DNA of 43,143 nt from a virus (IMGVR_UViG_3300038315_001592:1-43143); one strand, 5' to 3'; shown: positions 1-43,143, counted from the stretch's first letter. The notes: generated by a model not told the origin, from the letters alone. Numbers and translations are program-made.

Positions 1-306
1 CTGAAGAAATTCAGCAGAAAAAGGAACCCTCTCACGATCAGAGGGGAGATTCTCAAGGAATCCCGCTGGATACTCACATTCCAGGGAAATCAGATCCAGA
101 AATGGACACACCCGAAGTAGAAAAAGTGGAGCCTAGTCCAACTCCAGATAAACACCTCAGCGGAGGGATCACTCCCGATAGAAGCGGTAAGGACATAGGA
201 ATGTAAATGAGAGAATATATCTATTCTTATTGGAGAGACCTATAATTATAGTGAGGGCTATCTCATGAACGAACAAGTTTACTCGTTATTGCTGAAAGTA
301 GGAGAC
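1..306. repeat. Terminal overlap with 42800-43143 (circular assembly) containing an internal allelic bubble
   Basis: 1-97 matches 42800-42896 except one synonymous SNP (77 C vs 42876 T). ~223-306 matches ~43060-43143 with 3 mismatches. The intervening sequence differs. Confidence 0.95.
3..206 (+). CDS. 3' part of lipoprotein, allele A (alternative C-terminus of 42748-42984)
   Basis: Hand translation EEIQQKKEPSHDQRGDSQGIPLDTHIPGKSDPEMDTPEVEKVEPSPTPDKHLSGGITPDRSGKDIGM*; first 32 aa identical to the 42748 ORF. Confidence 0.8.
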   Translation, partial: EEIQQKKEPSHDQRGDSQGIPLDTHIPGKSDPEMDTPEVEKVEPSPTPDKHLSGGITPDRSGKDIGM

Positions 307-423
307 TCTAATGGAGTCCTCGGAGCTGCGTATTTTATCGCAGATATGGCTATCAAAATGACAGTTGTTATCTGCGTTTTTAATCTAGTAGATTTAATCT
401 TTCGTACAATAACAAAAAAATGA
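265..423 (+). CDS. Small membrane protein (52 aa), not in ORF track
   Basis: GAGGG RBS; MNEQVYSLLLKVGDSNGVLGAAYFIADMAIKMTVVICVFNLVDLIFRTITKK; stop overlaps next ATG (ATGA). Confidence 0.65.
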   Translation: MNEQVYSLLLKVGDSNGVLGAAYFIADMAIKMTVVICVFNLVDLIFRTITKK

Positions 424-662
424 TCTACGGAGTTCTGCTAGTCATAATCGGAGGTCTGATCAGTGGACTAGTCTCAGCTTCCAAGAGAAGCACTCGTCTA
501 AGAATTCAAGTTGATCAGTTAGAGAATGAGCTCCAGTTAGCCCTAAGGGCTGTATCCACAGAGCGGAAAGTAAAGGAAGCCTATGATAAAATACGCAAAG
601 AATCTTCTGGTAGTTTTAATGCTGATTCTCTCAACAAGTTGCGGAGTCTCGAAGGGAGTTAG
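420..662 (+). CDS. Putative i-spanin (Rz-like)
   Basis: N-terminal TM helix followed by coiled coil; overlaps a downstream lipoprotein gene. Confidence 0.6.
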   Translation: MIYGVLLVIIGGLISGLVSASKRSTRLRIQVDQLENELQLALRAVSTERKVKEAYDKIRKESSGSFNADSLNKLRSLEGS

Positions 663-873
663 TCTACGCATACTCCCAGTTGAGCCAGCTAGAGAATACG
701 TCTTCGTTGATTGTACTCACGCAGGGGTGATCTATCCTTGTCTGACTCCAGAGAATGCAGCTAAGTACGTTGATTATCTAGAAAAAGTAGACACTTACAT
801 TGGAATGACTAAGAGTCTCAGAATTGGAGAAGTAGAAAAATACCACCCCCAGGAAAAAGCTAATGGAAACTGA
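583..873 (+). CDS. Putative o-spanin lipoprotein (Rz1-like)
   Basis: Signal peptide with lipobox-like LSTS-C; Pro and Cys in mature part; overlaps i-spanin candidate in another frame. Confidence 0.6.
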   Translation: MIKYAKNLLVVLMLILSTSCGVSKGVSLRILPVEPAREYVFVDCTHAGVIYPCLTPENAAKYVDYLEKVDTYIGMTKSLRIGEVEKYHPQEKANGN

Positions 874-2344
874 TCTATTCTACGGTGATCGAGGTCCGAC
901 TCAGAAGCAGAGTATCTTCCGAGACTCCACTGAAAAATTCAAGCTCTTCGGGGGAGGTCTAGGCGGAGGAAAGAGCTGGGCTTTGTGCGCTGAGGGGATT
1001 AGGCTCAGCGCTATGTATCCTGGTAACCGAGGATTCATGCTGAGGGCTGAAACTAAATCCTTTAAGACTACGACCCTAGAGACTCTGCTTAAACTCTTAG
1101 AACAGATTTCCATGATGATGGGAAAGAAAATCTACTCTCATAATAAAAGTGAACAGAAAGTTTTCCTCTTTGATCGAAGCGTAATCATCTACGGAGGACT
1201 CAATGACCGAGAAGACAAAATTGGAGTTAAATCCCTCGAAATAGGTTGGTTTGCGGTGGACGAAGCTAATGAATGTTCTAAGGATGCAATCGAACATCTC
1301 GAAGGGAGGCTCCGATGGACTCTCCCAGATGGAAGCAGACCCAGGTATTTCGGGATGTACGCTAGCAATCCTGAGCCTTGTTTTATCAAGGATCTCTTCG
1401 TGACGCCTCAGTACGAGAATCGGAAATCTCCTCGAAGAATTTTCGTGCAAGCTCTGGTGCAGCACAATCGGGATGCACTAACGGGAGCTTCCAATCTACC
1501 AGAGGGATACCGAGAAGACCTAATGGACGGAAAAGCTGAATGGTGGATAAAACGTTACATAGAGGGCAGCTGGGATGCAGCTAAGGGACTCATTCTAGAT
1601 CAGTTTAATCCCCTTGTGAATGTGATTCCTAATCCAAGTTGTCCAATTGAATTACCGCTTCTAGTTGAGGGCTTAGCTGAAAAGTATCCCCTAGTAATCG
1701 GAGGAATGGATCATGGAATAGCAGATCCGACTTGTTTCCTAGGAAGTTTCACTGATTACGAGGGGAATTTGTTCATTTATGACGAATATTATAGCCCAGG
1801 TATGATCTCTGAACATTCTAAGGCTATCTTGAGACAATTCTATGATCAGGGATTCACTAATAAAGTAGCCGATCCGAGTATCTGGTCTAAGACTGGCGAA
1901 CGGAAAGGCCAGCCTTGGAGTGTTCACGATGAGTATGGGCTTCATGGGCTGGATCTCATGAGAGCTAACAATGATTTCGCTTTGAGTATTGATCGCCTAA
2001 ACGCTGGATTTTTCTTTGATAATTCTCATGAGCACCCGTTGACTAATAAAATGGGCAGCCCTAGGACGTTCATATCAGCTAGATGTAAGAATCTAATCAG
2101 AGAAATAGGAGGATACGTCTGGGGAAAAGGTCTAGGTGAAGAAAAGGAGAAACCTAAACGGACTTGCCCTAAGCATGCTATAGACGCAGCTAGATACATT
2201 CACAATGAACTAGAAGAATGTAATCTAGAAACGGAGAATTCTATTCCAGAAGAGTCAGTAATCGGAATCAGAAACGAAATAATCTTCTCGAGAAAATTAA
2301 CCTCAGCGAGGGAATTAGACTATGAGCGAAGTTTCTATCAGTGA
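863..2344 (+). CDS. terL: Terminase large subunit
   Basis: Walker A GGLGGGKS, Walker B FAVDEA, ASNP coupling motif, nuclease motifs GMDHG...DPT and HAIDAARY. Confidence 0.95.
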   Translation: METDLFYGDRGPTQKQSIFRDSTEKFKLFGGGLGGGKSWALCAEGIRLSAMYPGNRGFMLRAETKSFKTTTLETLLKLLEQISMMMGKKIYSHNKSEQKVFLFDRSVIIYGGLNDREDKIGVKSLEIGWFAVDEANECSKDAIEHLEGRLRWTLPDGSRPRYFGMYASNPEPCFIKDLFVTPQYENRKSPRRIFVQALVQHNRDALTGASNLPEGYREDLMDGKAEWWIKRYIEGSWDAAKGLILDQFNPLVNVIPNPSCPIELPLLVEGLAEKYPLVIGGMDHGIADPTCFLGSFTDYEGNLFIYDEYYSPGMISEHSKAILRQFYDQGFTNKVADPSIWSKTGERKGQPWSVHDEYGLHGLDLMRANNDFALSIDRLNAGFFFDNSHEHPLTNKMGSPRTFISARCKNLIREIGGYVWGKGLGEEKEKPKRTCPKHAIDAARYIHNELEECNLETENSIPEESVIGIRNEIIFSRKLTSARELDYERSFYQ

Positions 2345-4202
2345 TAGCAGCCAGAATCCTATTGAAAAGTGGAATGAGAAGATCAAGGAAGCTAGTAAAC
2401 TCGGGAATCACAAGAAGCTAGCTGAATTCCACGCTGCTTATAGAAATGAAGAAGCCAAGAAAAAATACGAGAATCTGATTTTCACAAATACCCTAGAAGC
2501 TGTAGTCAATACTAACTTCAAAGTTCCTAGTGTTACAGTCAGCGTGAGTTCATTTGACAAATCTAAGGAAATCCTAGGGCTATTCAGAAACGCAGCCAGG
2601 AATAAAATCCTAATAGAGCAATACCTAGAATCTAATGAATTCAAGCTGGAGGTCTCAAAGTGCATAGTGGATTCCAAGATCGGCGACTGGGGTCTCATGG
2701 AAATCAAGAGAGATAGAAGTAAGAATTCTAGACTAGGATTTAAGTTGGCTAGAATCAGTCAATTTGATCTAGTAATTGATCCTGATTGCACTAAGCATGA
2801 CTTCTCTGACGCTCGTTGGATAGCTAAGCAATTCGTAAAACATAAGGATGTCCTTGCTAAGAAAGACTTCCTCAAGAATAACAAGAATCTCGAGGGGAAC
2901 TACAATCCTAAAATAGACGACCCTGAGTTCATCAAGAGAAAACTAGTCGAACCGTTGCAGAGTCATCAAAGAAGCCATTTTGCTGATCTAGTCCGAGGTT
3001 GGATTCTTTGGGACAGGGACAAAAAAGAAAAGCTAGTCCTAGTAGACTCCAAGAAAGAAGCTCTCTTCAAAGGAGACTGGGACGTTGATCTCATGCCTTT
3101 TCCGATTATTCCTCTGTGGTATTATTTTAATCCAGATAGACCCCGACCTATTAGCCCAGCTGTGAATATTCGAATAATCGAAGATGAAGTCAATGACCTC
3201 AAGCACTTCCAAATGAACCACGCTCGAAAAGTAGCTCGGACTGTCTGGTTCACTAGGAAGGGAATATTCAGTAATCAAACTAAAAGACTCCTCGAAGAAT
3301 CAGATAGAGACACTATCGCAGAAGTAAAAAAGGGAAGCCCTGTTGATTCAGTTGTTCAGCTCAAAGAAAAGGGAGTTGGCTTTGAATACAATCAGGCAAT
3401 TCAAATGGCTAAGAGTGGACTCAGCTCACTAGGTCAGGGATTCACGGATTCTAGAGACTTTACAACTGCAGCAGAACCGAACATAATAGCTAGTAATGCC
3501 CAGAAGATAGCTGCATTTGAAGCTCAGAGAGTAGAAGAGTTCTCTAGTAGAATCCTCACTGAATTCTTGAAGCTCGTCCAGACTAAAGTGAGGGGCTTTG
3601 TTATTCCGTTGAATCAGAACGATTACATAGACGCTCTCAGAAGAAACAGACAAATTCTAGTCTCTCAGCCTATGGACAAAAACGAAGCTCAGTTATTCAT
3701 AGGAGGGAGTATTTCCCTGGAGGCTATAGCAGCTAAGGACGCAGATGGAAAATTTATCATCCAAGAAGGAAAGATGATAGTCTCACTCCCATTTGTAGAA
3801 ATCAATTCTGATCTAATCAAGGGAGACTTTAAAGTTGTTAGCGATAGAGGAAGCATGCAGCTGGAGACTTTAGGACTCACGACTAATTTATACTCACTTT
3901 TCAAAGAAGACCGATTTATTAATCAGGCAGCTCTGAGGAAACTAGTCCTGAGGAGTTTCGAGAATTCTGAAGTAATCGGACTTCAGAGGCCTGAGCAGGA
4001 TGTCCTAGCTGAAGTTGAGCGTAATCGTCAGGAAGAACTAGCAGCTCCAATCAAGGAAGCTCAGCTGAAAACTCAGACTGATCTCAAGAAAACTCAGATG
4101 AAAACTAGCTCAGCTGAGAAAATATCCTCTCAGAAAATCCTTGCTGGATTCATAGGACCTGCAGGAGAAAAGAAAGAATCTTCTAGCGGAAAGGGAAAAT
4201 AA
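2322..4202 (+). CDS. Portal protein
   Basis: 626 aa immediately after TerL; RISQFDLVIDP...DARWIA and TAAE motifs typical of podoviral (P22-like) portals. Confidence 0.85.
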   Translation: MSEVSISDSSQNPIEKWNEKIKEASKLGNHKKLAEFHAAYRNEEAKKKYENLIFTNTLEAVVNTNFKVPSVTVSVSSFDKSKEILGLFRNAARNKILIEQYLESNEFKLEVSKCIVDSKIGDWGLMEIKRDRSKNSRLGFKLARISQFDLVIDPDCTKHDFSDARWIAKQFVKHKDVLAKKDFLKNNKNLEGNYNPKIDDPEFIKRKLVEPLQSHQRSHFADLVRGWILWDRDKKEKLVLVDSKKEALFKGDWDVDLMPFPIIPLWYYFNPDRPRPISPAVNIRIIEDEVNDLKHFQMNHARKVARTVWFTRKGIFSNQTKRLLEESDRDTIAEVKKGSPVDSVVQLKEKGVGFEYNQAIQMAKSGLSSLGQGFTDSRDFTTAAEPNIIASNAQKIAAFEAQRVEEFSSRILTEFLKLVQTKVRGFVIPLNQNDYIDALRRNRQILVSQPMDKNEAQLFIGGSISLEAIAAKDADGKFIIQEGKMIVSLPFVEINSDLIKGDFKVVSDRGSMQLETLGLTTNLYSLFKEDRFINQAALRKLVLRSFENSEVIGLQRPEQDVLAEVERNRQEELAAPIKEAQLKTQTDLKKTQMKTSSAEKISSQKILAGFIGPAGEKKESSSGKGK

Positions 4203-4205
4203 ACT

Positions 4206-4526
4206 ATGCCAGGATTCCAGCCACCTAAGGGAAGTGATAGAACTAAGATGAGAGAATTAGCTGAGGCTCTTATGGGATTGGGTGGGTTTACGTCAAGAGG
4301 TGCTAGATCGTTCAGACTCGGCAGAGACGCTATTATAAATCGTTTAAATACTGGGCAGGGAAGAGATCCTATAGCTAGTGTAGATGTAGGTAAAGAAAAA
4401 CTCAAGAGCATGTTATTGCGGGAAAAACTAGGTAAAAAAGTTATTGAAGAGAATAATCTATCAATAAATGAGTTTGGGGTGGATTTTATATTAGATATGT
4501 TACTTGACCTTAGGAATAGGAATTAA
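4206..4526 (+). CDS. Hypothetical protein
   Basis: ORF packed within the operon. Confidence 0.6.
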   Translation: MPGFQPPKGSDRTKMRELAEALMGLGGFTSRGARSFRLGRDAIINRLNTGQGRDPIASVDVGKEKLKSMLLREKLGKKVIEENNLSINEFGVDFILDMLLDLRNRN

Positions 4527-4528
4527 TT

Positions 4529-4768
4529 ATGCCTCTCTATGATTTTCATTGTGAGAGCTGTGACATAACCGAGGAGATTTTCCTCAAGACTCACAAGGAT
4601 ATGAAGAGCGTTAAATGTGCAACTTGTGGAAAGAAAATGAAAAGTCTGATTAGTCAGACTTCTGAGCCTATCTGTTTTGATTATTTTTGCACAAGTTCCA
4701 TGAAAAGATACACAGGACCTAAACAAAGAGAGCGTGAACTCAGAAAAAAAGGTTATGCTATTCTATGA
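4529..4768 (+). CDS. FmdB-family zinc-ribbon protein
   Basis: MPLYDFHCESC...CATCG...KSLIS signature. Confidence 0.85.
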   Translation: MPLYDFHCESCDITEEIFLKTHKDMKSVKCATCGKKMKSLISQTSEPICFDYFCTSSMKRYTGPKQRERELRKKGYAIL

Positions 4769-5058
4769 GCTGGAAATGCAATGACTGTGGAGCTTGTTGT
4801 GAACTCCTAGGCAATTATGAAGTCTACGAGAAGAGCGTCGAACTCAAGGGATGTGTTTATCATTCTGGAAAGCTCTGCGTGAATTATAATAACAGACCCA
4901 GTGTATGTAGGACTATAAGCCTAAATTATTCAACAGAACAGTTAACTAATATGTGTAGTCTTTTGAAGCATCTGAACAATTGGCACAAGGAAATGCAAGG
5001 ACTACCTAGAGAACGTGAAGCAACCCTCAAGAAAATTCTTCTTGCGGGAATCATTTAA
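4765..5058 (+). CDS. YkgJ/CxxCxxCC cysteine-cluster protein
   Basis: CNDCGACC...C...LCVNYNNRPSVCR. Confidence 0.8.
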   Translation: MSWKCNDCGACCELLGNYEVYEKSVELKGCVYHSGKLCVNYNNRPSVCRTISLNYSTEQLTNMCSLLKHLNNWHKEMQGLPREREATLKKILLAGII

Positions 5059-5073
5059 AGGAGGCTAAACGCC

Positions 5074-5808
5074 ATGAACGGAATGGACGAAGCATTGAGT
5101 GGTGAGTTATCAGCAGAATCAGAAGACGAACAGAAAAACGAAGAAGAGAAGAAAATAGAAACTCCTCCAGTTGACTCTGGAATAGGAGATGCAGCTGCAG
5201 CTAAACTCAACGAAGCGGTCGAAGCTGGAAAATCAGCTAATGAGCTCATCGCTAAATTCGGAGGATCTGAAAAAGCCCAACAAGCTCTAGAGTATCTCCA
5301 AAGCGAAGAATTTAGGACTCTTTATAATAAATCTAAGGAGAATCCAGCTGACTTCCCTGCAGAAGGTGATGAGAGGGCTCAGGCAGTTAAGCTAATCGAG
5401 GATATGATTAGCAAAGCTACCAATCCCCTTCAGAGTCAGATAGCTCAACTAAGCAAAGTCTCTACTGGAAGAATAGGAGAACTAGAGAATACCCTAGCGA
5501 CTACTAATATAACTTCTGCTTTGGAGAGAATAGCCGAGAAGAATCCTGATCTAGCCGATTATCGTGAGGGAATAGTTAAGCACATCAAGGAACTCTTCCC
5601 TAAAGGTAATTTCACAGAAGAGAACGTGAAAAATGTATATCTCCTAGCTAAGATCAAAGCAGGAAAAATTGGAAATGAACCTAATCCAGATGAAAATAAA
5701 GCTAAATTAGAAGATCTAAGCAAGGTAGATCTCCTGAGTATATCCAAGACTTCAAAAGGGAAAGACTTTAGCCAAATAGGCAAGGAAATAATGGATCAAG
5801 TAAGTTAG
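5074..5808 (+). CDS. Putative capsid scaffolding protein
   Basis: Acidic N-terminus, helical, directly upstream of the major capsid gene; AGGAGG RBS. Confidence 0.7.
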   Translation: MNGMDEALSGELSAESEDEQKNEEEKKIETPPVDSGIGDAAAAKLNEAVEAGKSANELIAKFGGSEKAQQALEYLQSEEFRTLYNKSKENPADFPAEGDERAQAVKLIEDMISKATNPLQSQIAQLSKVSTGRIGELENTLATTNITSALERIAEKNPDLADYREGIVKHIKELFPKGNFTEENVKNVYLLAKIKAGKIGNEPNPDENKAKLEDLSKVDLLSISKTSKGKDFSQIGKEIMDQVS

Positions 5809-5902
5809 CTAGAAGCAAGAACGGGGCAGTGCTCTCTAAATGAGAAAATCATTAGAATTCAATTAAACTAAACTATTAATCATTCAAAGGAAAGGAGCAA
5901 TC

Positions 5903-6910
5903 ATGCCTCCGAGAAGTGAAACTAGAGACATAACGAGTATTCTTACAGCAGTTAGTGCGGTTAATCGTCCAGAACTCCACGATAATATTTTCGCAGCTAC
6001 TACAGGGCTCAGCTATCTCAATGGAAAACTAGGTGAGATGGTTCGTAAAGCTAAGAAAATTAAGAAAACTGAAAATGGTGGAACTGATATTACAGTTAGG
6101 CTCATGTATGGTAAGTCTAAGAACACAGGCTCGTACGAAGGACTAGAGCCTCTGACTATCAAACGATCCAATAAACTCACGTCCGCTAAGTACGCCTGGA
6201 AATATTATCACGATGGAGCAGTAATCAGCGGAGCAGACTTCAGGAACAATGGAGGTGGAGGTGACGTAGATAAAATCCTAGATTTAGCTCAAGCGGAAAC
6301 TAAAATAATGGAATTGTCCCTCTCTGAACAGATGAGCTCTAATTTTTATGGAGATGGAACAGGAAACTCCAATAAAAATATGGATGGACTCGAAGCTATG
6401 TTCGTAACTGGAGCTACTAATTATGGAGGTCTCAACGCAACGGCTAATTCTTGGTGGACAGCTACAGCTCAGACTTCTGTGGGTGATTGGGTCAGTTCAG
6501 GTAGGTCAGCGTTGAGAACACAAATTAACAACGCTTCTAAGGGAAGTGATAGACCTGATATTATCCTAACGACTCAGACTATCTACGAGACTCACATGGA
6601 CACGTTAGTTCCTCACATGAGAATCACTAATGAGAAAGCTGAAGGTCTGGGATTCAAGAATCTTCTCTTTGACGGAGAAATTGGAATGTTCTGGGATGCG
6701 GATATTACAGCTGGCGTTCTCTACGCTCTTAATGGACGCTACCTCAGCTGGACTGTTCACAAGGACGCTGATTTCGCAATGACACCTTGGAAGAATAGAC
6801 TGGAAACTGGAGATCAGGATGCTCTCACTCAGCACATAATCGTCCAGGGGAATCTGACGTGTGCTAATAGAAAAAGACAAGTTAAACTTAGCGGAATTAC
6901 AACTACATAG
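5903..6910 (+). CDS. Major capsid protein
   Basis: 335 aa; HK97-like motifs (FYGDGTGN...MDGL, PDIILTT, GFKNLLFDG, GNLTCANR); strong RBS. Confidence 0.9.
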   Translation: MPPRSETRDITSILTAVSAVNRPELHDNIFAATTGLSYLNGKLGEMVRKAKKIKKTENGGTDITVRLMYGKSKNTGSYEGLEPLTIKRSNKLTSAKYAWKYYHDGAVISGADFRNNGGGGDVDKILDLAQAETKIMELSLSEQMSSNFYGDGTGNSNKNMDGLEAMFVTGATNYGGLNATANSWWTATAQTSVGDWVSSGRSALRTQINNASKGSDRPDIILTTQTIYETHMDTLVPHMRITNEKAEGLGFKNLLFDGEIGMFWDADITAGVLYALNGRYLSWTVHKDADFAMTPWKNRLETGDQDALTQHIIVQGNLTCANRKRQVKLSGITTT

Positions 6911-6922
6911 AAAGGAGGAAAG

Positions 6923-7204
6923 ATGGCTTATACTATAACTAATAGAGAAGTGGATATGCTAGGCTCCAAGATGGTCTACTTTGGAGATTTCACGATTACT
7001 AGCTCTCCTCAAGAACTCGTAACAGGCCTCCGATCCGTTAAGCATTGTACAGTTAATACTAACGCCCCAGGAGATGTTAGTATAATTCTTAATTCAAATA
7101 ACGGAACATTGAATTCTAAAATGGGTTCTGTTTGGACTTCAGGACCTAGTCAGTTCCATGGGAGTAGCTCATTCACGGCTACTTTCATGGCAATTGGAAA
7201 TTAA
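6923..7204 (+). CDS. Putative head decoration/cement protein
   Basis: Small beta-rich protein after MCP; AGGAGG RBS. Confidence 0.55.
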   Translation: MAYTITNREVDMLGSKMVYFGDFTITSSPQELVTGLRSVKHCTVNTNAPGDVSIILNSNNGTLNSKMGSVWTSGPSQFHGSSSFTATFMAIGN

Positions 7205-7225
7205 TTAAACTAAAGGAGAAAAATT

Positions 7226-7882
7226 ATGAGTCTAGTAGGAGATTTTCCAAAAACACCAATGGAGATAGCTGACCCCACTAAAGCTAGTGTCTTCTTTGAG
7301 GATTTTATGAATCCTTATAATTCTAGCGACTGGACAGTAACGGAAACAGACGGAGGAGCAACTCAAGCGAGTAATAACGCTAATCATGGAGAGTTACTCA
7401 TTACCAATACAGCCGCAGATGACGACGCTGTTACCATGCAGGTAGCTGCTGAGAATCATCTCTTTGTATCTGGAAAAGAGAGCTGGTTCAAAATCAGGGT
7501 GAAGTCTAGCGATGTAACTCAGAATGATTTCATTTTTGGGCTGGTGATTACCGATACCAGCCCATTTTCTAACACAGATGGAGTTTACTTCTCTAAGACT
7601 GACGGAGTGGCTACTTTGGATTGTTATGTAAACAAGGACAGCTCATCTGACACATCAGCTGCTATTGCTACCCTAGCAGATGACACTTATGTAGAATTGG
7701 CATTCCTTTATGATGGACAGAGTTCAGTTATCTTCTATGTCAATGGAGTCCGTAAAGCTACCTTGGCGACTACGAATCTCCCTGATGATGAAGAGCTCAC
7801 GCCCACAATCTACATGAGGGCTGGAGAAGCAGCCGCTAAAACTATGACCATTGATTATGTTCTAGCAGGACAGGAAAGATAA
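7226..7882 (+). CDS. Putative virion structural protein with concanavalin/jelly-roll-like fold
   Basis: FFEDF start, LAFLYDG...VIFYVNG, MTIDYV motifs; T/D-rich. Confidence 0.6.
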   Translation: MSLVGDFPKTPMEIADPTKASVFFEDFMNPYNSSDWTVTETDGGATQASNNANHGELLITNTAADDDAVTMQVAAENHLFVSGKESWFKIRVKSSDVTQNDFIFGLVITDTSPFSNTDGVYFSKTDGVATLDCYVNKDSSSDTSAAIATLADDTYVELAFLYDGQSSVIFYVNGVRKATLATTNLPDDEELTPTIYMRAGEAAAKTMTIDYVLAGQER

Positions 7883-7891
7883 GTTCACTTG

Positions 7892-7920
7892 GAGAGGGAG
7901 GATAACTCCCTCTCTTTTTT
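7892..7920 (+). terminator. Rho-independent terminator after head genes
   Basis: GAGAGGGAG-gataa-CTCCCTCTC followed by TTTTTT. Confidence 0.85.
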
Positions 7921-7932
7921 GAAGGGAAGAGC

Positions 7933-8652
7933 ATGAAACCATCTTATAAATTATTCTATTTTGTAGAGAAATACTTCCGAGGAGGAAGGCAAGTAGAAGG
8001 ACTCCGAATCAGTAAGCCTAGAGGAAAAACTACTACCATCAAGAGACTCTACAAGGATGGTTCTGAGGGGAGTAAATGGGCGCTGACTACTAGAAACGAC
8101 TATGTAGACTTCATGGCGAATACAATAGGCAGAGACCTCGGTGAGGGTCAGATAGCTGAAAATAAGAAGAGCCGCAAAGACAGAATCTACTTTGTTAAAA
8201 AAAAGATCGCTGAGAACGAGAGTCTACTCGAAAAGAAAAAGAGGGAAGTAGAAGATCTCAACGTTCAGAAAAAAGAAGAATCTCGAATAGCTGACCTCAA
8301 GAGAAAAAGAGAAAAAGCCGAAAGAATACGCAAACAGATAGAATCAGATAGACTCAAAGCAGCTAAACTAGCCGCAGAAATAAAAGCTCTAGAAGAAGAA
8401 CAAAAACTCCTCGAAGAACGAAAAGCAGAGGAGTTAGCTCGTAAGAAAAAAGAAGAAGAGGAAACTAAAGCTCGCCTAATAATCAACGAAGAAAAGAAAA
8501 GGAAGAAAAAAGCAGCTCCACGGATAGTAACCATAGGCGGGGGAATGTTCGGACCTAGGAGAGTTCTAATGTCAGCGAGTGGAGCTATCATCATGGAACT
8601 GGATTCATCGACTAGAAGAATGGTCGGTAGAGGTGGAAGTCAAGGAATATAA
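7933..8652 (+). CDS. Hypothetical K/E-rich coiled-coil protein
   Basis: Long charged heptad region. Confidence 0.7.
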   Translation: MKPSYKLFYFVEKYFRGGRQVEGLRISKPRGKTTTIKRLYKDGSEGSKWALTTRNDYVDFMANTIGRDLGEGQIAENKKSRKDRIYFVKKKIAENESLLEKKKREVEDLNVQKKEESRIADLKRKREKAERIRKQIESDRLKAAKLAAEIKALEEEQKLLEERKAEELARKKKEEEETKARLIINEEKKRKKKAAPRIVTIGGGMFGPRRVLMSASGAIIMELDSSTRRMVGRGGSQGI

Positions 8653-8671
8653 GGGGTATGCTATTGAAGGG

Positions 8672-8702
8672 TGTACATATTATCATCATGATAAAGTATA
8701 CA
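8672..8702 (+). promoter_or_regulatory. 31-bp palindromic motif copy 1
   Basis: TGTACA-tattatcatcatgataaag-TATACA, just upstream of the AAGGAG RBS of 8718. Confidence 0.75.
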
Positions 8703-8717
8703 TAAAAAGGAGAATAA

Positions 8718-9083
8718 ATGGCTAGACGAAAACGAGGGAATACTACTCTCACTTGGACTAATGTTACAGGAGCGGGAACAGCCCCAGATACAGATACAAT
8801 TATTGACATTAGAAATGCAGTTACTATTGCTATTCAGGTTAATGCAGCAGCTGATTCTAATCATACAGCAGCTGATTGGGATCTGAATGTGATTACTTGC
8901 CCGACTAGTGATGGTACTTATGATACTACTCCTTACGTTTCTTTTGATTCTTTTGGAGATGATGCAATTAAGACTCAACTGGTTACCCCAGGTCCTAGTT
9001 TTATGAAATTAACTCTCGATGAGAATGCAGCTGCCAGAGCTGATGTGACAGCTATTGTTTCAATTACTTATGAGACAGAATAG
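8718..9083 (+). CDS. Putative virion structural protein
   Basis: Beta-rich T/D/A composition; structural operon. Confidence 0.6.
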   Translation: MARRKRGNTTLTWTNVTGAGTAPDTDTIIDIRNAVTIAIQVNAAADSNHTAADWDLNVITCPTSDGTYDTTPYVSFDSFGDDAIKTQLVTPGPSFMKLTLDENAAARADVTAIVSITYETE

Positions 9084-9095
9084 GAGGTGGACTAG

Positions 9096-10031
9096 GTGAG
9101 CAAGGATACAGCACTGGAGTTTACGAATAATATTTTGGCTCTTGTAGGCGGAACTCAAGTTAGCACAATCGTAGGCCTAACTGGAGGGACGATAGCGGAT
9201 ATTACACTTAGGACTATTAATAGAGCTATCAAGAGAATAGCTGGAAAACCAGACGTAGAATGGTTTACGCTATTCAAGTCTAGACTCCTGCAGACGAGGA
9301 TCTACACAGCGAGCACAATCACAATAGCTCAGGATTCTGGGGGAGATACGATCACGGACTCTGCTAGTGGATTAGGGAGCTTTGATGCAGGAGCTGAGCT
9401 GGTTATCCTAGATGATTCTAATGATAATCTGAGATTCACTATTAGCTCAGTGGCAGCAGGTCAGATAGTCCTTAATGAAGCTGAAATTGCCACAGCTGTA
9501 GCTATCGGGAGCTCAATTAGCGTAGTCCAGGTGAGTTACCCTGTAGCCAGTGATTTCAGGAATTCCATAGACTTACTTGATCCAGCTAATAATACAATAA
9601 TCAAGCCTAGATACACTAAGTCTATTGATATGGAGCGGAGATGGGCGAATAATGCTACGGGAGATCCTGATCTGTTCACAGTAGCGGGGAATTTTTATAG
9701 ACTCAGCTGGATTCCAGGAAGTCAGCTTACGCTTATTGACCGGTATATGGCTTATCCGACTGAGCTCACCCTAGACGCTCAGACAAGTGACCTTCCTGAG
9801 TTCTGTGATAATGCTATTCATTATTTAGCTTATTCGGATATTCTTTTCTTTAAGAAGAATCTTGAGCAGGGAGCAGCTGAATTCAGTAAATACAAGGGGG
9901 AGATAGAGCAAGCAATAGACGCTAATCAGAGAATATCTGATATGGAGAATGTAGTAGAGATGAACTCCGATAGGCTTATGGGAAGTCCGAGTGTGAGTTC
10001 TAATAGTCTTCTGACTATAGTTGATGATTAG
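9096..10031 (+). CDS. Head-tail adaptor / tail tubular protein A-like
   Basis: Position before nozzle; YPVASDF, SDLPEFCDNAIHYLA motifs; GTG start with GGAGG RBS. Confidence 0.7.
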   Translation: MSKDTALEFTNNILALVGGTQVSTIVGLTGGTIADITLRTINRAIKRIAGKPDVEWFTLFKSRLLQTRIYTASTITIAQDSGGDTITDSASGLGSFDAGAELVILDDSNDNLRFTISSVAAGQIVLNEAEIATAVAIGSSISVVQVSYPVASDFRNSIDLLDPANNTIIKPRYTKSIDMERRWANNATGDPDLFTVAGNFYRLSWIPGSQLTLIDRYMAYPTELTLDAQTSDLPEFCDNAIHYLAYSDILFFKKNLEQGAAEFSKYKGEIEQAIDANQRISDMENVVEMNSDRLMGSPSVSSNSLLTIVDD

Positions 10032-10045
10032 AAGAGGGAGATATA

Positions 10046-10390
10046 ATGGCATTTAGAGTAAACAAGGACTTGGAAAAATTAGCTAGATCACTAGTGGATC
10101 ACTTTGGGACTCCAGCTATTGGGGGATTCAATCTAGATAAGTTCCGAGCTACTGGGAGACTCCTTAAGAGTGGAACGTTCCCTAATCAGAAATTCATTAG
10201 CAGAGGGGCTCTAGAGTCTGGCGTAGTTGGTAAGAGTAGGGCTGGAGCGGAGTTCTCTAGACCAAAGACTCCTCCGAATCTAGGTCCTGAGCATGATGCA
10301 GCTGTAGATAAAATAGTAGACGTCCTAGGAGACGCTGGCGAAGAGGGGACTTTTCGGAGACTCATTAATTTTTTCAATAGGAAGAACTAA
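10046..10390 (+). CDS. Hypothetical protein
   Basis: ORF with RBS; stop coupled to next start. Confidence 0.6.
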   Translation: MAFRVNKDLEKLARSLVDHFGTPAIGGFNLDKFRATGRLLKSGTFPNQKFISRGALESGVVGKSRAGAEFSRPKTPPNLGPEHDAAVDKIVDVLGDAGEEGTFRRLINFFNRKN

Positions 10391-12309
10391 TGGCAGTTAG
10401 AGAACATCAAGGAGATATCCTTCAGTACGGAATGCCCATTAATGGAATTAATCTTTATAAGAGTCTCGTTGACCTAGACTCCGATGAATGTGTAATGGCT
10501 CAGAATTTGATCTATCGGAATGGTTTGGTAGGCAGGGGAGGAGCTAGTAAGCTGGTTGATTCAGCTGTTAATGGATCTAATAAAATCACTGGCCTAGAAG
10601 CTCTCTATGATTCATCTGGAGATGGAGTAATCTTAGCGGCTAGTAATGGAAAAATTAAATACAAGGATGGAAGTTCTTGGTCTCCTATAGACTCCTCCCT
10701 CGGGCAGAACTGGAATTCTTCAGCTGATGTGAAAATCAATCAGTGGGGAGCGTTGGATACTATTTATCTAGCTAATGGAGTTGACCGTGCTCTCAGGAGG
10801 AATTCTGATGGGAGTATCGACGAAGCAGGAAAAGTAGAGCTGACTATAGTCGATGGACAAGAGTTCATAGATGCAGCGAGTGCGACGATAACCTTCACAG
10901 TTGAGGATGAGGTCACTGTTCTCTTAGAAGGGAGGGATTTTTCAGCTTCGGCTAATGAAAATGGAATGGCTGAGAATCTAGCTCCGGTAGTGAATGGAAT
11001 CAGCGGATTAACTGCTTCAGCGAGTGGAGCAGTAGTGTATGTAACAGCTGACATGGAGAGTCATCTCCAGGTAGCAGAGTCTAATCTAGGGGAGTCAGCT
11101 ATCACTTTCTCTAATGGATTCTTAGGTCCTCCTAAAGCGAATCAGTTTCTCAATTATCAAGATAGGCTAATGTGCTTAGACGAGAATAATCCTAGTCGAG
11201 TCAGCTGGAGTAAACCTTATGATGATTCAGAATGGGAAACTAGAAGTGCGACAGGAATAAGCATAGATTCCCGAATCTACGGAATGAGTGTTCATAGTAT
11301 TCATAATAAGAACACAGGCTATCAAGCGGGAGTTCTCTTCTTTGGAGCGACTGGAGTTCATTTCTTCCAGGCTTCTGATATGAGAGTTCCTTATACTACG
11401 GGAGATTATACTATTTATCCGATCTCCTTGGATATTGGAGTAGACGCTGTGAAAACAGCTAAGTGGACTCCAGTGGGGACTATGTTCTTAGCTAGGGACA
11501 AGAAAGTCTACATGCTTCCTTTTAATACTAGTACTCCAGTTGAGATCTCTCAGAAGATTATTAGTAATCTGAGCTATCTCGAAGGAATTGAAGGAATAGA
11601 AGCTGGTAGGATAGCGGATGCCTGTGGAGTCTATCACGATGGTTATTATAAGCTTAGTTTCTCTAGGGATTCGGTTACAGCTAATGATACTCAATTCTGG
11701 CTGGAAGTGGGGAGACTCTCTAAGGACAATAGGAATGCTTATCAGCCGTGGTATGGGCCTATGACTGGAGTAGGAAGGAGCGTCTTTGCAGTTAGGCGAG
11801 GTCCTGGAGATAAGGGTGAGCTGATCAGTGGGGATGAATCTGATGGAGTTGTTTATCTAGATGGAGATATCTCTACCCTAGATGATGATGGAGAAGCTAT
11901 AATTCACGCTTATCAGAGTCTCTTCGCAGGCGGAGTTGGAGGTCTGCTAGCTCAGAAGAGCACTGCTTCTATCCTCAAGAGAACTGACCGTTGTGAACTG
12001 AATATTTTTGACACCATTAGTGCAGCTACTATAGACTTCTATGATGTAGGTAAGCAGTTGAGTATAGTAAATAGCTTCAGCTCTCTAGGAAAAGCTGACT
12101 ACTATTGCGGGGGGTTCTACTGTGGAGAGGCGTATTGTACTACCAATTCTCCCACTAAGGTGATTATTCCAATAGATCCTCTAATAGAATTTTATATGTT
12201 ATCAGCTACTATTCTACATTCTGTAGCTGGTGAAAAGTTTGAACTACACAACTTCAATGTGCATCTGACTCAGGAAGATCTAGTTATTCAAGATGCTAAT
12301 GTAACTTAG
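10390..12309 (+). CDS. Tail nozzle / tail tubular protein B-like (beta-propeller)
   Basis: GINLY...ECVMAQNL, IYLANGVD, YQDRLM, SRVSWS motifs typical of P22 gp10/T7 gp12-like nozzles. Confidence 0.75.
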   Translation: MAVREHQGDILQYGMPINGINLYKSLVDLDSDECVMAQNLIYRNGLVGRGGASKLVDSAVNGSNKITGLEALYDSSGDGVILAASNGKIKYKDGSSWSPIDSSLGQNWNSSADVKINQWGALDTIYLANGVDRALRRNSDGSIDEAGKVELTIVDGQEFIDAASATITFTVEDEVTVLLEGRDFSASANENGMAENLAPVVNGISGLTASASGAVVYVTADMESHLQVAESNLGESAITFSNGFLGPPKANQFLNYQDRLMCLDENNPSRVSWSKPYDDSEWETRSATGISIDSRIYGMSVHSIHNKNTGYQAGVLFFGATGVHFFQASDMRVPYTTGDYTIYPISLDIGVDAVKTAKWTPVGTMFLARDKKVYMLPFNTSTPVEISQKIISNLSYLEGIEGIEAGRIADACGVYHDGYYKLSFSRDSVTANDTQFWLEVGRLSKDNRNAYQPWYGPMTGVGRSVFAVRRGPGDKGELISGDESDGVVYLDGDISTLDDDGEAIIHAYQSLFAGGVGGLLAQKSTASILKRTDRCELNIFDTISAATIDFYDVGKQLSIVNSFSSLGKADYYCGGFYCGEAYCTTNSPTKVIIPIDPLIEFYMLSATILHSVAGEKFELHNFNVHLTQEDLVIQDANVT

Positions 12310-12321
12310 GGAGGTAAATTA

Positions 12322-13578
12322 ATGACCGTACTCGGCGAGGGGAATGGAACAGGTTATCCAGGAGTTCTAGACACTAGGGAAACTCAGGTGGATCAGCCAG
12401 CTGCGAATAAGACTCTAGTAGATGCTAATCTTTTGAATGATATCCTTAGAGCTATTGTAGGAATTCAGACTGAACTAGGTGTTGATCCAGCTGGTAATTA
12501 TGATGATCTAATTAGTTCTCTTAATGGAACTGGGACTGCGGTAGACTCCTCAACTGGAGCGACTATTACCCTCCCTACTGATGGGAGTTACGTAGAGATC
12601 AGCGGAAGTGGAAATAAGACAGATTTTTCAGCTGCTGCCAGTGGAACAGTTGTCTTTGCGTTGTTTACTTCAGCGATGACGCTGAAACATAACACAGCTA
12701 AGATTATCCTAGCTAATACTGACAAAGTAACAGCTAATGGTGATCTAGGCGTATTCAGATGTCTCGATGGGAGTATCTGGAGGATGTTATACTATCAGCC
12801 CAGTGGAGGAGTAGCTCCTCAGTCAGAGGTAACTAGTCACACTGGGAATACTAGTAATCCCCATGCTGTTGATAAAGACGATGTGAGCTTGGGGATAGGA
12901 GATTCTCCTGAGTTTACAGGACTAACAATAACAAGTACTTCAGCTTTCACAGGAGCAATTACAGCTACAGGTGGCGTTGAACTAAGCCATGCAACAGCAA
13001 ATACATTAACAGGGTCTTCAGGAGATGCTCTAATAGAAGGTACTATTTTAAAGAAGGTTGGAAAAGATACAATATGGGTTCCTGTTGAAGCAATGACTCC
13101 TGCTACTACTCAACCTTGTGGTGACTTGACATTAGTTGAAGCTGGTACAAATGATGTTGATTACAATGTAATGGATTTTGATGCTAGTTCAGATGAATAT
13201 GCTAATTTTAACATTCAAATGCCTAAAAGTTGGAATCTGGGAACTGTAACATTTCAGGTTGTTTGGCTGTCAACTGCAACTGACACAGATGGAATTGCAA
13301 TGGGCTTGCAAGGTGTGGCGATAAGTGATAATGAAGCAATAGACGCATCTTGGGGAACTGCTGTGGTAGTCACAGATGATGCTCAAAGTGCAGCAGGAGA
13401 AGTCTATGTCACAGCAGAATCAGGTGCAGTTACTATTGCTGGAACTCCAGCAGATGATGACCTTGTGATTTTTAGATTATTCAGAGATGTCTCAGATGCA
13501 AATGATGATATGACTGAAGATGCTAGGGTTTTAGGGATTAGGCTCTTCTTTACAACGGATGCTTCAGAAGATACATAA
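12322..13578 (+). CDS. Tail fibre / spike protein (mosaic)
   Basis: G/T/S-rich; HTGNTSNPH fibre repeat; C-terminal DFDASSDEYA...MPKSWNLGTVTF domain. Confidence 0.75.
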   Translation: MTVLGEGNGTGYPGVLDTRETQVDQPAANKTLVDANLLNDILRAIVGIQTELGVDPAGNYDDLISSLNGTGTAVDSSTGATITLPTDGSYVEISGSGNKTDFSAAASGTVVFALFTSAMTLKHNTAKIILANTDKVTANGDLGVFRCLDGSIWRMLYYQPSGGVAPQSEVTSHTGNTSNPHAVDKDDVSLGIGDSPEFTGLTITSTSAFTGAITATGGVELSHATANTLTGSSGDALIEGTILKKVGKDTIWVPVEAMTPATTQPCGDLTLVEAGTNDVDYNVMDFDASSDEYANFNIQMPKSWNLGTVTFQVVWLSTATDTDGIAMGLQGVAISDNEAIDASWGTAVVVTDDAQSAAGEVYVTAESGAVTIAGTPADDDLVIFRLFRDVSDANDDMTEDARVLGIRLFFTTDASEDT

Positions 13579-13589
13579 AGGAGGAAATA

Positions 13590-14060
13590 ATGGCAAAAGG
13601 TTTTAAAGTTTGGGATAATGATTATGATCCAGTGGTTAATCCAACTAATTTTCCAGAAGGGAAAGAGATGCCAGGAAATTACGCTACTGGTAAAACAATC
13701 AATGGGAAGCTAGTATGGAGACCTGTTAATATTGGAACTAATCCTTCTTATGATTCAGTAATTCAAGACAGAACAAGAGCTCATGTAATGAATGACGATA
13801 ATGTGACTATTAATTACACTGTAAATGATAAAAATCTAAATGAATATAAAAAACTCAGAGCTAAAGAATTCCTCAGAGAAGGAATTACTATACTCAATAC
13901 AAAATACACAGAAGAATTTGAAAGAGAAGGAGCTGGTTATACAGCTGACAGAGCAACTCTTAGGGATTATGCAATTGGAACTTTAAAACCTGCAGTTCAA
14001 GCAGCTGGAACTGTTTCAGCTGTTAGGGGGGTCACAGCTACATGGCCTGATATATCATGA
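13590..14060 (+). CDS. Putative tail fibre assembly/associated protein
   Basis: Follows fibre; C-terminal TWP motif resembling Tfa-like chaperones. Confidence 0.5.
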   Translation: MAKGFKVWDNDYDPVVNPTNFPEGKEMPGNYATGKTINGKLVWRPVNIGTNPSYDSVIQDRTRAHVMNDDNVTINYTVNDKNLNEYKKLRAKEFLREGITILNTKYTEEFEREGAGYTADRATLRDYAIGTLKPAVQAAGTVSAVRGVTATWPDIS

Positions 14061-14854
14061 GAGTAAAACAAAGATACCACATAGACAAAAGCGGATTGTT
14101 TCTTCCTGTGAATAATTTAAGGCATTCCTTTGGTTACAGGATTTTAGGGTTTGGTGGATATGCAAGGACTGCTTTTAGTCCAATATCTGTAGCATTTGAC
14201 GGAACAGACTATATGTCCTTTACGGGTCAATTAACTGGTGGAGCTGATTCTAAAGTAGGTATCTTCTCTTGTTGGGCTAGATTTCCAACTGATAATAATA
14301 CTGAGCAGTTTTACACAGCAGATGGAAATAATATAAAATTTTGGAAGCGAGGAGGAGCATTTGATGATGTTCGGGTAGAGCTTCAACAGTTAGACATGAA
14401 CAGTACCGTTACAACTCTAACTAACAATACTTGGTATCATGTTTTGTGTGCATGGGATTTAGGCTCATCTGTTGAGCAAATGTATATTAATGATGTAGAC
14501 GAGAATCCTAACGTAGGTACCAGCAATAATGCTAACGTAGATTGGACTTATACTTTGAACTTGTGCGGTGCTGGAGTTGGTGGAGATGACCCCATAGAAG
14601 CAAGCATGGCAGAGGTATATCTTAATATTGCAGAGACTTTGGACATAAGCCAAGCAGAGAATAGGGCTAAGTTTATTTCAGGGGGTTCACCTGTTGATTT
14701 AGGAGAAGATGGTAGTACCCCAACAGGCTCACAACCAATAGTTTATTTTAGTAATAGAGATGCAGACGCGGCTTCTGCTTTTGCTACCAACAGAGGAACT
14801 GGCGGGGATTATTCAATAACAGGCACATTGGTAGAAGGTTCAGCATTACCCTAA
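14057..14854 (+). CDS. LamG/concanavalin-like domain receptor-binding or virion protein
   Basis: FDGTDY, FSCWAR, WYHVLCAWD, MYIND motifs. Confidence 0.75.
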   Translation: MRVKQRYHIDKSGLFLPVNNLRHSFGYRILGFGGYARTAFSPISVAFDGTDYMSFTGQLTGGADSKVGIFSCWARFPTDNNTEQFYTADGNNIKFWKRGGAFDDVRVELQQLDMNSTVTTLTNNTWYHVLCAWDLGSSVEQMYINDVDENPNVGTSNNANVDWTYTLNLCGAGVGGDDPIEASMAEVYLNIAETLDISQAENRAKFISGGSPVDLGEDGSTPTGSQPIVYFSNRDADAASAFATNRGTGGDYSITGTLVEGSALP

Positions 14855-14879
14855 TAATAACCTTTTAAGGAGGGAAACG

Positions 14880-15071
14880 ATGAAAATTTTTGAATGGATG
14901 ATGAATAATTGGGATCAGTTAATTATGATAGCTTTTGCTTTAGTAGGTGCGTTTAGTGCTATAGCTAAGATTACGCCTACCCAGAAGGATGACGTAATAG
15001 CAGATGCTATTCTGAAAGTTATCAATGCGTTAGCTCTTAATCCTAAGAAATCCTCAGCCAGAAAGGATTGA
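14880..15071 (+). CDS. Putative holin
   Basis: TM helix followed by IAKITPTQKDD motif and basic C-terminus; lysis cluster. Confidence 0.65.
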   Translation: MKIFEWMMNNWDQLIMIAFALVGAFSAIAKITPTQKDDVIADAILKVINALALNPKKSSARKD

Positions 15072-15074
15072 GCT

Positions 15075-15311
15075 ATGGCTCTCACAGACGACGAGAGGGA
15101 TAGACTCATACTAGAGACTCATTCTTTTACTAGTGAAATTCAGAGTAGGGGCTGTAAGGTAGGAATAGATAGGATAAATAAAGTAGCTGGCGATCTCGAA
15201 AAGAACACTAGAGAGCATATCTGGCTCAAGGGGTGGAGCTACGCAGTCGGAGTGTTTGTTACTATGCTAACTTGGATAATTAGTCTAATATGGAAGAAAA
15301 CGGGAGGATGA
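15075..15311 (+). CDS. Small protein with C-terminal TM helix (lysis-associated)
   Basis: Coiled region then WSYAVGVFVTMLTWIISLIW. Confidence 0.55.
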   Translation: MALTDDERDRLILETHSFTSEIQSRGCKVGIDRINKVAGDLEKNTREHIWLKGWSYAVGVFVTMLTWIISLIWKKTGG

Positions 15312-15499
15312 ATGGAACAGTTAAGATTTTGTTATCTATCATCGGAGGACTCTTGATAGTAGTAATTACTATGTTAGGGGGACTACTCAAATGGTATGTA
15401 AATACCACTGGAGAATCGAATAGCCGTCAATGGAGAATGATCACTGATATAGAGGGTAGAGTTATAGCTCTAGAAACTAAGGGGAGGAAATGTAAATGA
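15290..15499 (+). CDS. Small membrane protein (likely start 15308)
   Basis: N-terminal TM helix; GGAGG RBS before MNGTV. Confidence 0.55.
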   Translation: MEENGRMNGTVKILLSIIGGLLIVVITMLGGLLKWYVNTTGESNSRQWRMITDIEGRVIALETKGRKCK

Positions 15500-15825
15500 A
15501 AAAGGTTATGATAGCAATTACGCTGGTTCTTTTGACTAGCTTAGCTTGGGCAGAACACCCAAGGAATGTTCCACCTATTTTTGTGGAATGCGACAAGCTG
15601 GATCTTCAAGTAATCAGAGATGCACATAGACACGCAGAGAAGACTAAAATAGAAATTCCACAAAAGGATGGAACTGTGGAGGTTTCTTGGAATATAAGTG
15701 AGAAGACGAGAATCAGACTAGCCAGGGAATACACTAAGCTCACTGAAGCTCACGATTGCTGGCAGAAAGTGAGCGTTAATTTATTTAGGATTCTAGATAA
15801 ACTCTACAAGGAGAAGCAACTATGA
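15496..15825 (+). CDS. Secreted hypothetical protein
   Basis: Sec signal peptide ending AWA; two Cys. Confidence 0.65.
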   Translation: MKKVMIAITLVLLTSLAWAEHPRNVPPIFVECDKLDLQVIRDAHRHAEKTKIEIPQKDGTVEVSWNISEKTRIRLAREYTKLTEAHDCWQKVSVNLFRILDKLYKEKQL

Positions 15826-15826
15826 A

Positions 15827-16270
15827 ATGGGAAACTGGCTTAGAATATTCAATGAACAAAGGAGACTAGATCAAATGTCATTCTATTCAAGTAGAAGCAG
15901 AAACAGACTCTATACTTGTCATCCAGTTCTGCAGATTATCATGGAGAAGGCTATTCAGTCAATGGATCTGACTATTCTTTGTGGAATCCGCTCTGAATCT
16001 GAACAAAAGGAAGCTGTTAGACTAGGACATTCCTACGCAGATTTTCCTGATTCAGCTCATAATGTAATCTCAGAGGGGGATTCGTCTAGAGCTGTAGACG
16101 CAGCTCCATTCCCTATTGACTGGAATAATAAACTCAGATTCTATGAGATGGGAGCGTTGGTTCTTGGAATAGCTAGTGAAATGGGCTTTAAGCTAAGGTG
16201 GGGAGGACATTTCAAGAAAAGAAACGGAGAGCTCTTCTTTGATGGAGTTCATTTTGAATTAATTGAATGA
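15827..16270 (+). CDS. Endolysin, M15 L-Ala-D-Glu peptidase
   Basis: CHPVLQ, CGIRS..EQ, SAH...AVD, LRWGG, DGVHFEL zinc-peptidase motifs. Confidence 0.92.
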   Translation: MGNWLRIFNEQRRLDQMSFYSSRSRNRLYTCHPVLQIIMEKAIQSMDLTILCGIRSESEQKEAVRLGHSYADFPDSAHNVISEGDSSRAVDAAPFPIDWNNKLRFYEMGALVLGIASEMGFKLRWGGHFKKRNGELFFDGVHFELIE

Positions 16271-16389
16271 AGCTGATCATCAAGCTGATCTGTTATGGGA
16301 TCCTAGCCGCTGGAGCTTATCCAGTTTATTTGATTGATTGTTTGATTAGAAAGATCAGGAAATGGAAAAAGGAAAAAATGGGAATATAG
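16267..16389 (+). CDS. Small amphipathic/basic peptide (40 aa), not in ORF track
   Basis: ATGA-coupled to endolysin; MKLIIKLICYGILAAGAYPVYLIDCLIRKIRKWKKEKMGI. Confidence 0.45.
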   Translation: MKLIIKLICYGILAAGAYPVYLIDCLIRKIRKWKKEKMGI

Positions 16390-16865
16390 TATTCGTTCCA
16401 GCTACAGTCATGGATCTCCATAAGATAGTCTATATGTGGATCAAAATGAGAGAAGAATTCAGCGATCCAGTTGAGAGTCTCCTTGACAGGGATCAACGTG
16501 AAGTGGAATTCTTTTATAGAAGCCTAATGCTGAAGGTAACAGACGAGAGATTCAAGAATGGAAACATAGTAATCATAGCTTTCTATAAGACTGAACCAAT
16601 AGGATTTGGATTAGCTGACGTACAAGTCCTAGATAATTCCTCTCATTGGTTAGGATATTGCAGAGAAATCTACGTTAAGGAAAAATTCAGAAAAAGGGGA
16701 ATTGAAATTGAAATACGTAGAACTCTAATTGAAGAACTCAAGAAAAGAAAAGTAAGTAAGATTCTTTATGTAGTAGAATATAACGATAAAATAATAGAAT
16801 CCTACCAGAAGAAAGGATTCGTTCCTATTAAGATAACTTTCATTAAGGAGGAGTCGGATGGCTAA
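16362..16865 (+). CDS. GNAT-family acetyltransferase-like protein
   Basis: IYVKEKFRKRGI acetyl-CoA motif and YQKKGF; sits before ejection genes as in many podoviruses. Confidence 0.85.
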   Translation: MEKGKNGNIVFVPATVMDLHKIVYMWIKMREEFSDPVESLLDRDQREVEFFYRSLMLKVTDERFKNGNIVIIAFYKTEPIGFGLADVQVLDNSSHWLGYCREIYVKEKFRKRGIEIEIRRTLIEELKKRKVSKILYVVEYNDKIIESYQKKGFVPIKITFIKEESDG

Positions 16866-18210
16866 TATTAGCGGGGGAGCTACTGGGGCTCTTAGTGGAG
16901 CATACATGGGAAGTCAAATTGCTCCAGGATGGGGAACTGCAGCAGGAGCTCTCATTGGTGGAGCAGCTGGACTCTTTGGAGGAGATGGAGGGGGGGATTT
17001 CAGACCAGAATATATTCCTACTAGGGGCTATGATCTTCCTTCCTTAGCAGGGACTACTAGACTAGCTGAACTCGCAGGTATGAGTCTCACAGCTGAGCCA
17101 GCGGTTTTCCCTGAGGGCTATTCCGGACACAGAGGCGAGAATATCCCAGATGAATTCTTTAGAGATCTTCTTCCAGGCGAGACAGCATTTAATCCGAGAG
17201 ACTTCGGAATAGGAAAGAGTCTTCAATCTGGGAGATTCGTGACTAGTCCGATAGACTCCCCTCCGATTTCCATAGATGACTCGTTTATTACTTCACCTGA
17301 GGTGAGGGGAACAACAGCATTCGATGATGTAGACTTGAATTATCCAGATTCTCCAGTTAATCCACCTAGGATAACTCCTCCTATGTTTCCAGGAGAGCCT
17401 GTTAGTAGATTTAGTACTCCATTGTTAGATAAACTCCTCAGTGGAAGAACTGGTCTAGATGAGAATAGACTAGAATATCTAAGTCAAATAGGTGATCTAG
17501 CTGCGGGGACTTCTTCTGTTCGGGGAGTGATTCCCTCTGCTGAAGGATTCGCCAAGGTGATAGCTCCTGAATTGGAAAAATTCAGATCAGAGGACATCAG
17601 TCAGCTGATCCAAGCTGAAGCTAGTGACCGTCAGAACCTGAACATAGCCAGGCGGGATTCAATTGAAGCTATTACGAATATCTACGGAACTGAGGTAGCT
17701 CAAAGGGCAACTGATATAGCGTCTAATAATGAGAACTTCAGAGTCCAAGTTGAAAAGGTAACTCGTCTAAGGGAATCAAAAGCTCAAGCAGAGACTCAAC
17801 TAGAGGGCATTAGAGTAGGAGCTGAAACTGAGCGTCAGAGACTGACTACTCAGATCAAGATAGCTGAAATTGACGCTAATCTCAAAAAGGAAGAAATTCA
17901 GCTCCAAGCTGCTGCACTCTTCGCTGAGCAGACTAAAGGATTTCACACCACTGGTGGCGGAGCAGCTGGCGGGGGAGGTGGAATTGATCCTCTGACTATG
18001 GCAATGGCTATGGGTAGTCTGAGAAATACTCCTCGTGGAAATATTAATCTTCAAGAGTTTGATGACTTAGCTACTTCATTTATTACTAATAGTAACACTA
18101 CAGACACAAGACCTGGAGCTTTTGGAGAATTCAATGATACAGGAGAACATCTTGGGTTTCCATCCAGAGATGACTATAATGGATTCTCATTTCCACCTCA
18201 AGGGCCTTAA
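16858..18210 (+). CDS. Putative ejection (internal virion/pilot) protein
   Basis: N-terminal glycine zipper GATGALSGA...GWGTAAGALIGGAAGLFG, then coiled coil. Confidence 0.7.
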   Translation: MANISGGATGALSGAYMGSQIAPGWGTAAGALIGGAAGLFGGDGGGDFRPEYIPTRGYDLPSLAGTTRLAELAGMSLTAEPAVFPEGYSGHRGENIPDEFFRDLLPGETAFNPRDFGIGKSLQSGRFVTSPIDSPPISIDDSFITSPEVRGTTAFDDVDLNYPDSPVNPPRITPPMFPGEPVSRFSTPLLDKLLSGRTGLDENRLEYLSQIGDLAAGTSSVRGVIPSAEGFAKVIAPELEKFRSEDISQLIQAEASDRQNLNIARRDSIEAITNIYGTEVAQRATDIASNNENFRVQVEKVTRLRESKAQAETQLEGIRVGAETERQRLTTQIKIAEIDANLKKEEIQLQAAALFAEQTKGFHTTGGGAAGGGGGIDPLTMAMAMGSLRNTPRGNINLQEFDDLATSFITNSNTTDTRPGAFGEFNDTGEHLGFPSRDDYNGFSFPPQGP

Positions 18211-18239
18211 ATTTAACTAACAACGAAAGGAGGAAAAGA

Positions 18240-19436
18240 ATGGTAGACCTAAGACCTAATGTAATAGCACTCCCACAGAGAAGAGAGCCTAATAGGAGAT
18301 CAGACTCGAATACTATTCTCCAGATGCTATTTAATAATAAGCGTCTAGCTCTAGAGACAGAACAAGCAGCTAATCTCAAGGAATACAGAGCAGCTAAACT
18401 CATTCAAGAAGAAGAAATAGAAAAAGATCGAATTGCAGCTCTAGACGCTCACAACGAGAGAATGTTTACACTGAGCCAAGAAAGAAATAAACTAGCTCTA
18501 GCTACCAAAGAGATCACCGAAGCTGAAGCTAACAAGGAAGCTGAGTTCATTAAATTCAGAACCAGTAAACTCGAAGGAGACACAGATAGAGCTATTGAAA
18601 CTCTTGGACTCCTAAATGACCTCAAGAAGCTCAAAGTAGAATATAATAGAATGGCAGCTAAGAATAATGCTGACACACTAAAAGTAACTACTGCTGAAAT
18701 AGAGCGAATTAAAGCTAACTACAAACCAGGATTTGATTTCTACGTTAAAAATGGAGTGCTATTCGCTGGTCAAGAACAAGAATACCTAGGAGCTCTTATT
18801 CAAGCAGCTCAAGGGAAGGACAGGCAGCTGAATCTTTTACTAGGACGAAAAACTGGAATTGATTCTATTGGAGATGCAGTCGAAGGAGAGAAACTTAGAT
18901 CAGTAGCTGAAATTGAAGCTGAAGAGAAAGCTGGAATCATAGCTGCAAAAGAGAAGAAACTAAAAGAGTTACAGGACAAGGAAGCTAAACTCCAAGAAAA
19001 AGATGAAACTGTTAGTCTCAGTAAAGCTAAACAACGTATCAAGGGAACTATGGAAAGAGAATTAGATCCTATGACTCCTTCAGATCTGTTTCAACTTTCA
19101 GATAGTCCTCAACAGTTAGGCTCTACTAAAGGAGATATCATTGATGAGGATTTAACTATCACTGGAAAGCCTAGAGAAGGGCTCTCTTCCCTGAGGAGTC
19201 CTAATCCGATTACTATTCTAGGGGCAGGCCCAGAACAACCTCCAGCAGGAACTGGTCAAGGAATAGAAACATTTGGAGGATTAGTCAAAGCTCTCAAGGA
19301 CAATAGGATAACAGCTCTAGCTGCTTTTCTCAAAGCTGAGAAGCTCAAGCGAAGAAGTAAGAATCTTACAGCTGCTCAGAAGACCAATCTGGAAATCTTA
19401 AGCAAACTCTTCAAGGAAAGGGAGGCTGAACTCTAA
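18240..19436 (+). CDS. Putative ejection protein
   Basis: Helical, A/E/K-rich; position in ejection cluster. Confidence 0.6.
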   Translation: MVDLRPNVIALPQRREPNRRSDSNTILQMLFNNKRLALETEQAANLKEYRAAKLIQEEEIEKDRIAALDAHNERMFTLSQERNKLALATKEITEAEANKEAEFIKFRTSKLEGDTDRAIETLGLLNDLKKLKVEYNRMAAKNNADTLKVTTAEIERIKANYKPGFDFYVKNGVLFAGQEQEYLGALIQAAQGKDRQLNLLLGRKTGIDSIGDAVEGEKLRSVAEIEAEEKAGIIAAKEKKLKELQDKEAKLQEKDETVSLSKAKQRIKGTMERELDPMTPSDLFQLSDSPQQLGSTKGDIIDEDLTITGKPREGLSSLRSPNPITILGAGPEQPPAGTGQGIETFGGLVKALKDNRITALAAFLKAEKLKRRSKNLTAAQKTNLEILSKLFKEREAEL

Positions 19437-20464
19437 TGCCTATTCTTACAGAGAATCAGAAGCAGATTAATCAGCTCCAAGAGGAACTAGGTAAGGATAT
19501 CACAGATTTCTCCTTGACTCAGAATCAAAGAGACATAGTTAGATTACGCAGTGAGATAAATCAGCTGAAAAAAACTCCCATTGCAGATTCTTCTATGGGA
19601 GTATCCTCTGAAGATTCCCCTGCTGATTTCTCAAGCGTACTCAGCAGACCATTTGAAGCTATCGGAGAGAAGATCTCTAGTGGAATAGAAAAATTCTCTG
19701 GAGAAGACTCTACTACCTTCGATAAGTTCGTAGGAGCTACTGATATACTCTTCTCTCCTATTACAGGTCCTGCCCAAGCTCTAGGAGAAGGAGCTGAATT
19801 CCTGGCTGGAAAGGCAGGTGCTTCCGAGAAGACAGCTAGCCGAGTAGGATCTGGCGTTGACCTTCTAGCTAACATAGCTCCTATTGGTGGCTTTGGAGCG
19901 TTCCGAGCTGTGGGGGTATTCAGTAGATTTATGAAAAAAATGCCCAGGACTCCTAGGGAACTCAAAGGAATGGAGAGAGATTTATTTCAACTTTCTAAAG
20001 GAAAACGAACTCACCTCCAAAGAAAAGACTACAATGACATCATGGAAGAGATTCTAGCCGAAGCTAAAACTGTCTTCCCTTCTGCTAGGGTTTCTGTGGA
20101 AAAAACTATGGAAATCGGAGAAGAGCTCGGAATGACTCCTGAGAACATGAAGAAGCTCCTAGGACGAGTCCCCGTCAGTAAACTAGCCGCTTACCTAGAC
20201 GCTGCTCGAGTAGTCTCCGTAAAGACTCTCAGTGACTTCAAGGGAATTTTAGCTAAACTCCCAGACGACCTGGCTTCTAATGCTTCTGATGAGACTCTAG
20301 CAATAGCCTCTAATGCAATGTTCAAAGTCTTCGCTGTTCATAAGACAGTTTCTAGTTTTACTTCTAATATAGCTAGAGCCCTCAGACAATCAGGGAGGAC
20401 TAAGAAGAGCGTCTTTGATTCTTGGGACGAAATAGGAAAAATGATCAAAGTCTGTGAGAAGTAA
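19436..20464 (+). CDS. Large ejection protein, N-terminal part
   Basis: Gly/Ala membrane-like segments; in frame with 20495 ORF. Confidence 0.6.
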   Translation: MPILTENQKQINQLQEELGKDITDFSLTQNQRDIVRLRSEINQLKKTPIADSSMGVSSEDSPADFSSVLSRPFEAIGEKISSGIEKFSGEDSTTFDKFVGATDILFSPITGPAQALGEGAEFLAGKAGASEKTASRVGSGVDLLANIAPIGGFGAFRAVGVFSRFMKKMPRTPRELKGMERDLFQLSKGKRTHLQRKDYNDIMEEILAEAKTVFPSARVSVEKTMEIGEELGMTPENMKKLLGRVPVSKLAAYLDAARVVSVKTLSDFKGILAKLPDDLASNASDETLAIASNAMFKVFAVHKTVSSFTSNIARALRQSGRTKKSVFDSWDEIGKMIKVCEK

Positions 20465-20494
20465 AATAGTCTAACTTCTAATTGGAGAATTCTA

Positions 20495-22381
20495 ATGCCC
20501 ATTGACTGCAAAGAAGAAATAATACTAAAGATCATCAAGACTTCTGGAGGTAAGGATGAGATCATTAGGAAACTAGAGATCCTCCGAAGAGCTATGCTAG
20601 TAGACAAGTGGGATGACCCTAAGAATATCATGAAGCTCACCGAGAAACTCTTTGAAGCTAAGACCATTGACAAGATTCAAGAGGCATGGATGGCGAGTAT
20701 ACTCAGCTCTCCTACTACTCAGGCTGCTAATATCATAGGTAATTCAATGGCGTTTCTCACTAGATTCCCAGAGAAGATTCTCTCTGCTACAGTAGACACA
20801 GCTAAGAGTCTTCTTCCTGGAGCTGAGAGGCACAGATTCTTTGGGGAAGTAGCAGCTGAAACTTTCGGAATGTGGACTGGAATCAAAGAGGGAGTAAGAA
20901 GAGCTATCTATACTATGGCTCATGAACTCCCAGAAGGAGCTCTGACTAAACTAGACCTAGCTAGAGCCGCACCAGCAATGGGAGGAACAATTGGGAAGAT
21001 TATCAGATTCCCATTTAGACTCCTAACTGCCACCGATGAATTCTTTAGGAGCCTCAATTATCAAACTGAAATTCACGCTCTAGCCTATAGAAATGCCGCT
21101 AAGAAGATTGCATCTGGAGGAAAAAACGAAGGGAGAATAGCTGAAATAGCTAAGCTAATAGCTAACCCCACTGATGATATGATCATTAGGTCGGCTAGAC
21201 TAGCTCAAGAGAATGTCTTCCAAAAGGAACTAGGCAGTCTAGGTTCGGCTGCTCTGAAAATCAGAAACGATCCTATGGGAAAATACTTCCTCCCATTTGT
21301 AATTCCCTTTGTGAGGACTCCTATTAATCTCACTAAGTTCGGACTCAAGCGTACACCCGTTAATATCCCAATAGCATTCAGGAAACTAATGAGGAGCAAT
21401 AAACTCCGAGCGGCTCAAGAACGGGGCGTAAAGCTCAACGCTGCTCAAAGGAAACAGCTGCTCTCTCATGGAGATGTCTCTGATGAGCTCGCCAAGACCA
21501 TTATGGGGAGTTTCATAGGCGGAACTGCAATGATCTACGCCAAGGAAGGACTAATCACTGGTGGAGGACCTATAGAACCTAACGCTCGAAAAGCCTGGGA
21601 GAGAACTCATCAGCCTTATTCTATTAGAGTCGGAGACAAATGGATCTCTTATGCTAGACTAGAACCCATGACTATCCCCTTAGGACTAGCAGCTGACTGG
21701 GCAGGAATATCTGATTTCGTAGAAGATGGAATCCTCTCTTCTGAAGCTGTCTCTTCGATTATCTTCTCTATTTCCAAGAACGTAACTAACAAGACTTTCA
21801 TGCAAGGATTGAGTCGAGCATTCAATGCTCTCAGTGACCCTGATCGCTATGGAAATGTCTTCATTGAAGGTCTAATTGGGAGTCTTATTCCCGCTGGGGT
21901 GGCTAATATCGCTGGAGCTATAGACCCAACTATCAGGAAACGTGAAGGCGTAATTGACGCTCTCAAGAGCCGAGTTGGAGCTACAGCTGATCTCATTCCT
22001 CGGAGGGATCTCTGGGGGAGAGCACTCAAGAAAACTGATCTCCCGCCTTTGCTAGCAGCTATCAGTCCTATCAGAGTTCGCTCAATCACTGGAGACAAAG
22101 TCGAAGAAGAGATGGAACGAATGAATATCAATACAGCTCCTCCTAATATCAAAGAACTACGTGGGCTAGAGCTTACTCCCAAAGAACTAGACAATTATAT
22201 TGTAGAATCTGGAGAACTCTCTAAGAGACTCTTAGATAATATCCTCCAAGGGAGGGGCTATGACAAACTAGCTGACCCTCCCAAAGAAGAACTCATCAGA
22301 AAAGTAATTCGTTTTTCTAGAAGAGCAGCTGGCTCTAGATTACTAATAAAAAAAATCCGATCGTCACAAGAAGCCAGATGA
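20495..22381 (+). CDS. Large ejection protein, C-terminal part
   Basis: SILSSPTTQAANIIGN, RLLTATDEFF, PFVRTPIN, GLITGGGP, QPYSI...SYARLEP motifs of large internal virion proteins. Confidence 0.7.
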   Translation: MPIDCKEEIILKIIKTSGGKDEIIRKLEILRRAMLVDKWDDPKNIMKLTEKLFEAKTIDKIQEAWMASILSSPTTQAANIIGNSMAFLTRFPEKILSATVDTAKSLLPGAERHRFFGEVAAETFGMWTGIKEGVRRAIYTMAHELPEGALTKLDLARAAPAMGGTIGKIIRFPFRLLTATDEFFRSLNYQTEIHALAYRNAAKKIASGGKNEGRIAEIAKLIANPTDDMIIRSARLAQENVFQKELGSLGSAALKIRNDPMGKYFLPFVIPFVRTPINLTKFGLKRTPVNIPIAFRKLMRSNKLRAAQERGVKLNAAQRKQLLSHGDVSDELAKTIMGSFIGGTAMIYAKEGLITGGGPIEPNARKAWERTHQPYSIRVGDKWISYARLEPMTIPLGLAADWAGISDFVEDGILSSEAVSSIIFSISKNVTNKTFMQGLSRAFNALSDPDRYGNVFIEGLIGSLIPAGVANIAGAIDPTIRKREGVIDALKSRVGATADLIPRRDLWGRALKKTDLPPLLAAISPIRVRSITGDKVEEEMERMNINTAPPNIKELRGLELTPKELDNYIVESGELSKRLLDNILQGRGYDKLADPPKEELIRKVIRFSRRAAGSRLLIKKIRSSQEAR

Positions 22382-22409
22382 GAAGTCCTATCCAGAATTC
22401 ATTATTCAA
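22335..22409 (-). CDS. 24-aa hydrophobic peptide, not in ORF track
   Basis: AAGGGAG RBS, TTG start, MNNEFWIGLLIWLLVTIGFFLLVI*. Confidence 0.45.
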   Translation of the reverse strand: MNNEFWIGLLIWLLVTIGFFLLVI

Positions 22410-22437
22410 TTACCAATCTCCCTTGAGGAAGATAACA

Positions 22438-22468
22438 TGTACATATTCCGATCGTCGTAATTTATACA
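22438..22468 (+). promoter_or_regulatory. 31-bp palindromic motif copy 2
   Basis: TGTACA-tattccgatcgtcgtaatt-TATACA in the convergence gap. Confidence 0.75.
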
Positions 22469-22566
22469 TAAAAGGGTTTTATTTGAACGATAAAATTACC
22501 CATACCATTGCATAGGGGAGGGTAATTAAATTGATTTATACATGAATAACGGAGTCCGCCAATTCA

Positions 22567-23733
22567 TTAAAATTCATTTTCCTCGACAAGAATTGAATAA
22601 GTCTTTGAGCCTTTCTTAGAGAATTCAAGTGAGATTCTTCTCATTTCGATTAGGAATTCAATTGACTCTTTGAATTCAGCAGCTGTTCGGATGTGTCTAT
22701 AGAGAGCCTTAGCCATCTGAGCGTGAGAAATATTCGCCTTTCCTTTCTTTTCCATGTAGTCTAGGATCCTCTCACAATTCTTGGAGAGATCTCCCATTGA
22801 AGAATTATAGACTCCAGCCATTGAGCGTTCTGCTTTCTTGAGAATTTCTAGAGATTCAGATATGTCAGATTCTTCTATTATGAAATCTTCTATTGATTGT
22901 ACGCTTACATTAGCTACTCTAAGGATCATAGCTAGCTTGAGAACTGTTGTTCCTTTTCTGAGAAAATAGGGTTCTAGAATTGGATCGTGCTTAGGATGAT
23001 AGTTATTATACCAGCCTAGATAAAAATGATGAGCTTCCCTAGTGACTGTAGCTCTGCCTACTAGATTCTTTATTCGGGAGAGATCATTCCTGAGGTGGAT
23101 GCGTAATTCATTGGAGACTTCAGGAGATCCCCACGCCCATTTCTTTCCAGGTTTGCTAGCTGTGATCCACATAACTCGAGGGGCGAATCCACATTCGATG
23201 ACGTCTCTAGGGAGCATGATTCCTACGTAATTGTTGGTCGTACAAGCGAGCATATTAACGTTAGCTCGTTCGACTATTCTGATTCCAGCGTGGAGACTTC
23301 TCCATTCGGCTGATTCTGGAGAATCATACAGGAGAGTGAGAGCACCAACTACATCTCCCTTGAATCCCGCTGAACCTAGGAAAGTTTGGAGTTCATCAGC
23401 AAAGATCAGCGCTGAATGATCCATAGTTCCTGCGTTGGAGAGTTCTTTGTAGAGGGCTTCAGCGGTCATCTTGATTGTGCTGATTACATTGAATAGCCCA
23501 GTTGGTCTCATTATGTCATTGATGGCTATTTTGGCTGCAGTAGATTTTCGCATTCCACTTCGAGCTACTAGGATCACATAGAGGTCTGGGAATATGCTCA
23601 CGTGTCCTCTAGTGAGATAAACCCTCCTTTCCATAGCCGAAGCGAGCATTGAATAAGCAGTCCACTCGGAGAAAATCCTAGGACTCTCTGTGTCTCTGAT
23701 ATATTCCATGAAGCCTTCAATCCAGTTTTTCAT
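22567..23733 (-). CDS. DUF3987/YfjI-like P-loop protein (putative replicative helicase-like) with C-terminal winged helix
   Basis: TESP..F..W, LYVILVARSGMRKSTA Walker A, IFADE Walker B, GFAPR. Confidence 0.75.
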   Translation of the reverse strand: MKNWIEGFMEYIRDTESPRIFSEWTAYSMLASAMERRVYLTRGHVSIFPDLYVILVARSGMRKSTAAKIAINDIMRPTGLFNVISTIKMTAEALYKELSNAGTMDHSALIFADELQTFLGSAGFKGDVVGALTLLYDSPESAEWRSLHAGIRIVERANVNMLACTTNNYVGIMLPRDVIECGFAPRVMWITASKPGKKWAWGSPEVSNELRIHLRNDLSRIKNLVGRATVTREAHHFYLGWYNNYHPKHDPILEPYFLRKGTTVLKLAMILRVANVSVQSIEDFIIEESDISESLEILKKAERSMAGVYNSSMGDLSKNCERILDYMEKKGKANISHAQMAKALYRHIRTAAEFKESIEFLIEMRRISLEFSKKGSKTYSILVEENEF

Positions 23734-23986
23734 TGAGAGTCTCTCCTATGTATTTAGTGAAGAGACTATCACTAAAGATATTATCTATTAGTAATTCTCT
23801 GTTAGATTTTAGGATACATTTTACTTTTCCAATCTTAGCTCCACAGACTAAGCACCTACTCTTTCCTCTACGATATTTTCTATAGCCGACTACAATGGGA
23901 TGAGTCCTAGTGTTACAGAATTGACTCTCATTATGCCAGTGTTTTTTGCTCAGTGCAGTAGATAATACATCAGCTAACTTTTTCAA
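23717..23986 (-). CDS. Hypothetical zinc-finger protein
   Basis: C...H...CLVCG. Confidence 0.55.
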   Translation of the reverse strand: MKKLADVLSTALSKKHWHNESQFCNTRTHPIVVGYRKYRRGKSRCLVCGAKIGKVKCILKSNRELLIDNIFSDSLFTKYIGETLNEKLD

Positions 23987-24427
23987 TCAGGATTCTCCTT
24001 TCCGTCTAAATATAACTAACATTGACGGAAATGGAGCACTATTATTTCCACCAAACTTTAATCTACCTCGTATAAATCTGAGTTCAGCTTTATGGTATAT
24101 ATAATCATGAAAATATGCAGTATCTGTTCTCGCTGGGATTAGCATTACTATTGTAGTTCCATTTTTATTGTGTTCATGATTACATTTTCTTACCCAGTAG
24201 AATATATCTTTACCATAAGGAGGGTTTACAAATACAATCTCTCCAGACCAGTCTTTGGTTAGACCGTTATCGTTTATAGTAAAATACTTAGAACACTTAG
24301 CGTTTTCATGTGTAGCACACGGGTCTAATGTAAAATGGAACTCTTTATTTATTTCATCGAAGAAATCTTGTGGAGTAGCATACTCATTAGATTTACTACT
24401 AAACATCAACTCAGTATTTAATGCCAT
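23987..24427 (-). CDS. Phage N6-adenine DNA methyltransferase (short Dam-like family)
   Basis: YATPQDFF, FTLDPCA, VFVNPPY, LIPARTDT, RFIRGRLKF, APFPS. Confidence 0.92.
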   Translation of the reverse strand: MALNTELMFSSKSNEYATPQDFFDEINKEFHFTLDPCATHENAKCSKYFTINDNGLTKDWSGEIVFVNPPYGKDIFYWVRKCNHEHNKNGTTIVMLIPARTDTAYFHDYIYHKAELRFIRGRLKFGGNNSAPFPSMLVIFRRKGES

Positions 24428-24429
24428 AT

Positions 24430-24519
24430 TTAATCACCCCCCTTCTCTCCCCAACCACATCTAGAGCAGGGTTCATTACATTCTTCTAGTTGACTTCCAC
24501 ATTCTGGGCATACGCACAT
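24430..24519 (-). CDS. 29-aa zinc-ribbon peptide, not in ORF track
   Basis: GGAGG RBS; MCVCPECGSQLEECNEPCSRCGWGEKGGD. Confidence 0.55.
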   Translation of the reverse strand: MCVCPECGSQLEECNEPCSRCGWGEKGGD

Positions 24520-24521
24520 TG

Positions 24522-24734
24522 TTAGTCCTCCAAGCTAGTTATTTCTCTAGTTTCTAGATTAAGAATTCCGTCGAAATGAGAATCCAATTCTTTATTGAGT
24601 TCACTAGAACTGAGATACTCTCCTCCAAAGTCTCCATCTAAAGTATAGTAAAATCCATAGTGGGTTGCTCCTTTAGCGTTCATTCTGTAAATAGAATTAA
24701 TTGCATAGTTGGTTATCTCAGCTGCTAGCTTCAT
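24522..24734 (-). CDS. Hypothetical protein
   Basis: Coupled ORF. Confidence 0.55.
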   Translation of the reverse strand: MKLAAEITNYAINSIYRMNAKGATHYGFYYTLDGDFGGEYLSSSELNKELDSHFDGILNLETREITSLED

Positions 24735-25087
24735 TAGAATTCCTTTCCGTGTTTATAGCTTCGGTTCTGATTGAATTTCATTTTGGCTAGGATAGCTGCT
24801 GGTAGATTGTAATCACTCTGAATAGCATAATCCATTATTCGGATGATTACATCAGCTAATTCTTCTTCTATTCCCAGGAATCCTGGGATTTTCGTAGAGG
24901 TAGATTTTTCCCTGAGAGCTTCTAGGGCTTCTGAGAGTTCAGAATGGATCAAGGCTATGACTTCTCCATGGCTTCGTTCATCCTTCCAGAAGCCTTTTTC
25001 TCTGGCAGTTGTGTTGACCCTAGCAGCTACTATTGTAAAGGCTACTTGGAAGTCATGTTGGACTTCTGTGGGTAGAATTTCATTCAT
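24734..25087 (-). CDS. MazG-like nucleotide pyrophosphohydrolase
   Basis: ALIHSELSEALEALR...EEELADVIIRIMD...KMKFNQNRSYKHGK. Confidence 0.9.
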   Translation of the reverse strand: MNEILPTEVQHDFQVAFTIVAARVNTTAREKGFWKDERSHGEVIALIHSELSEALEALREKSTSTKIPGFLGIEEELADVIIRIMDYAIQSDYNLPAAILAKMKFNQNRSYKHGKEF

Positions 25088-25103
25088 TAGCTTATTCTCC
25101 TTT

Positions 25104-27482
25104 CTATTTTCTATGATGACTACTCGTATTCTTCCAGTCTTTTCCGATTGTTAATTCAATAGGGATGAATACTTCTCTATTGTAGATTTTAATGGGAACT
25201 GAGCACTCCTCTTTGACGATTGCTATTGCTTGGGGAATCAATGAATCCTCCACTTGCAGAACCCATTCGTCGTGATCTTGAATGAGGAGGAGGTCTTTTT
25301 CAGATTTAGCTATTTCAGCTATGCGTCTATCAATCCTCACTCCGCACAGATTCATCCAGTCTACAGCTGTACTCTGAGGAATGAACGCATAGGCTTCTTT
25401 GAAGAGTCCCTCTCCCCAGTGTCCATTGAAGAGTCTGCTTCTCCCGAATGGAGTAACTAGAGTCCGATCTTTTCTGAGAGCTTCGACTGTTTTCTCTTGC
25501 CAGCGGACTATTCCAAACATAGTGAGATACATCTGGAGAATAGTCTGAGCCTTACTCGTGGGAATTTTAGCCAATTTTCCAAAGCTCTGAGCGGAGAGTC
25601 CATAATTAGCTCCGAGAACAAGGGGCTTCCCGTAGTTGTCTCGTTCGGAAGTCCCCTTGCAGCAGACTTCAATGGGCTTATTGAAGACTTGACTGGCGAC
25701 TAGACTATAAACGTCTAGGCCATTTTCGAAAGCAGCCATGAGTTTAGTTGACTCCGCTAGATAAGCTACTAACCTAGCTTCGATCTGACTAGCATCGAAT
25801 ACTATAAAGGAATGATCCTCATCGGCTATGTAAATGTCTCTCAGATTAAGAGTGGACTTTTTTCCAGCTGGTACACATTGAAGACTGAGTCCTCTTCCGA
25901 AGATATTCTTAGTGCAGCTGAGGCGTCCAGTCTCTGTCCCAGGAACTAGCCAGTTTGGGCGGATGCGGCTATCAGAGTCCCAGAAAGGTTTAGGGTCAGA
26001 GGAACTCCCTCCTAGATTCTTGGAGATATTATCTCGACTTTTTCTGATTCGGATAATCAACTGGAGAATCTGAGATGGATACCTGATAGATAACTCTTCT
26101 AGAGCAGCTATATCTGTAGTGATACTCCCGCTGACTTTTTTTATTTTCTTAGGGATGTTCATTTCGTCATAGAGGAGGATTCCTAGCTGCTTAGTAGACT
26201 TGACGTTTACGCTTCTGCCTACTAGGGTGTCTAGTTTAGCTTGATCGAGTTCTATTTGTTCCTCTAGCTTACGAGTATACGCTTTTACTCGGCTGGTATC
26301 TACTCGAACTCCCACATGAGACGCTTTCCACATTATTCGACTCATAGGAATAGAGAGTCCATTCATCAGCTGATCTAGCTTAGTTTCAGCTAACATATTC
26401 TTCTGTTTGATTCCTATTTCGTGAGTAACTGTACAATCCTTCCCGTTGTAATTCCAGAGAGCTTCAGAAGTATAATTAGCGTTCTTAGCGTCATCTTTAA
26501 AATAAGGTTCATCAGTGAAAATGCTCGCTTGAGTTGCTAGGCTCAGCTTTAATTCTGGAAAAAGGAGCCTCTGCCCGAGCATGAGATCGAATACATTAAT
26601 GATTTCTCCACAGTAATCGAATAACATGAGCCGCTCGTATTGTTCATTCTGAATAAACTTCAGGATCTTAGGGTCAGCTAGAATTTTAGAGATTAACTCC
26701 CAGATTTCTTTTTCTTGGGGAATGCTCCACCAAGGTTTATTAGAGAAGATCGGAATAACAAATGCCAATTCAGCTGAGACTCCTATTCCTATGCATTTAA
26801 TGGGAGTAGCTCCATAGAATGCTTCTATGTCTACGCTGATCACCTTAGAATATTCTCCAGCAAGTATTCCTCTCAAGAATCCCAAAACTTCAACAAAACT
26901 AGGATTGACTAGTATTTTCCTCTGAGGGAGATTAACTTCTGGAGACTTTGACTCTCTGGCTATTTTGAGATAATCTAGATAACTCAAGAAGACATCTCCA
27001 GTGGAGGGAGATTTCCCTGAGCTAGCGTATCCCATGATTCTCTGGAGATAACTCGGATGAAAAGTAGGAAGGAGTTTACGCTGACCTTTCAGAACTGAAC
27101 TGACCAGAATGCTGCCCCTGTACTTATTGATAGCTCTCTTTCCGAATAGAGCCTCTAGAGCTGTTCCTCCAAGAGGGACTATTACATTGCAGCTGGTAGA
27201 GTTCAATCTAGAGATCAGCTTAGACTTTTCTTCTTCTAGAGAGATTCCTAGCTCGCTGAGTCTATGGATTTTATTATCTGGTGGTCTAGTCTGGACGACG
27301 TTATCTATGTAACACTGGCTGCGATCTATTCCAGCTGCATAGAGAAGACTATTGAGCCTTTTTCCAGCACTTCCAACGAATGGAACTCCGCAGAGATCTT
27401 CCTCTTTTCCAGGAGCTTCTCCTATGAGAGCTATTTTAGAGCTTCTGCTTCCTAGAGGAACTACTTTCATATGACTACACAC
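25104..27482 (-). CDS. polA: Family A DNA polymerase with N-terminal uracil-DNA glycosylase (family 4-like) and 3'-5' exonuclease domains
   Basis: UDG motifs GEAPG..E...PFVG, HPS; Exo VDIE and YNGKD; TGRLS, motif A DASQIEAR, motif B KPLVLGANYG, motif C QDHDE. Confidence 0.93.
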   Translation of the reverse strand: MCSHMKVVPLGSRSSKIALIGEAPGKEEDLCGVPFVGSAGKRLNSLLYAAGIDRSQCYIDNVVQTRPPDNKIHRLSELGISLEEEKSKLISRLNSTSCNVIVPLGGTALEALFGKRAINKYRGSILVSSVLKGQRKLLPTFHPSYLQRIMGYASSGKSPSTGDVFLSYLDYLKIARESKSPEVNLPQRKILVNPSFVEVLGFLRGILAGEYSKVISVDIEAFYGATPIKCIGIGVSAELAFVIPIFSNKPWWSIPQEKEIWELISKILADPKILKFIQNEQYERLMLFDYCGEIINVFDLMLGQRLLFPELKLSLATQASIFTDEPYFKDDAKNANYTSEALWNYNGKDCTVTHEIGIKQKNMLAETKLDQLMNGLSIPMSRIMWKASHVGVRVDTSRVKAYTRKLEEQIELDQAKLDTLVGRSVNVKSTKQLGILLYDEMNIPKKIKKVSGSITTDIAALEELSIRYPSQILQLIIRIRKSRDNISKNLGGSSSDPKPFWDSDSRIRPNWLVPGTETGRLSCTKNIFGRGLSLQCVPAGKKSTLNLRDIYIADEDHSFIVFDASQIEARLVAYLAESTKLMAAFENGLDVYSLVASQVFNKPIEVCCKGTSERDNYGKPLVLGANYGLSAQSFGKLAKIPTSKAQTILQMYLTMFGIVRWQEKTVEALRKDRTLVTPFGRSRLFNGHWGEGLFKEAYAFIPQSTAVDWMNLCGVRIDRRIAEIAKSEKDLLLIQDHDEWVLQVEDSLIPQAIAIVKEECSVPIKIYNREVFIPIELTIGKDWKNTSSHHRK

Positions 27483-27745
27483 CTTTCTTCTATTCCAGGG
27501 ATTTCATCTGGTACTATTTTTCTTCTAGTAAGAAGAATAGAATACACTATTCTAGTTTTGATTGTAGTTGATGAACCTGTAGAGTCCCATCCGTGTTCAT
27601 TTTCTATATGAGAATCGCAGCTGATAATATCCAGATCGTACTCTCTGTTCCATTGATTAAGCGTCCTCTGAGTGTGAGGTCCATCCCCAAGTATGATCCT
27701 ATATTCATCTAGTTTAGTTTTCATCAGGATTTTTTCTCCCTTCAA
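27467..27745 (-). CDS. Hypothetical protein
   Basis: ORF in operon. Confidence 0.5.
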   Translation of the reverse strand: MKGEKILMKTKLDEYRIILGDGPHTQRTLNQWNREYDLDIISCDSHIENEHGWDSTGSSTTIKTRIVYSILLTRRKIVPDEIPGIEERCVVI

Positions 27746-27920
27746 CTAGACCTTCATAATGAGCTCTCTGAATGGCTTCTTGGAAGCCTAGCCTAACCTT
27801 GAGCTCATCTATGAGCCTCTCATGACTAGTAGACAGGATCGGATAACTTACTATAGTGATCAGCTCAGCTAACTTGTTTTCTATGTTTTCTATTATTGGA
27901 TTCTTGGATTCTACTTTCAT
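27714..27920 (-). CDS. Hypothetical protein
   Basis: GGGAG RBS. Confidence 0.55.
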   Translation of the reverse strand: MKVESKNPIIENIENKLAELITIVSYPILSTSHERLIDELKVRLGFQEAIQRAHYEGLVEGRKNPDEN

Positions 27921-27935
27921 AGGATTTTCTCCCTT

Positions 27936-28082
27936 TTAAGAATGAATAAGTGTCTCTAGAGCCATCAGAGCTTCAGATTGACTAATCTTCTCATTCCAAT
28001 AATCATCTAGGACTGATTCTACTTCTCTGAAAATTGTCTCAATGTTCTTTTCTTCTTGATTTTTACTTCTACTAGGATCCAT
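27936..28082 (-). CDS. Hypothetical 48-aa protein, not in ORF track
   Basis: MDPSRSKNQEEKNIETIFREVESVLDDYWNEKISQSEALMALETLIHS; fills the gap. Confidence 0.5.
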   Translation of the reverse strand: MDPSRSKNQEEKNIETIFREVESVLDDYWNEKISQSEALMALETLIHS

Positions 28083-28085
28083 TTT

Positions 28086-28295
28086 TCATCTCCTTTCCTT
28101 TTCCTTTTCTGTTTTATTTTTGATTTCTTTGAGTTCACGGACTACATTCCCCACAGCAGTCTTGATCAAATGCGAAAAATCTCCTCGTTGACCATTGACT
28201 ATGCAGTACTCTTTGAGGAATTCGTAATCCTCCAGATGAATATATGTGTGGATTGCTCTGAGTCTACTTCCTTTTTTAGGGCTGATTGGATTCAC
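28086..28295 (-). CDS. Small DNA-binding protein (ribbon-helix-helix-like)
   Basis: GGAGG RBS; beta strand IHTYI then two helices (YEFLKEYC, FSHLIKTAV). Confidence 0.5.
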   Translation of the reverse strand: MNPISPKKGSRLRAIHTYIHLEDYEFLKEYCIVNGQRGDFSHLIKTAVGNVVRELKEIKNKTEKEKERR

Positions 28296-28494
28296 CTCCT
28301 TTTAGTCGAGAGTCCAACTTAGGGAACTCTCCATCGTCTAAGAATGGGCTGATTATTTCAATGAGACTTCTAACTTGATCAGATTGAATTTCATTAACTG
28401 GATAACTGTGAACTGGGGAGTCTCCCCCGAATCGTTCAATTTTCAGCTGCTTGTATTTCTGATTGACTAGCCTGAGTAATTTTTCTTTTTTCAT
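28276..28494 (-). CDS. Hypothetical protein
   Basis: GGAGG RBS. Confidence 0.55.
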   Translation of the reverse strand: MKKEKLLRLVNQKYKQLKIERFGGDSPVHSYPVNEIQSDQVRSLIEIISPFLDDGEFPKLDSRLKGGESNQP

Positions 28495-28627
28495 GAGATT
28501 CCTCCCTTCTTTCCCGATAATATTTTTTTAGAAATTTTCTGTACTTTTTATTAGTGCTGATTCCTATTCTAATTCTATTCTTTTTTTCTGTTCTTCTGAC
28601 TGGATTAACAGCTGGTTTTAGTTTCAT
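28436..28627 (-). CDS. Basic hypothetical protein
   Basis: Coupled to the methylase stop. Confidence 0.45.
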   Translation of the reverse strand: MKLKPAVNPVRRTEKKNRIRIGISTNKKYRKFLKKYYRERREESHEKRKITQASQSEIQAAEN

Positions 28628-29865
28628 AGACTTCTCCCTCCTAACCTTTTCTGGATTAGTTCAACTGCCTCAGGGGAATGCTCAATTCCTATCCAGTTCC
28701 GAGTCAGCCCTCTAGCTGACTCTCCGCTGCTCCCTGAACCTGCAAAGGGATCTAGGATAGTCTCCAATGGAACAGTACTCCGCTCAATCAAGAAATCATA
28801 CAGTTCAATCGGCTTCTCTGCAGGGTGGATTTTAGCCTGGACTGTCGGAAATTCATTAATAGCGTCTAGAGGCTTGTTTAGGCTTCTTTGCTTGGAAAAA
28901 TTCCAACACATAAAGAAAGGTTCATAATTCACGGTGATTCTCTCAAAAGGCTGAAAATTATGATTCCCAGTTTTCTTCCAGAGAGCAGGCACTGGCTGGT
29001 ATCCTCCTAGAGTTTCTCTGATTATATCCTCTACTTCTCGGTAATTACTCGTCGAGAAGAAAATCCAACAGTAATGCCCAGTCTTGAGGACTCTTTTAGC
29101 TTCTATGAGGACACACCTAAGGATCATCAGAGCGTCTTCCTTTGAGTCAGAGAACCCTCCGTAGATCTCTGAATATTTCTGAACCCAGTGGTCTCTCTCT
29201 GGCAGAGAAGTCCCAAAAGGAGGATCAACTAACATGAGATCAATTGAAGAGTCTTCTAACTTACGCATCTCCTCTACTGAGTCTCCTAGAATAATTCTCT
29301 GGCTGGACTCTCCTCCGCTGATTATCTTAGCAGATTCTATTCTCCTGTGAGATTCTTCTTTTTTTCTGATTCTACTAACAACTATACTCTTATCTTTTTC
29401 TTTGAGGAGACTAGGATCAGCTCGGACTCCCTTAGCTAATTTCAGATCCAAATACAGCTGAGCCGGCTTGAGTCCTATGAGATCAGCTGACTTTTCTACA
29501 TTCCAGGATTCTCCTTTTTCTCTAGCTAGGTCCATTCCAATTAGATGAATCTTTTCTCGGAGACCTATTTCCTCTTCCCAAGTGAAATCATCCCGTTCAG
29601 TGTTCTCTTCGAGCTCCAATGAGAGCCTCTCAATAGTGCTCAGCTCACCTCTCTGGATTCTATAATGAACTCCCTCGATTAGATCAACCACTCCTAGGAG
29701 AATCAACGCAGATAGTCTTCTTCCTCCAGCGATGAGGCGTCTATCTTCTCCTATTAGAATCGGATGAATGAGCCCTCTCTGACTGATACTCTTAACTAGG
29801 CTTTCAACTTCTAAGCCCTCACTTTTTCTGCTTCTGCCTTCCACTTTCACTTCTGTTATTTTCAT
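28624..29865 (-). CDS. ParB-N domain fused to beta-class N6A/N4C DNA methyltransferase
   Basis: GLIHPI...LIAGGRRL, ELEENTERDDF (ParB); LVDPPFG, HPAEKP, ILDPFAGSGS, WIGIE (MTase). Confidence 0.9.
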   Translation of the reverse strand: MKITEVKVEGRSRKSEGLEVESLVKSISQRGLIHPILIGEDRRLIAGGRRLSALILLGVVDLIEGVHYRIQRGELSTIERLSLELEENTERDDFTWEEEIGLREKIHLIGMDLAREKGESWNVEKSADLIGLKPAQLYLDLKLAKGVRADPSLLKEKDKSIVVSRIRKKEESHRRIESAKIISGGESSQRIILGDSVEEMRKLEDSSIDLMLVDPPFGTSLPERDHWVQKYSEIYGGFSDSKEDALMILRCVLIEAKRVLKTGHYCWIFFSTSNYREVEDIIRETLGGYQPVPALWKKTGNHNFQPFERITVNYEPFFMCWNFSKQRSLNKPLDAINEFPTVQAKIHPAEKPIELYDFLIERSTVPLETILDPFAGSGSSGESARGLTRNWIGIEHSPEAVELIQKRLGGRSL

Positions 29866-29879
29866 TCAGCTCCTTGTTG

Positions 29880-29910
29880 TGTATCAATTATGATCAGTGA
29901 AATATGTACA
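29880..29910 (-). promoter_or_regulatory. 31-bp palindromic motif copy 3
   Basis: Minus strand TGTACA-tatttcactgatcataatt-GATACA, just upstream of the AAGGAG RBS of the ParB-MTase. Confidence 0.7.
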
Positions 29911-29939
29911 TAGCTTGTAGCTATGCTTAGTTGATTGAC

Positions 29940-31253
29940 TCAGATGAAGCTAAAAAATTTCCCTAGCCAATATTGAAATATCCAGCTTAGCGGGGAGAAT
30001 TCTTTGAATGGCTGATCCCAGCCTTCAGAGAGTCTACGGCTATTTTCTTTAGGGTCGAATACGTCTAAGAATCTATCTTGAATGGGAACAGGCTCATGGA
30101 ATAACCAGCGTTGAGGGACTGAGCCATGACCGTTGATAGGCCATTTTCTATATCTGACTTCAAGATAGATCTTGTCCATTTTCTTAGGATGAAGATCGAT
30201 AGGGTAGTCTTGAAAATATTCATCATCTTTCACTCCAATAATATCTCGTATTGTGCAACTATCATATGCAGAGAAGTCCCAAGTTATTTTCTCTGTTACA
30301 TAAGCAAAAAACGGAACTTGATTAGACTTCACTAACTTCCAGCAATTTTGAACTGCTGGTTTTAGGAATGGTGCTTCAGGGTCAGAGAAATGGATGCTCA
30401 GGAAGGCTATAAACGCCATCGCATTGTCTGAATGATTAGTTTTCCCAAGCCACTTGACTACCCAATCCCACCATGCTGACTGTGCTTTCTTGGCTTGAGT
30501 GTCGTAGCCTTGGGAGATTAACTTTTCATAGTAATTCTCATATTTTTTATGATACAGAAGATCGCCAGCTTCATCCTCATCTCCTGCATATTCAAATACA
30601 GGCTTCGTAACTCTCTTACTTAAAGAAAACACAGCCAGACCAATGAAGCAGTTAAGAGGATTAAAGCCGAGCCTTTTTCGTAAGTCTCCATGTCGTGTCC
30701 TGCTTCCACTAATATCCAATATTTGCATATCATTAGCAATGAGATGGTCAGCGATAGCAGTAATCCTTTTTCTAATTCCATCACGAATTTTCTTATTGTC
30801 TATGAGTTCATATCCAACTGAATAGCCCATGACTAAGCTAATTAACTGGTCTGTGCTGATGTCTCCTTTCCAAAGTAAATGTAATTTTTTATTATAATGC
30901 CAATTTTCAGCTAAAAATTCTGTTGGATCATTTGCTGTTTCACATTCTTTAACTCCCCTCGCCACCAGTCCAGGAACTCCTGTGACATCTTGAAGCAAGA
31001 ATAAGCCACGGATGAGTTTGATTGCTGTGGCTTTAGCTTCTATGACATCCATACATGAAACGCCATGCTCAGTATCTCTACAATAAGCATACTTCATGCA
31101 ATAAGCAGCCGCAGCAAGCCCACTCACATAGCATTGATCATCCCAAGTAGAACACTTTCCATGCTCAAGGCTGCCATAAAACAAGTCTTCCGGTGAGATG
31201 AATCTATCGAGGATTGCTTTATTGAAGAATTCTTCTTTTTCAGTTATTTTCAT
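29940..31253 (-). CDS. 437-aa uncharacterised enzyme-like helical (alpha/alpha barrel-like) protein
   Basis: DDQCYVSG, VTGVPGLVARG, WKGDISTDQ, TRHG motifs; aromatic-rich. Confidence 0.7.
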   Translation of the reverse strand: MKITEKEEFFNKAILDRFISPEDLFYGSLEHGKCSTWDDQCYVSGLAAAAYCMKYAYCRDTEHGVSCMDVIEAKATAIKLIRGLFLLQDVTGVPGLVARGVKECETANDPTEFLAENWHYNKKLHLLWKGDISTDQLISLVMGYSVGYELIDNKKIRDGIRKRITAIADHLIANDMQILDISGSRTRHGDLRKRLGFNPLNCFIGLAVFSLSKRVTKPVFEYAGDEDEAGDLLYHKKYENYYEKLISQGYDTQAKKAQSAWWDWVVKWLGKTNHSDNAMAFIAFLSIHFSDPEAPFLKPAVQNCWKLVKSNQVPFFAYVTEKITWDFSAYDSCTIRDIIGVKDDEYFQDYPIDLHPKKMDKIYLEVRYRKWPINGHGSVPQRWLFHEPVPIQDRFLDVFDPKENSRRLSEGWDQPFKEFSPLSWIFQYWLGKFFSFI

Positions 31254-31338
31254 TTATTCTCCTTTAGTCTGGCAGAACTTCTTCGCCATTTTTATATTCT
31301 CCATGTATTATAAATTTCATGTCTTATCCTTTTAGTCA

Positions 31339-31520
31339 GGAGAGCAGGAGTTAGTGAGGAACTTAACCTCTCCTTCTCCACTTCCACTTTCATGGCTGGA
31401 CAACTAACTCCACTCTCCCTAATGATGCCCCTGTCCTTGCAAGATAAGAGGATATGAACCCCCAACAGGGAAGCCCAAGCGGTCTGACTCCGCTACATCG
31501 CCATTGAGCCGACTGCATCA
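31339..31520 (-). ncRNA. Candidate structured RNA(s)
   Basis: Nested stems TGATGC/GCATCA, GGCTCAA/TTGGGCT, AGCGG/CCGCT, CCCTGT/ACAGGG and GGAGAG..GGAGTTAGT/ACTAACTCC..CTCTCC. Confidence 0.45.
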
Positions 31521-31536
31521 CTTACGCTTAGTTCCT

Positions 31537-31917
31537 CTAGTAAACGAAACTTCTTACATTAGGAAAGTCCTCGGGGGATTTCTGAGTTACATTAGCCTTG
31601 GCTGTTTTGTTGAAAACTTGAGAAGCACAGTCATCAGTGTCGACTTCAGAGCCTTCCCAGGAATATCCATAGGCTCTAGCTATTCTCGTGAAGAAAATTG
31701 AGTCTATTTTAGCGTGATAGTTAATTTTTCGACCGTTAAAAATTGGATTAGACGAGTTGACAATTTCTAGCTTGAAGATCATCTTAGGATCTCCAGCTTG
31801 GGTTTCAGCAGATTCAGGGAGCTCGGTGATCTGGAGGTCAAACTGCCCATTCATAGGGATTTTGCTATCTTCGTCTTCCTGGCATGCTTCTGTGTAATTT
31901 TTAGCACTTGCTTTCAT
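31537..31917 (-). CDS. Putative single-stranded DNA-binding protein (DUF669-like)
   Basis: IPMNGQFDLQI...GDPKMIFKLEIV...FNGRKI; near Sak4-like gene. Confidence 0.6.
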   Translation of the reverse strand: MKASAKNYTEACQEDEDSKIPMNGQFDLQITELPESAETQAGDPKMIFKLEIVNSSNPIFNGRKINYHAKIDSIFFTRIARAYGYSWEGSEVDTDDCASQVFNKTAKANVTQKSPEDFPNVRSFVY

Positions 31918-31996
31918 AGTGATTCTTCTCCTTTCTAGAGAATAGAATTAAATTAAATTAAATTAGATAATACTACTAGCTTACTTCACCTCCCTT

Positions 31997-32731
31997 CTAT
32001 TTGAAAAAATCAACTGATGCATTTTTGTATTTACCTTTGTGATAGACGTCCTCGAAATCTCTGAGATATTCTCTGTCTTTCATGTGAGATAAAAGCCTAT
32101 GAGAATTCTTTTTGAGCTGAAAGAACAAATGATCTTTATTTATTAGCTTGTTCTTTATACATCTAATCATAGCTCTAATGAATCTAGTCTGATGGTAGTG
32201 ACTAAAATATCCCTGGAGGGTTCCGATTAGCTTAGCTCGTTTCTCTGCTGCGTCTAACGAGAAGTTCTGAGGTTTTCCTTCCTTGATGGCTGCCATGTGA
32301 CTAGTGTGACTAGTAGTATTATAAGCTATGTTAATAGCAGCTGTAGCTTTGATGTTATATTTGTCCATTAGGAATTGCAGATTATTGTAACGGATTCCAA
32401 ACTTTCCATTTTTAGTTACAGCGTGAAAGTGAATATAATTATCAGGAGCCCAATTACGGACAGCCACGTTAAGTGCAGCTATGTGAGATTCATCTAGGTC
32501 TTTGTAGACTATATAATAAATGTCAATTCCTAGTTCTCTAGCAGCGGCTAGGCGGTGCTGACCGTCGAGGACGTAGAAATCTTCAGTTACAAAGATGGGT
32601 TTCTTTTCTAGAAAATTGCCTAGGGTTGTTATATTAGTCATGATATCCTGAACGTGTTTCCTTTTTACAGGAGCGTTACTCTCGAAGAGTTTAAACTTAT
32701 CGTAGTCTCTTGTTTTTTCTGGAGTTTTCAT
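31997..32731 (-). CDS. ParB/Srx-like N-terminal domain protein
   Basis: PIFV...VLDGQHRLAAARELG. Confidence 0.85.
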   Translation of the reverse strand: MKTPEKTRDYDKFKLFESNAPVKRKHVQDIMTNITTLGNFLEKKPIFVTEDFYVLDGQHRLAAARELGIDIYYIVYKDLDESHIAALNVAVRNWAPDNYIHFHAVTKNGKFGIRYNNLQFLMDKYNIKATAAINIAYNTTSHTSHMAAIKEGKPQNFSLDAAEKRAKLIGTLQGYFSHYHQTRFIRAMIRCIKNKLINKDHLFFQLKKNSHRLLSHMKDREYLRDFEDVYHKGKYKNASVDFFK

Positions 32732-33585
32732 TAAATTTTCACCTCCTTTGCAGTGGACTCAGCCAGAGCCCAAAGAGCCTGATTGAGATTTACGCTGGAG
32801 CTGATGGATTTTATTTTTCTAGTTATTCCTCCCCTGAGATTACCGTTAGAATCCAGTCTGTGCCTATAGGCTCCTCCATTGAGGATCTTTTCTTGGACTC
32901 TATTGAATACTTTCCAGAGAGAGGATCCCTCATCAGCTGGGCGATTAGGCTTCAGGAGAGCTTGGATGTATTCTAGGTTGTAACGATCGTCCATTTTGGG
33001 TTCTTCTAGGAATCTAAGCTGAGCTGCTTTTCGACTAAAGGCTTCCTGTTCAGCTGGAGTGAGTTGGATGCTATTCATTTCACTTATTCGAGTCTCCAAT
33101 AACGGAAGAGCGCTCACTACTTTTCCTATAGCCCTAAATACTTCTTCTTCGTCTAGGCTTCGGTGTTTTACTTCAATAGCAGGAAAAGTTCCATGAGAGA
33201 CTGTCATCTGATTGTCACAGACGCACCTAAGGGCTCCTAAGAGGAATTTGTATCTACAGCTTCCATCGTGACTATTATACATAACTGCTTGTCCTCTCAC
33301 TTCTCCTTCTTTCATGATAGAATCATGATCTGGAGAGTTGAATCTGACTACGTGTTTCTGGAATCCGTTGTTTTCTAGATTTCTGACTCCAATTCCTTCA
33401 GCGCTAGCTACGAACCAACCAGCTGATTCTACCATAGTGATTACTCTACAAGTAGACAAGAATGAATATTCTTCGCTGAGAGAACTCTTAGGACTAGTCT
33501 GATTGATAAACTTCAGCTTATTTAATTTTTCTTGGGATAATCTCATTCTATTTTCCTTTCTGGAGAGGAGTCTCTCCAACATCAA
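32731..33585 (-). CDS. DUF932-family protein (likely start 33546)
   Basis: NSHDGS...GALRCVCDNQM...H, SLWKVFNRVQE, LNQALW. Confidence 0.88.
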   Translation of the reverse strand: MMLERLLSRKENRMRLSQEKLNKLKFINQTSPKSSLSEEYSFLSTCRVITMVESAGWFVASAEGIGVRNLENNGFQKHVVRFNSPDHDSIMKEGEVRGQAVMYNSHDGSCRYKFLLGALRCVCDNQMTVSHGTFPAIEVKHRSLDEEEVFRAIGKVVSALPLLETRISEMNSIQLTPAEQEAFSRKAAQLRFLEEPKMDDRYNLEYIQALLKPNRPADEGSSLWKVFNRVQEKILNGGAYRHRLDSNGNLRGGITRKIKSISSSVNLNQALWALAESTAKEVKI

Positions 33586-34300
33586 TTATTAGATTAGCGT
33601 ATTTGCTAGATTCTATTATCTTAGAATAGCTTGGGTCTAGGATTTCATTCTTATGTTCTGGGAGTATGATGAGACTCTTAGCGGAGAAGATTTCATCGCC
33701 TATGGATTTCAGTTTGAATACTCCCTTCCCATTTAGTGAATCATTAAACATCATCCAGTTTTCTTGGAAGAGTCCCCCTATTTGCTGAGCTAGCTTTCCG
33801 GTTACTAAGGGGAGAGCACGCCATTTTCCAGTGACCTCGTTTTTGTCTATGTTAATGTGACAAGTGAGGACGACATTCTTGCCTGTTCTCTTGAGTCTCA
33901 TGATTGTCTGCTTGATGTAGCTCATTTGAGTGAGATAATCATGCTGATTAGGGACTTTCCCGTAACTCTTACTTCTAATTTGAATATTAGTCATGAGCAT
34001 ATGAGAGAATGTGCTCAGAGAGTCTAGGACTATAGTCTTACACCAAGGGTCTCTAGATGCTATCTCCATTCCCGCTTCGTATTCTTGCATGAAGAGAGCT
34101 TCTGAGATGTCGCAGAGTCTAATGCTCTTAGCATGGCTGTCGGCTACCCCTTGGAGGTTGTCGTCACAGTCCAAGAAAATCGGGGCAGGGAAGGTGCTTC
34201 CTAGGGTAGTTTTTCCGCTGCCCGATTCTCCTTGAACTAGGGCGACTATGCGGAAATCTTCCTTTAAGTCTGATTTTAGGGATTTAATTTCTAGGGTCAT
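33548..34300 (-). CDS. Sak4-like AAA_24 ATPase (single-strand annealing recombinase)
   Basis: GESGSGKTT, FLDCD, TIVLDSLS, NVVLTCH. Confidence 0.85.
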   Translation of the reverse strand: MTLEIKSLKSDLKEDFRIVALVQGESGSGKTTLGSTFPAPIFLDCDDNLQGVADSHAKSIRLCDISEALFMQEYEAGMEIASRDPWCKTIVLDSLSTFSHMLMTNIQIRSKSYGKVPNQHDYLTQMSYIKQTIMRLKRTGKNVVLTCHINIDKNEVTGKWRALPLVTGKLAQQIGGLFQENWMMFNDSLNGKGVFKLKSIGDEIFSAKSLIILPEHKNEILDPSYSKIIESSKYANLIIDVGETPLQKGK

Positions 34301-34539
34301 GAATTCTTTTCCTTTCTAGGGAATAACATTGGAACAGAGTCTCCAGCTGAGTTGACTCCGTAGATTTGATCTAGTAGTTCCTGGATTTCTACTTTTCCGT
34401 AGTGAGTATAGGTAATAGCTCCGTCTATTTTGGAATATTTCTTAGCTCTTTTTTCTTTGTCGGAGTAATCTCCAGTGAACTCTTCTAGTTGAGAATACGC
34501 CAACTGAACTGCTTCAGATCTAGATAATCTAGCTTGCAT
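34297..34539 (-). CDS. Hypothetical protein
   Basis: GGAGG RBS. Confidence 0.55.
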   Translation of the reverse strand: MQARLSRSEAVQLAYSQLEEFTGDYSDKEKRAKKYSKIDGAITYTHYGKVEIQELLDQIYGVNSAGDSVPMLFPRKEKNS

Positions 34540-34867
34540 TATATGATTTCACCTCCTTCCTCCCTTCCTCCGAGAGTCGGAGTAATCTCCAGTGAACTCT
34601 TCTAGCTACTCTAGCTGACCTGACTTCTTCGTAGAGATTAAGCAGATCTGTGAAAGCGTAGGACATCTTGGAGAGTTTAAAATTTAGACTATTCCTAGCT
34701 TCAGGATCCATTTTCATTGAGCTAAGTTCCCCCTTGAGACCTCCCATTAGAGCCCTAGCTCCTAGGATTCTTCGGAGGAGATCATTCTCCTTGAGAGCTT
34801 CGAGTTGAGCTGGAGTCCTAGGCGAGGAATTTCCTTTTCTTTTTCTTTTTTTAATGGTTTTTTTCAT
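34529..34867 (-). CDS. Hypothetical protein
   Basis: Overlapping start/stop in operon. Confidence 0.55.
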   Translation of the reverse strand: MKKTIKKRKRKGNSSPRTPAQLEALKENDLLRRILGARALMGGLKGELSSMKMDPEARNSLNFKLSKMSYAFTDLLNLYEEVRSARVARRVHWRLLRLSEEGRKEVKSYNAS

Positions 34868-35738
34868 TTAGATTAGATTCTCCTTTCTCAGGGTTCCAGG
34901 TGCGGAGTTCATAATCGTGAGTTAGATCAATTTCTTCGTGGATTCGTCTGTAGTCCACGCCCAATTCACACAAGAACAAAAACGGACAACTTCCATAATC
35001 CTTGCAGCTGTTCGTGTCTTTTGGGAAGTAATCTTGATTTATACAAGACTCTAGGACTCCCAGAAAATGAGTTAGATCTCTATTCCAGTCTTCGATGATT
35101 TCATCTGTAATAGAAACTGGTTCGTATTGAATGCTAATAGTCTCGTATTGGTCTTCCTTAGCTCTACCTTTTCGGAAATACAAGAAGTCAAAAGCTGCTC
35201 TGTTGACTTGTCTTCCAGTTGATCTGATCAGAGCTGCGTATCCTACTATTTGAGCGTTGGGATTAGTGCAGATTCTGCCTTTTACGCTAGAACTCTTGAT
35301 ATCTACTGGCATGGCTGCTTCAGAATTATCTGAGTCGACTATCACTCGATCTACTTTTCCGTAGTATTTCCAAGTTGAGATCCCAGAGTCTACTTCCATC
35401 GAATAACTAGCTTCAGTGGAGATGATATTCTCAGCCACTGGGATTCCATTTTGATCTACGTATTTCTTGAGAATTAGAATTCCCTTGACCATTGTGCGTA
35501 GGCTTTTCGGGCAGAGTCCCTCGAATTTATTCCAATGAGAAATAAATCCTTGGTTCATCTGCTGAGTGCTTCTAGTTTTGTAGAGCTGCTCCAATCCTAC
35601 GTGGATGCCTATTCCGAATTCAGCGGCTAGCCTATTCTCTATTCCTTTTGGGCTTAGCTGCTTTATTTGATTCCAGTAGAACTTTCTTGGGCAGTCTTTG
35701 AACTGGCTGTACATTGTGTGGTCTATTGACTTTTTCAG
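34851..35738 (-). CDS. PD-(D/E)XK exonuclease (AddB/Cas4-like, Fe-S staple); probable CTG start
   Basis: CPRKF, G...H, YGKVDR, VDIKS, QIVGY, C.....CPF...C. Confidence 0.85.
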   Translation of the reverse strand: MKKSIDHTMYSQFKDCPRKFYWNQIKQLSPKGIENRLAAEFGIGIHVGLEQLYKTRSTQQMNQGFISHWNKFEGLCPKSLRTMVKGILILKKYVDQNGIPVAENIISTEASYSMEVDSGISTWKYYGKVDRVIVDSDNSEAAMPVDIKSSSVKGRICTNPNAQIVGYAALIRSTGRQVNRAAFDFLYFRKGRAKEDQYETISIQYEPVSITDEIIEDWNRDLTHFLGVLESCINQDYFPKDTNSCKDYGSCPFLFLCELGVDYRRIHEEIDLTHDYELRTWNPEKGESNLNEKNH

Positions 35739-35970
35739 CTGAGTTCACCTCCCTTCCTTTTAGGATTATTAGAATATCCAACAATAACAATGAATCCACT
35801 GAGTGTGAGTAGATTTCTCCTCCGTCTGGGAAGGTGATCTGAATTCTCCCATGAGAATTGGACTTGACCTTCGAGGATTCTACTGATCTGAGTGGGATTT
35901 CTTCACTACACTTAGGGCAGATTCGTCCATCAGCAGGAAATTCGAATCCGCAGAATCGACAGACTTTCAT
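35632..35970 (-). CDS. Double zinc-ribbon protein
   Basis: CRFCG...CPKC. Confidence 0.65.
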   Translation of the reverse strand: MKVCRFCGFEFPADGRICPKCSEEIPLRSVESSKVKSNSHGRIQITFPDGGEIYSHSVDSLLLLDILIILKGREVNSAEKVNRPHNVQPVQRLPKKVLLESNKAAKPKRNRE

Positions 35971-36179
35971 AGGCTGATCTCCCCTCCTTTAAAAAGTTCA
36001 TCTGACGGAATCCCCAGGATTTCAGATAATTTCTGTTTTTCATTTTCAGTGGGAGAAAAGAGTCCCGTTGACAATCTACTGAGTCTTGTTTCGTTGATGT
36101 TAGTTCTTAGGGCTATCCTGTACATTGGCTCTGGTGCGTCTACTAGAGCCAATTTTAATCTGGTTATTATCTTTTTCAA
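35967..36179 (-). CDS. XRE-type HTH transcriptional regulator
   Basis: YRIA..TNINETRLSRLSTG...P...KLSEILGI...ELF. Confidence 0.85.
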   Translation of the reverse strand: MKKIITRLKLALVDAPEPMYRIALRTNINETRLSRLSTGLFSPTENEKQKLSEILGIPSDELFKGGEISL

Positions 36180-36221
36180 ATTAGCTTACCTTCCTTTCTG
36201 AATGAGCTGATTTCTTTAAAA

Positions 36222-36358
36222 GGGAGAGTCCTATTAGAGGTAGTTATTCATGAGTCACTCACAGCTGGGGTAACAGAACTATGAACAACTATTAACTGAA
36301 AAACTTTCCCTCTGGCAGAAGTACGAGCTGAGCTCCTTCTTCTACTAAGGACTCTCCC
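36222..36358 (-). ncRNA. Candidate structured RNA / processing element
   Basis: Closing stem GGGAGAGTCCT/AGGACTCTCCC, inner stem TAGTTGTTCAT/ATGAATAACTA, followed by TTTT on the minus strand. Confidence 0.5.
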
Positions 36359-36372
36359 AAAAGTTTAGAACA

Positions 36373-36690
36373 CTAGCTTGGGCTGTAGCCAGTACTCTTA
36401 GTCGCCATTGCCTCGGCTTGTTCTCTAGAAATTCCACCAGCTTCCATTACTCCTACCATTTTCTCGAATAGCTGCTGAGCCTTGGTGGATTTGCCCGAGC
36501 CTCTGAGCTGAGCCTTGTATCGCCTGCTTAGAGTTTCATTAATGGCAGCTAGTACAGAGCTCTCGTCTCCCAAGAGACTTTCTGCTTCGGAGTAATCCTC
36601 AGGATAATTGAAAACTCCCTCGAATTCCTTTTTGGATTCTCCACTTCCAGATGATGCTTTTTCAGTTACTTCACGCATAGAATGATTCAC
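36373..36690 (-). CDS. Hypothetical protein
   Basis: AGGAGG RBS (start likely 36678). Confidence 0.65.
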   Translation of the reverse strand: MNHSMREVTEKASSGSGESKKEFEGVFNYPEDYSEAESLLGDESSVLAAINETLSRRYKAQLRGSGKSTKAQQLFEKMVGVMEAGGISREQAEAMATKSTGYSPS

Positions 36691-36723
36691 CTCCTTTCTT
36701 TTTTAGAATTGTGCTACTAGCTT

Positions 36724-36978
36724 TTAGCTTTCTGCTAGTGTCTCGGATCTCTCTATGAAACTGAATTCTCCAGTGAATCTGTGGACACTTCGGATGTCTA
36801 GTTTTTCGAAAGGAATGTATTCTACTTTTCCGCTGATAGGATCTCTAGTTTTGATGACTAGTTGGCTTCTAAGGAGACTATTGTGAATCCAGTAGATTCC
36901 TTCTATTTTGAGTTCGTCTAGTTCATCTGAGCTTCTAAGGAATGCCTTTTCTATGATCGTCCATTTGTCTATTTTCAT
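36724..36978 (-). CDS. Hypothetical protein
   Basis: RBS, operon. Confidence 0.55.
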   Translation of the reverse strand: MKIDKWTIIEKAFLRSSDELDELKIEGIYWIHNSLLRSQLVIKTRDPISGKVEYIPFEKLDIRSVHRFTGEFSFIERSETLAES

Positions 36979-36987
36979 AAGATTCTC

Positions 36988-37185
36988 CTAGCTATTATCC
37001 CTCATATAGTCTGATATAATTTCATAAATCTTTTCTGCTATAGCTGCCTCTTCTGTGCTAGCTCCTGCATGTCTATAGGTCCTCCACCAATGAACTCCTA
37101 GTATGTTTTTTAGAGCCATCATCTCTGTATCCTCTAGAGTTAATTTGTATTCATATTTCTGTATTTCAATTCTTTCTATTTTCAT
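36988..37185 (-). CDS. Hypothetical protein
   Basis: AGGAGG RBS. Confidence 0.6.
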   Translation of the reverse strand: MKIERIEIQKYEYKLTLEDTEMMALKNILGVHWWRTYRHAGASTEEAAIAEKIYEIISDYMRDNS

Positions 37186-37203
37186 CTAGCTAACCTCCTT
37201 TTC

Positions 37204-37473
37204 TTATTCAAAAGTTTGGAATGTCGGGTATTCTTCATCAGGACCCATTCCTCTGATGATTTCATTGCATCTGTCACAGATTCTATTGTGAATTCCTTTA
37301 GAGGTAAATTCCCCCTCACAGCGGAGACAGAGTCTGCTTTCTATTTTTCGAGGAGGGATTCCAGCTGACTTCCTGGCTACTTCTATGTGACAATCTTCAC
37401 AGATTCCGTCTAAGTAAGTCATGATACTTTTAGTTTTATTACAATTTCTACAGATCATTTGAGAAGTGTTCAT
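37204..37473 (-). CDS. Multi-CxxC zinc-finger protein
   Basis: Four CxxC pairs; CLRC...F.S.G.HNRIC..C. Confidence 0.7.
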   Translation of the reverse strand: MNTSQMICRNCNKTKSIMTYLDGICEDCHIEVARKSAGIPPRKIESRLCLRCEGEFTSKGIHNRICDRCNEIIRGMGPDEEYPTFQTFE

Positions 37474-37488
37474 TTTTTCTCCTTTTGA

Positions 37489-37728
37489 TTAGATTATTCC
37501 ATCTAGCTCTACTATTCTACGCATCTCCTCTGGACTAAGTTTACAGAAAGCTTCTATTCGCTGCTCTAGACTAGGTCCTTTTTTCTTTTTTCTAGGAGAG
37601 GATTTCTTAGCTGACCTAGCCAACTTTTCAGCGATAATCCTATAGGCTTCAATGTGATTACCTTTGATGACCTTCTCTAAGGGGATTTTACTCTGGAGTC
37701 GAGGCATTGTAAAATTTCTCCTTGTCAA
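37489..37728 (-). CDS. Basic hypothetical protein (likely ATG start MPRLQ)
   Basis: AAGGAG upstream of internal ATG. Confidence 0.55.
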   Translation of the reverse strand: MTRRNFTMPRLQSKIPLEKVIKGNHIEAYRIIAEKLARSAKKSSPRKKKKGPSLEQRIEAFCKLSPEEMRRIVELDGII

Positions 37729-37855
37729 AGAGGGGATTATGATGAGCTAACTCCTCTATGAATAACTCCACTAGTTCAAAGTGAGCTTCTTGGTTTAAGA
37801 ATTCAGCTGATTTTTTGAGGAGATCAGCTACCACTTCTAGTTCTCTTTTGTGCAT
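37688..37855 (-). CDS. 55-aa protein with NPxFD..KF motif, not in ORF track
   Basis: MHKRELEVVADLL...LAHHNPLFDKEKFYNA; AAGGAG RBS. Confidence 0.6.
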   Translation of the reverse strand: MHKRELEVVADLLKKSAEFLNQEAHFELVELFIEELAHHNPLFDKEKFYNASTPE

Positions 37856-37859
37856 AATT

Positions 37860-38210
37860 CTATTCTCCTTTCTTTTCTTTTTTTAGTCTTATATTCTTGA
37901 GCTTACTTGGGAAAATGTAGACCTCTTTAGGAGCCGGCAGAGTCTTCAGGCTTGCCATGCAATGTCTAGTGGCTTCAGATTCTAGGATGGATTCTATCTG
38001 AGCTATTAGATCATAAATTTCTGGTGGAGCTTTGAATTTATTGTCATCATTCCAAGAGTCGGTGTCTATTGAAAAACTAGCTATCTGCTTTCCATTAGCT
38101 GTAGTGAGATCAATCGTAGCTCCTATTTCTGGGAGTAATTTACCAATTTTGTAACTCACTCGGAAACTACACAACTTTGCATCTGTGATTTCTATTTGTA
38201 TTTTTTTCAT
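37860..38210 (-). CDS. Hypothetical protein
   Basis: AGGAG RBS. Confidence 0.6.
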   Translation of the reverse strand: MKKIQIEITDAKLCSFRVSYKIGKLLPEIGATIDLTTANGKQIASFSIDTDSWNDDNKFKAPPEIYDLIAQIESILESEATRHCMASLKTLPAPKEVYIFPSKLKNIRLKKEKKGE

Positions 38211-38224
38211 GAGATTATCTTCTC

Positions 38225-38518
38225 CTATTCTGGAAAATGTTTATTCATTAGAGTTTTAACTTTTACTAGAACTCTATTTATTTCTTTCATGCTCACGCTT
38301 GGATCTATTGTACCTGGAGCAAATGAAAGAGCAGTGAACAATGAACTTTCTTTATCTGTTATTAGATTCATTTCGCATTTTAATATCATCATTTTAATGA
38401 ATGGACTTGACCTCTCTGAGTCGTTCATTTTCTCAGCCATCTTTTTTTGGTGCGTGTTCATAGCTATTCTCCTCTCTTCAATTGATGGAAAATCCCCCCG
38501 AGTCTCGAAGGAATTCAA
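38225..38518 (-). CDS. Hypothetical protein (likely start MNTHQ)
   Basis: GAGGAG RBS before internal ATG. Confidence 0.5.
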   Translation of the reverse strand: MNSFETRGDFPSIEERRIAMNTHQKKMAEKMNDSERSSPFIKMMILKCEMNLITDKESSLFTALSFAPGTIDPSVSMKEINRVLVKVKTLMNKHFPE

Positions 38519-38933
38519 TGAACTCAGCTACTACCTCCTCATGGAAAGAGTACCAAGTACTAAATGGTCTTCTTCTGCCTTTTCCAGAACATCCATTACA
38601 TTCACCTTGGACTATTGCGTCAGATCTAATTCCCTTTCCTCCGCAGATTACGCAGACTTCATCTGGGAGGGCTCTGAGTCTTCTTTCTTCGTTGAGTCTG
38701 TGATTAGCTACATGCTTGGAATCTAGGAGATTCTGTAATTCCTCAGCTAGATGGGCTGCTTGGGCTGAATTCATTCCCATTCCATCATTGTAATGTCCTC
38801 CTTCAGCTAGCTTCTGGCTTATGCTACAATTCTCGCAACAGTAATTCCACAATGGTCTCCAGTACCAAACATTAGCTCGGAAGTATTCTCCTTTAGGACT
38901 AGTGGGCTTATTTCCGTAGATATCCATTCCCAT
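38478..38933 (-). CDS. Conserved phage protein with DnaJ-type CxxCxGxG zinc finger
   Basis: MGMDIYG...YFRANVWYWRPLW; CVICGGKG...CNGCSGKG; FLRDSGGF. Confidence 0.75.
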   Translation of the reverse strand: MGMDIYGNKPTSPKGEYFRANVWYWRPLWNYCCENCSISQKLAEGGHYNDGMGMNSAQAAHLAEELQNLLDSKHVANHRLNEERRLRALPDEVCVICGGKGIRSDAIVQGECNGCSGKGRRRPFSTWYSFHEEVVAEFIEFLRDSGGFSIN

Positions 38934-38954
38934 TTTATTCTCCTTTGTAAAAAA

Positions 38955-39230
38955 TTAAATATCACCTTCAAAACCAATAGCTATATCACCGACAATTTCT
39001 TCTGCCTTATCAGCGTATTTTTTATTCACTAAAACAATAGTCTTCCCTTTAGACTTTATTCTAAAATGAGCTACTGGTGAAAACACAAAATCAATATCAT
39101 TCTTTTTAAAAATAGTCGCTAAAGGAGTTCGTAAATCCACCAATTTTTTCCCACTACTTTTAACAAGATCAGCAATCTGCTGTATTTCCCCCTCATTTAA
39201 TTGATCTAACAACTCCTGTGCTTTACTCAT
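38955..39230 (-). CDS. Hypothetical protein, AT-rich import
   Basis: AAGGAG RBS; codon usage differs from neighbours. Confidence 0.7.
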   Translation of the reverse strand: MSKAQELLDQLNEGEIQQIADLVKSSGKKLVDLRTPLATIFKKNDIDFVFSPVAHFRIKSKGKTIVLVNKKYADKAEEIVGDIAIGFEGDI

Positions 39231-39326
39231 TTATTCTCCTTTCTGATTAAATCACGTTAATCAAAAGGACATTCACTCTACCCCGCCTGAATGTCCTTCT
39301 TTTCTGAGATGAGCCTACTCTCATTC

Positions 39327-39455
39327 CTATTCCCAACAAGCACAACTTGGATGCTGAGAACCCCTTAGTTCTCCACAAACTGGACAATTGGATTCAGCTA
39401 ATCCAACTGAACTAATCACCAGGAATTCGTCTACTTCTATGAATTCTAGTTCCAT
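39327..39455 (-). CDS. 42-aa zinc-finger peptide, not in ORF track
   Basis: AGGAGGTG RBS; CPVC...H..CAC. Confidence 0.6.
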   Translation of the reverse strand: MELEFIEVDEFLVISSVGLAESNCPVCGELRGSQHPSCACWE

Positions 39456-39475
39456 TCTATTCACCTCCTTTCTTG

Positions 39476-39506
39476 TGTATAGTTTATGATCGTTGTAAAT
39501 TGTACA
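39476..39506 (-). promoter_or_regulatory. 31-bp palindromic motif copy 4
   Basis: Minus strand TGTACA-atttacaacgatcataaac-TATACA, just upstream of the RBS of 39455. Confidence 0.7.
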
Positions 39507-39656
39507 TTATTTATGCTCTATTTTTTTTATTAAAAATAGTAGTGTTTTTATGCTTAGTTTGTGTAGATCAGATACTATTCTCGTGTCGCCTTTTATGTTT
39601 AAGTTATGTGCTAAATTGTAAATCAAACAGTCTTTTTTAGACAGAATATTAATCAT
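39507..39656 (-). CDS. 49-aa hypothetical protein, not in ORF track
   Basis: AAGGAG RBS; MINILSKKDC... Confidence 0.45.
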   Translation of the reverse strand: MINILSKKDCLIYNLAHNLNIKGDTRIVSDLHKLSIKTLLFLIKKIEHK

Positions 39657-39719
39657 GAGATTCTCTCCTTTCTGAGGAGTTTATCAGACTACCCCGAATG
39701 ATAAACTCCCCTTTTCTAG

Positions 39720-39774
39720 GTTAGCTCCTTTTTTATCGTAATGTAATGCGATTAAAGATTCTAAGATTTTCATT
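39720..39774. repeat. 55-bp direct repeat of 40113-40167 (2 mismatches)
   Basis: Direct comparison; both copies encode MKILESLI(A/T)LHYD(K/E)KGAN on the minus strand. Confidence 0.9.
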
Positions 39775-39786
39775 TTTTCCTTTCTT

Positions 39787-39987
39787 TTAGTCTTTTGAAT
39801 TGTTTTGGTATGCTTTTAATTCTCGCATTAGTTCTTGAAACGCTTTTTTGTGTATTTCTATGATTTCGCCCGAGTTGGGTTCATCGATAGCCCATTCGTC
39901 TATTACTTTTTGTTGATCGTGGAATACCTCGTAATTTGTTATTAACCTGCGAGCGTATATTTTCATGGATTTTTCACCTCCTTTCAA
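39787..39987 (-). CDS. Hypothetical protein (likely start MKIYA)
   Basis: AGGAGGTG RBS. Confidence 0.6.
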   Translation of the reverse strand: MKGGEKSMKIYARRLITNYEVFHDQQKVIDEWAIDEPNSGEIIEIHKKAFQELMRELKAYQNNSKD

Positions 39988-40166
39988 TGAGAGTTTTGTT
40001 CGATGAATTCTAGAACTTTTTTTGTTTCAATTTGGTGTTCTATTCCGTCTTTTTCAATGTGAAATATGTCATCAGAGATGCTTATCCAGCAAGTCTTGTG
40101 GACATTTTCATCGTTAGCTCCTTTTTCATCGTAATGTAATGTGATTAAAGATTCTAAGATTTTCAT
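39984..40166 (-). CDS. Hypothetical protein
   Basis: AAGGAG RBS. Confidence 0.55.
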   Translation of the reverse strand: MKILESLITLHYDEKGANDENVHKTCWISISDDIFHIEKDGIEHQIETKKVLEFIEQNSH

Positions 40167-40172
40167 TGATTT

Positions 40173-40394
40173 TTATCTCCTTGCTTTTAGATTTTCATCT
40201 GCTTTTAGGCAGAAGAGTTCATCAATTTGTTGAATTCCACTTTTACGGGTTTTTAAGATTTCTAGGATTTCGTAATCAAAGTTAGTTCCACGAGATCTTA
40301 AGACTGCAATGTTTATTTTGGTGTGTTTCCATGTGTCATCTGACATTTCGTGTGGTTTATCGTTGATTAGTTCTTGAAGTTCGCCAATTGTCAT
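40173..40394 (-). CDS. Hypothetical protein
   Basis: AGGAGGTG RBS; MTIGELQELI start. Confidence 0.65.
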   Translation of the reverse strand: MTIGELQELINDKPHEMSDDTWKHTKINIAVLRSRGTNFDYEILEILKTRKSGIQQIDELFCLKADENLKARR

Positions 40395-40563
40395 AGTTGA
40401 ATCACCTCCTTTCAGTTGGGGATTTAGGTGTTGAATTGTGTATGTTAGGGGTGTATTACCCCATGTTATGGGTTATTCTTCTCTTTTTTCCTGTAGAAGT
40501 GTAAATGTGTATGTGTTTGAATTTGTTGAAGTTATCTTTTTGGGCTGTAGGGGCTGAAAAACT

Positions 40564-40775
40564 TAACTTCAATGAATTCAATTGTTTATCGGGAATTCTT
40601 CTACTTTCTACGGGGTGGGCACATAGTGCCTCTTTCTACCGCTTTCGTACGGGTCTTAGCTCGTTCTTATAAAAAAAAAAATAAACTCAGATAAACCCCC
40701 CTAGTAAAGTGGGAATCCGTCCACCCCCCAAAAAGTAGAAGAATTTCTTGTAAGTTGTTGAATTCATTACGTTAT
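40564..40775. repeat. ~55-bp imperfect inverted repeat around an A-tract
   Basis: AATGAATTCAA..AATTCTTCTACTTT..GGGGTGG matches the reverse complement at 40719-40775 with identical spacing. Confidence 0.8.
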
Positions 40776-41081
40776 TGATTTTATTTTGCTACGTTCGGAA
40801 AAGTTAAGTATTTGTTTTCGTTACGTTTACGTTAATTGACTTCTACAACAAAATGCAGGAATTGTATCCCTCGGATTCAATCTTTGTATGTATTTTTAAG
40901 TATACATAGTTTATTCTTGTGATTTTTACGTTAAATTGAATTTGAAGGTTTTATGTACGTTTATGATTTTTCATACACTCTAGATTAATTGGAAAAATAC
41001 TTTCATAACGTATGTATTTTGAATGCCAATTACAAAACCTTGCCATTGGATTAATAAAGTTATAAAAGTTAAAAATACATA

Positions 41082-41537
41082 TTAAACGGCATTACACATA
41101 ACATTAATCTCTTCTTCGGTGTGTTTACCGGATTTTTCCAATTGGGAACGCATGACCAACACCATTTTTTGCTTAGCGGTCAATTTACCGATCCCAAGTA
41201 TTAATTGCACACCATCCCTAAAATCTATTTGCTTTTCAATGATTACGCTTTTTTCAATTTTTTGTGTTTTTTCATCACTTGACAAGTTTTCAATATGGTC
41301 ATTTAAAGCGTAAGAGATTTTACAAAAAGCATAATACTTGCCGTCAATTTCCTTAACCTTTTTTAAGGTGTAATCCTTTTCGGATAATTGTTTCGTCAAC
41401 ACGTCAAGTGGAAGATCAAAACTTTTCTTATTGATTTCAACACGAAAATCAATAACTTTTAATATACTTGTTTTTTCTTGTGTAAGATTTTTTCCCATTG
41501 TTACCCCTTTAATGCGACAAGGTTTTATAATTGACAT
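41082..41537 (-). CDS. First early gene, hypothetical (likely start MGKNL at 41498)
   Basis: AAGGGG RBS; downstream of sigma70-like promoters. Confidence 0.65.
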   Translation of the reverse strand: MSIIKPCRIKGVTMGKNLTQEKTSILKVIDFRVEINKKSFDLPLDVLTKQLSEKDYTLKKVKEIDGKYYAFCKISYALNDHIENLSSDEKTQKIEKSVIIEKQIDFRDGVQLILGIGKLTAKQKMVLVMRSQLEKSGKHTEEEINVMCNAV

Positions 41538-41542
41538 TCATA

Positions 41543-41604
41543 AAGTTCAATGGATACGATACCCCACCTCTTTCAAAACGTGGGGTATAATATCCATTGA
41601 ACTT
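41543..41604. other. Long hairpin in early leader (RNase III-like site candidate)
   Basis: AAGTTCAATGGATA/TATCCATTGAACTT (14 bp) plus ATACCCCAC/GTGGGGTAT (9 bp). Confidence 0.7.
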
Positions 41605-41700
41605 GAACAAGTTGCATTGACATTTATATGTGTACACTTGTTATTGTTATTTACTTATTATATGTATCATGTGATGATTCAATAACCCTTTCGATAAACA

Positions 41701-41729
41701 AGTGTATCAAATTGCCATAAATATGTCAA
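41701..41729 (-). promoter_or_regulatory. Leftward sigma70-type early promoter
   Basis: TTGACA-17 bp-TACACT with extended TG. Confidence 0.75.
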
Positions 41730-41799
41730 CAAAAAAATGCAAGTATTTAAATGATTTATTTGACAATATTTATTCAGGCGTGTTGCCATTGTCATCCAT

Positions 41800-41819
41800 G
41801 ATAATGATAATGATTATCA
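41800..41819. promoter_or_regulatory. Fur box
   Basis: GATAATGATAATGATTATC is an 18/19 match to GATAATGATAATCATTATC; perfect 7-1-7 TGATAAT-G-ATTATCA at 41805-41819. Confidence 0.75.
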
Positions 41820-41833
41820 TTAAGATATACATA

Positions 41834-41861
41834 AACATATAGCTATTGATGAATATGTCAA
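41834..41861 (-). promoter_or_regulatory. Second leftward sigma70-type promoter candidate
   Basis: TTGACA-16 bp-TATGTT. Confidence 0.5.
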
Positions 41862-42026
41862 TATAATTTGTTTGCTGTCATCAAAAAGCATGCTTTTTTG
41901 TTGACAAAATAGTCAATTCGGTTTTCGTTTTCGGCACGTCTGTATGCAACTCACACGACTTTTCAAGCCAGCTCCCATTAACTGTACAAACTTGCCTCAA
42001 CTATGCCCATTCTCTCTCCCCCCTCC

Positions 42027-42039
42027 TAACTCATTGATT
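42027..42039 (-). promoter_or_regulatory. IHF consensus site
   Basis: AATCAATGAGTTA fits WATCAANNNNTTR. Confidence 0.5.
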
Positions 42040-42062
42040 CCTGGCGTCTTTCCATTCCCTCC

Positions 42063-42091
42063 TTGACATTTCTCCCATCTTCTGATAAACT
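42063..42091 (+). promoter_or_regulatory. Rightward sigma70-type promoter for packaging/structural arm
   Basis: TTGACA-17 bp-TAAACT with extended TG. Confidence 0.75.
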
Positions 42092-42125
42092 ACCCAGAAG
42101 ATAACGATGGAACTCTCCCATCGAA

Positions 42126-42156
42126 TGTACACATTCCGACGACCGTAATCTATACA
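42126..42156 (+). promoter_or_regulatory. 31-bp palindromic motif copy 5
   Basis: TGTACA-cattccgacgaccgtaatc-TATACA, 15 nt before the ATG at 42172. Confidence 0.75.
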
Positions 42157-42171
42157 TAAAGTGAGTAAATC

Positions 42172-42309
42172 ATGGACGAGCAAATTCTAATAAAACTAAA
42201 TGAGATCCTCACTAGACTAGAAAACCTGGCGTATCTTCTCAAAAAGGAAATTAGCCGCCAAGAAGATCACCGCAATAGAGGAATCTCAACAGGAGTAACC
42301 TATGAATAG
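42172..42309 (+). CDS. 45-aa coiled-coil protein, not in ORF track
   Basis: MDEQILIKLNEILTRLENLAYLLKKEISRQEDHRNRGISTGVTYE; overlaps next start. Confidence 0.55.
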   Translation: MDEQILIKLNEILTRLENLAYLLKKEISRQEDHRNRGISTGVTYE

Positions 42310-42751
42310 TACACTCACCACCCAATTCGAGCCTATTCATCATCAAATCCTAGTTGACTATGTAATCAATGGACTCACAGTTGATCAATGTTCTGATAAA
42401 CACGCTGTCTCCAAGGGGATGATCTATTCCCTCAAGAAATCTGACCAGTGGGAAATGGAAAGCAAGCAGCTCCTAGATCAGATCAAACTAGACGCTCAGA
42501 ATAGACTCTCCAGGTTGGTAGGTAGGTCTCTTGATCGAATCGAGCAGATCATTGATCGCTCATCTGATGAAGCTATAGTCCTTAATGCTGCTAATAAAGT
42601 AATCGACAAAGTAGTCTCTAAAGGTGGATCTGATAAATCCAAAGTAGTCCTGAATATGTTCGCTCCAGGGTGGCATTCTACGAATGGAAATAAGCCAACT
42701 GGCGAAGGAAACAAAGTCCAGATAATCCTAGGAGACAAAGAATACAAATGA
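42302..42751 (+). CDS. Putative terminase small subunit
   Basis: N-terminal HTH (GLTVDQCSDKHAVSKGMIY), helical middle (LNAANKVID), upstream of TerL on the circle. Confidence 0.65.
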   Translation: MNSTLTTQFEPIHHQILVDYVINGLTVDQCSDKHAVSKGMIYSLKKSDQWEMESKQLLDQIKLDAQNRLSRLVGRSLDRIEQIIDRSSDEAIVLNAANKVIDKVVSKGGSDKSKVVLNMFAPGWHSTNGNKPTGEGNKVQIILGDKEYK

Positions 42752-42984
42752 AGAGGTTAGCTGTTCTGATAATATCATTAGTTTTCCTGGCTTGTTCAGC
42801 TGAAGAAATTCAGCAGAAAAAGGAACCCTCTCACGATCAGAGGGGAGATTCTCAAGGAATCCCGCTGGATACTCATATTCCAGGGAAATCAGATCCTATT
42901 GAGAAGCCTAGTTTAGCTGAAGAAATTCACATTAGCGGAGGAAATACACCAGCTGATTCCTCAGGAAGGGACATGGGACAGTAA
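42748..42984 (+). CDS. Lipoprotein, allele B
   Basis: Signal peptide with lipobox VFLA-C; low-complexity mature part. Confidence 0.8.
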   Translation: MKRLAVLIISLVFLACSAEEIQQKKEPSHDQRGDSQGIPLDTHIPGKSDPIEKPSLAEEIHISGGNTPADSSGRDMGQ

Positions 42985-43143
42985 TGGGAATGTGCATCTA
43001 TTATTTTAATGATGGATCAGTTATAGGCCTAGAAGAAGATTATTATGGAGCGGACTTTAATTCCTATTGGAGAGACCTAGGATTATAGTGAGGGCTATCT
43101 CATGAACGAACAAGTTTACTCGTTATTGCTGAAAGTAGGAGAC
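42800..43143. repeat. Terminal overlap with 1-306
   Basis: See first feature. Confidence 0.95.
42984..43088 (+). CDS. 34-aa peptide, allele B (allele A is MREYIYSYWRDL at 207-245)
   Basis: TAATG-coupled; MGMCIYYFNDGSVIGLEEDYYGADFNSYWRDLGL. Confidence 0.4.
   Translation: MGMCIYYFNDGSVIGLEEDYYGADFNSYWRDLGL

Follow-up and report, generated by a model that had tools for sequence, protein, structure and literature searches.

What makes a phage accumulate one short word along almost its whole genome and remove the same word from a single stretch of about 0.95 kb? The question is raised by IMGVR_UViG_3300038315_001592, a marine phage of which the whole stretch of 43,143 nucleotides (the window) was analyzed. 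It belongs to a wide podophage group with PolA and DUF3987 as markers (Table 1). Convergent early and late arms, and a module of PolA, DUF3987, Sak4-like and PD-(D/E)XK proteins in 40-50 kb, are common to the window, the PaP2/PaMx41-like podophages (Jamesmcgillvirus), Kuura, Tiera, VS-ABTNL-3 and the Desulfofustis phage LS06-2018-MD01, although protein identity to all of these is only 25-31%. Deposited phages gave no nucleotide match to positions 1-25,000, viral contigs scanned with single proteins contained no close relatives, and the 64-75% relatives are known as proteins alone; five metagenome contigs bear closer methyltransferases (MTases). The host search returned distant and mixed genome matches and identified no host, and the variants detected were too few for a mutation spectrum.

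Enrichment of BAG and the purged block

The initial annotation had described an excess of CTAG and AGCT that stops at the early control region. Its counts were reproduced: nine CTAG in 2341-2760 (1.4 expected from base composition, 3.4 at the genome's own rate), none in 40984-42211, and 7 and 20 AG plus CT in 41101-41220 and 21001-21120. Genome-wide odds ratios are 1.39 for AG/CT and 1.32 for GA/TC, with CTAG at 2.21x and AGCT at 2.96x. The two tetranucleotides, however, are not the unit of the bias; at 1.03 and 1.01 of the second-order Markov expectation they are by-products of a trinucleotide, BAG (B = C/G/T), enriched 1.49x on both strands and holding 21% of all adenines. In the bulk the ratios are CAG 1.49, GAG 1.82, TAG 1.39 and AAG 1.15, and a GA/TC enrichment beyond BAG is present too. 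As had been claimed, the bias is strand-symmetric. It survives amino-acid control in both gene arms (AG 1.31x, z 27; CT 1.51x, z 30; null keeping protein and base composition). It is also found at non-coding and synonymous sites (log-odds per BAG +1.04 in one gene arm and +1.01 in the other), and the protein-preserving null together with these log-odds rules out an amino-acid or codon-position artefact. CpG-type deamination was not supported, CC not being depleted and TG/CA not raised. The bias had been placed at 2341..40980, where it is present, but it also covers 1-2340 and 42,000-43,143.

The site-poor early region exists, and it can be sharpened to a block that is actively depleted, trinucleotide-specific and includes a coding gene. 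Over 40,984-41,960 there are 13 BAG against 67 expected and 42 AAG against 36. When degenerate four-position motifs were scored without bias across every 800-bp window, the top hit was BAG at 41,001, with a log-likelihood ratio (LLR) of 117, the next being 36. The right edge falls by change point at 41,830-41,970, and beyond about 41,950 BAG is once more in excess. Inside the block, the codons of the conserved 151-aa gene have BAG log-odds of -2.14 +/- 0.45 and AAG log-odds of +0.27 +/- 0.33; none of its 7 Gln codons is CAG and none of its 14 Leu codons is CTA, CTC or CTG. The search gave no Pfam family for this gene and a single sub-threshold Atlas lead. A non-coding effect is ruled out, since intergenic stretches elsewhere are BAG-enriched, with 22382-22566 as the exception (7 observed, 13.9 expected).

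Table 1. Features of the window; paired counts in the remarks are observed/expected unless worded otherwise.
Feature	Coordinates	Strand	Remarks
BAG-enriched bulk	1..38900		Both strands, coding and most non-coding DNA
DUF3987 protein	22567..23733	-	Group marker; PHROG label 'DNA primase'; primase catalytic domain unmatched in profile scan
Dam-like methyltransferase	23987..24427	-	AG ratio 1.20 (z 1.9), GA 0.92
UDG-fused family A DNA polymerase (PolA)	25104..27482	-	Group marker; would act in the mutational and the priming alternative
ParB-fused beta-class amino-methyltransferase	28624..29865	-	DPPF; candidate writer of the BAG mark
437-aa ORF	29940-31253		Adjoins the ParB-MTase gene; no assigned function
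Gradient zone	38950..40990		BAG from ~1.3 to ~0.4 of expectation; small early genes (300-bp profile, per-block counts, per-gene ratios)
BAG-purged block	40991..41931		Probable direct terminal repeat and putative first-entering end; CAG 2/14.6, GAG 3/14.6, TAG 6/34.5, AAG 42/34.5
Inverted repeat, 26-nt arms	41017-41042/41518-41543		Flanks the 151-aa gene
First early gene, 151 aa	41082..41537	-	Inside block; codons avoid BAG on both strands
30-nt hairpin	41543-41604		Inside block
Sigma-70-like early promoters	41701..41861	-	13 matches against 14.2 in shuffles, so not above chance number
Fur-box-like element	41800-41824		Overlaps promoter-like sites; 1 mismatch to the consensus; 0.06 matches expected
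BAG-enriched late side of sharp edge	41949..43143		41949-42889: CAG 34/24.2, GAG 42/24.2, TAG 37/33.2
Probable small terminase (terS)	42302..42751	+	Late-arm start; putative function; family in 45/74 genomes

The block lies just upstream of the probable terS, itself upstream of terL (863-2344) on the circular map, and adjoins the start of the late arm. Contig depth is raised over 40,991-41,895 and contigs end at 41,931-41,949, a hint taken from contigs only; in the relative Kuura a 606-bp repeat was mapped by PhageTerm at the corresponding place. Contig depth and the mapped ends of Kuura suggest that the purged block is a direct terminal repeat.

An alternative explanation would be that the phage copies a host signature and that the block is unadapted DNA of a recently imported foreign cassette. 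The block is indeed AT-rich with inverted repeats, and recent-looking genes (the Dam-like gene, tail fibres, the 437-aa ORF) are weaker in the bias. However, imported DNA should sit near 1, and the block sits at 0.1-0.2 with AAG spared; an AG ratio below 0.69 is found at no other locus among 165, the block gene has one homologue, at 64%, and distant relatives that differ in word and host have their purge at this position too. We consider this explanation very improbable.

A candidate methyltransferase and a proposed protective mark

Judged from its sequence, the ParB-fused protein is a beta-class amino-methyltransferase. DPPF at 214-217 (motif IV) comes before DPFAGSG at 372-378 (motif I), Pfam PF01555 (N6_N4_Mtase) matches above the cut-off, and the N-terminus matches PHROG 12047 (ParB-like) and Spo0J/Noc/ParB proteins at 4-160. 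The best solved relative, by sequence and fold, is CcrM, and N6A as well as N4C enzymes appear among the top matches. The best matches for the two halves are CcrM, M1.HpyAVI and M.RsrI on one side and the ParB/Spo0J/Noc N-terminal domain on the other; the window protein differs in fusing both in one chain and in a segment before motif X shorter than that of CcrM. The gene is fully adapted to the bias (z 11.9). Two methyltransferases had been named as possible agents, of which only the ParB-fused one is plausible, whereas the Dam-like one was rejected as cause, being only partially adapted (Table 1) and giving no tblastn match in 42 relatives; it is probably a recent arrival. The suggestion of a very short AG-containing target is supported by composition, which would narrow it to BAG.

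The reading that we prefer, at a probability of about one half, is that dense m6A at BAG would serve as anti-restriction armour, with the first-entering repeat left unmarked. The ParB-fused enzyme would put m6A on the A of BAG, its predicted target, and weak selection would favour new BAG sites in the bulk, since the mark would protect DNA from host restriction enzymes. The purged block would be the terminal repeat and would hold the early promoters and the first gene; marks may be costly there because host proteins handle the entering DNA before any phage protein exists. As the source of this cost, a host nuclease that depends on methylation, and that an early phage product would later block, is preferred over an impaired host RNA polymerase, since the purge spans coding sequence on either strand and weakens gradually towards the early arm. 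On the other hand, m6A is a mild mark, and a near-total purge within a gene would need a strong cost. Hexamer palindromes containing BAG stand at 1.05 and the others at 0.81 (avoided), which ranks the window 5th of 74 genomes.

Excerpts of PMC3299994, PMC7736820 and PMC5778455 describe restriction-blocking methyltransferases of phages and viruses, with BA, AG, SAY or no specificity. Among them, Hia5, Hin1523 and Nma1821 (BA/AB) and M.EcoGII (any A) are phage-borne adenine enzymes whose dense marks block many restriction enzymes (PMC3299994, PMC5778455, in part), and Hia5-type enzymes spare A in A-tracts (PMC3299994, in part), as the window spares AAG. All four reside in Mu-like or cryptic prophages, whereas the window enzyme is ParB-fused, lies beside PolA and has a predicted target; neither genome-wide site gain nor a site-free terminus was found in the available portions of PMC3299994 and PMC5778455. 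M.CviQII (chlorovirus, AG) and M.EcoGIX/M.BceJIII (plasmid, SAY, PolI-associated), likened by description only, combine A-centred di- or trinucleotide targets, a DPPY-type motif and anti-restriction on entry (excerpts of PMC3299994, PMC7736820). They belong to a eukaryotic virus and a plasmid rather than to a phage, and the SAY enzymes, as far as those excerpts go, act on single strands and on one strand only, unlike the strand-symmetric signature of the window. Base-hypermodifying phages (7-deazaguanine, hmU/hmC, Z) carry synthesis or transfer genes; DpdA, PurZ, hydroxymethylases and similar genes had no match among the 44 larger window proteins (Pfam and PHROGs). The T5 first-step-transfer repeat (bioRxiv 10.1101/866236, in part) and the T7 leading end are first-entering terminal DNA under sequence constraint, as is proposed for the window, but their avoided sites are host targets not enriched elsewhere, whereas the word purged in the window is the one that its genome favours. 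The available part of PMC8919816 has no trinucleotide among the viral motifs described.

Other words at the same place in relatives

Different words are purged in some relatives (observed/expected): CAG in the cultured Vibrio phage VS-ABTNL-3 (0/20.8, a gap of 1,103 bp), HAC in G032 (14/64), MAG in MW202489 (11/43) and KAG in G031 (7/37). Where the MTases are related, so are the words (VS-ABTNL-3 CAG and MW202489 MAG; G004 VAG and G018 BAG); in G053, with an enzyme near-identical to that of G031, the KAG dip is weak (0.53-0.78). Catalytic motifs are non-canonical in VS-ABTNL-3 (DPIY), the Desulfofustis phage (DFPY) and G031 (DPQY). The in-set 5' bases are more enriched genome-wide in 8/11 relatives (p 0.016, partly built into the scan). 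The junction finder misplaced several genomes, the window included, and position results come from two other scans.

The only families present in all 8 genomes with sharp blocks are the ParB-MTase, PolA and DUF3987. At LLR of at least 35, blocks were found in 13/54 carriers of the ParB-MTase and 0/15 non-carriers (p 0.029; threshold and motif class post hoc, genomes not independent), and the best block was near the late-arm start in 22/45 carriers against 2/12 (p 0.043). At LLR of at least 30 the numbers were 18/54 and 3/15 (p 0.25; rank test p 0.21), a strong block is missing in 41 of the 54 carriers, and a pre-set replication gave 1/17 new carriers and 0/4 others. A single-trinucleotide gap statistic gave no link to the MTase (7/54 against 2/18, p 0.60). 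Relatives carrying the ParB-MTase had no stronger genome-wide AG enrichment (median 1.12, n 36) than those lacking it (1.16, n 12; p 0.84); the same bias in relatives without the enzymes had been named as evidence against their role, and this is in part what was found. The ParB-MTase is tracked, weakly, by the purged block and not by genome-wide AG.

The adenine is the sole base common to all the purged words (XAG, XAC). This speaks against another kind of mark on BAG, which would be m4C at the cytosine of CTV or else a bulkier group added by an unrecognised enzyme, maybe built on m6A. With a bulky mark the purge within coding DNA would be easier to explain than with m6A. The top fold matches include an N4-cytosine enzyme, specificity for m4C occurs in some DPPF enzymes, and unassigned genes such as the 437-aa ORF exist. 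Nevertheless this ORF shows weaker adaptation to the bias and has no counterpart in 42 relatives, and the sharp cases have no further gene in common; we find a different mark improbable.

The group-wide AG excess also keeps alive the polymerase or repair bias that had been offered as an alternative. It would have to be joined to a second, unrelated cause: a mutational bias enriching AG and GA, and an end that avoids a host-defence target until the first gene product acts. AG is raised regardless of the MTase, GA/TC is enriched as well, excerpts of bioRxiv 10.1101/866236 give T5 first-step DNA as the part exposed to EcoRI and CRISPR, and T7, without such an enzyme, has a GCA gap of 922 bp across its ends. 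However, GCA is not enriched genome-wide in T7 (1134/1207), whose ends are repeat-rich. In the window, G032, MW202489 and G031 the degeneracy of the enriched set equals that of the purged set, an agreement that two separate causes do not predict. BAG as a degenerate word is in excess in the bulk of the window and depleted in its block, and AAG takes part in neither. We prefer one cause, and two seem quite unlikely.

The main alternative, not raised in the initial annotation, is a different single cause: the words would be DnaG-type primase initiation sites, gained genome-wide through a borrowed primase and purged from the repeat for single-stranded ends. In a model from work on T7 such ends serve to join ends or to form concatemers. 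Read on the complementary strand, BAG is 5'-CTV-3', the form in which DnaG-type primases use their template, and the purged words match the form CT(G/A) or GT(C) in motif and rank order. According to excerpts of PMC2978363, gamma-proteobacterial DnaG prefers CTG, then CTA, with primers mostly starting pppAG, and the T7 primase uses GTC, the cryptic third base being the variable one; these trinucleotides are complements of the purged words with the same variable position. The block of VS-ABTNL-3 fits the DnaG order (CAG 0.00, TAG 0.22, GAG 0.49, AAG 1.86), as does that of the window (CAG 0.00, TAG 0.12, GAG 0.26), and 14/18 blocks at LLR of at least 30 end in AG, one in AC. The group-wide AG excess agrees as well, no primase catalytic domain was matched in the 44 window proteins (sequence-based profile scan), and a PolA-type enzyme with de novo priming exists (PMC7581432, in part). 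Against this, relatives with PolA and DUF3987 and no MTase have, unlike the window, no purge: PaMx41 (Pseudomonas aeruginosa; largest CAG gap 190 bp), Tiera, EBPR3 and Kuura, whose 606-bp repeat has CAG at 0.63 against 0.69 in the genome. The 160-bp repeat of T7 keeps its own priming sites, so that a priming-site-free repeat is found neither there nor in the MTase-less relatives, and the predicted opposite strand-gap offset was inconsistent across 15 genomes. We regard priming as rather unlikely.

Implications for the podophage group

Beyond the preferred reading of the window, we suggest only tentatively, on compositional grounds, that a widespread podophage group may carry a retunable trinucleotide adenine MTase with a target that the genome alone would reveal (BAG, CAG, HAC, MAG, KAG), sites being gained everywhere as armour while a kilobase landing pad at the first-entering terminal repeat is kept free. 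This would suggest that the host has a defence sensing methylation and that the phage makes an inhibitor of it early on, with the 151-aa gene as candidate. VS-ABTNL-3 is cultured, so either this or the priming reading can be tested; if priming holds, a new design rule for long terminal repeats would follow. If the protective mark is true, it would mean that a phage genome has been positively selected to hold modification sites, the opposite of the avoidance usually seen for restriction sites. The specificity of many ParB-fused MTases could then be predicted from sequence, giving new three-base DNA-marking tools, and the purged end would point to a cost of m6A at entry and to candidate inhibitors among the first-expressed genes.

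Genome-wide excess of BAG

The window is a member of a wide group of podophages of 40-50 kb that carry PolA, a Sak4-like annealer, a PD-(D/E)XK nuclease and a DUF3987 protein; the named members (PaP2/PaMx41, Kuura, Tiera, Vibrio phage VS-ABTNL-3 and a Desulfofustis phage) are 25-31% identical to the window. It is a single virus record of 43,143 bp, found in marine metagenome runs and matched at 100% by a TARA contig. The early and late arms diverge at 41.5-42.3 kb (Table).

Features of the window and their coordinates
Feature	Position	Strand	Remarks
Late arm	probable terS 42302, terL 863, up to 22381	+	also portal, capsid, tail, lysis, internal proteins
Early/replication arm	41537 down to 22567	-
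Arm-convergence region	22382-22566		short; BAG-poor too (7 vs 13.9)
Dam-like gene	23987-24427	-	second methyltransferase
PolA	25104-27482	-	Leu at the position taken to be E. coli 762, where the other 12 alignment rows have His; UDG domain without its usual cysteines
ParB-MTase	28624-29865	-	N-terminal ParB domain, DPPF, beta-class motif order
437-aa gene	29940-31253	-	adjoins ParB-MTase; unnamed family spread across bacteria and phages; weaker bias adaptation
Second ParB-like gene	31997-32731	-	no match in 42 relatives
DUF932 gene	32731-33585	-	no match in 42 relatives
Population length variants	39511-39666, 39986-40163, 42896-43060		154 and 163 bases missing from contigs, or 178 present twice
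Direct repeat, 90 nt	39712/40105
151-aa gene	41082-41537	-	first early gene, within the block
Fur-box-like element	41800-41824		among early promoter-like sites; 0.06 matches expected

The hand counts of CTAG and AG+CT in the initial annotation were exact on recount. The AG/CT odds ratio, 1.39, was the top value among the window and the 165 loci compared. The bias persisted under amino-acid control, AG being 1.31 times (z 27) and CT 1.51 times (z 30) as frequent as in a null that kept proteins and base composition, and fourfold sites in each arm showed it at codon positions 2-3 and 3-1. From the CTAG/AGCT enrichment first proposed, the AG/CT bias stood but the tetranucleotides did not, both vanishing as signals of their own under a second-order Markov model (1.03 and 1.01). 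Actually, the unit of the bias is BAG (B = C, G or T). A synonymous-codon model gave log-odds of +1.0 per BAG in both arms and +0.5 to +0.7 for AAG, and non-coding stretches outside the block near 41 kb were BAG-enriched with one exception. BAG contains 5,442 of the 25,645 adenines in the window. Besides, GA/TC enrichment was partly independent of BAG.

The strongest avoidance affected the adenine-free palindromes CGCG, GCGC, CCGG and GGCC (0.05-0.32), with 1, 6, 8 and 12 sites in the whole window. TCGA, GTAC and TATA were also avoided, and the avoidance of these seven words suggests four-base cutters in the host. AAGCTT had 2 sites, against 12-27 expected.

The purged block and the probable genome end

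The bias had been described as stopping at the early region. This stretch is indeed site-poor, but it is BAG that was purged, with 13 occurrences in 40,984-41,960, and AAG was unaffected (seen/expected: CAG 3/15.6, GAG 4/15.6, TAG 6/36, AAG 42/36), nearly all AG left being preceded by A. Dinucleotide-preserving shuffles gave 32.7 +/- 3.6 BAG, with a minimum of 20 in 2,000. Per 900-bp window, the lowest BAG count was that of the block (10), against a median of 117 and a minimum elsewhere of 75. When degenerate four-position motifs were scanned over all 800-bp windows, the best was BAG at 41,001 (score, LLR, 117; next 36). For the 151-aa gene, the synonymous-codon model gave -2.1 +/- 0.45 for BAG on both strands and +0.3 for AAG. 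On its right the block breaks off sharply (41,830-41,970), and on its left it fades gradually over ~2 kb into the early arm. The BAG pattern itself is certain; that it merely marks foreign or host-like DNA is hardly credible. The Fur-box-like element has one mismatch to what we take to be the consensus, and through it early expression may be responsive to host iron.

In Kuura, a 606-bp direct terminal repeat was mapped by PhageTerm (PMC9959647). It occupies the same genome place as the block and contains the first early gene. For the window, depth came from assembled contigs only. In metagenome run X3, from which the window may derive, it was 273-384 over 40,991-41,895, 100-143 before and 109 after; across the block it went from ~20 to 46-71 to 30 in X4 and from 6.8 to 11.4 to 6.2 in X5, coverage in X7 being too shallow for this comparison. 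Contigs ended at 41,931 (X5, X7) and restarted at 41,947-41,949 (X5, X3). Since contig depth is not copy number, depth and contig ends give no more than a hint of the block being the terminal repeat. The block end would enter first, to judge from the early promoters, which point inward.

Relatives and the ParB-fused methyltransferase

We compared 73 other genomes: 42 of 48 IMG/VR records found by PolA or methyltransferase (six bacterial assemblies were excluded), 21 of 34 found by DUF3987 and 10 GenBank records. Among them were 54 carriers of the ParB-MTase, 15 non-carriers and 4 ambiguous cases. Many of the records, being linear contigs, may miss the terminal repeat, and the scan is blind to longer targets. 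In relatives, other words show sharp blocks next to the start of the late arm. The BAG-type pattern is repeated in the cultured phage VS-ABTNL-3, where 1,103 bp at the record's right end, spanning a coding gene, lack CAG on both strands (29 being the mean CAG spacing and 190 the next unrelated gap). G032 has a HAC-poor block (14/64) that, like that of the window, starts sharply and then fades. Others were purged of MAG (MW202489, 11/43), KAG (G031, 7/37; Desulfofustis phage, 16/42), VAG (G067, 23/62) or GAR (G029, 13/42). Of 45 anchored carriers, 22 had their best block -0.7 to +3 kb from the late-arm start (chance ~8%), as did 2 of 12 non-carriers, a clustering that could in part be a general control-region effect.

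Other features were seen in single genomes. G051 (L566 end, L565 start) had 5 CAG against 22.4 in a very AT-rich stretch of 2 kb that lies upstream of terS and spans a contig break. Control-region gaps outside the XAG form appeared in G035 (L402, 5195-6282; GCA 1 vs 17.5), G022 (~25.2-26.7 kb; YCC/RGR) and G060 (~2.9-3.4 kb; GAA/RAR). In G032, two glycosyltransferases adjoin the capsid gene (L395, 11692-14010) and there is a purine-synthesis GARS-like gene (L394, 14390-15640). T7 (L613) has 922 bp without GCA/TGC across its repeat-rich ends (39588 to ~570), and GCA is not enriched genome-wide.

Only three families were found in all eight sharp-block genomes, ParB-MTase, DUF3987 and PolA, the last two being present also in relatives without purge. 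The closest solved match of the ParB-MTase was CcrM, by sequence and by fold (model pLDDT 83). Homologues of the ParB-MTase include those of VS-ABTNL-3 (28578-29954), G032 and MW202489. The ParB-MTase gene of the window is fully adapted to the bias, whereas the Dam-like gene is not. Statistically, the link between block and enzyme is weak. With LLR of at least 35 we found 13/54 carriers and 0/15 non-carriers (p 0.029, post hoc), with at least 30, 18/54 and 3/15 (p 0.25), and a rank test gave p 0.21. A pre-set criterion applied to new genomes yielded 1/17 carriers and 0/4 others; three genomes fell just short of it (ratios 0.43-0.49). A gap statistic over 77 genomes ranked VS-ABTNL-3 and the window first and did not separate carriers (7/54 vs 2/18). 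Among relatives, genome-wide AG did not track ParB-MTase presence. G053 has an enzyme nearly that of G031, yet only a weak dip. The enzymes of G072 (L561) and G079 (L563) have a degenerate catalytic motif (DLTG, DVTL), and these genomes have no strong junction block.

Possible causes of the pattern

We give a probability of about 0.5 to the ParB-MTase marking BAG as armour against restriction, with the terminal repeat purged. The enzyme would methylate the A of BAG across the genome; BAG would accumulate because marked words escape restriction, and unprotectable ones (the adenine-free palindromes, AAGCTT) would be lost. The purge of the repeat would come from its being the first part that host proteins encounter, the cost of marks at the genome end being the least supported step. 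As a variant, the repeat might be copied too late for marking and a phage nuclease would cut unmarked BAG. Enzymes of the proposed kind are known: Hia5 and Hin1523 (target BA), M.CviQII (AG) and M.EcoGIX (SAY) (PMC3299994, PMC7736820), and M.EcoGII (PMC5778455). A mutational bias combined with avoidance of a host target is an unlikely cause of the pattern, and that BAG carries another mark seems quite improbable.

The main rival to methylation, with a small but real chance, is that the purged words complement the sites at which primases start. PMC2978363 gives CTG, then CTA, for gamma-proteobacterial DnaG and GTC for the T7 primase, and the purge in VS-ABTNL-3 follows the DnaG preference order. 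However, there is no purge in PaMx41, Tiera, EBPR3 or the mapped repeat of Kuura, the T7 repeat retains its own priming sites, and the predicted strand offset was not consistent.

Dense methylation against restriction is already known, and so, separately, are constrained leading ends. Their combination, in which a single word is gained as well as purged and changes from one relative to another, was not found in an open-access library, most subscription journals being outside the scope of the search. It is this combination that would be new here, and the cultured phage VS-ABTNL-3 makes the cause of the pattern decidable experimentally.
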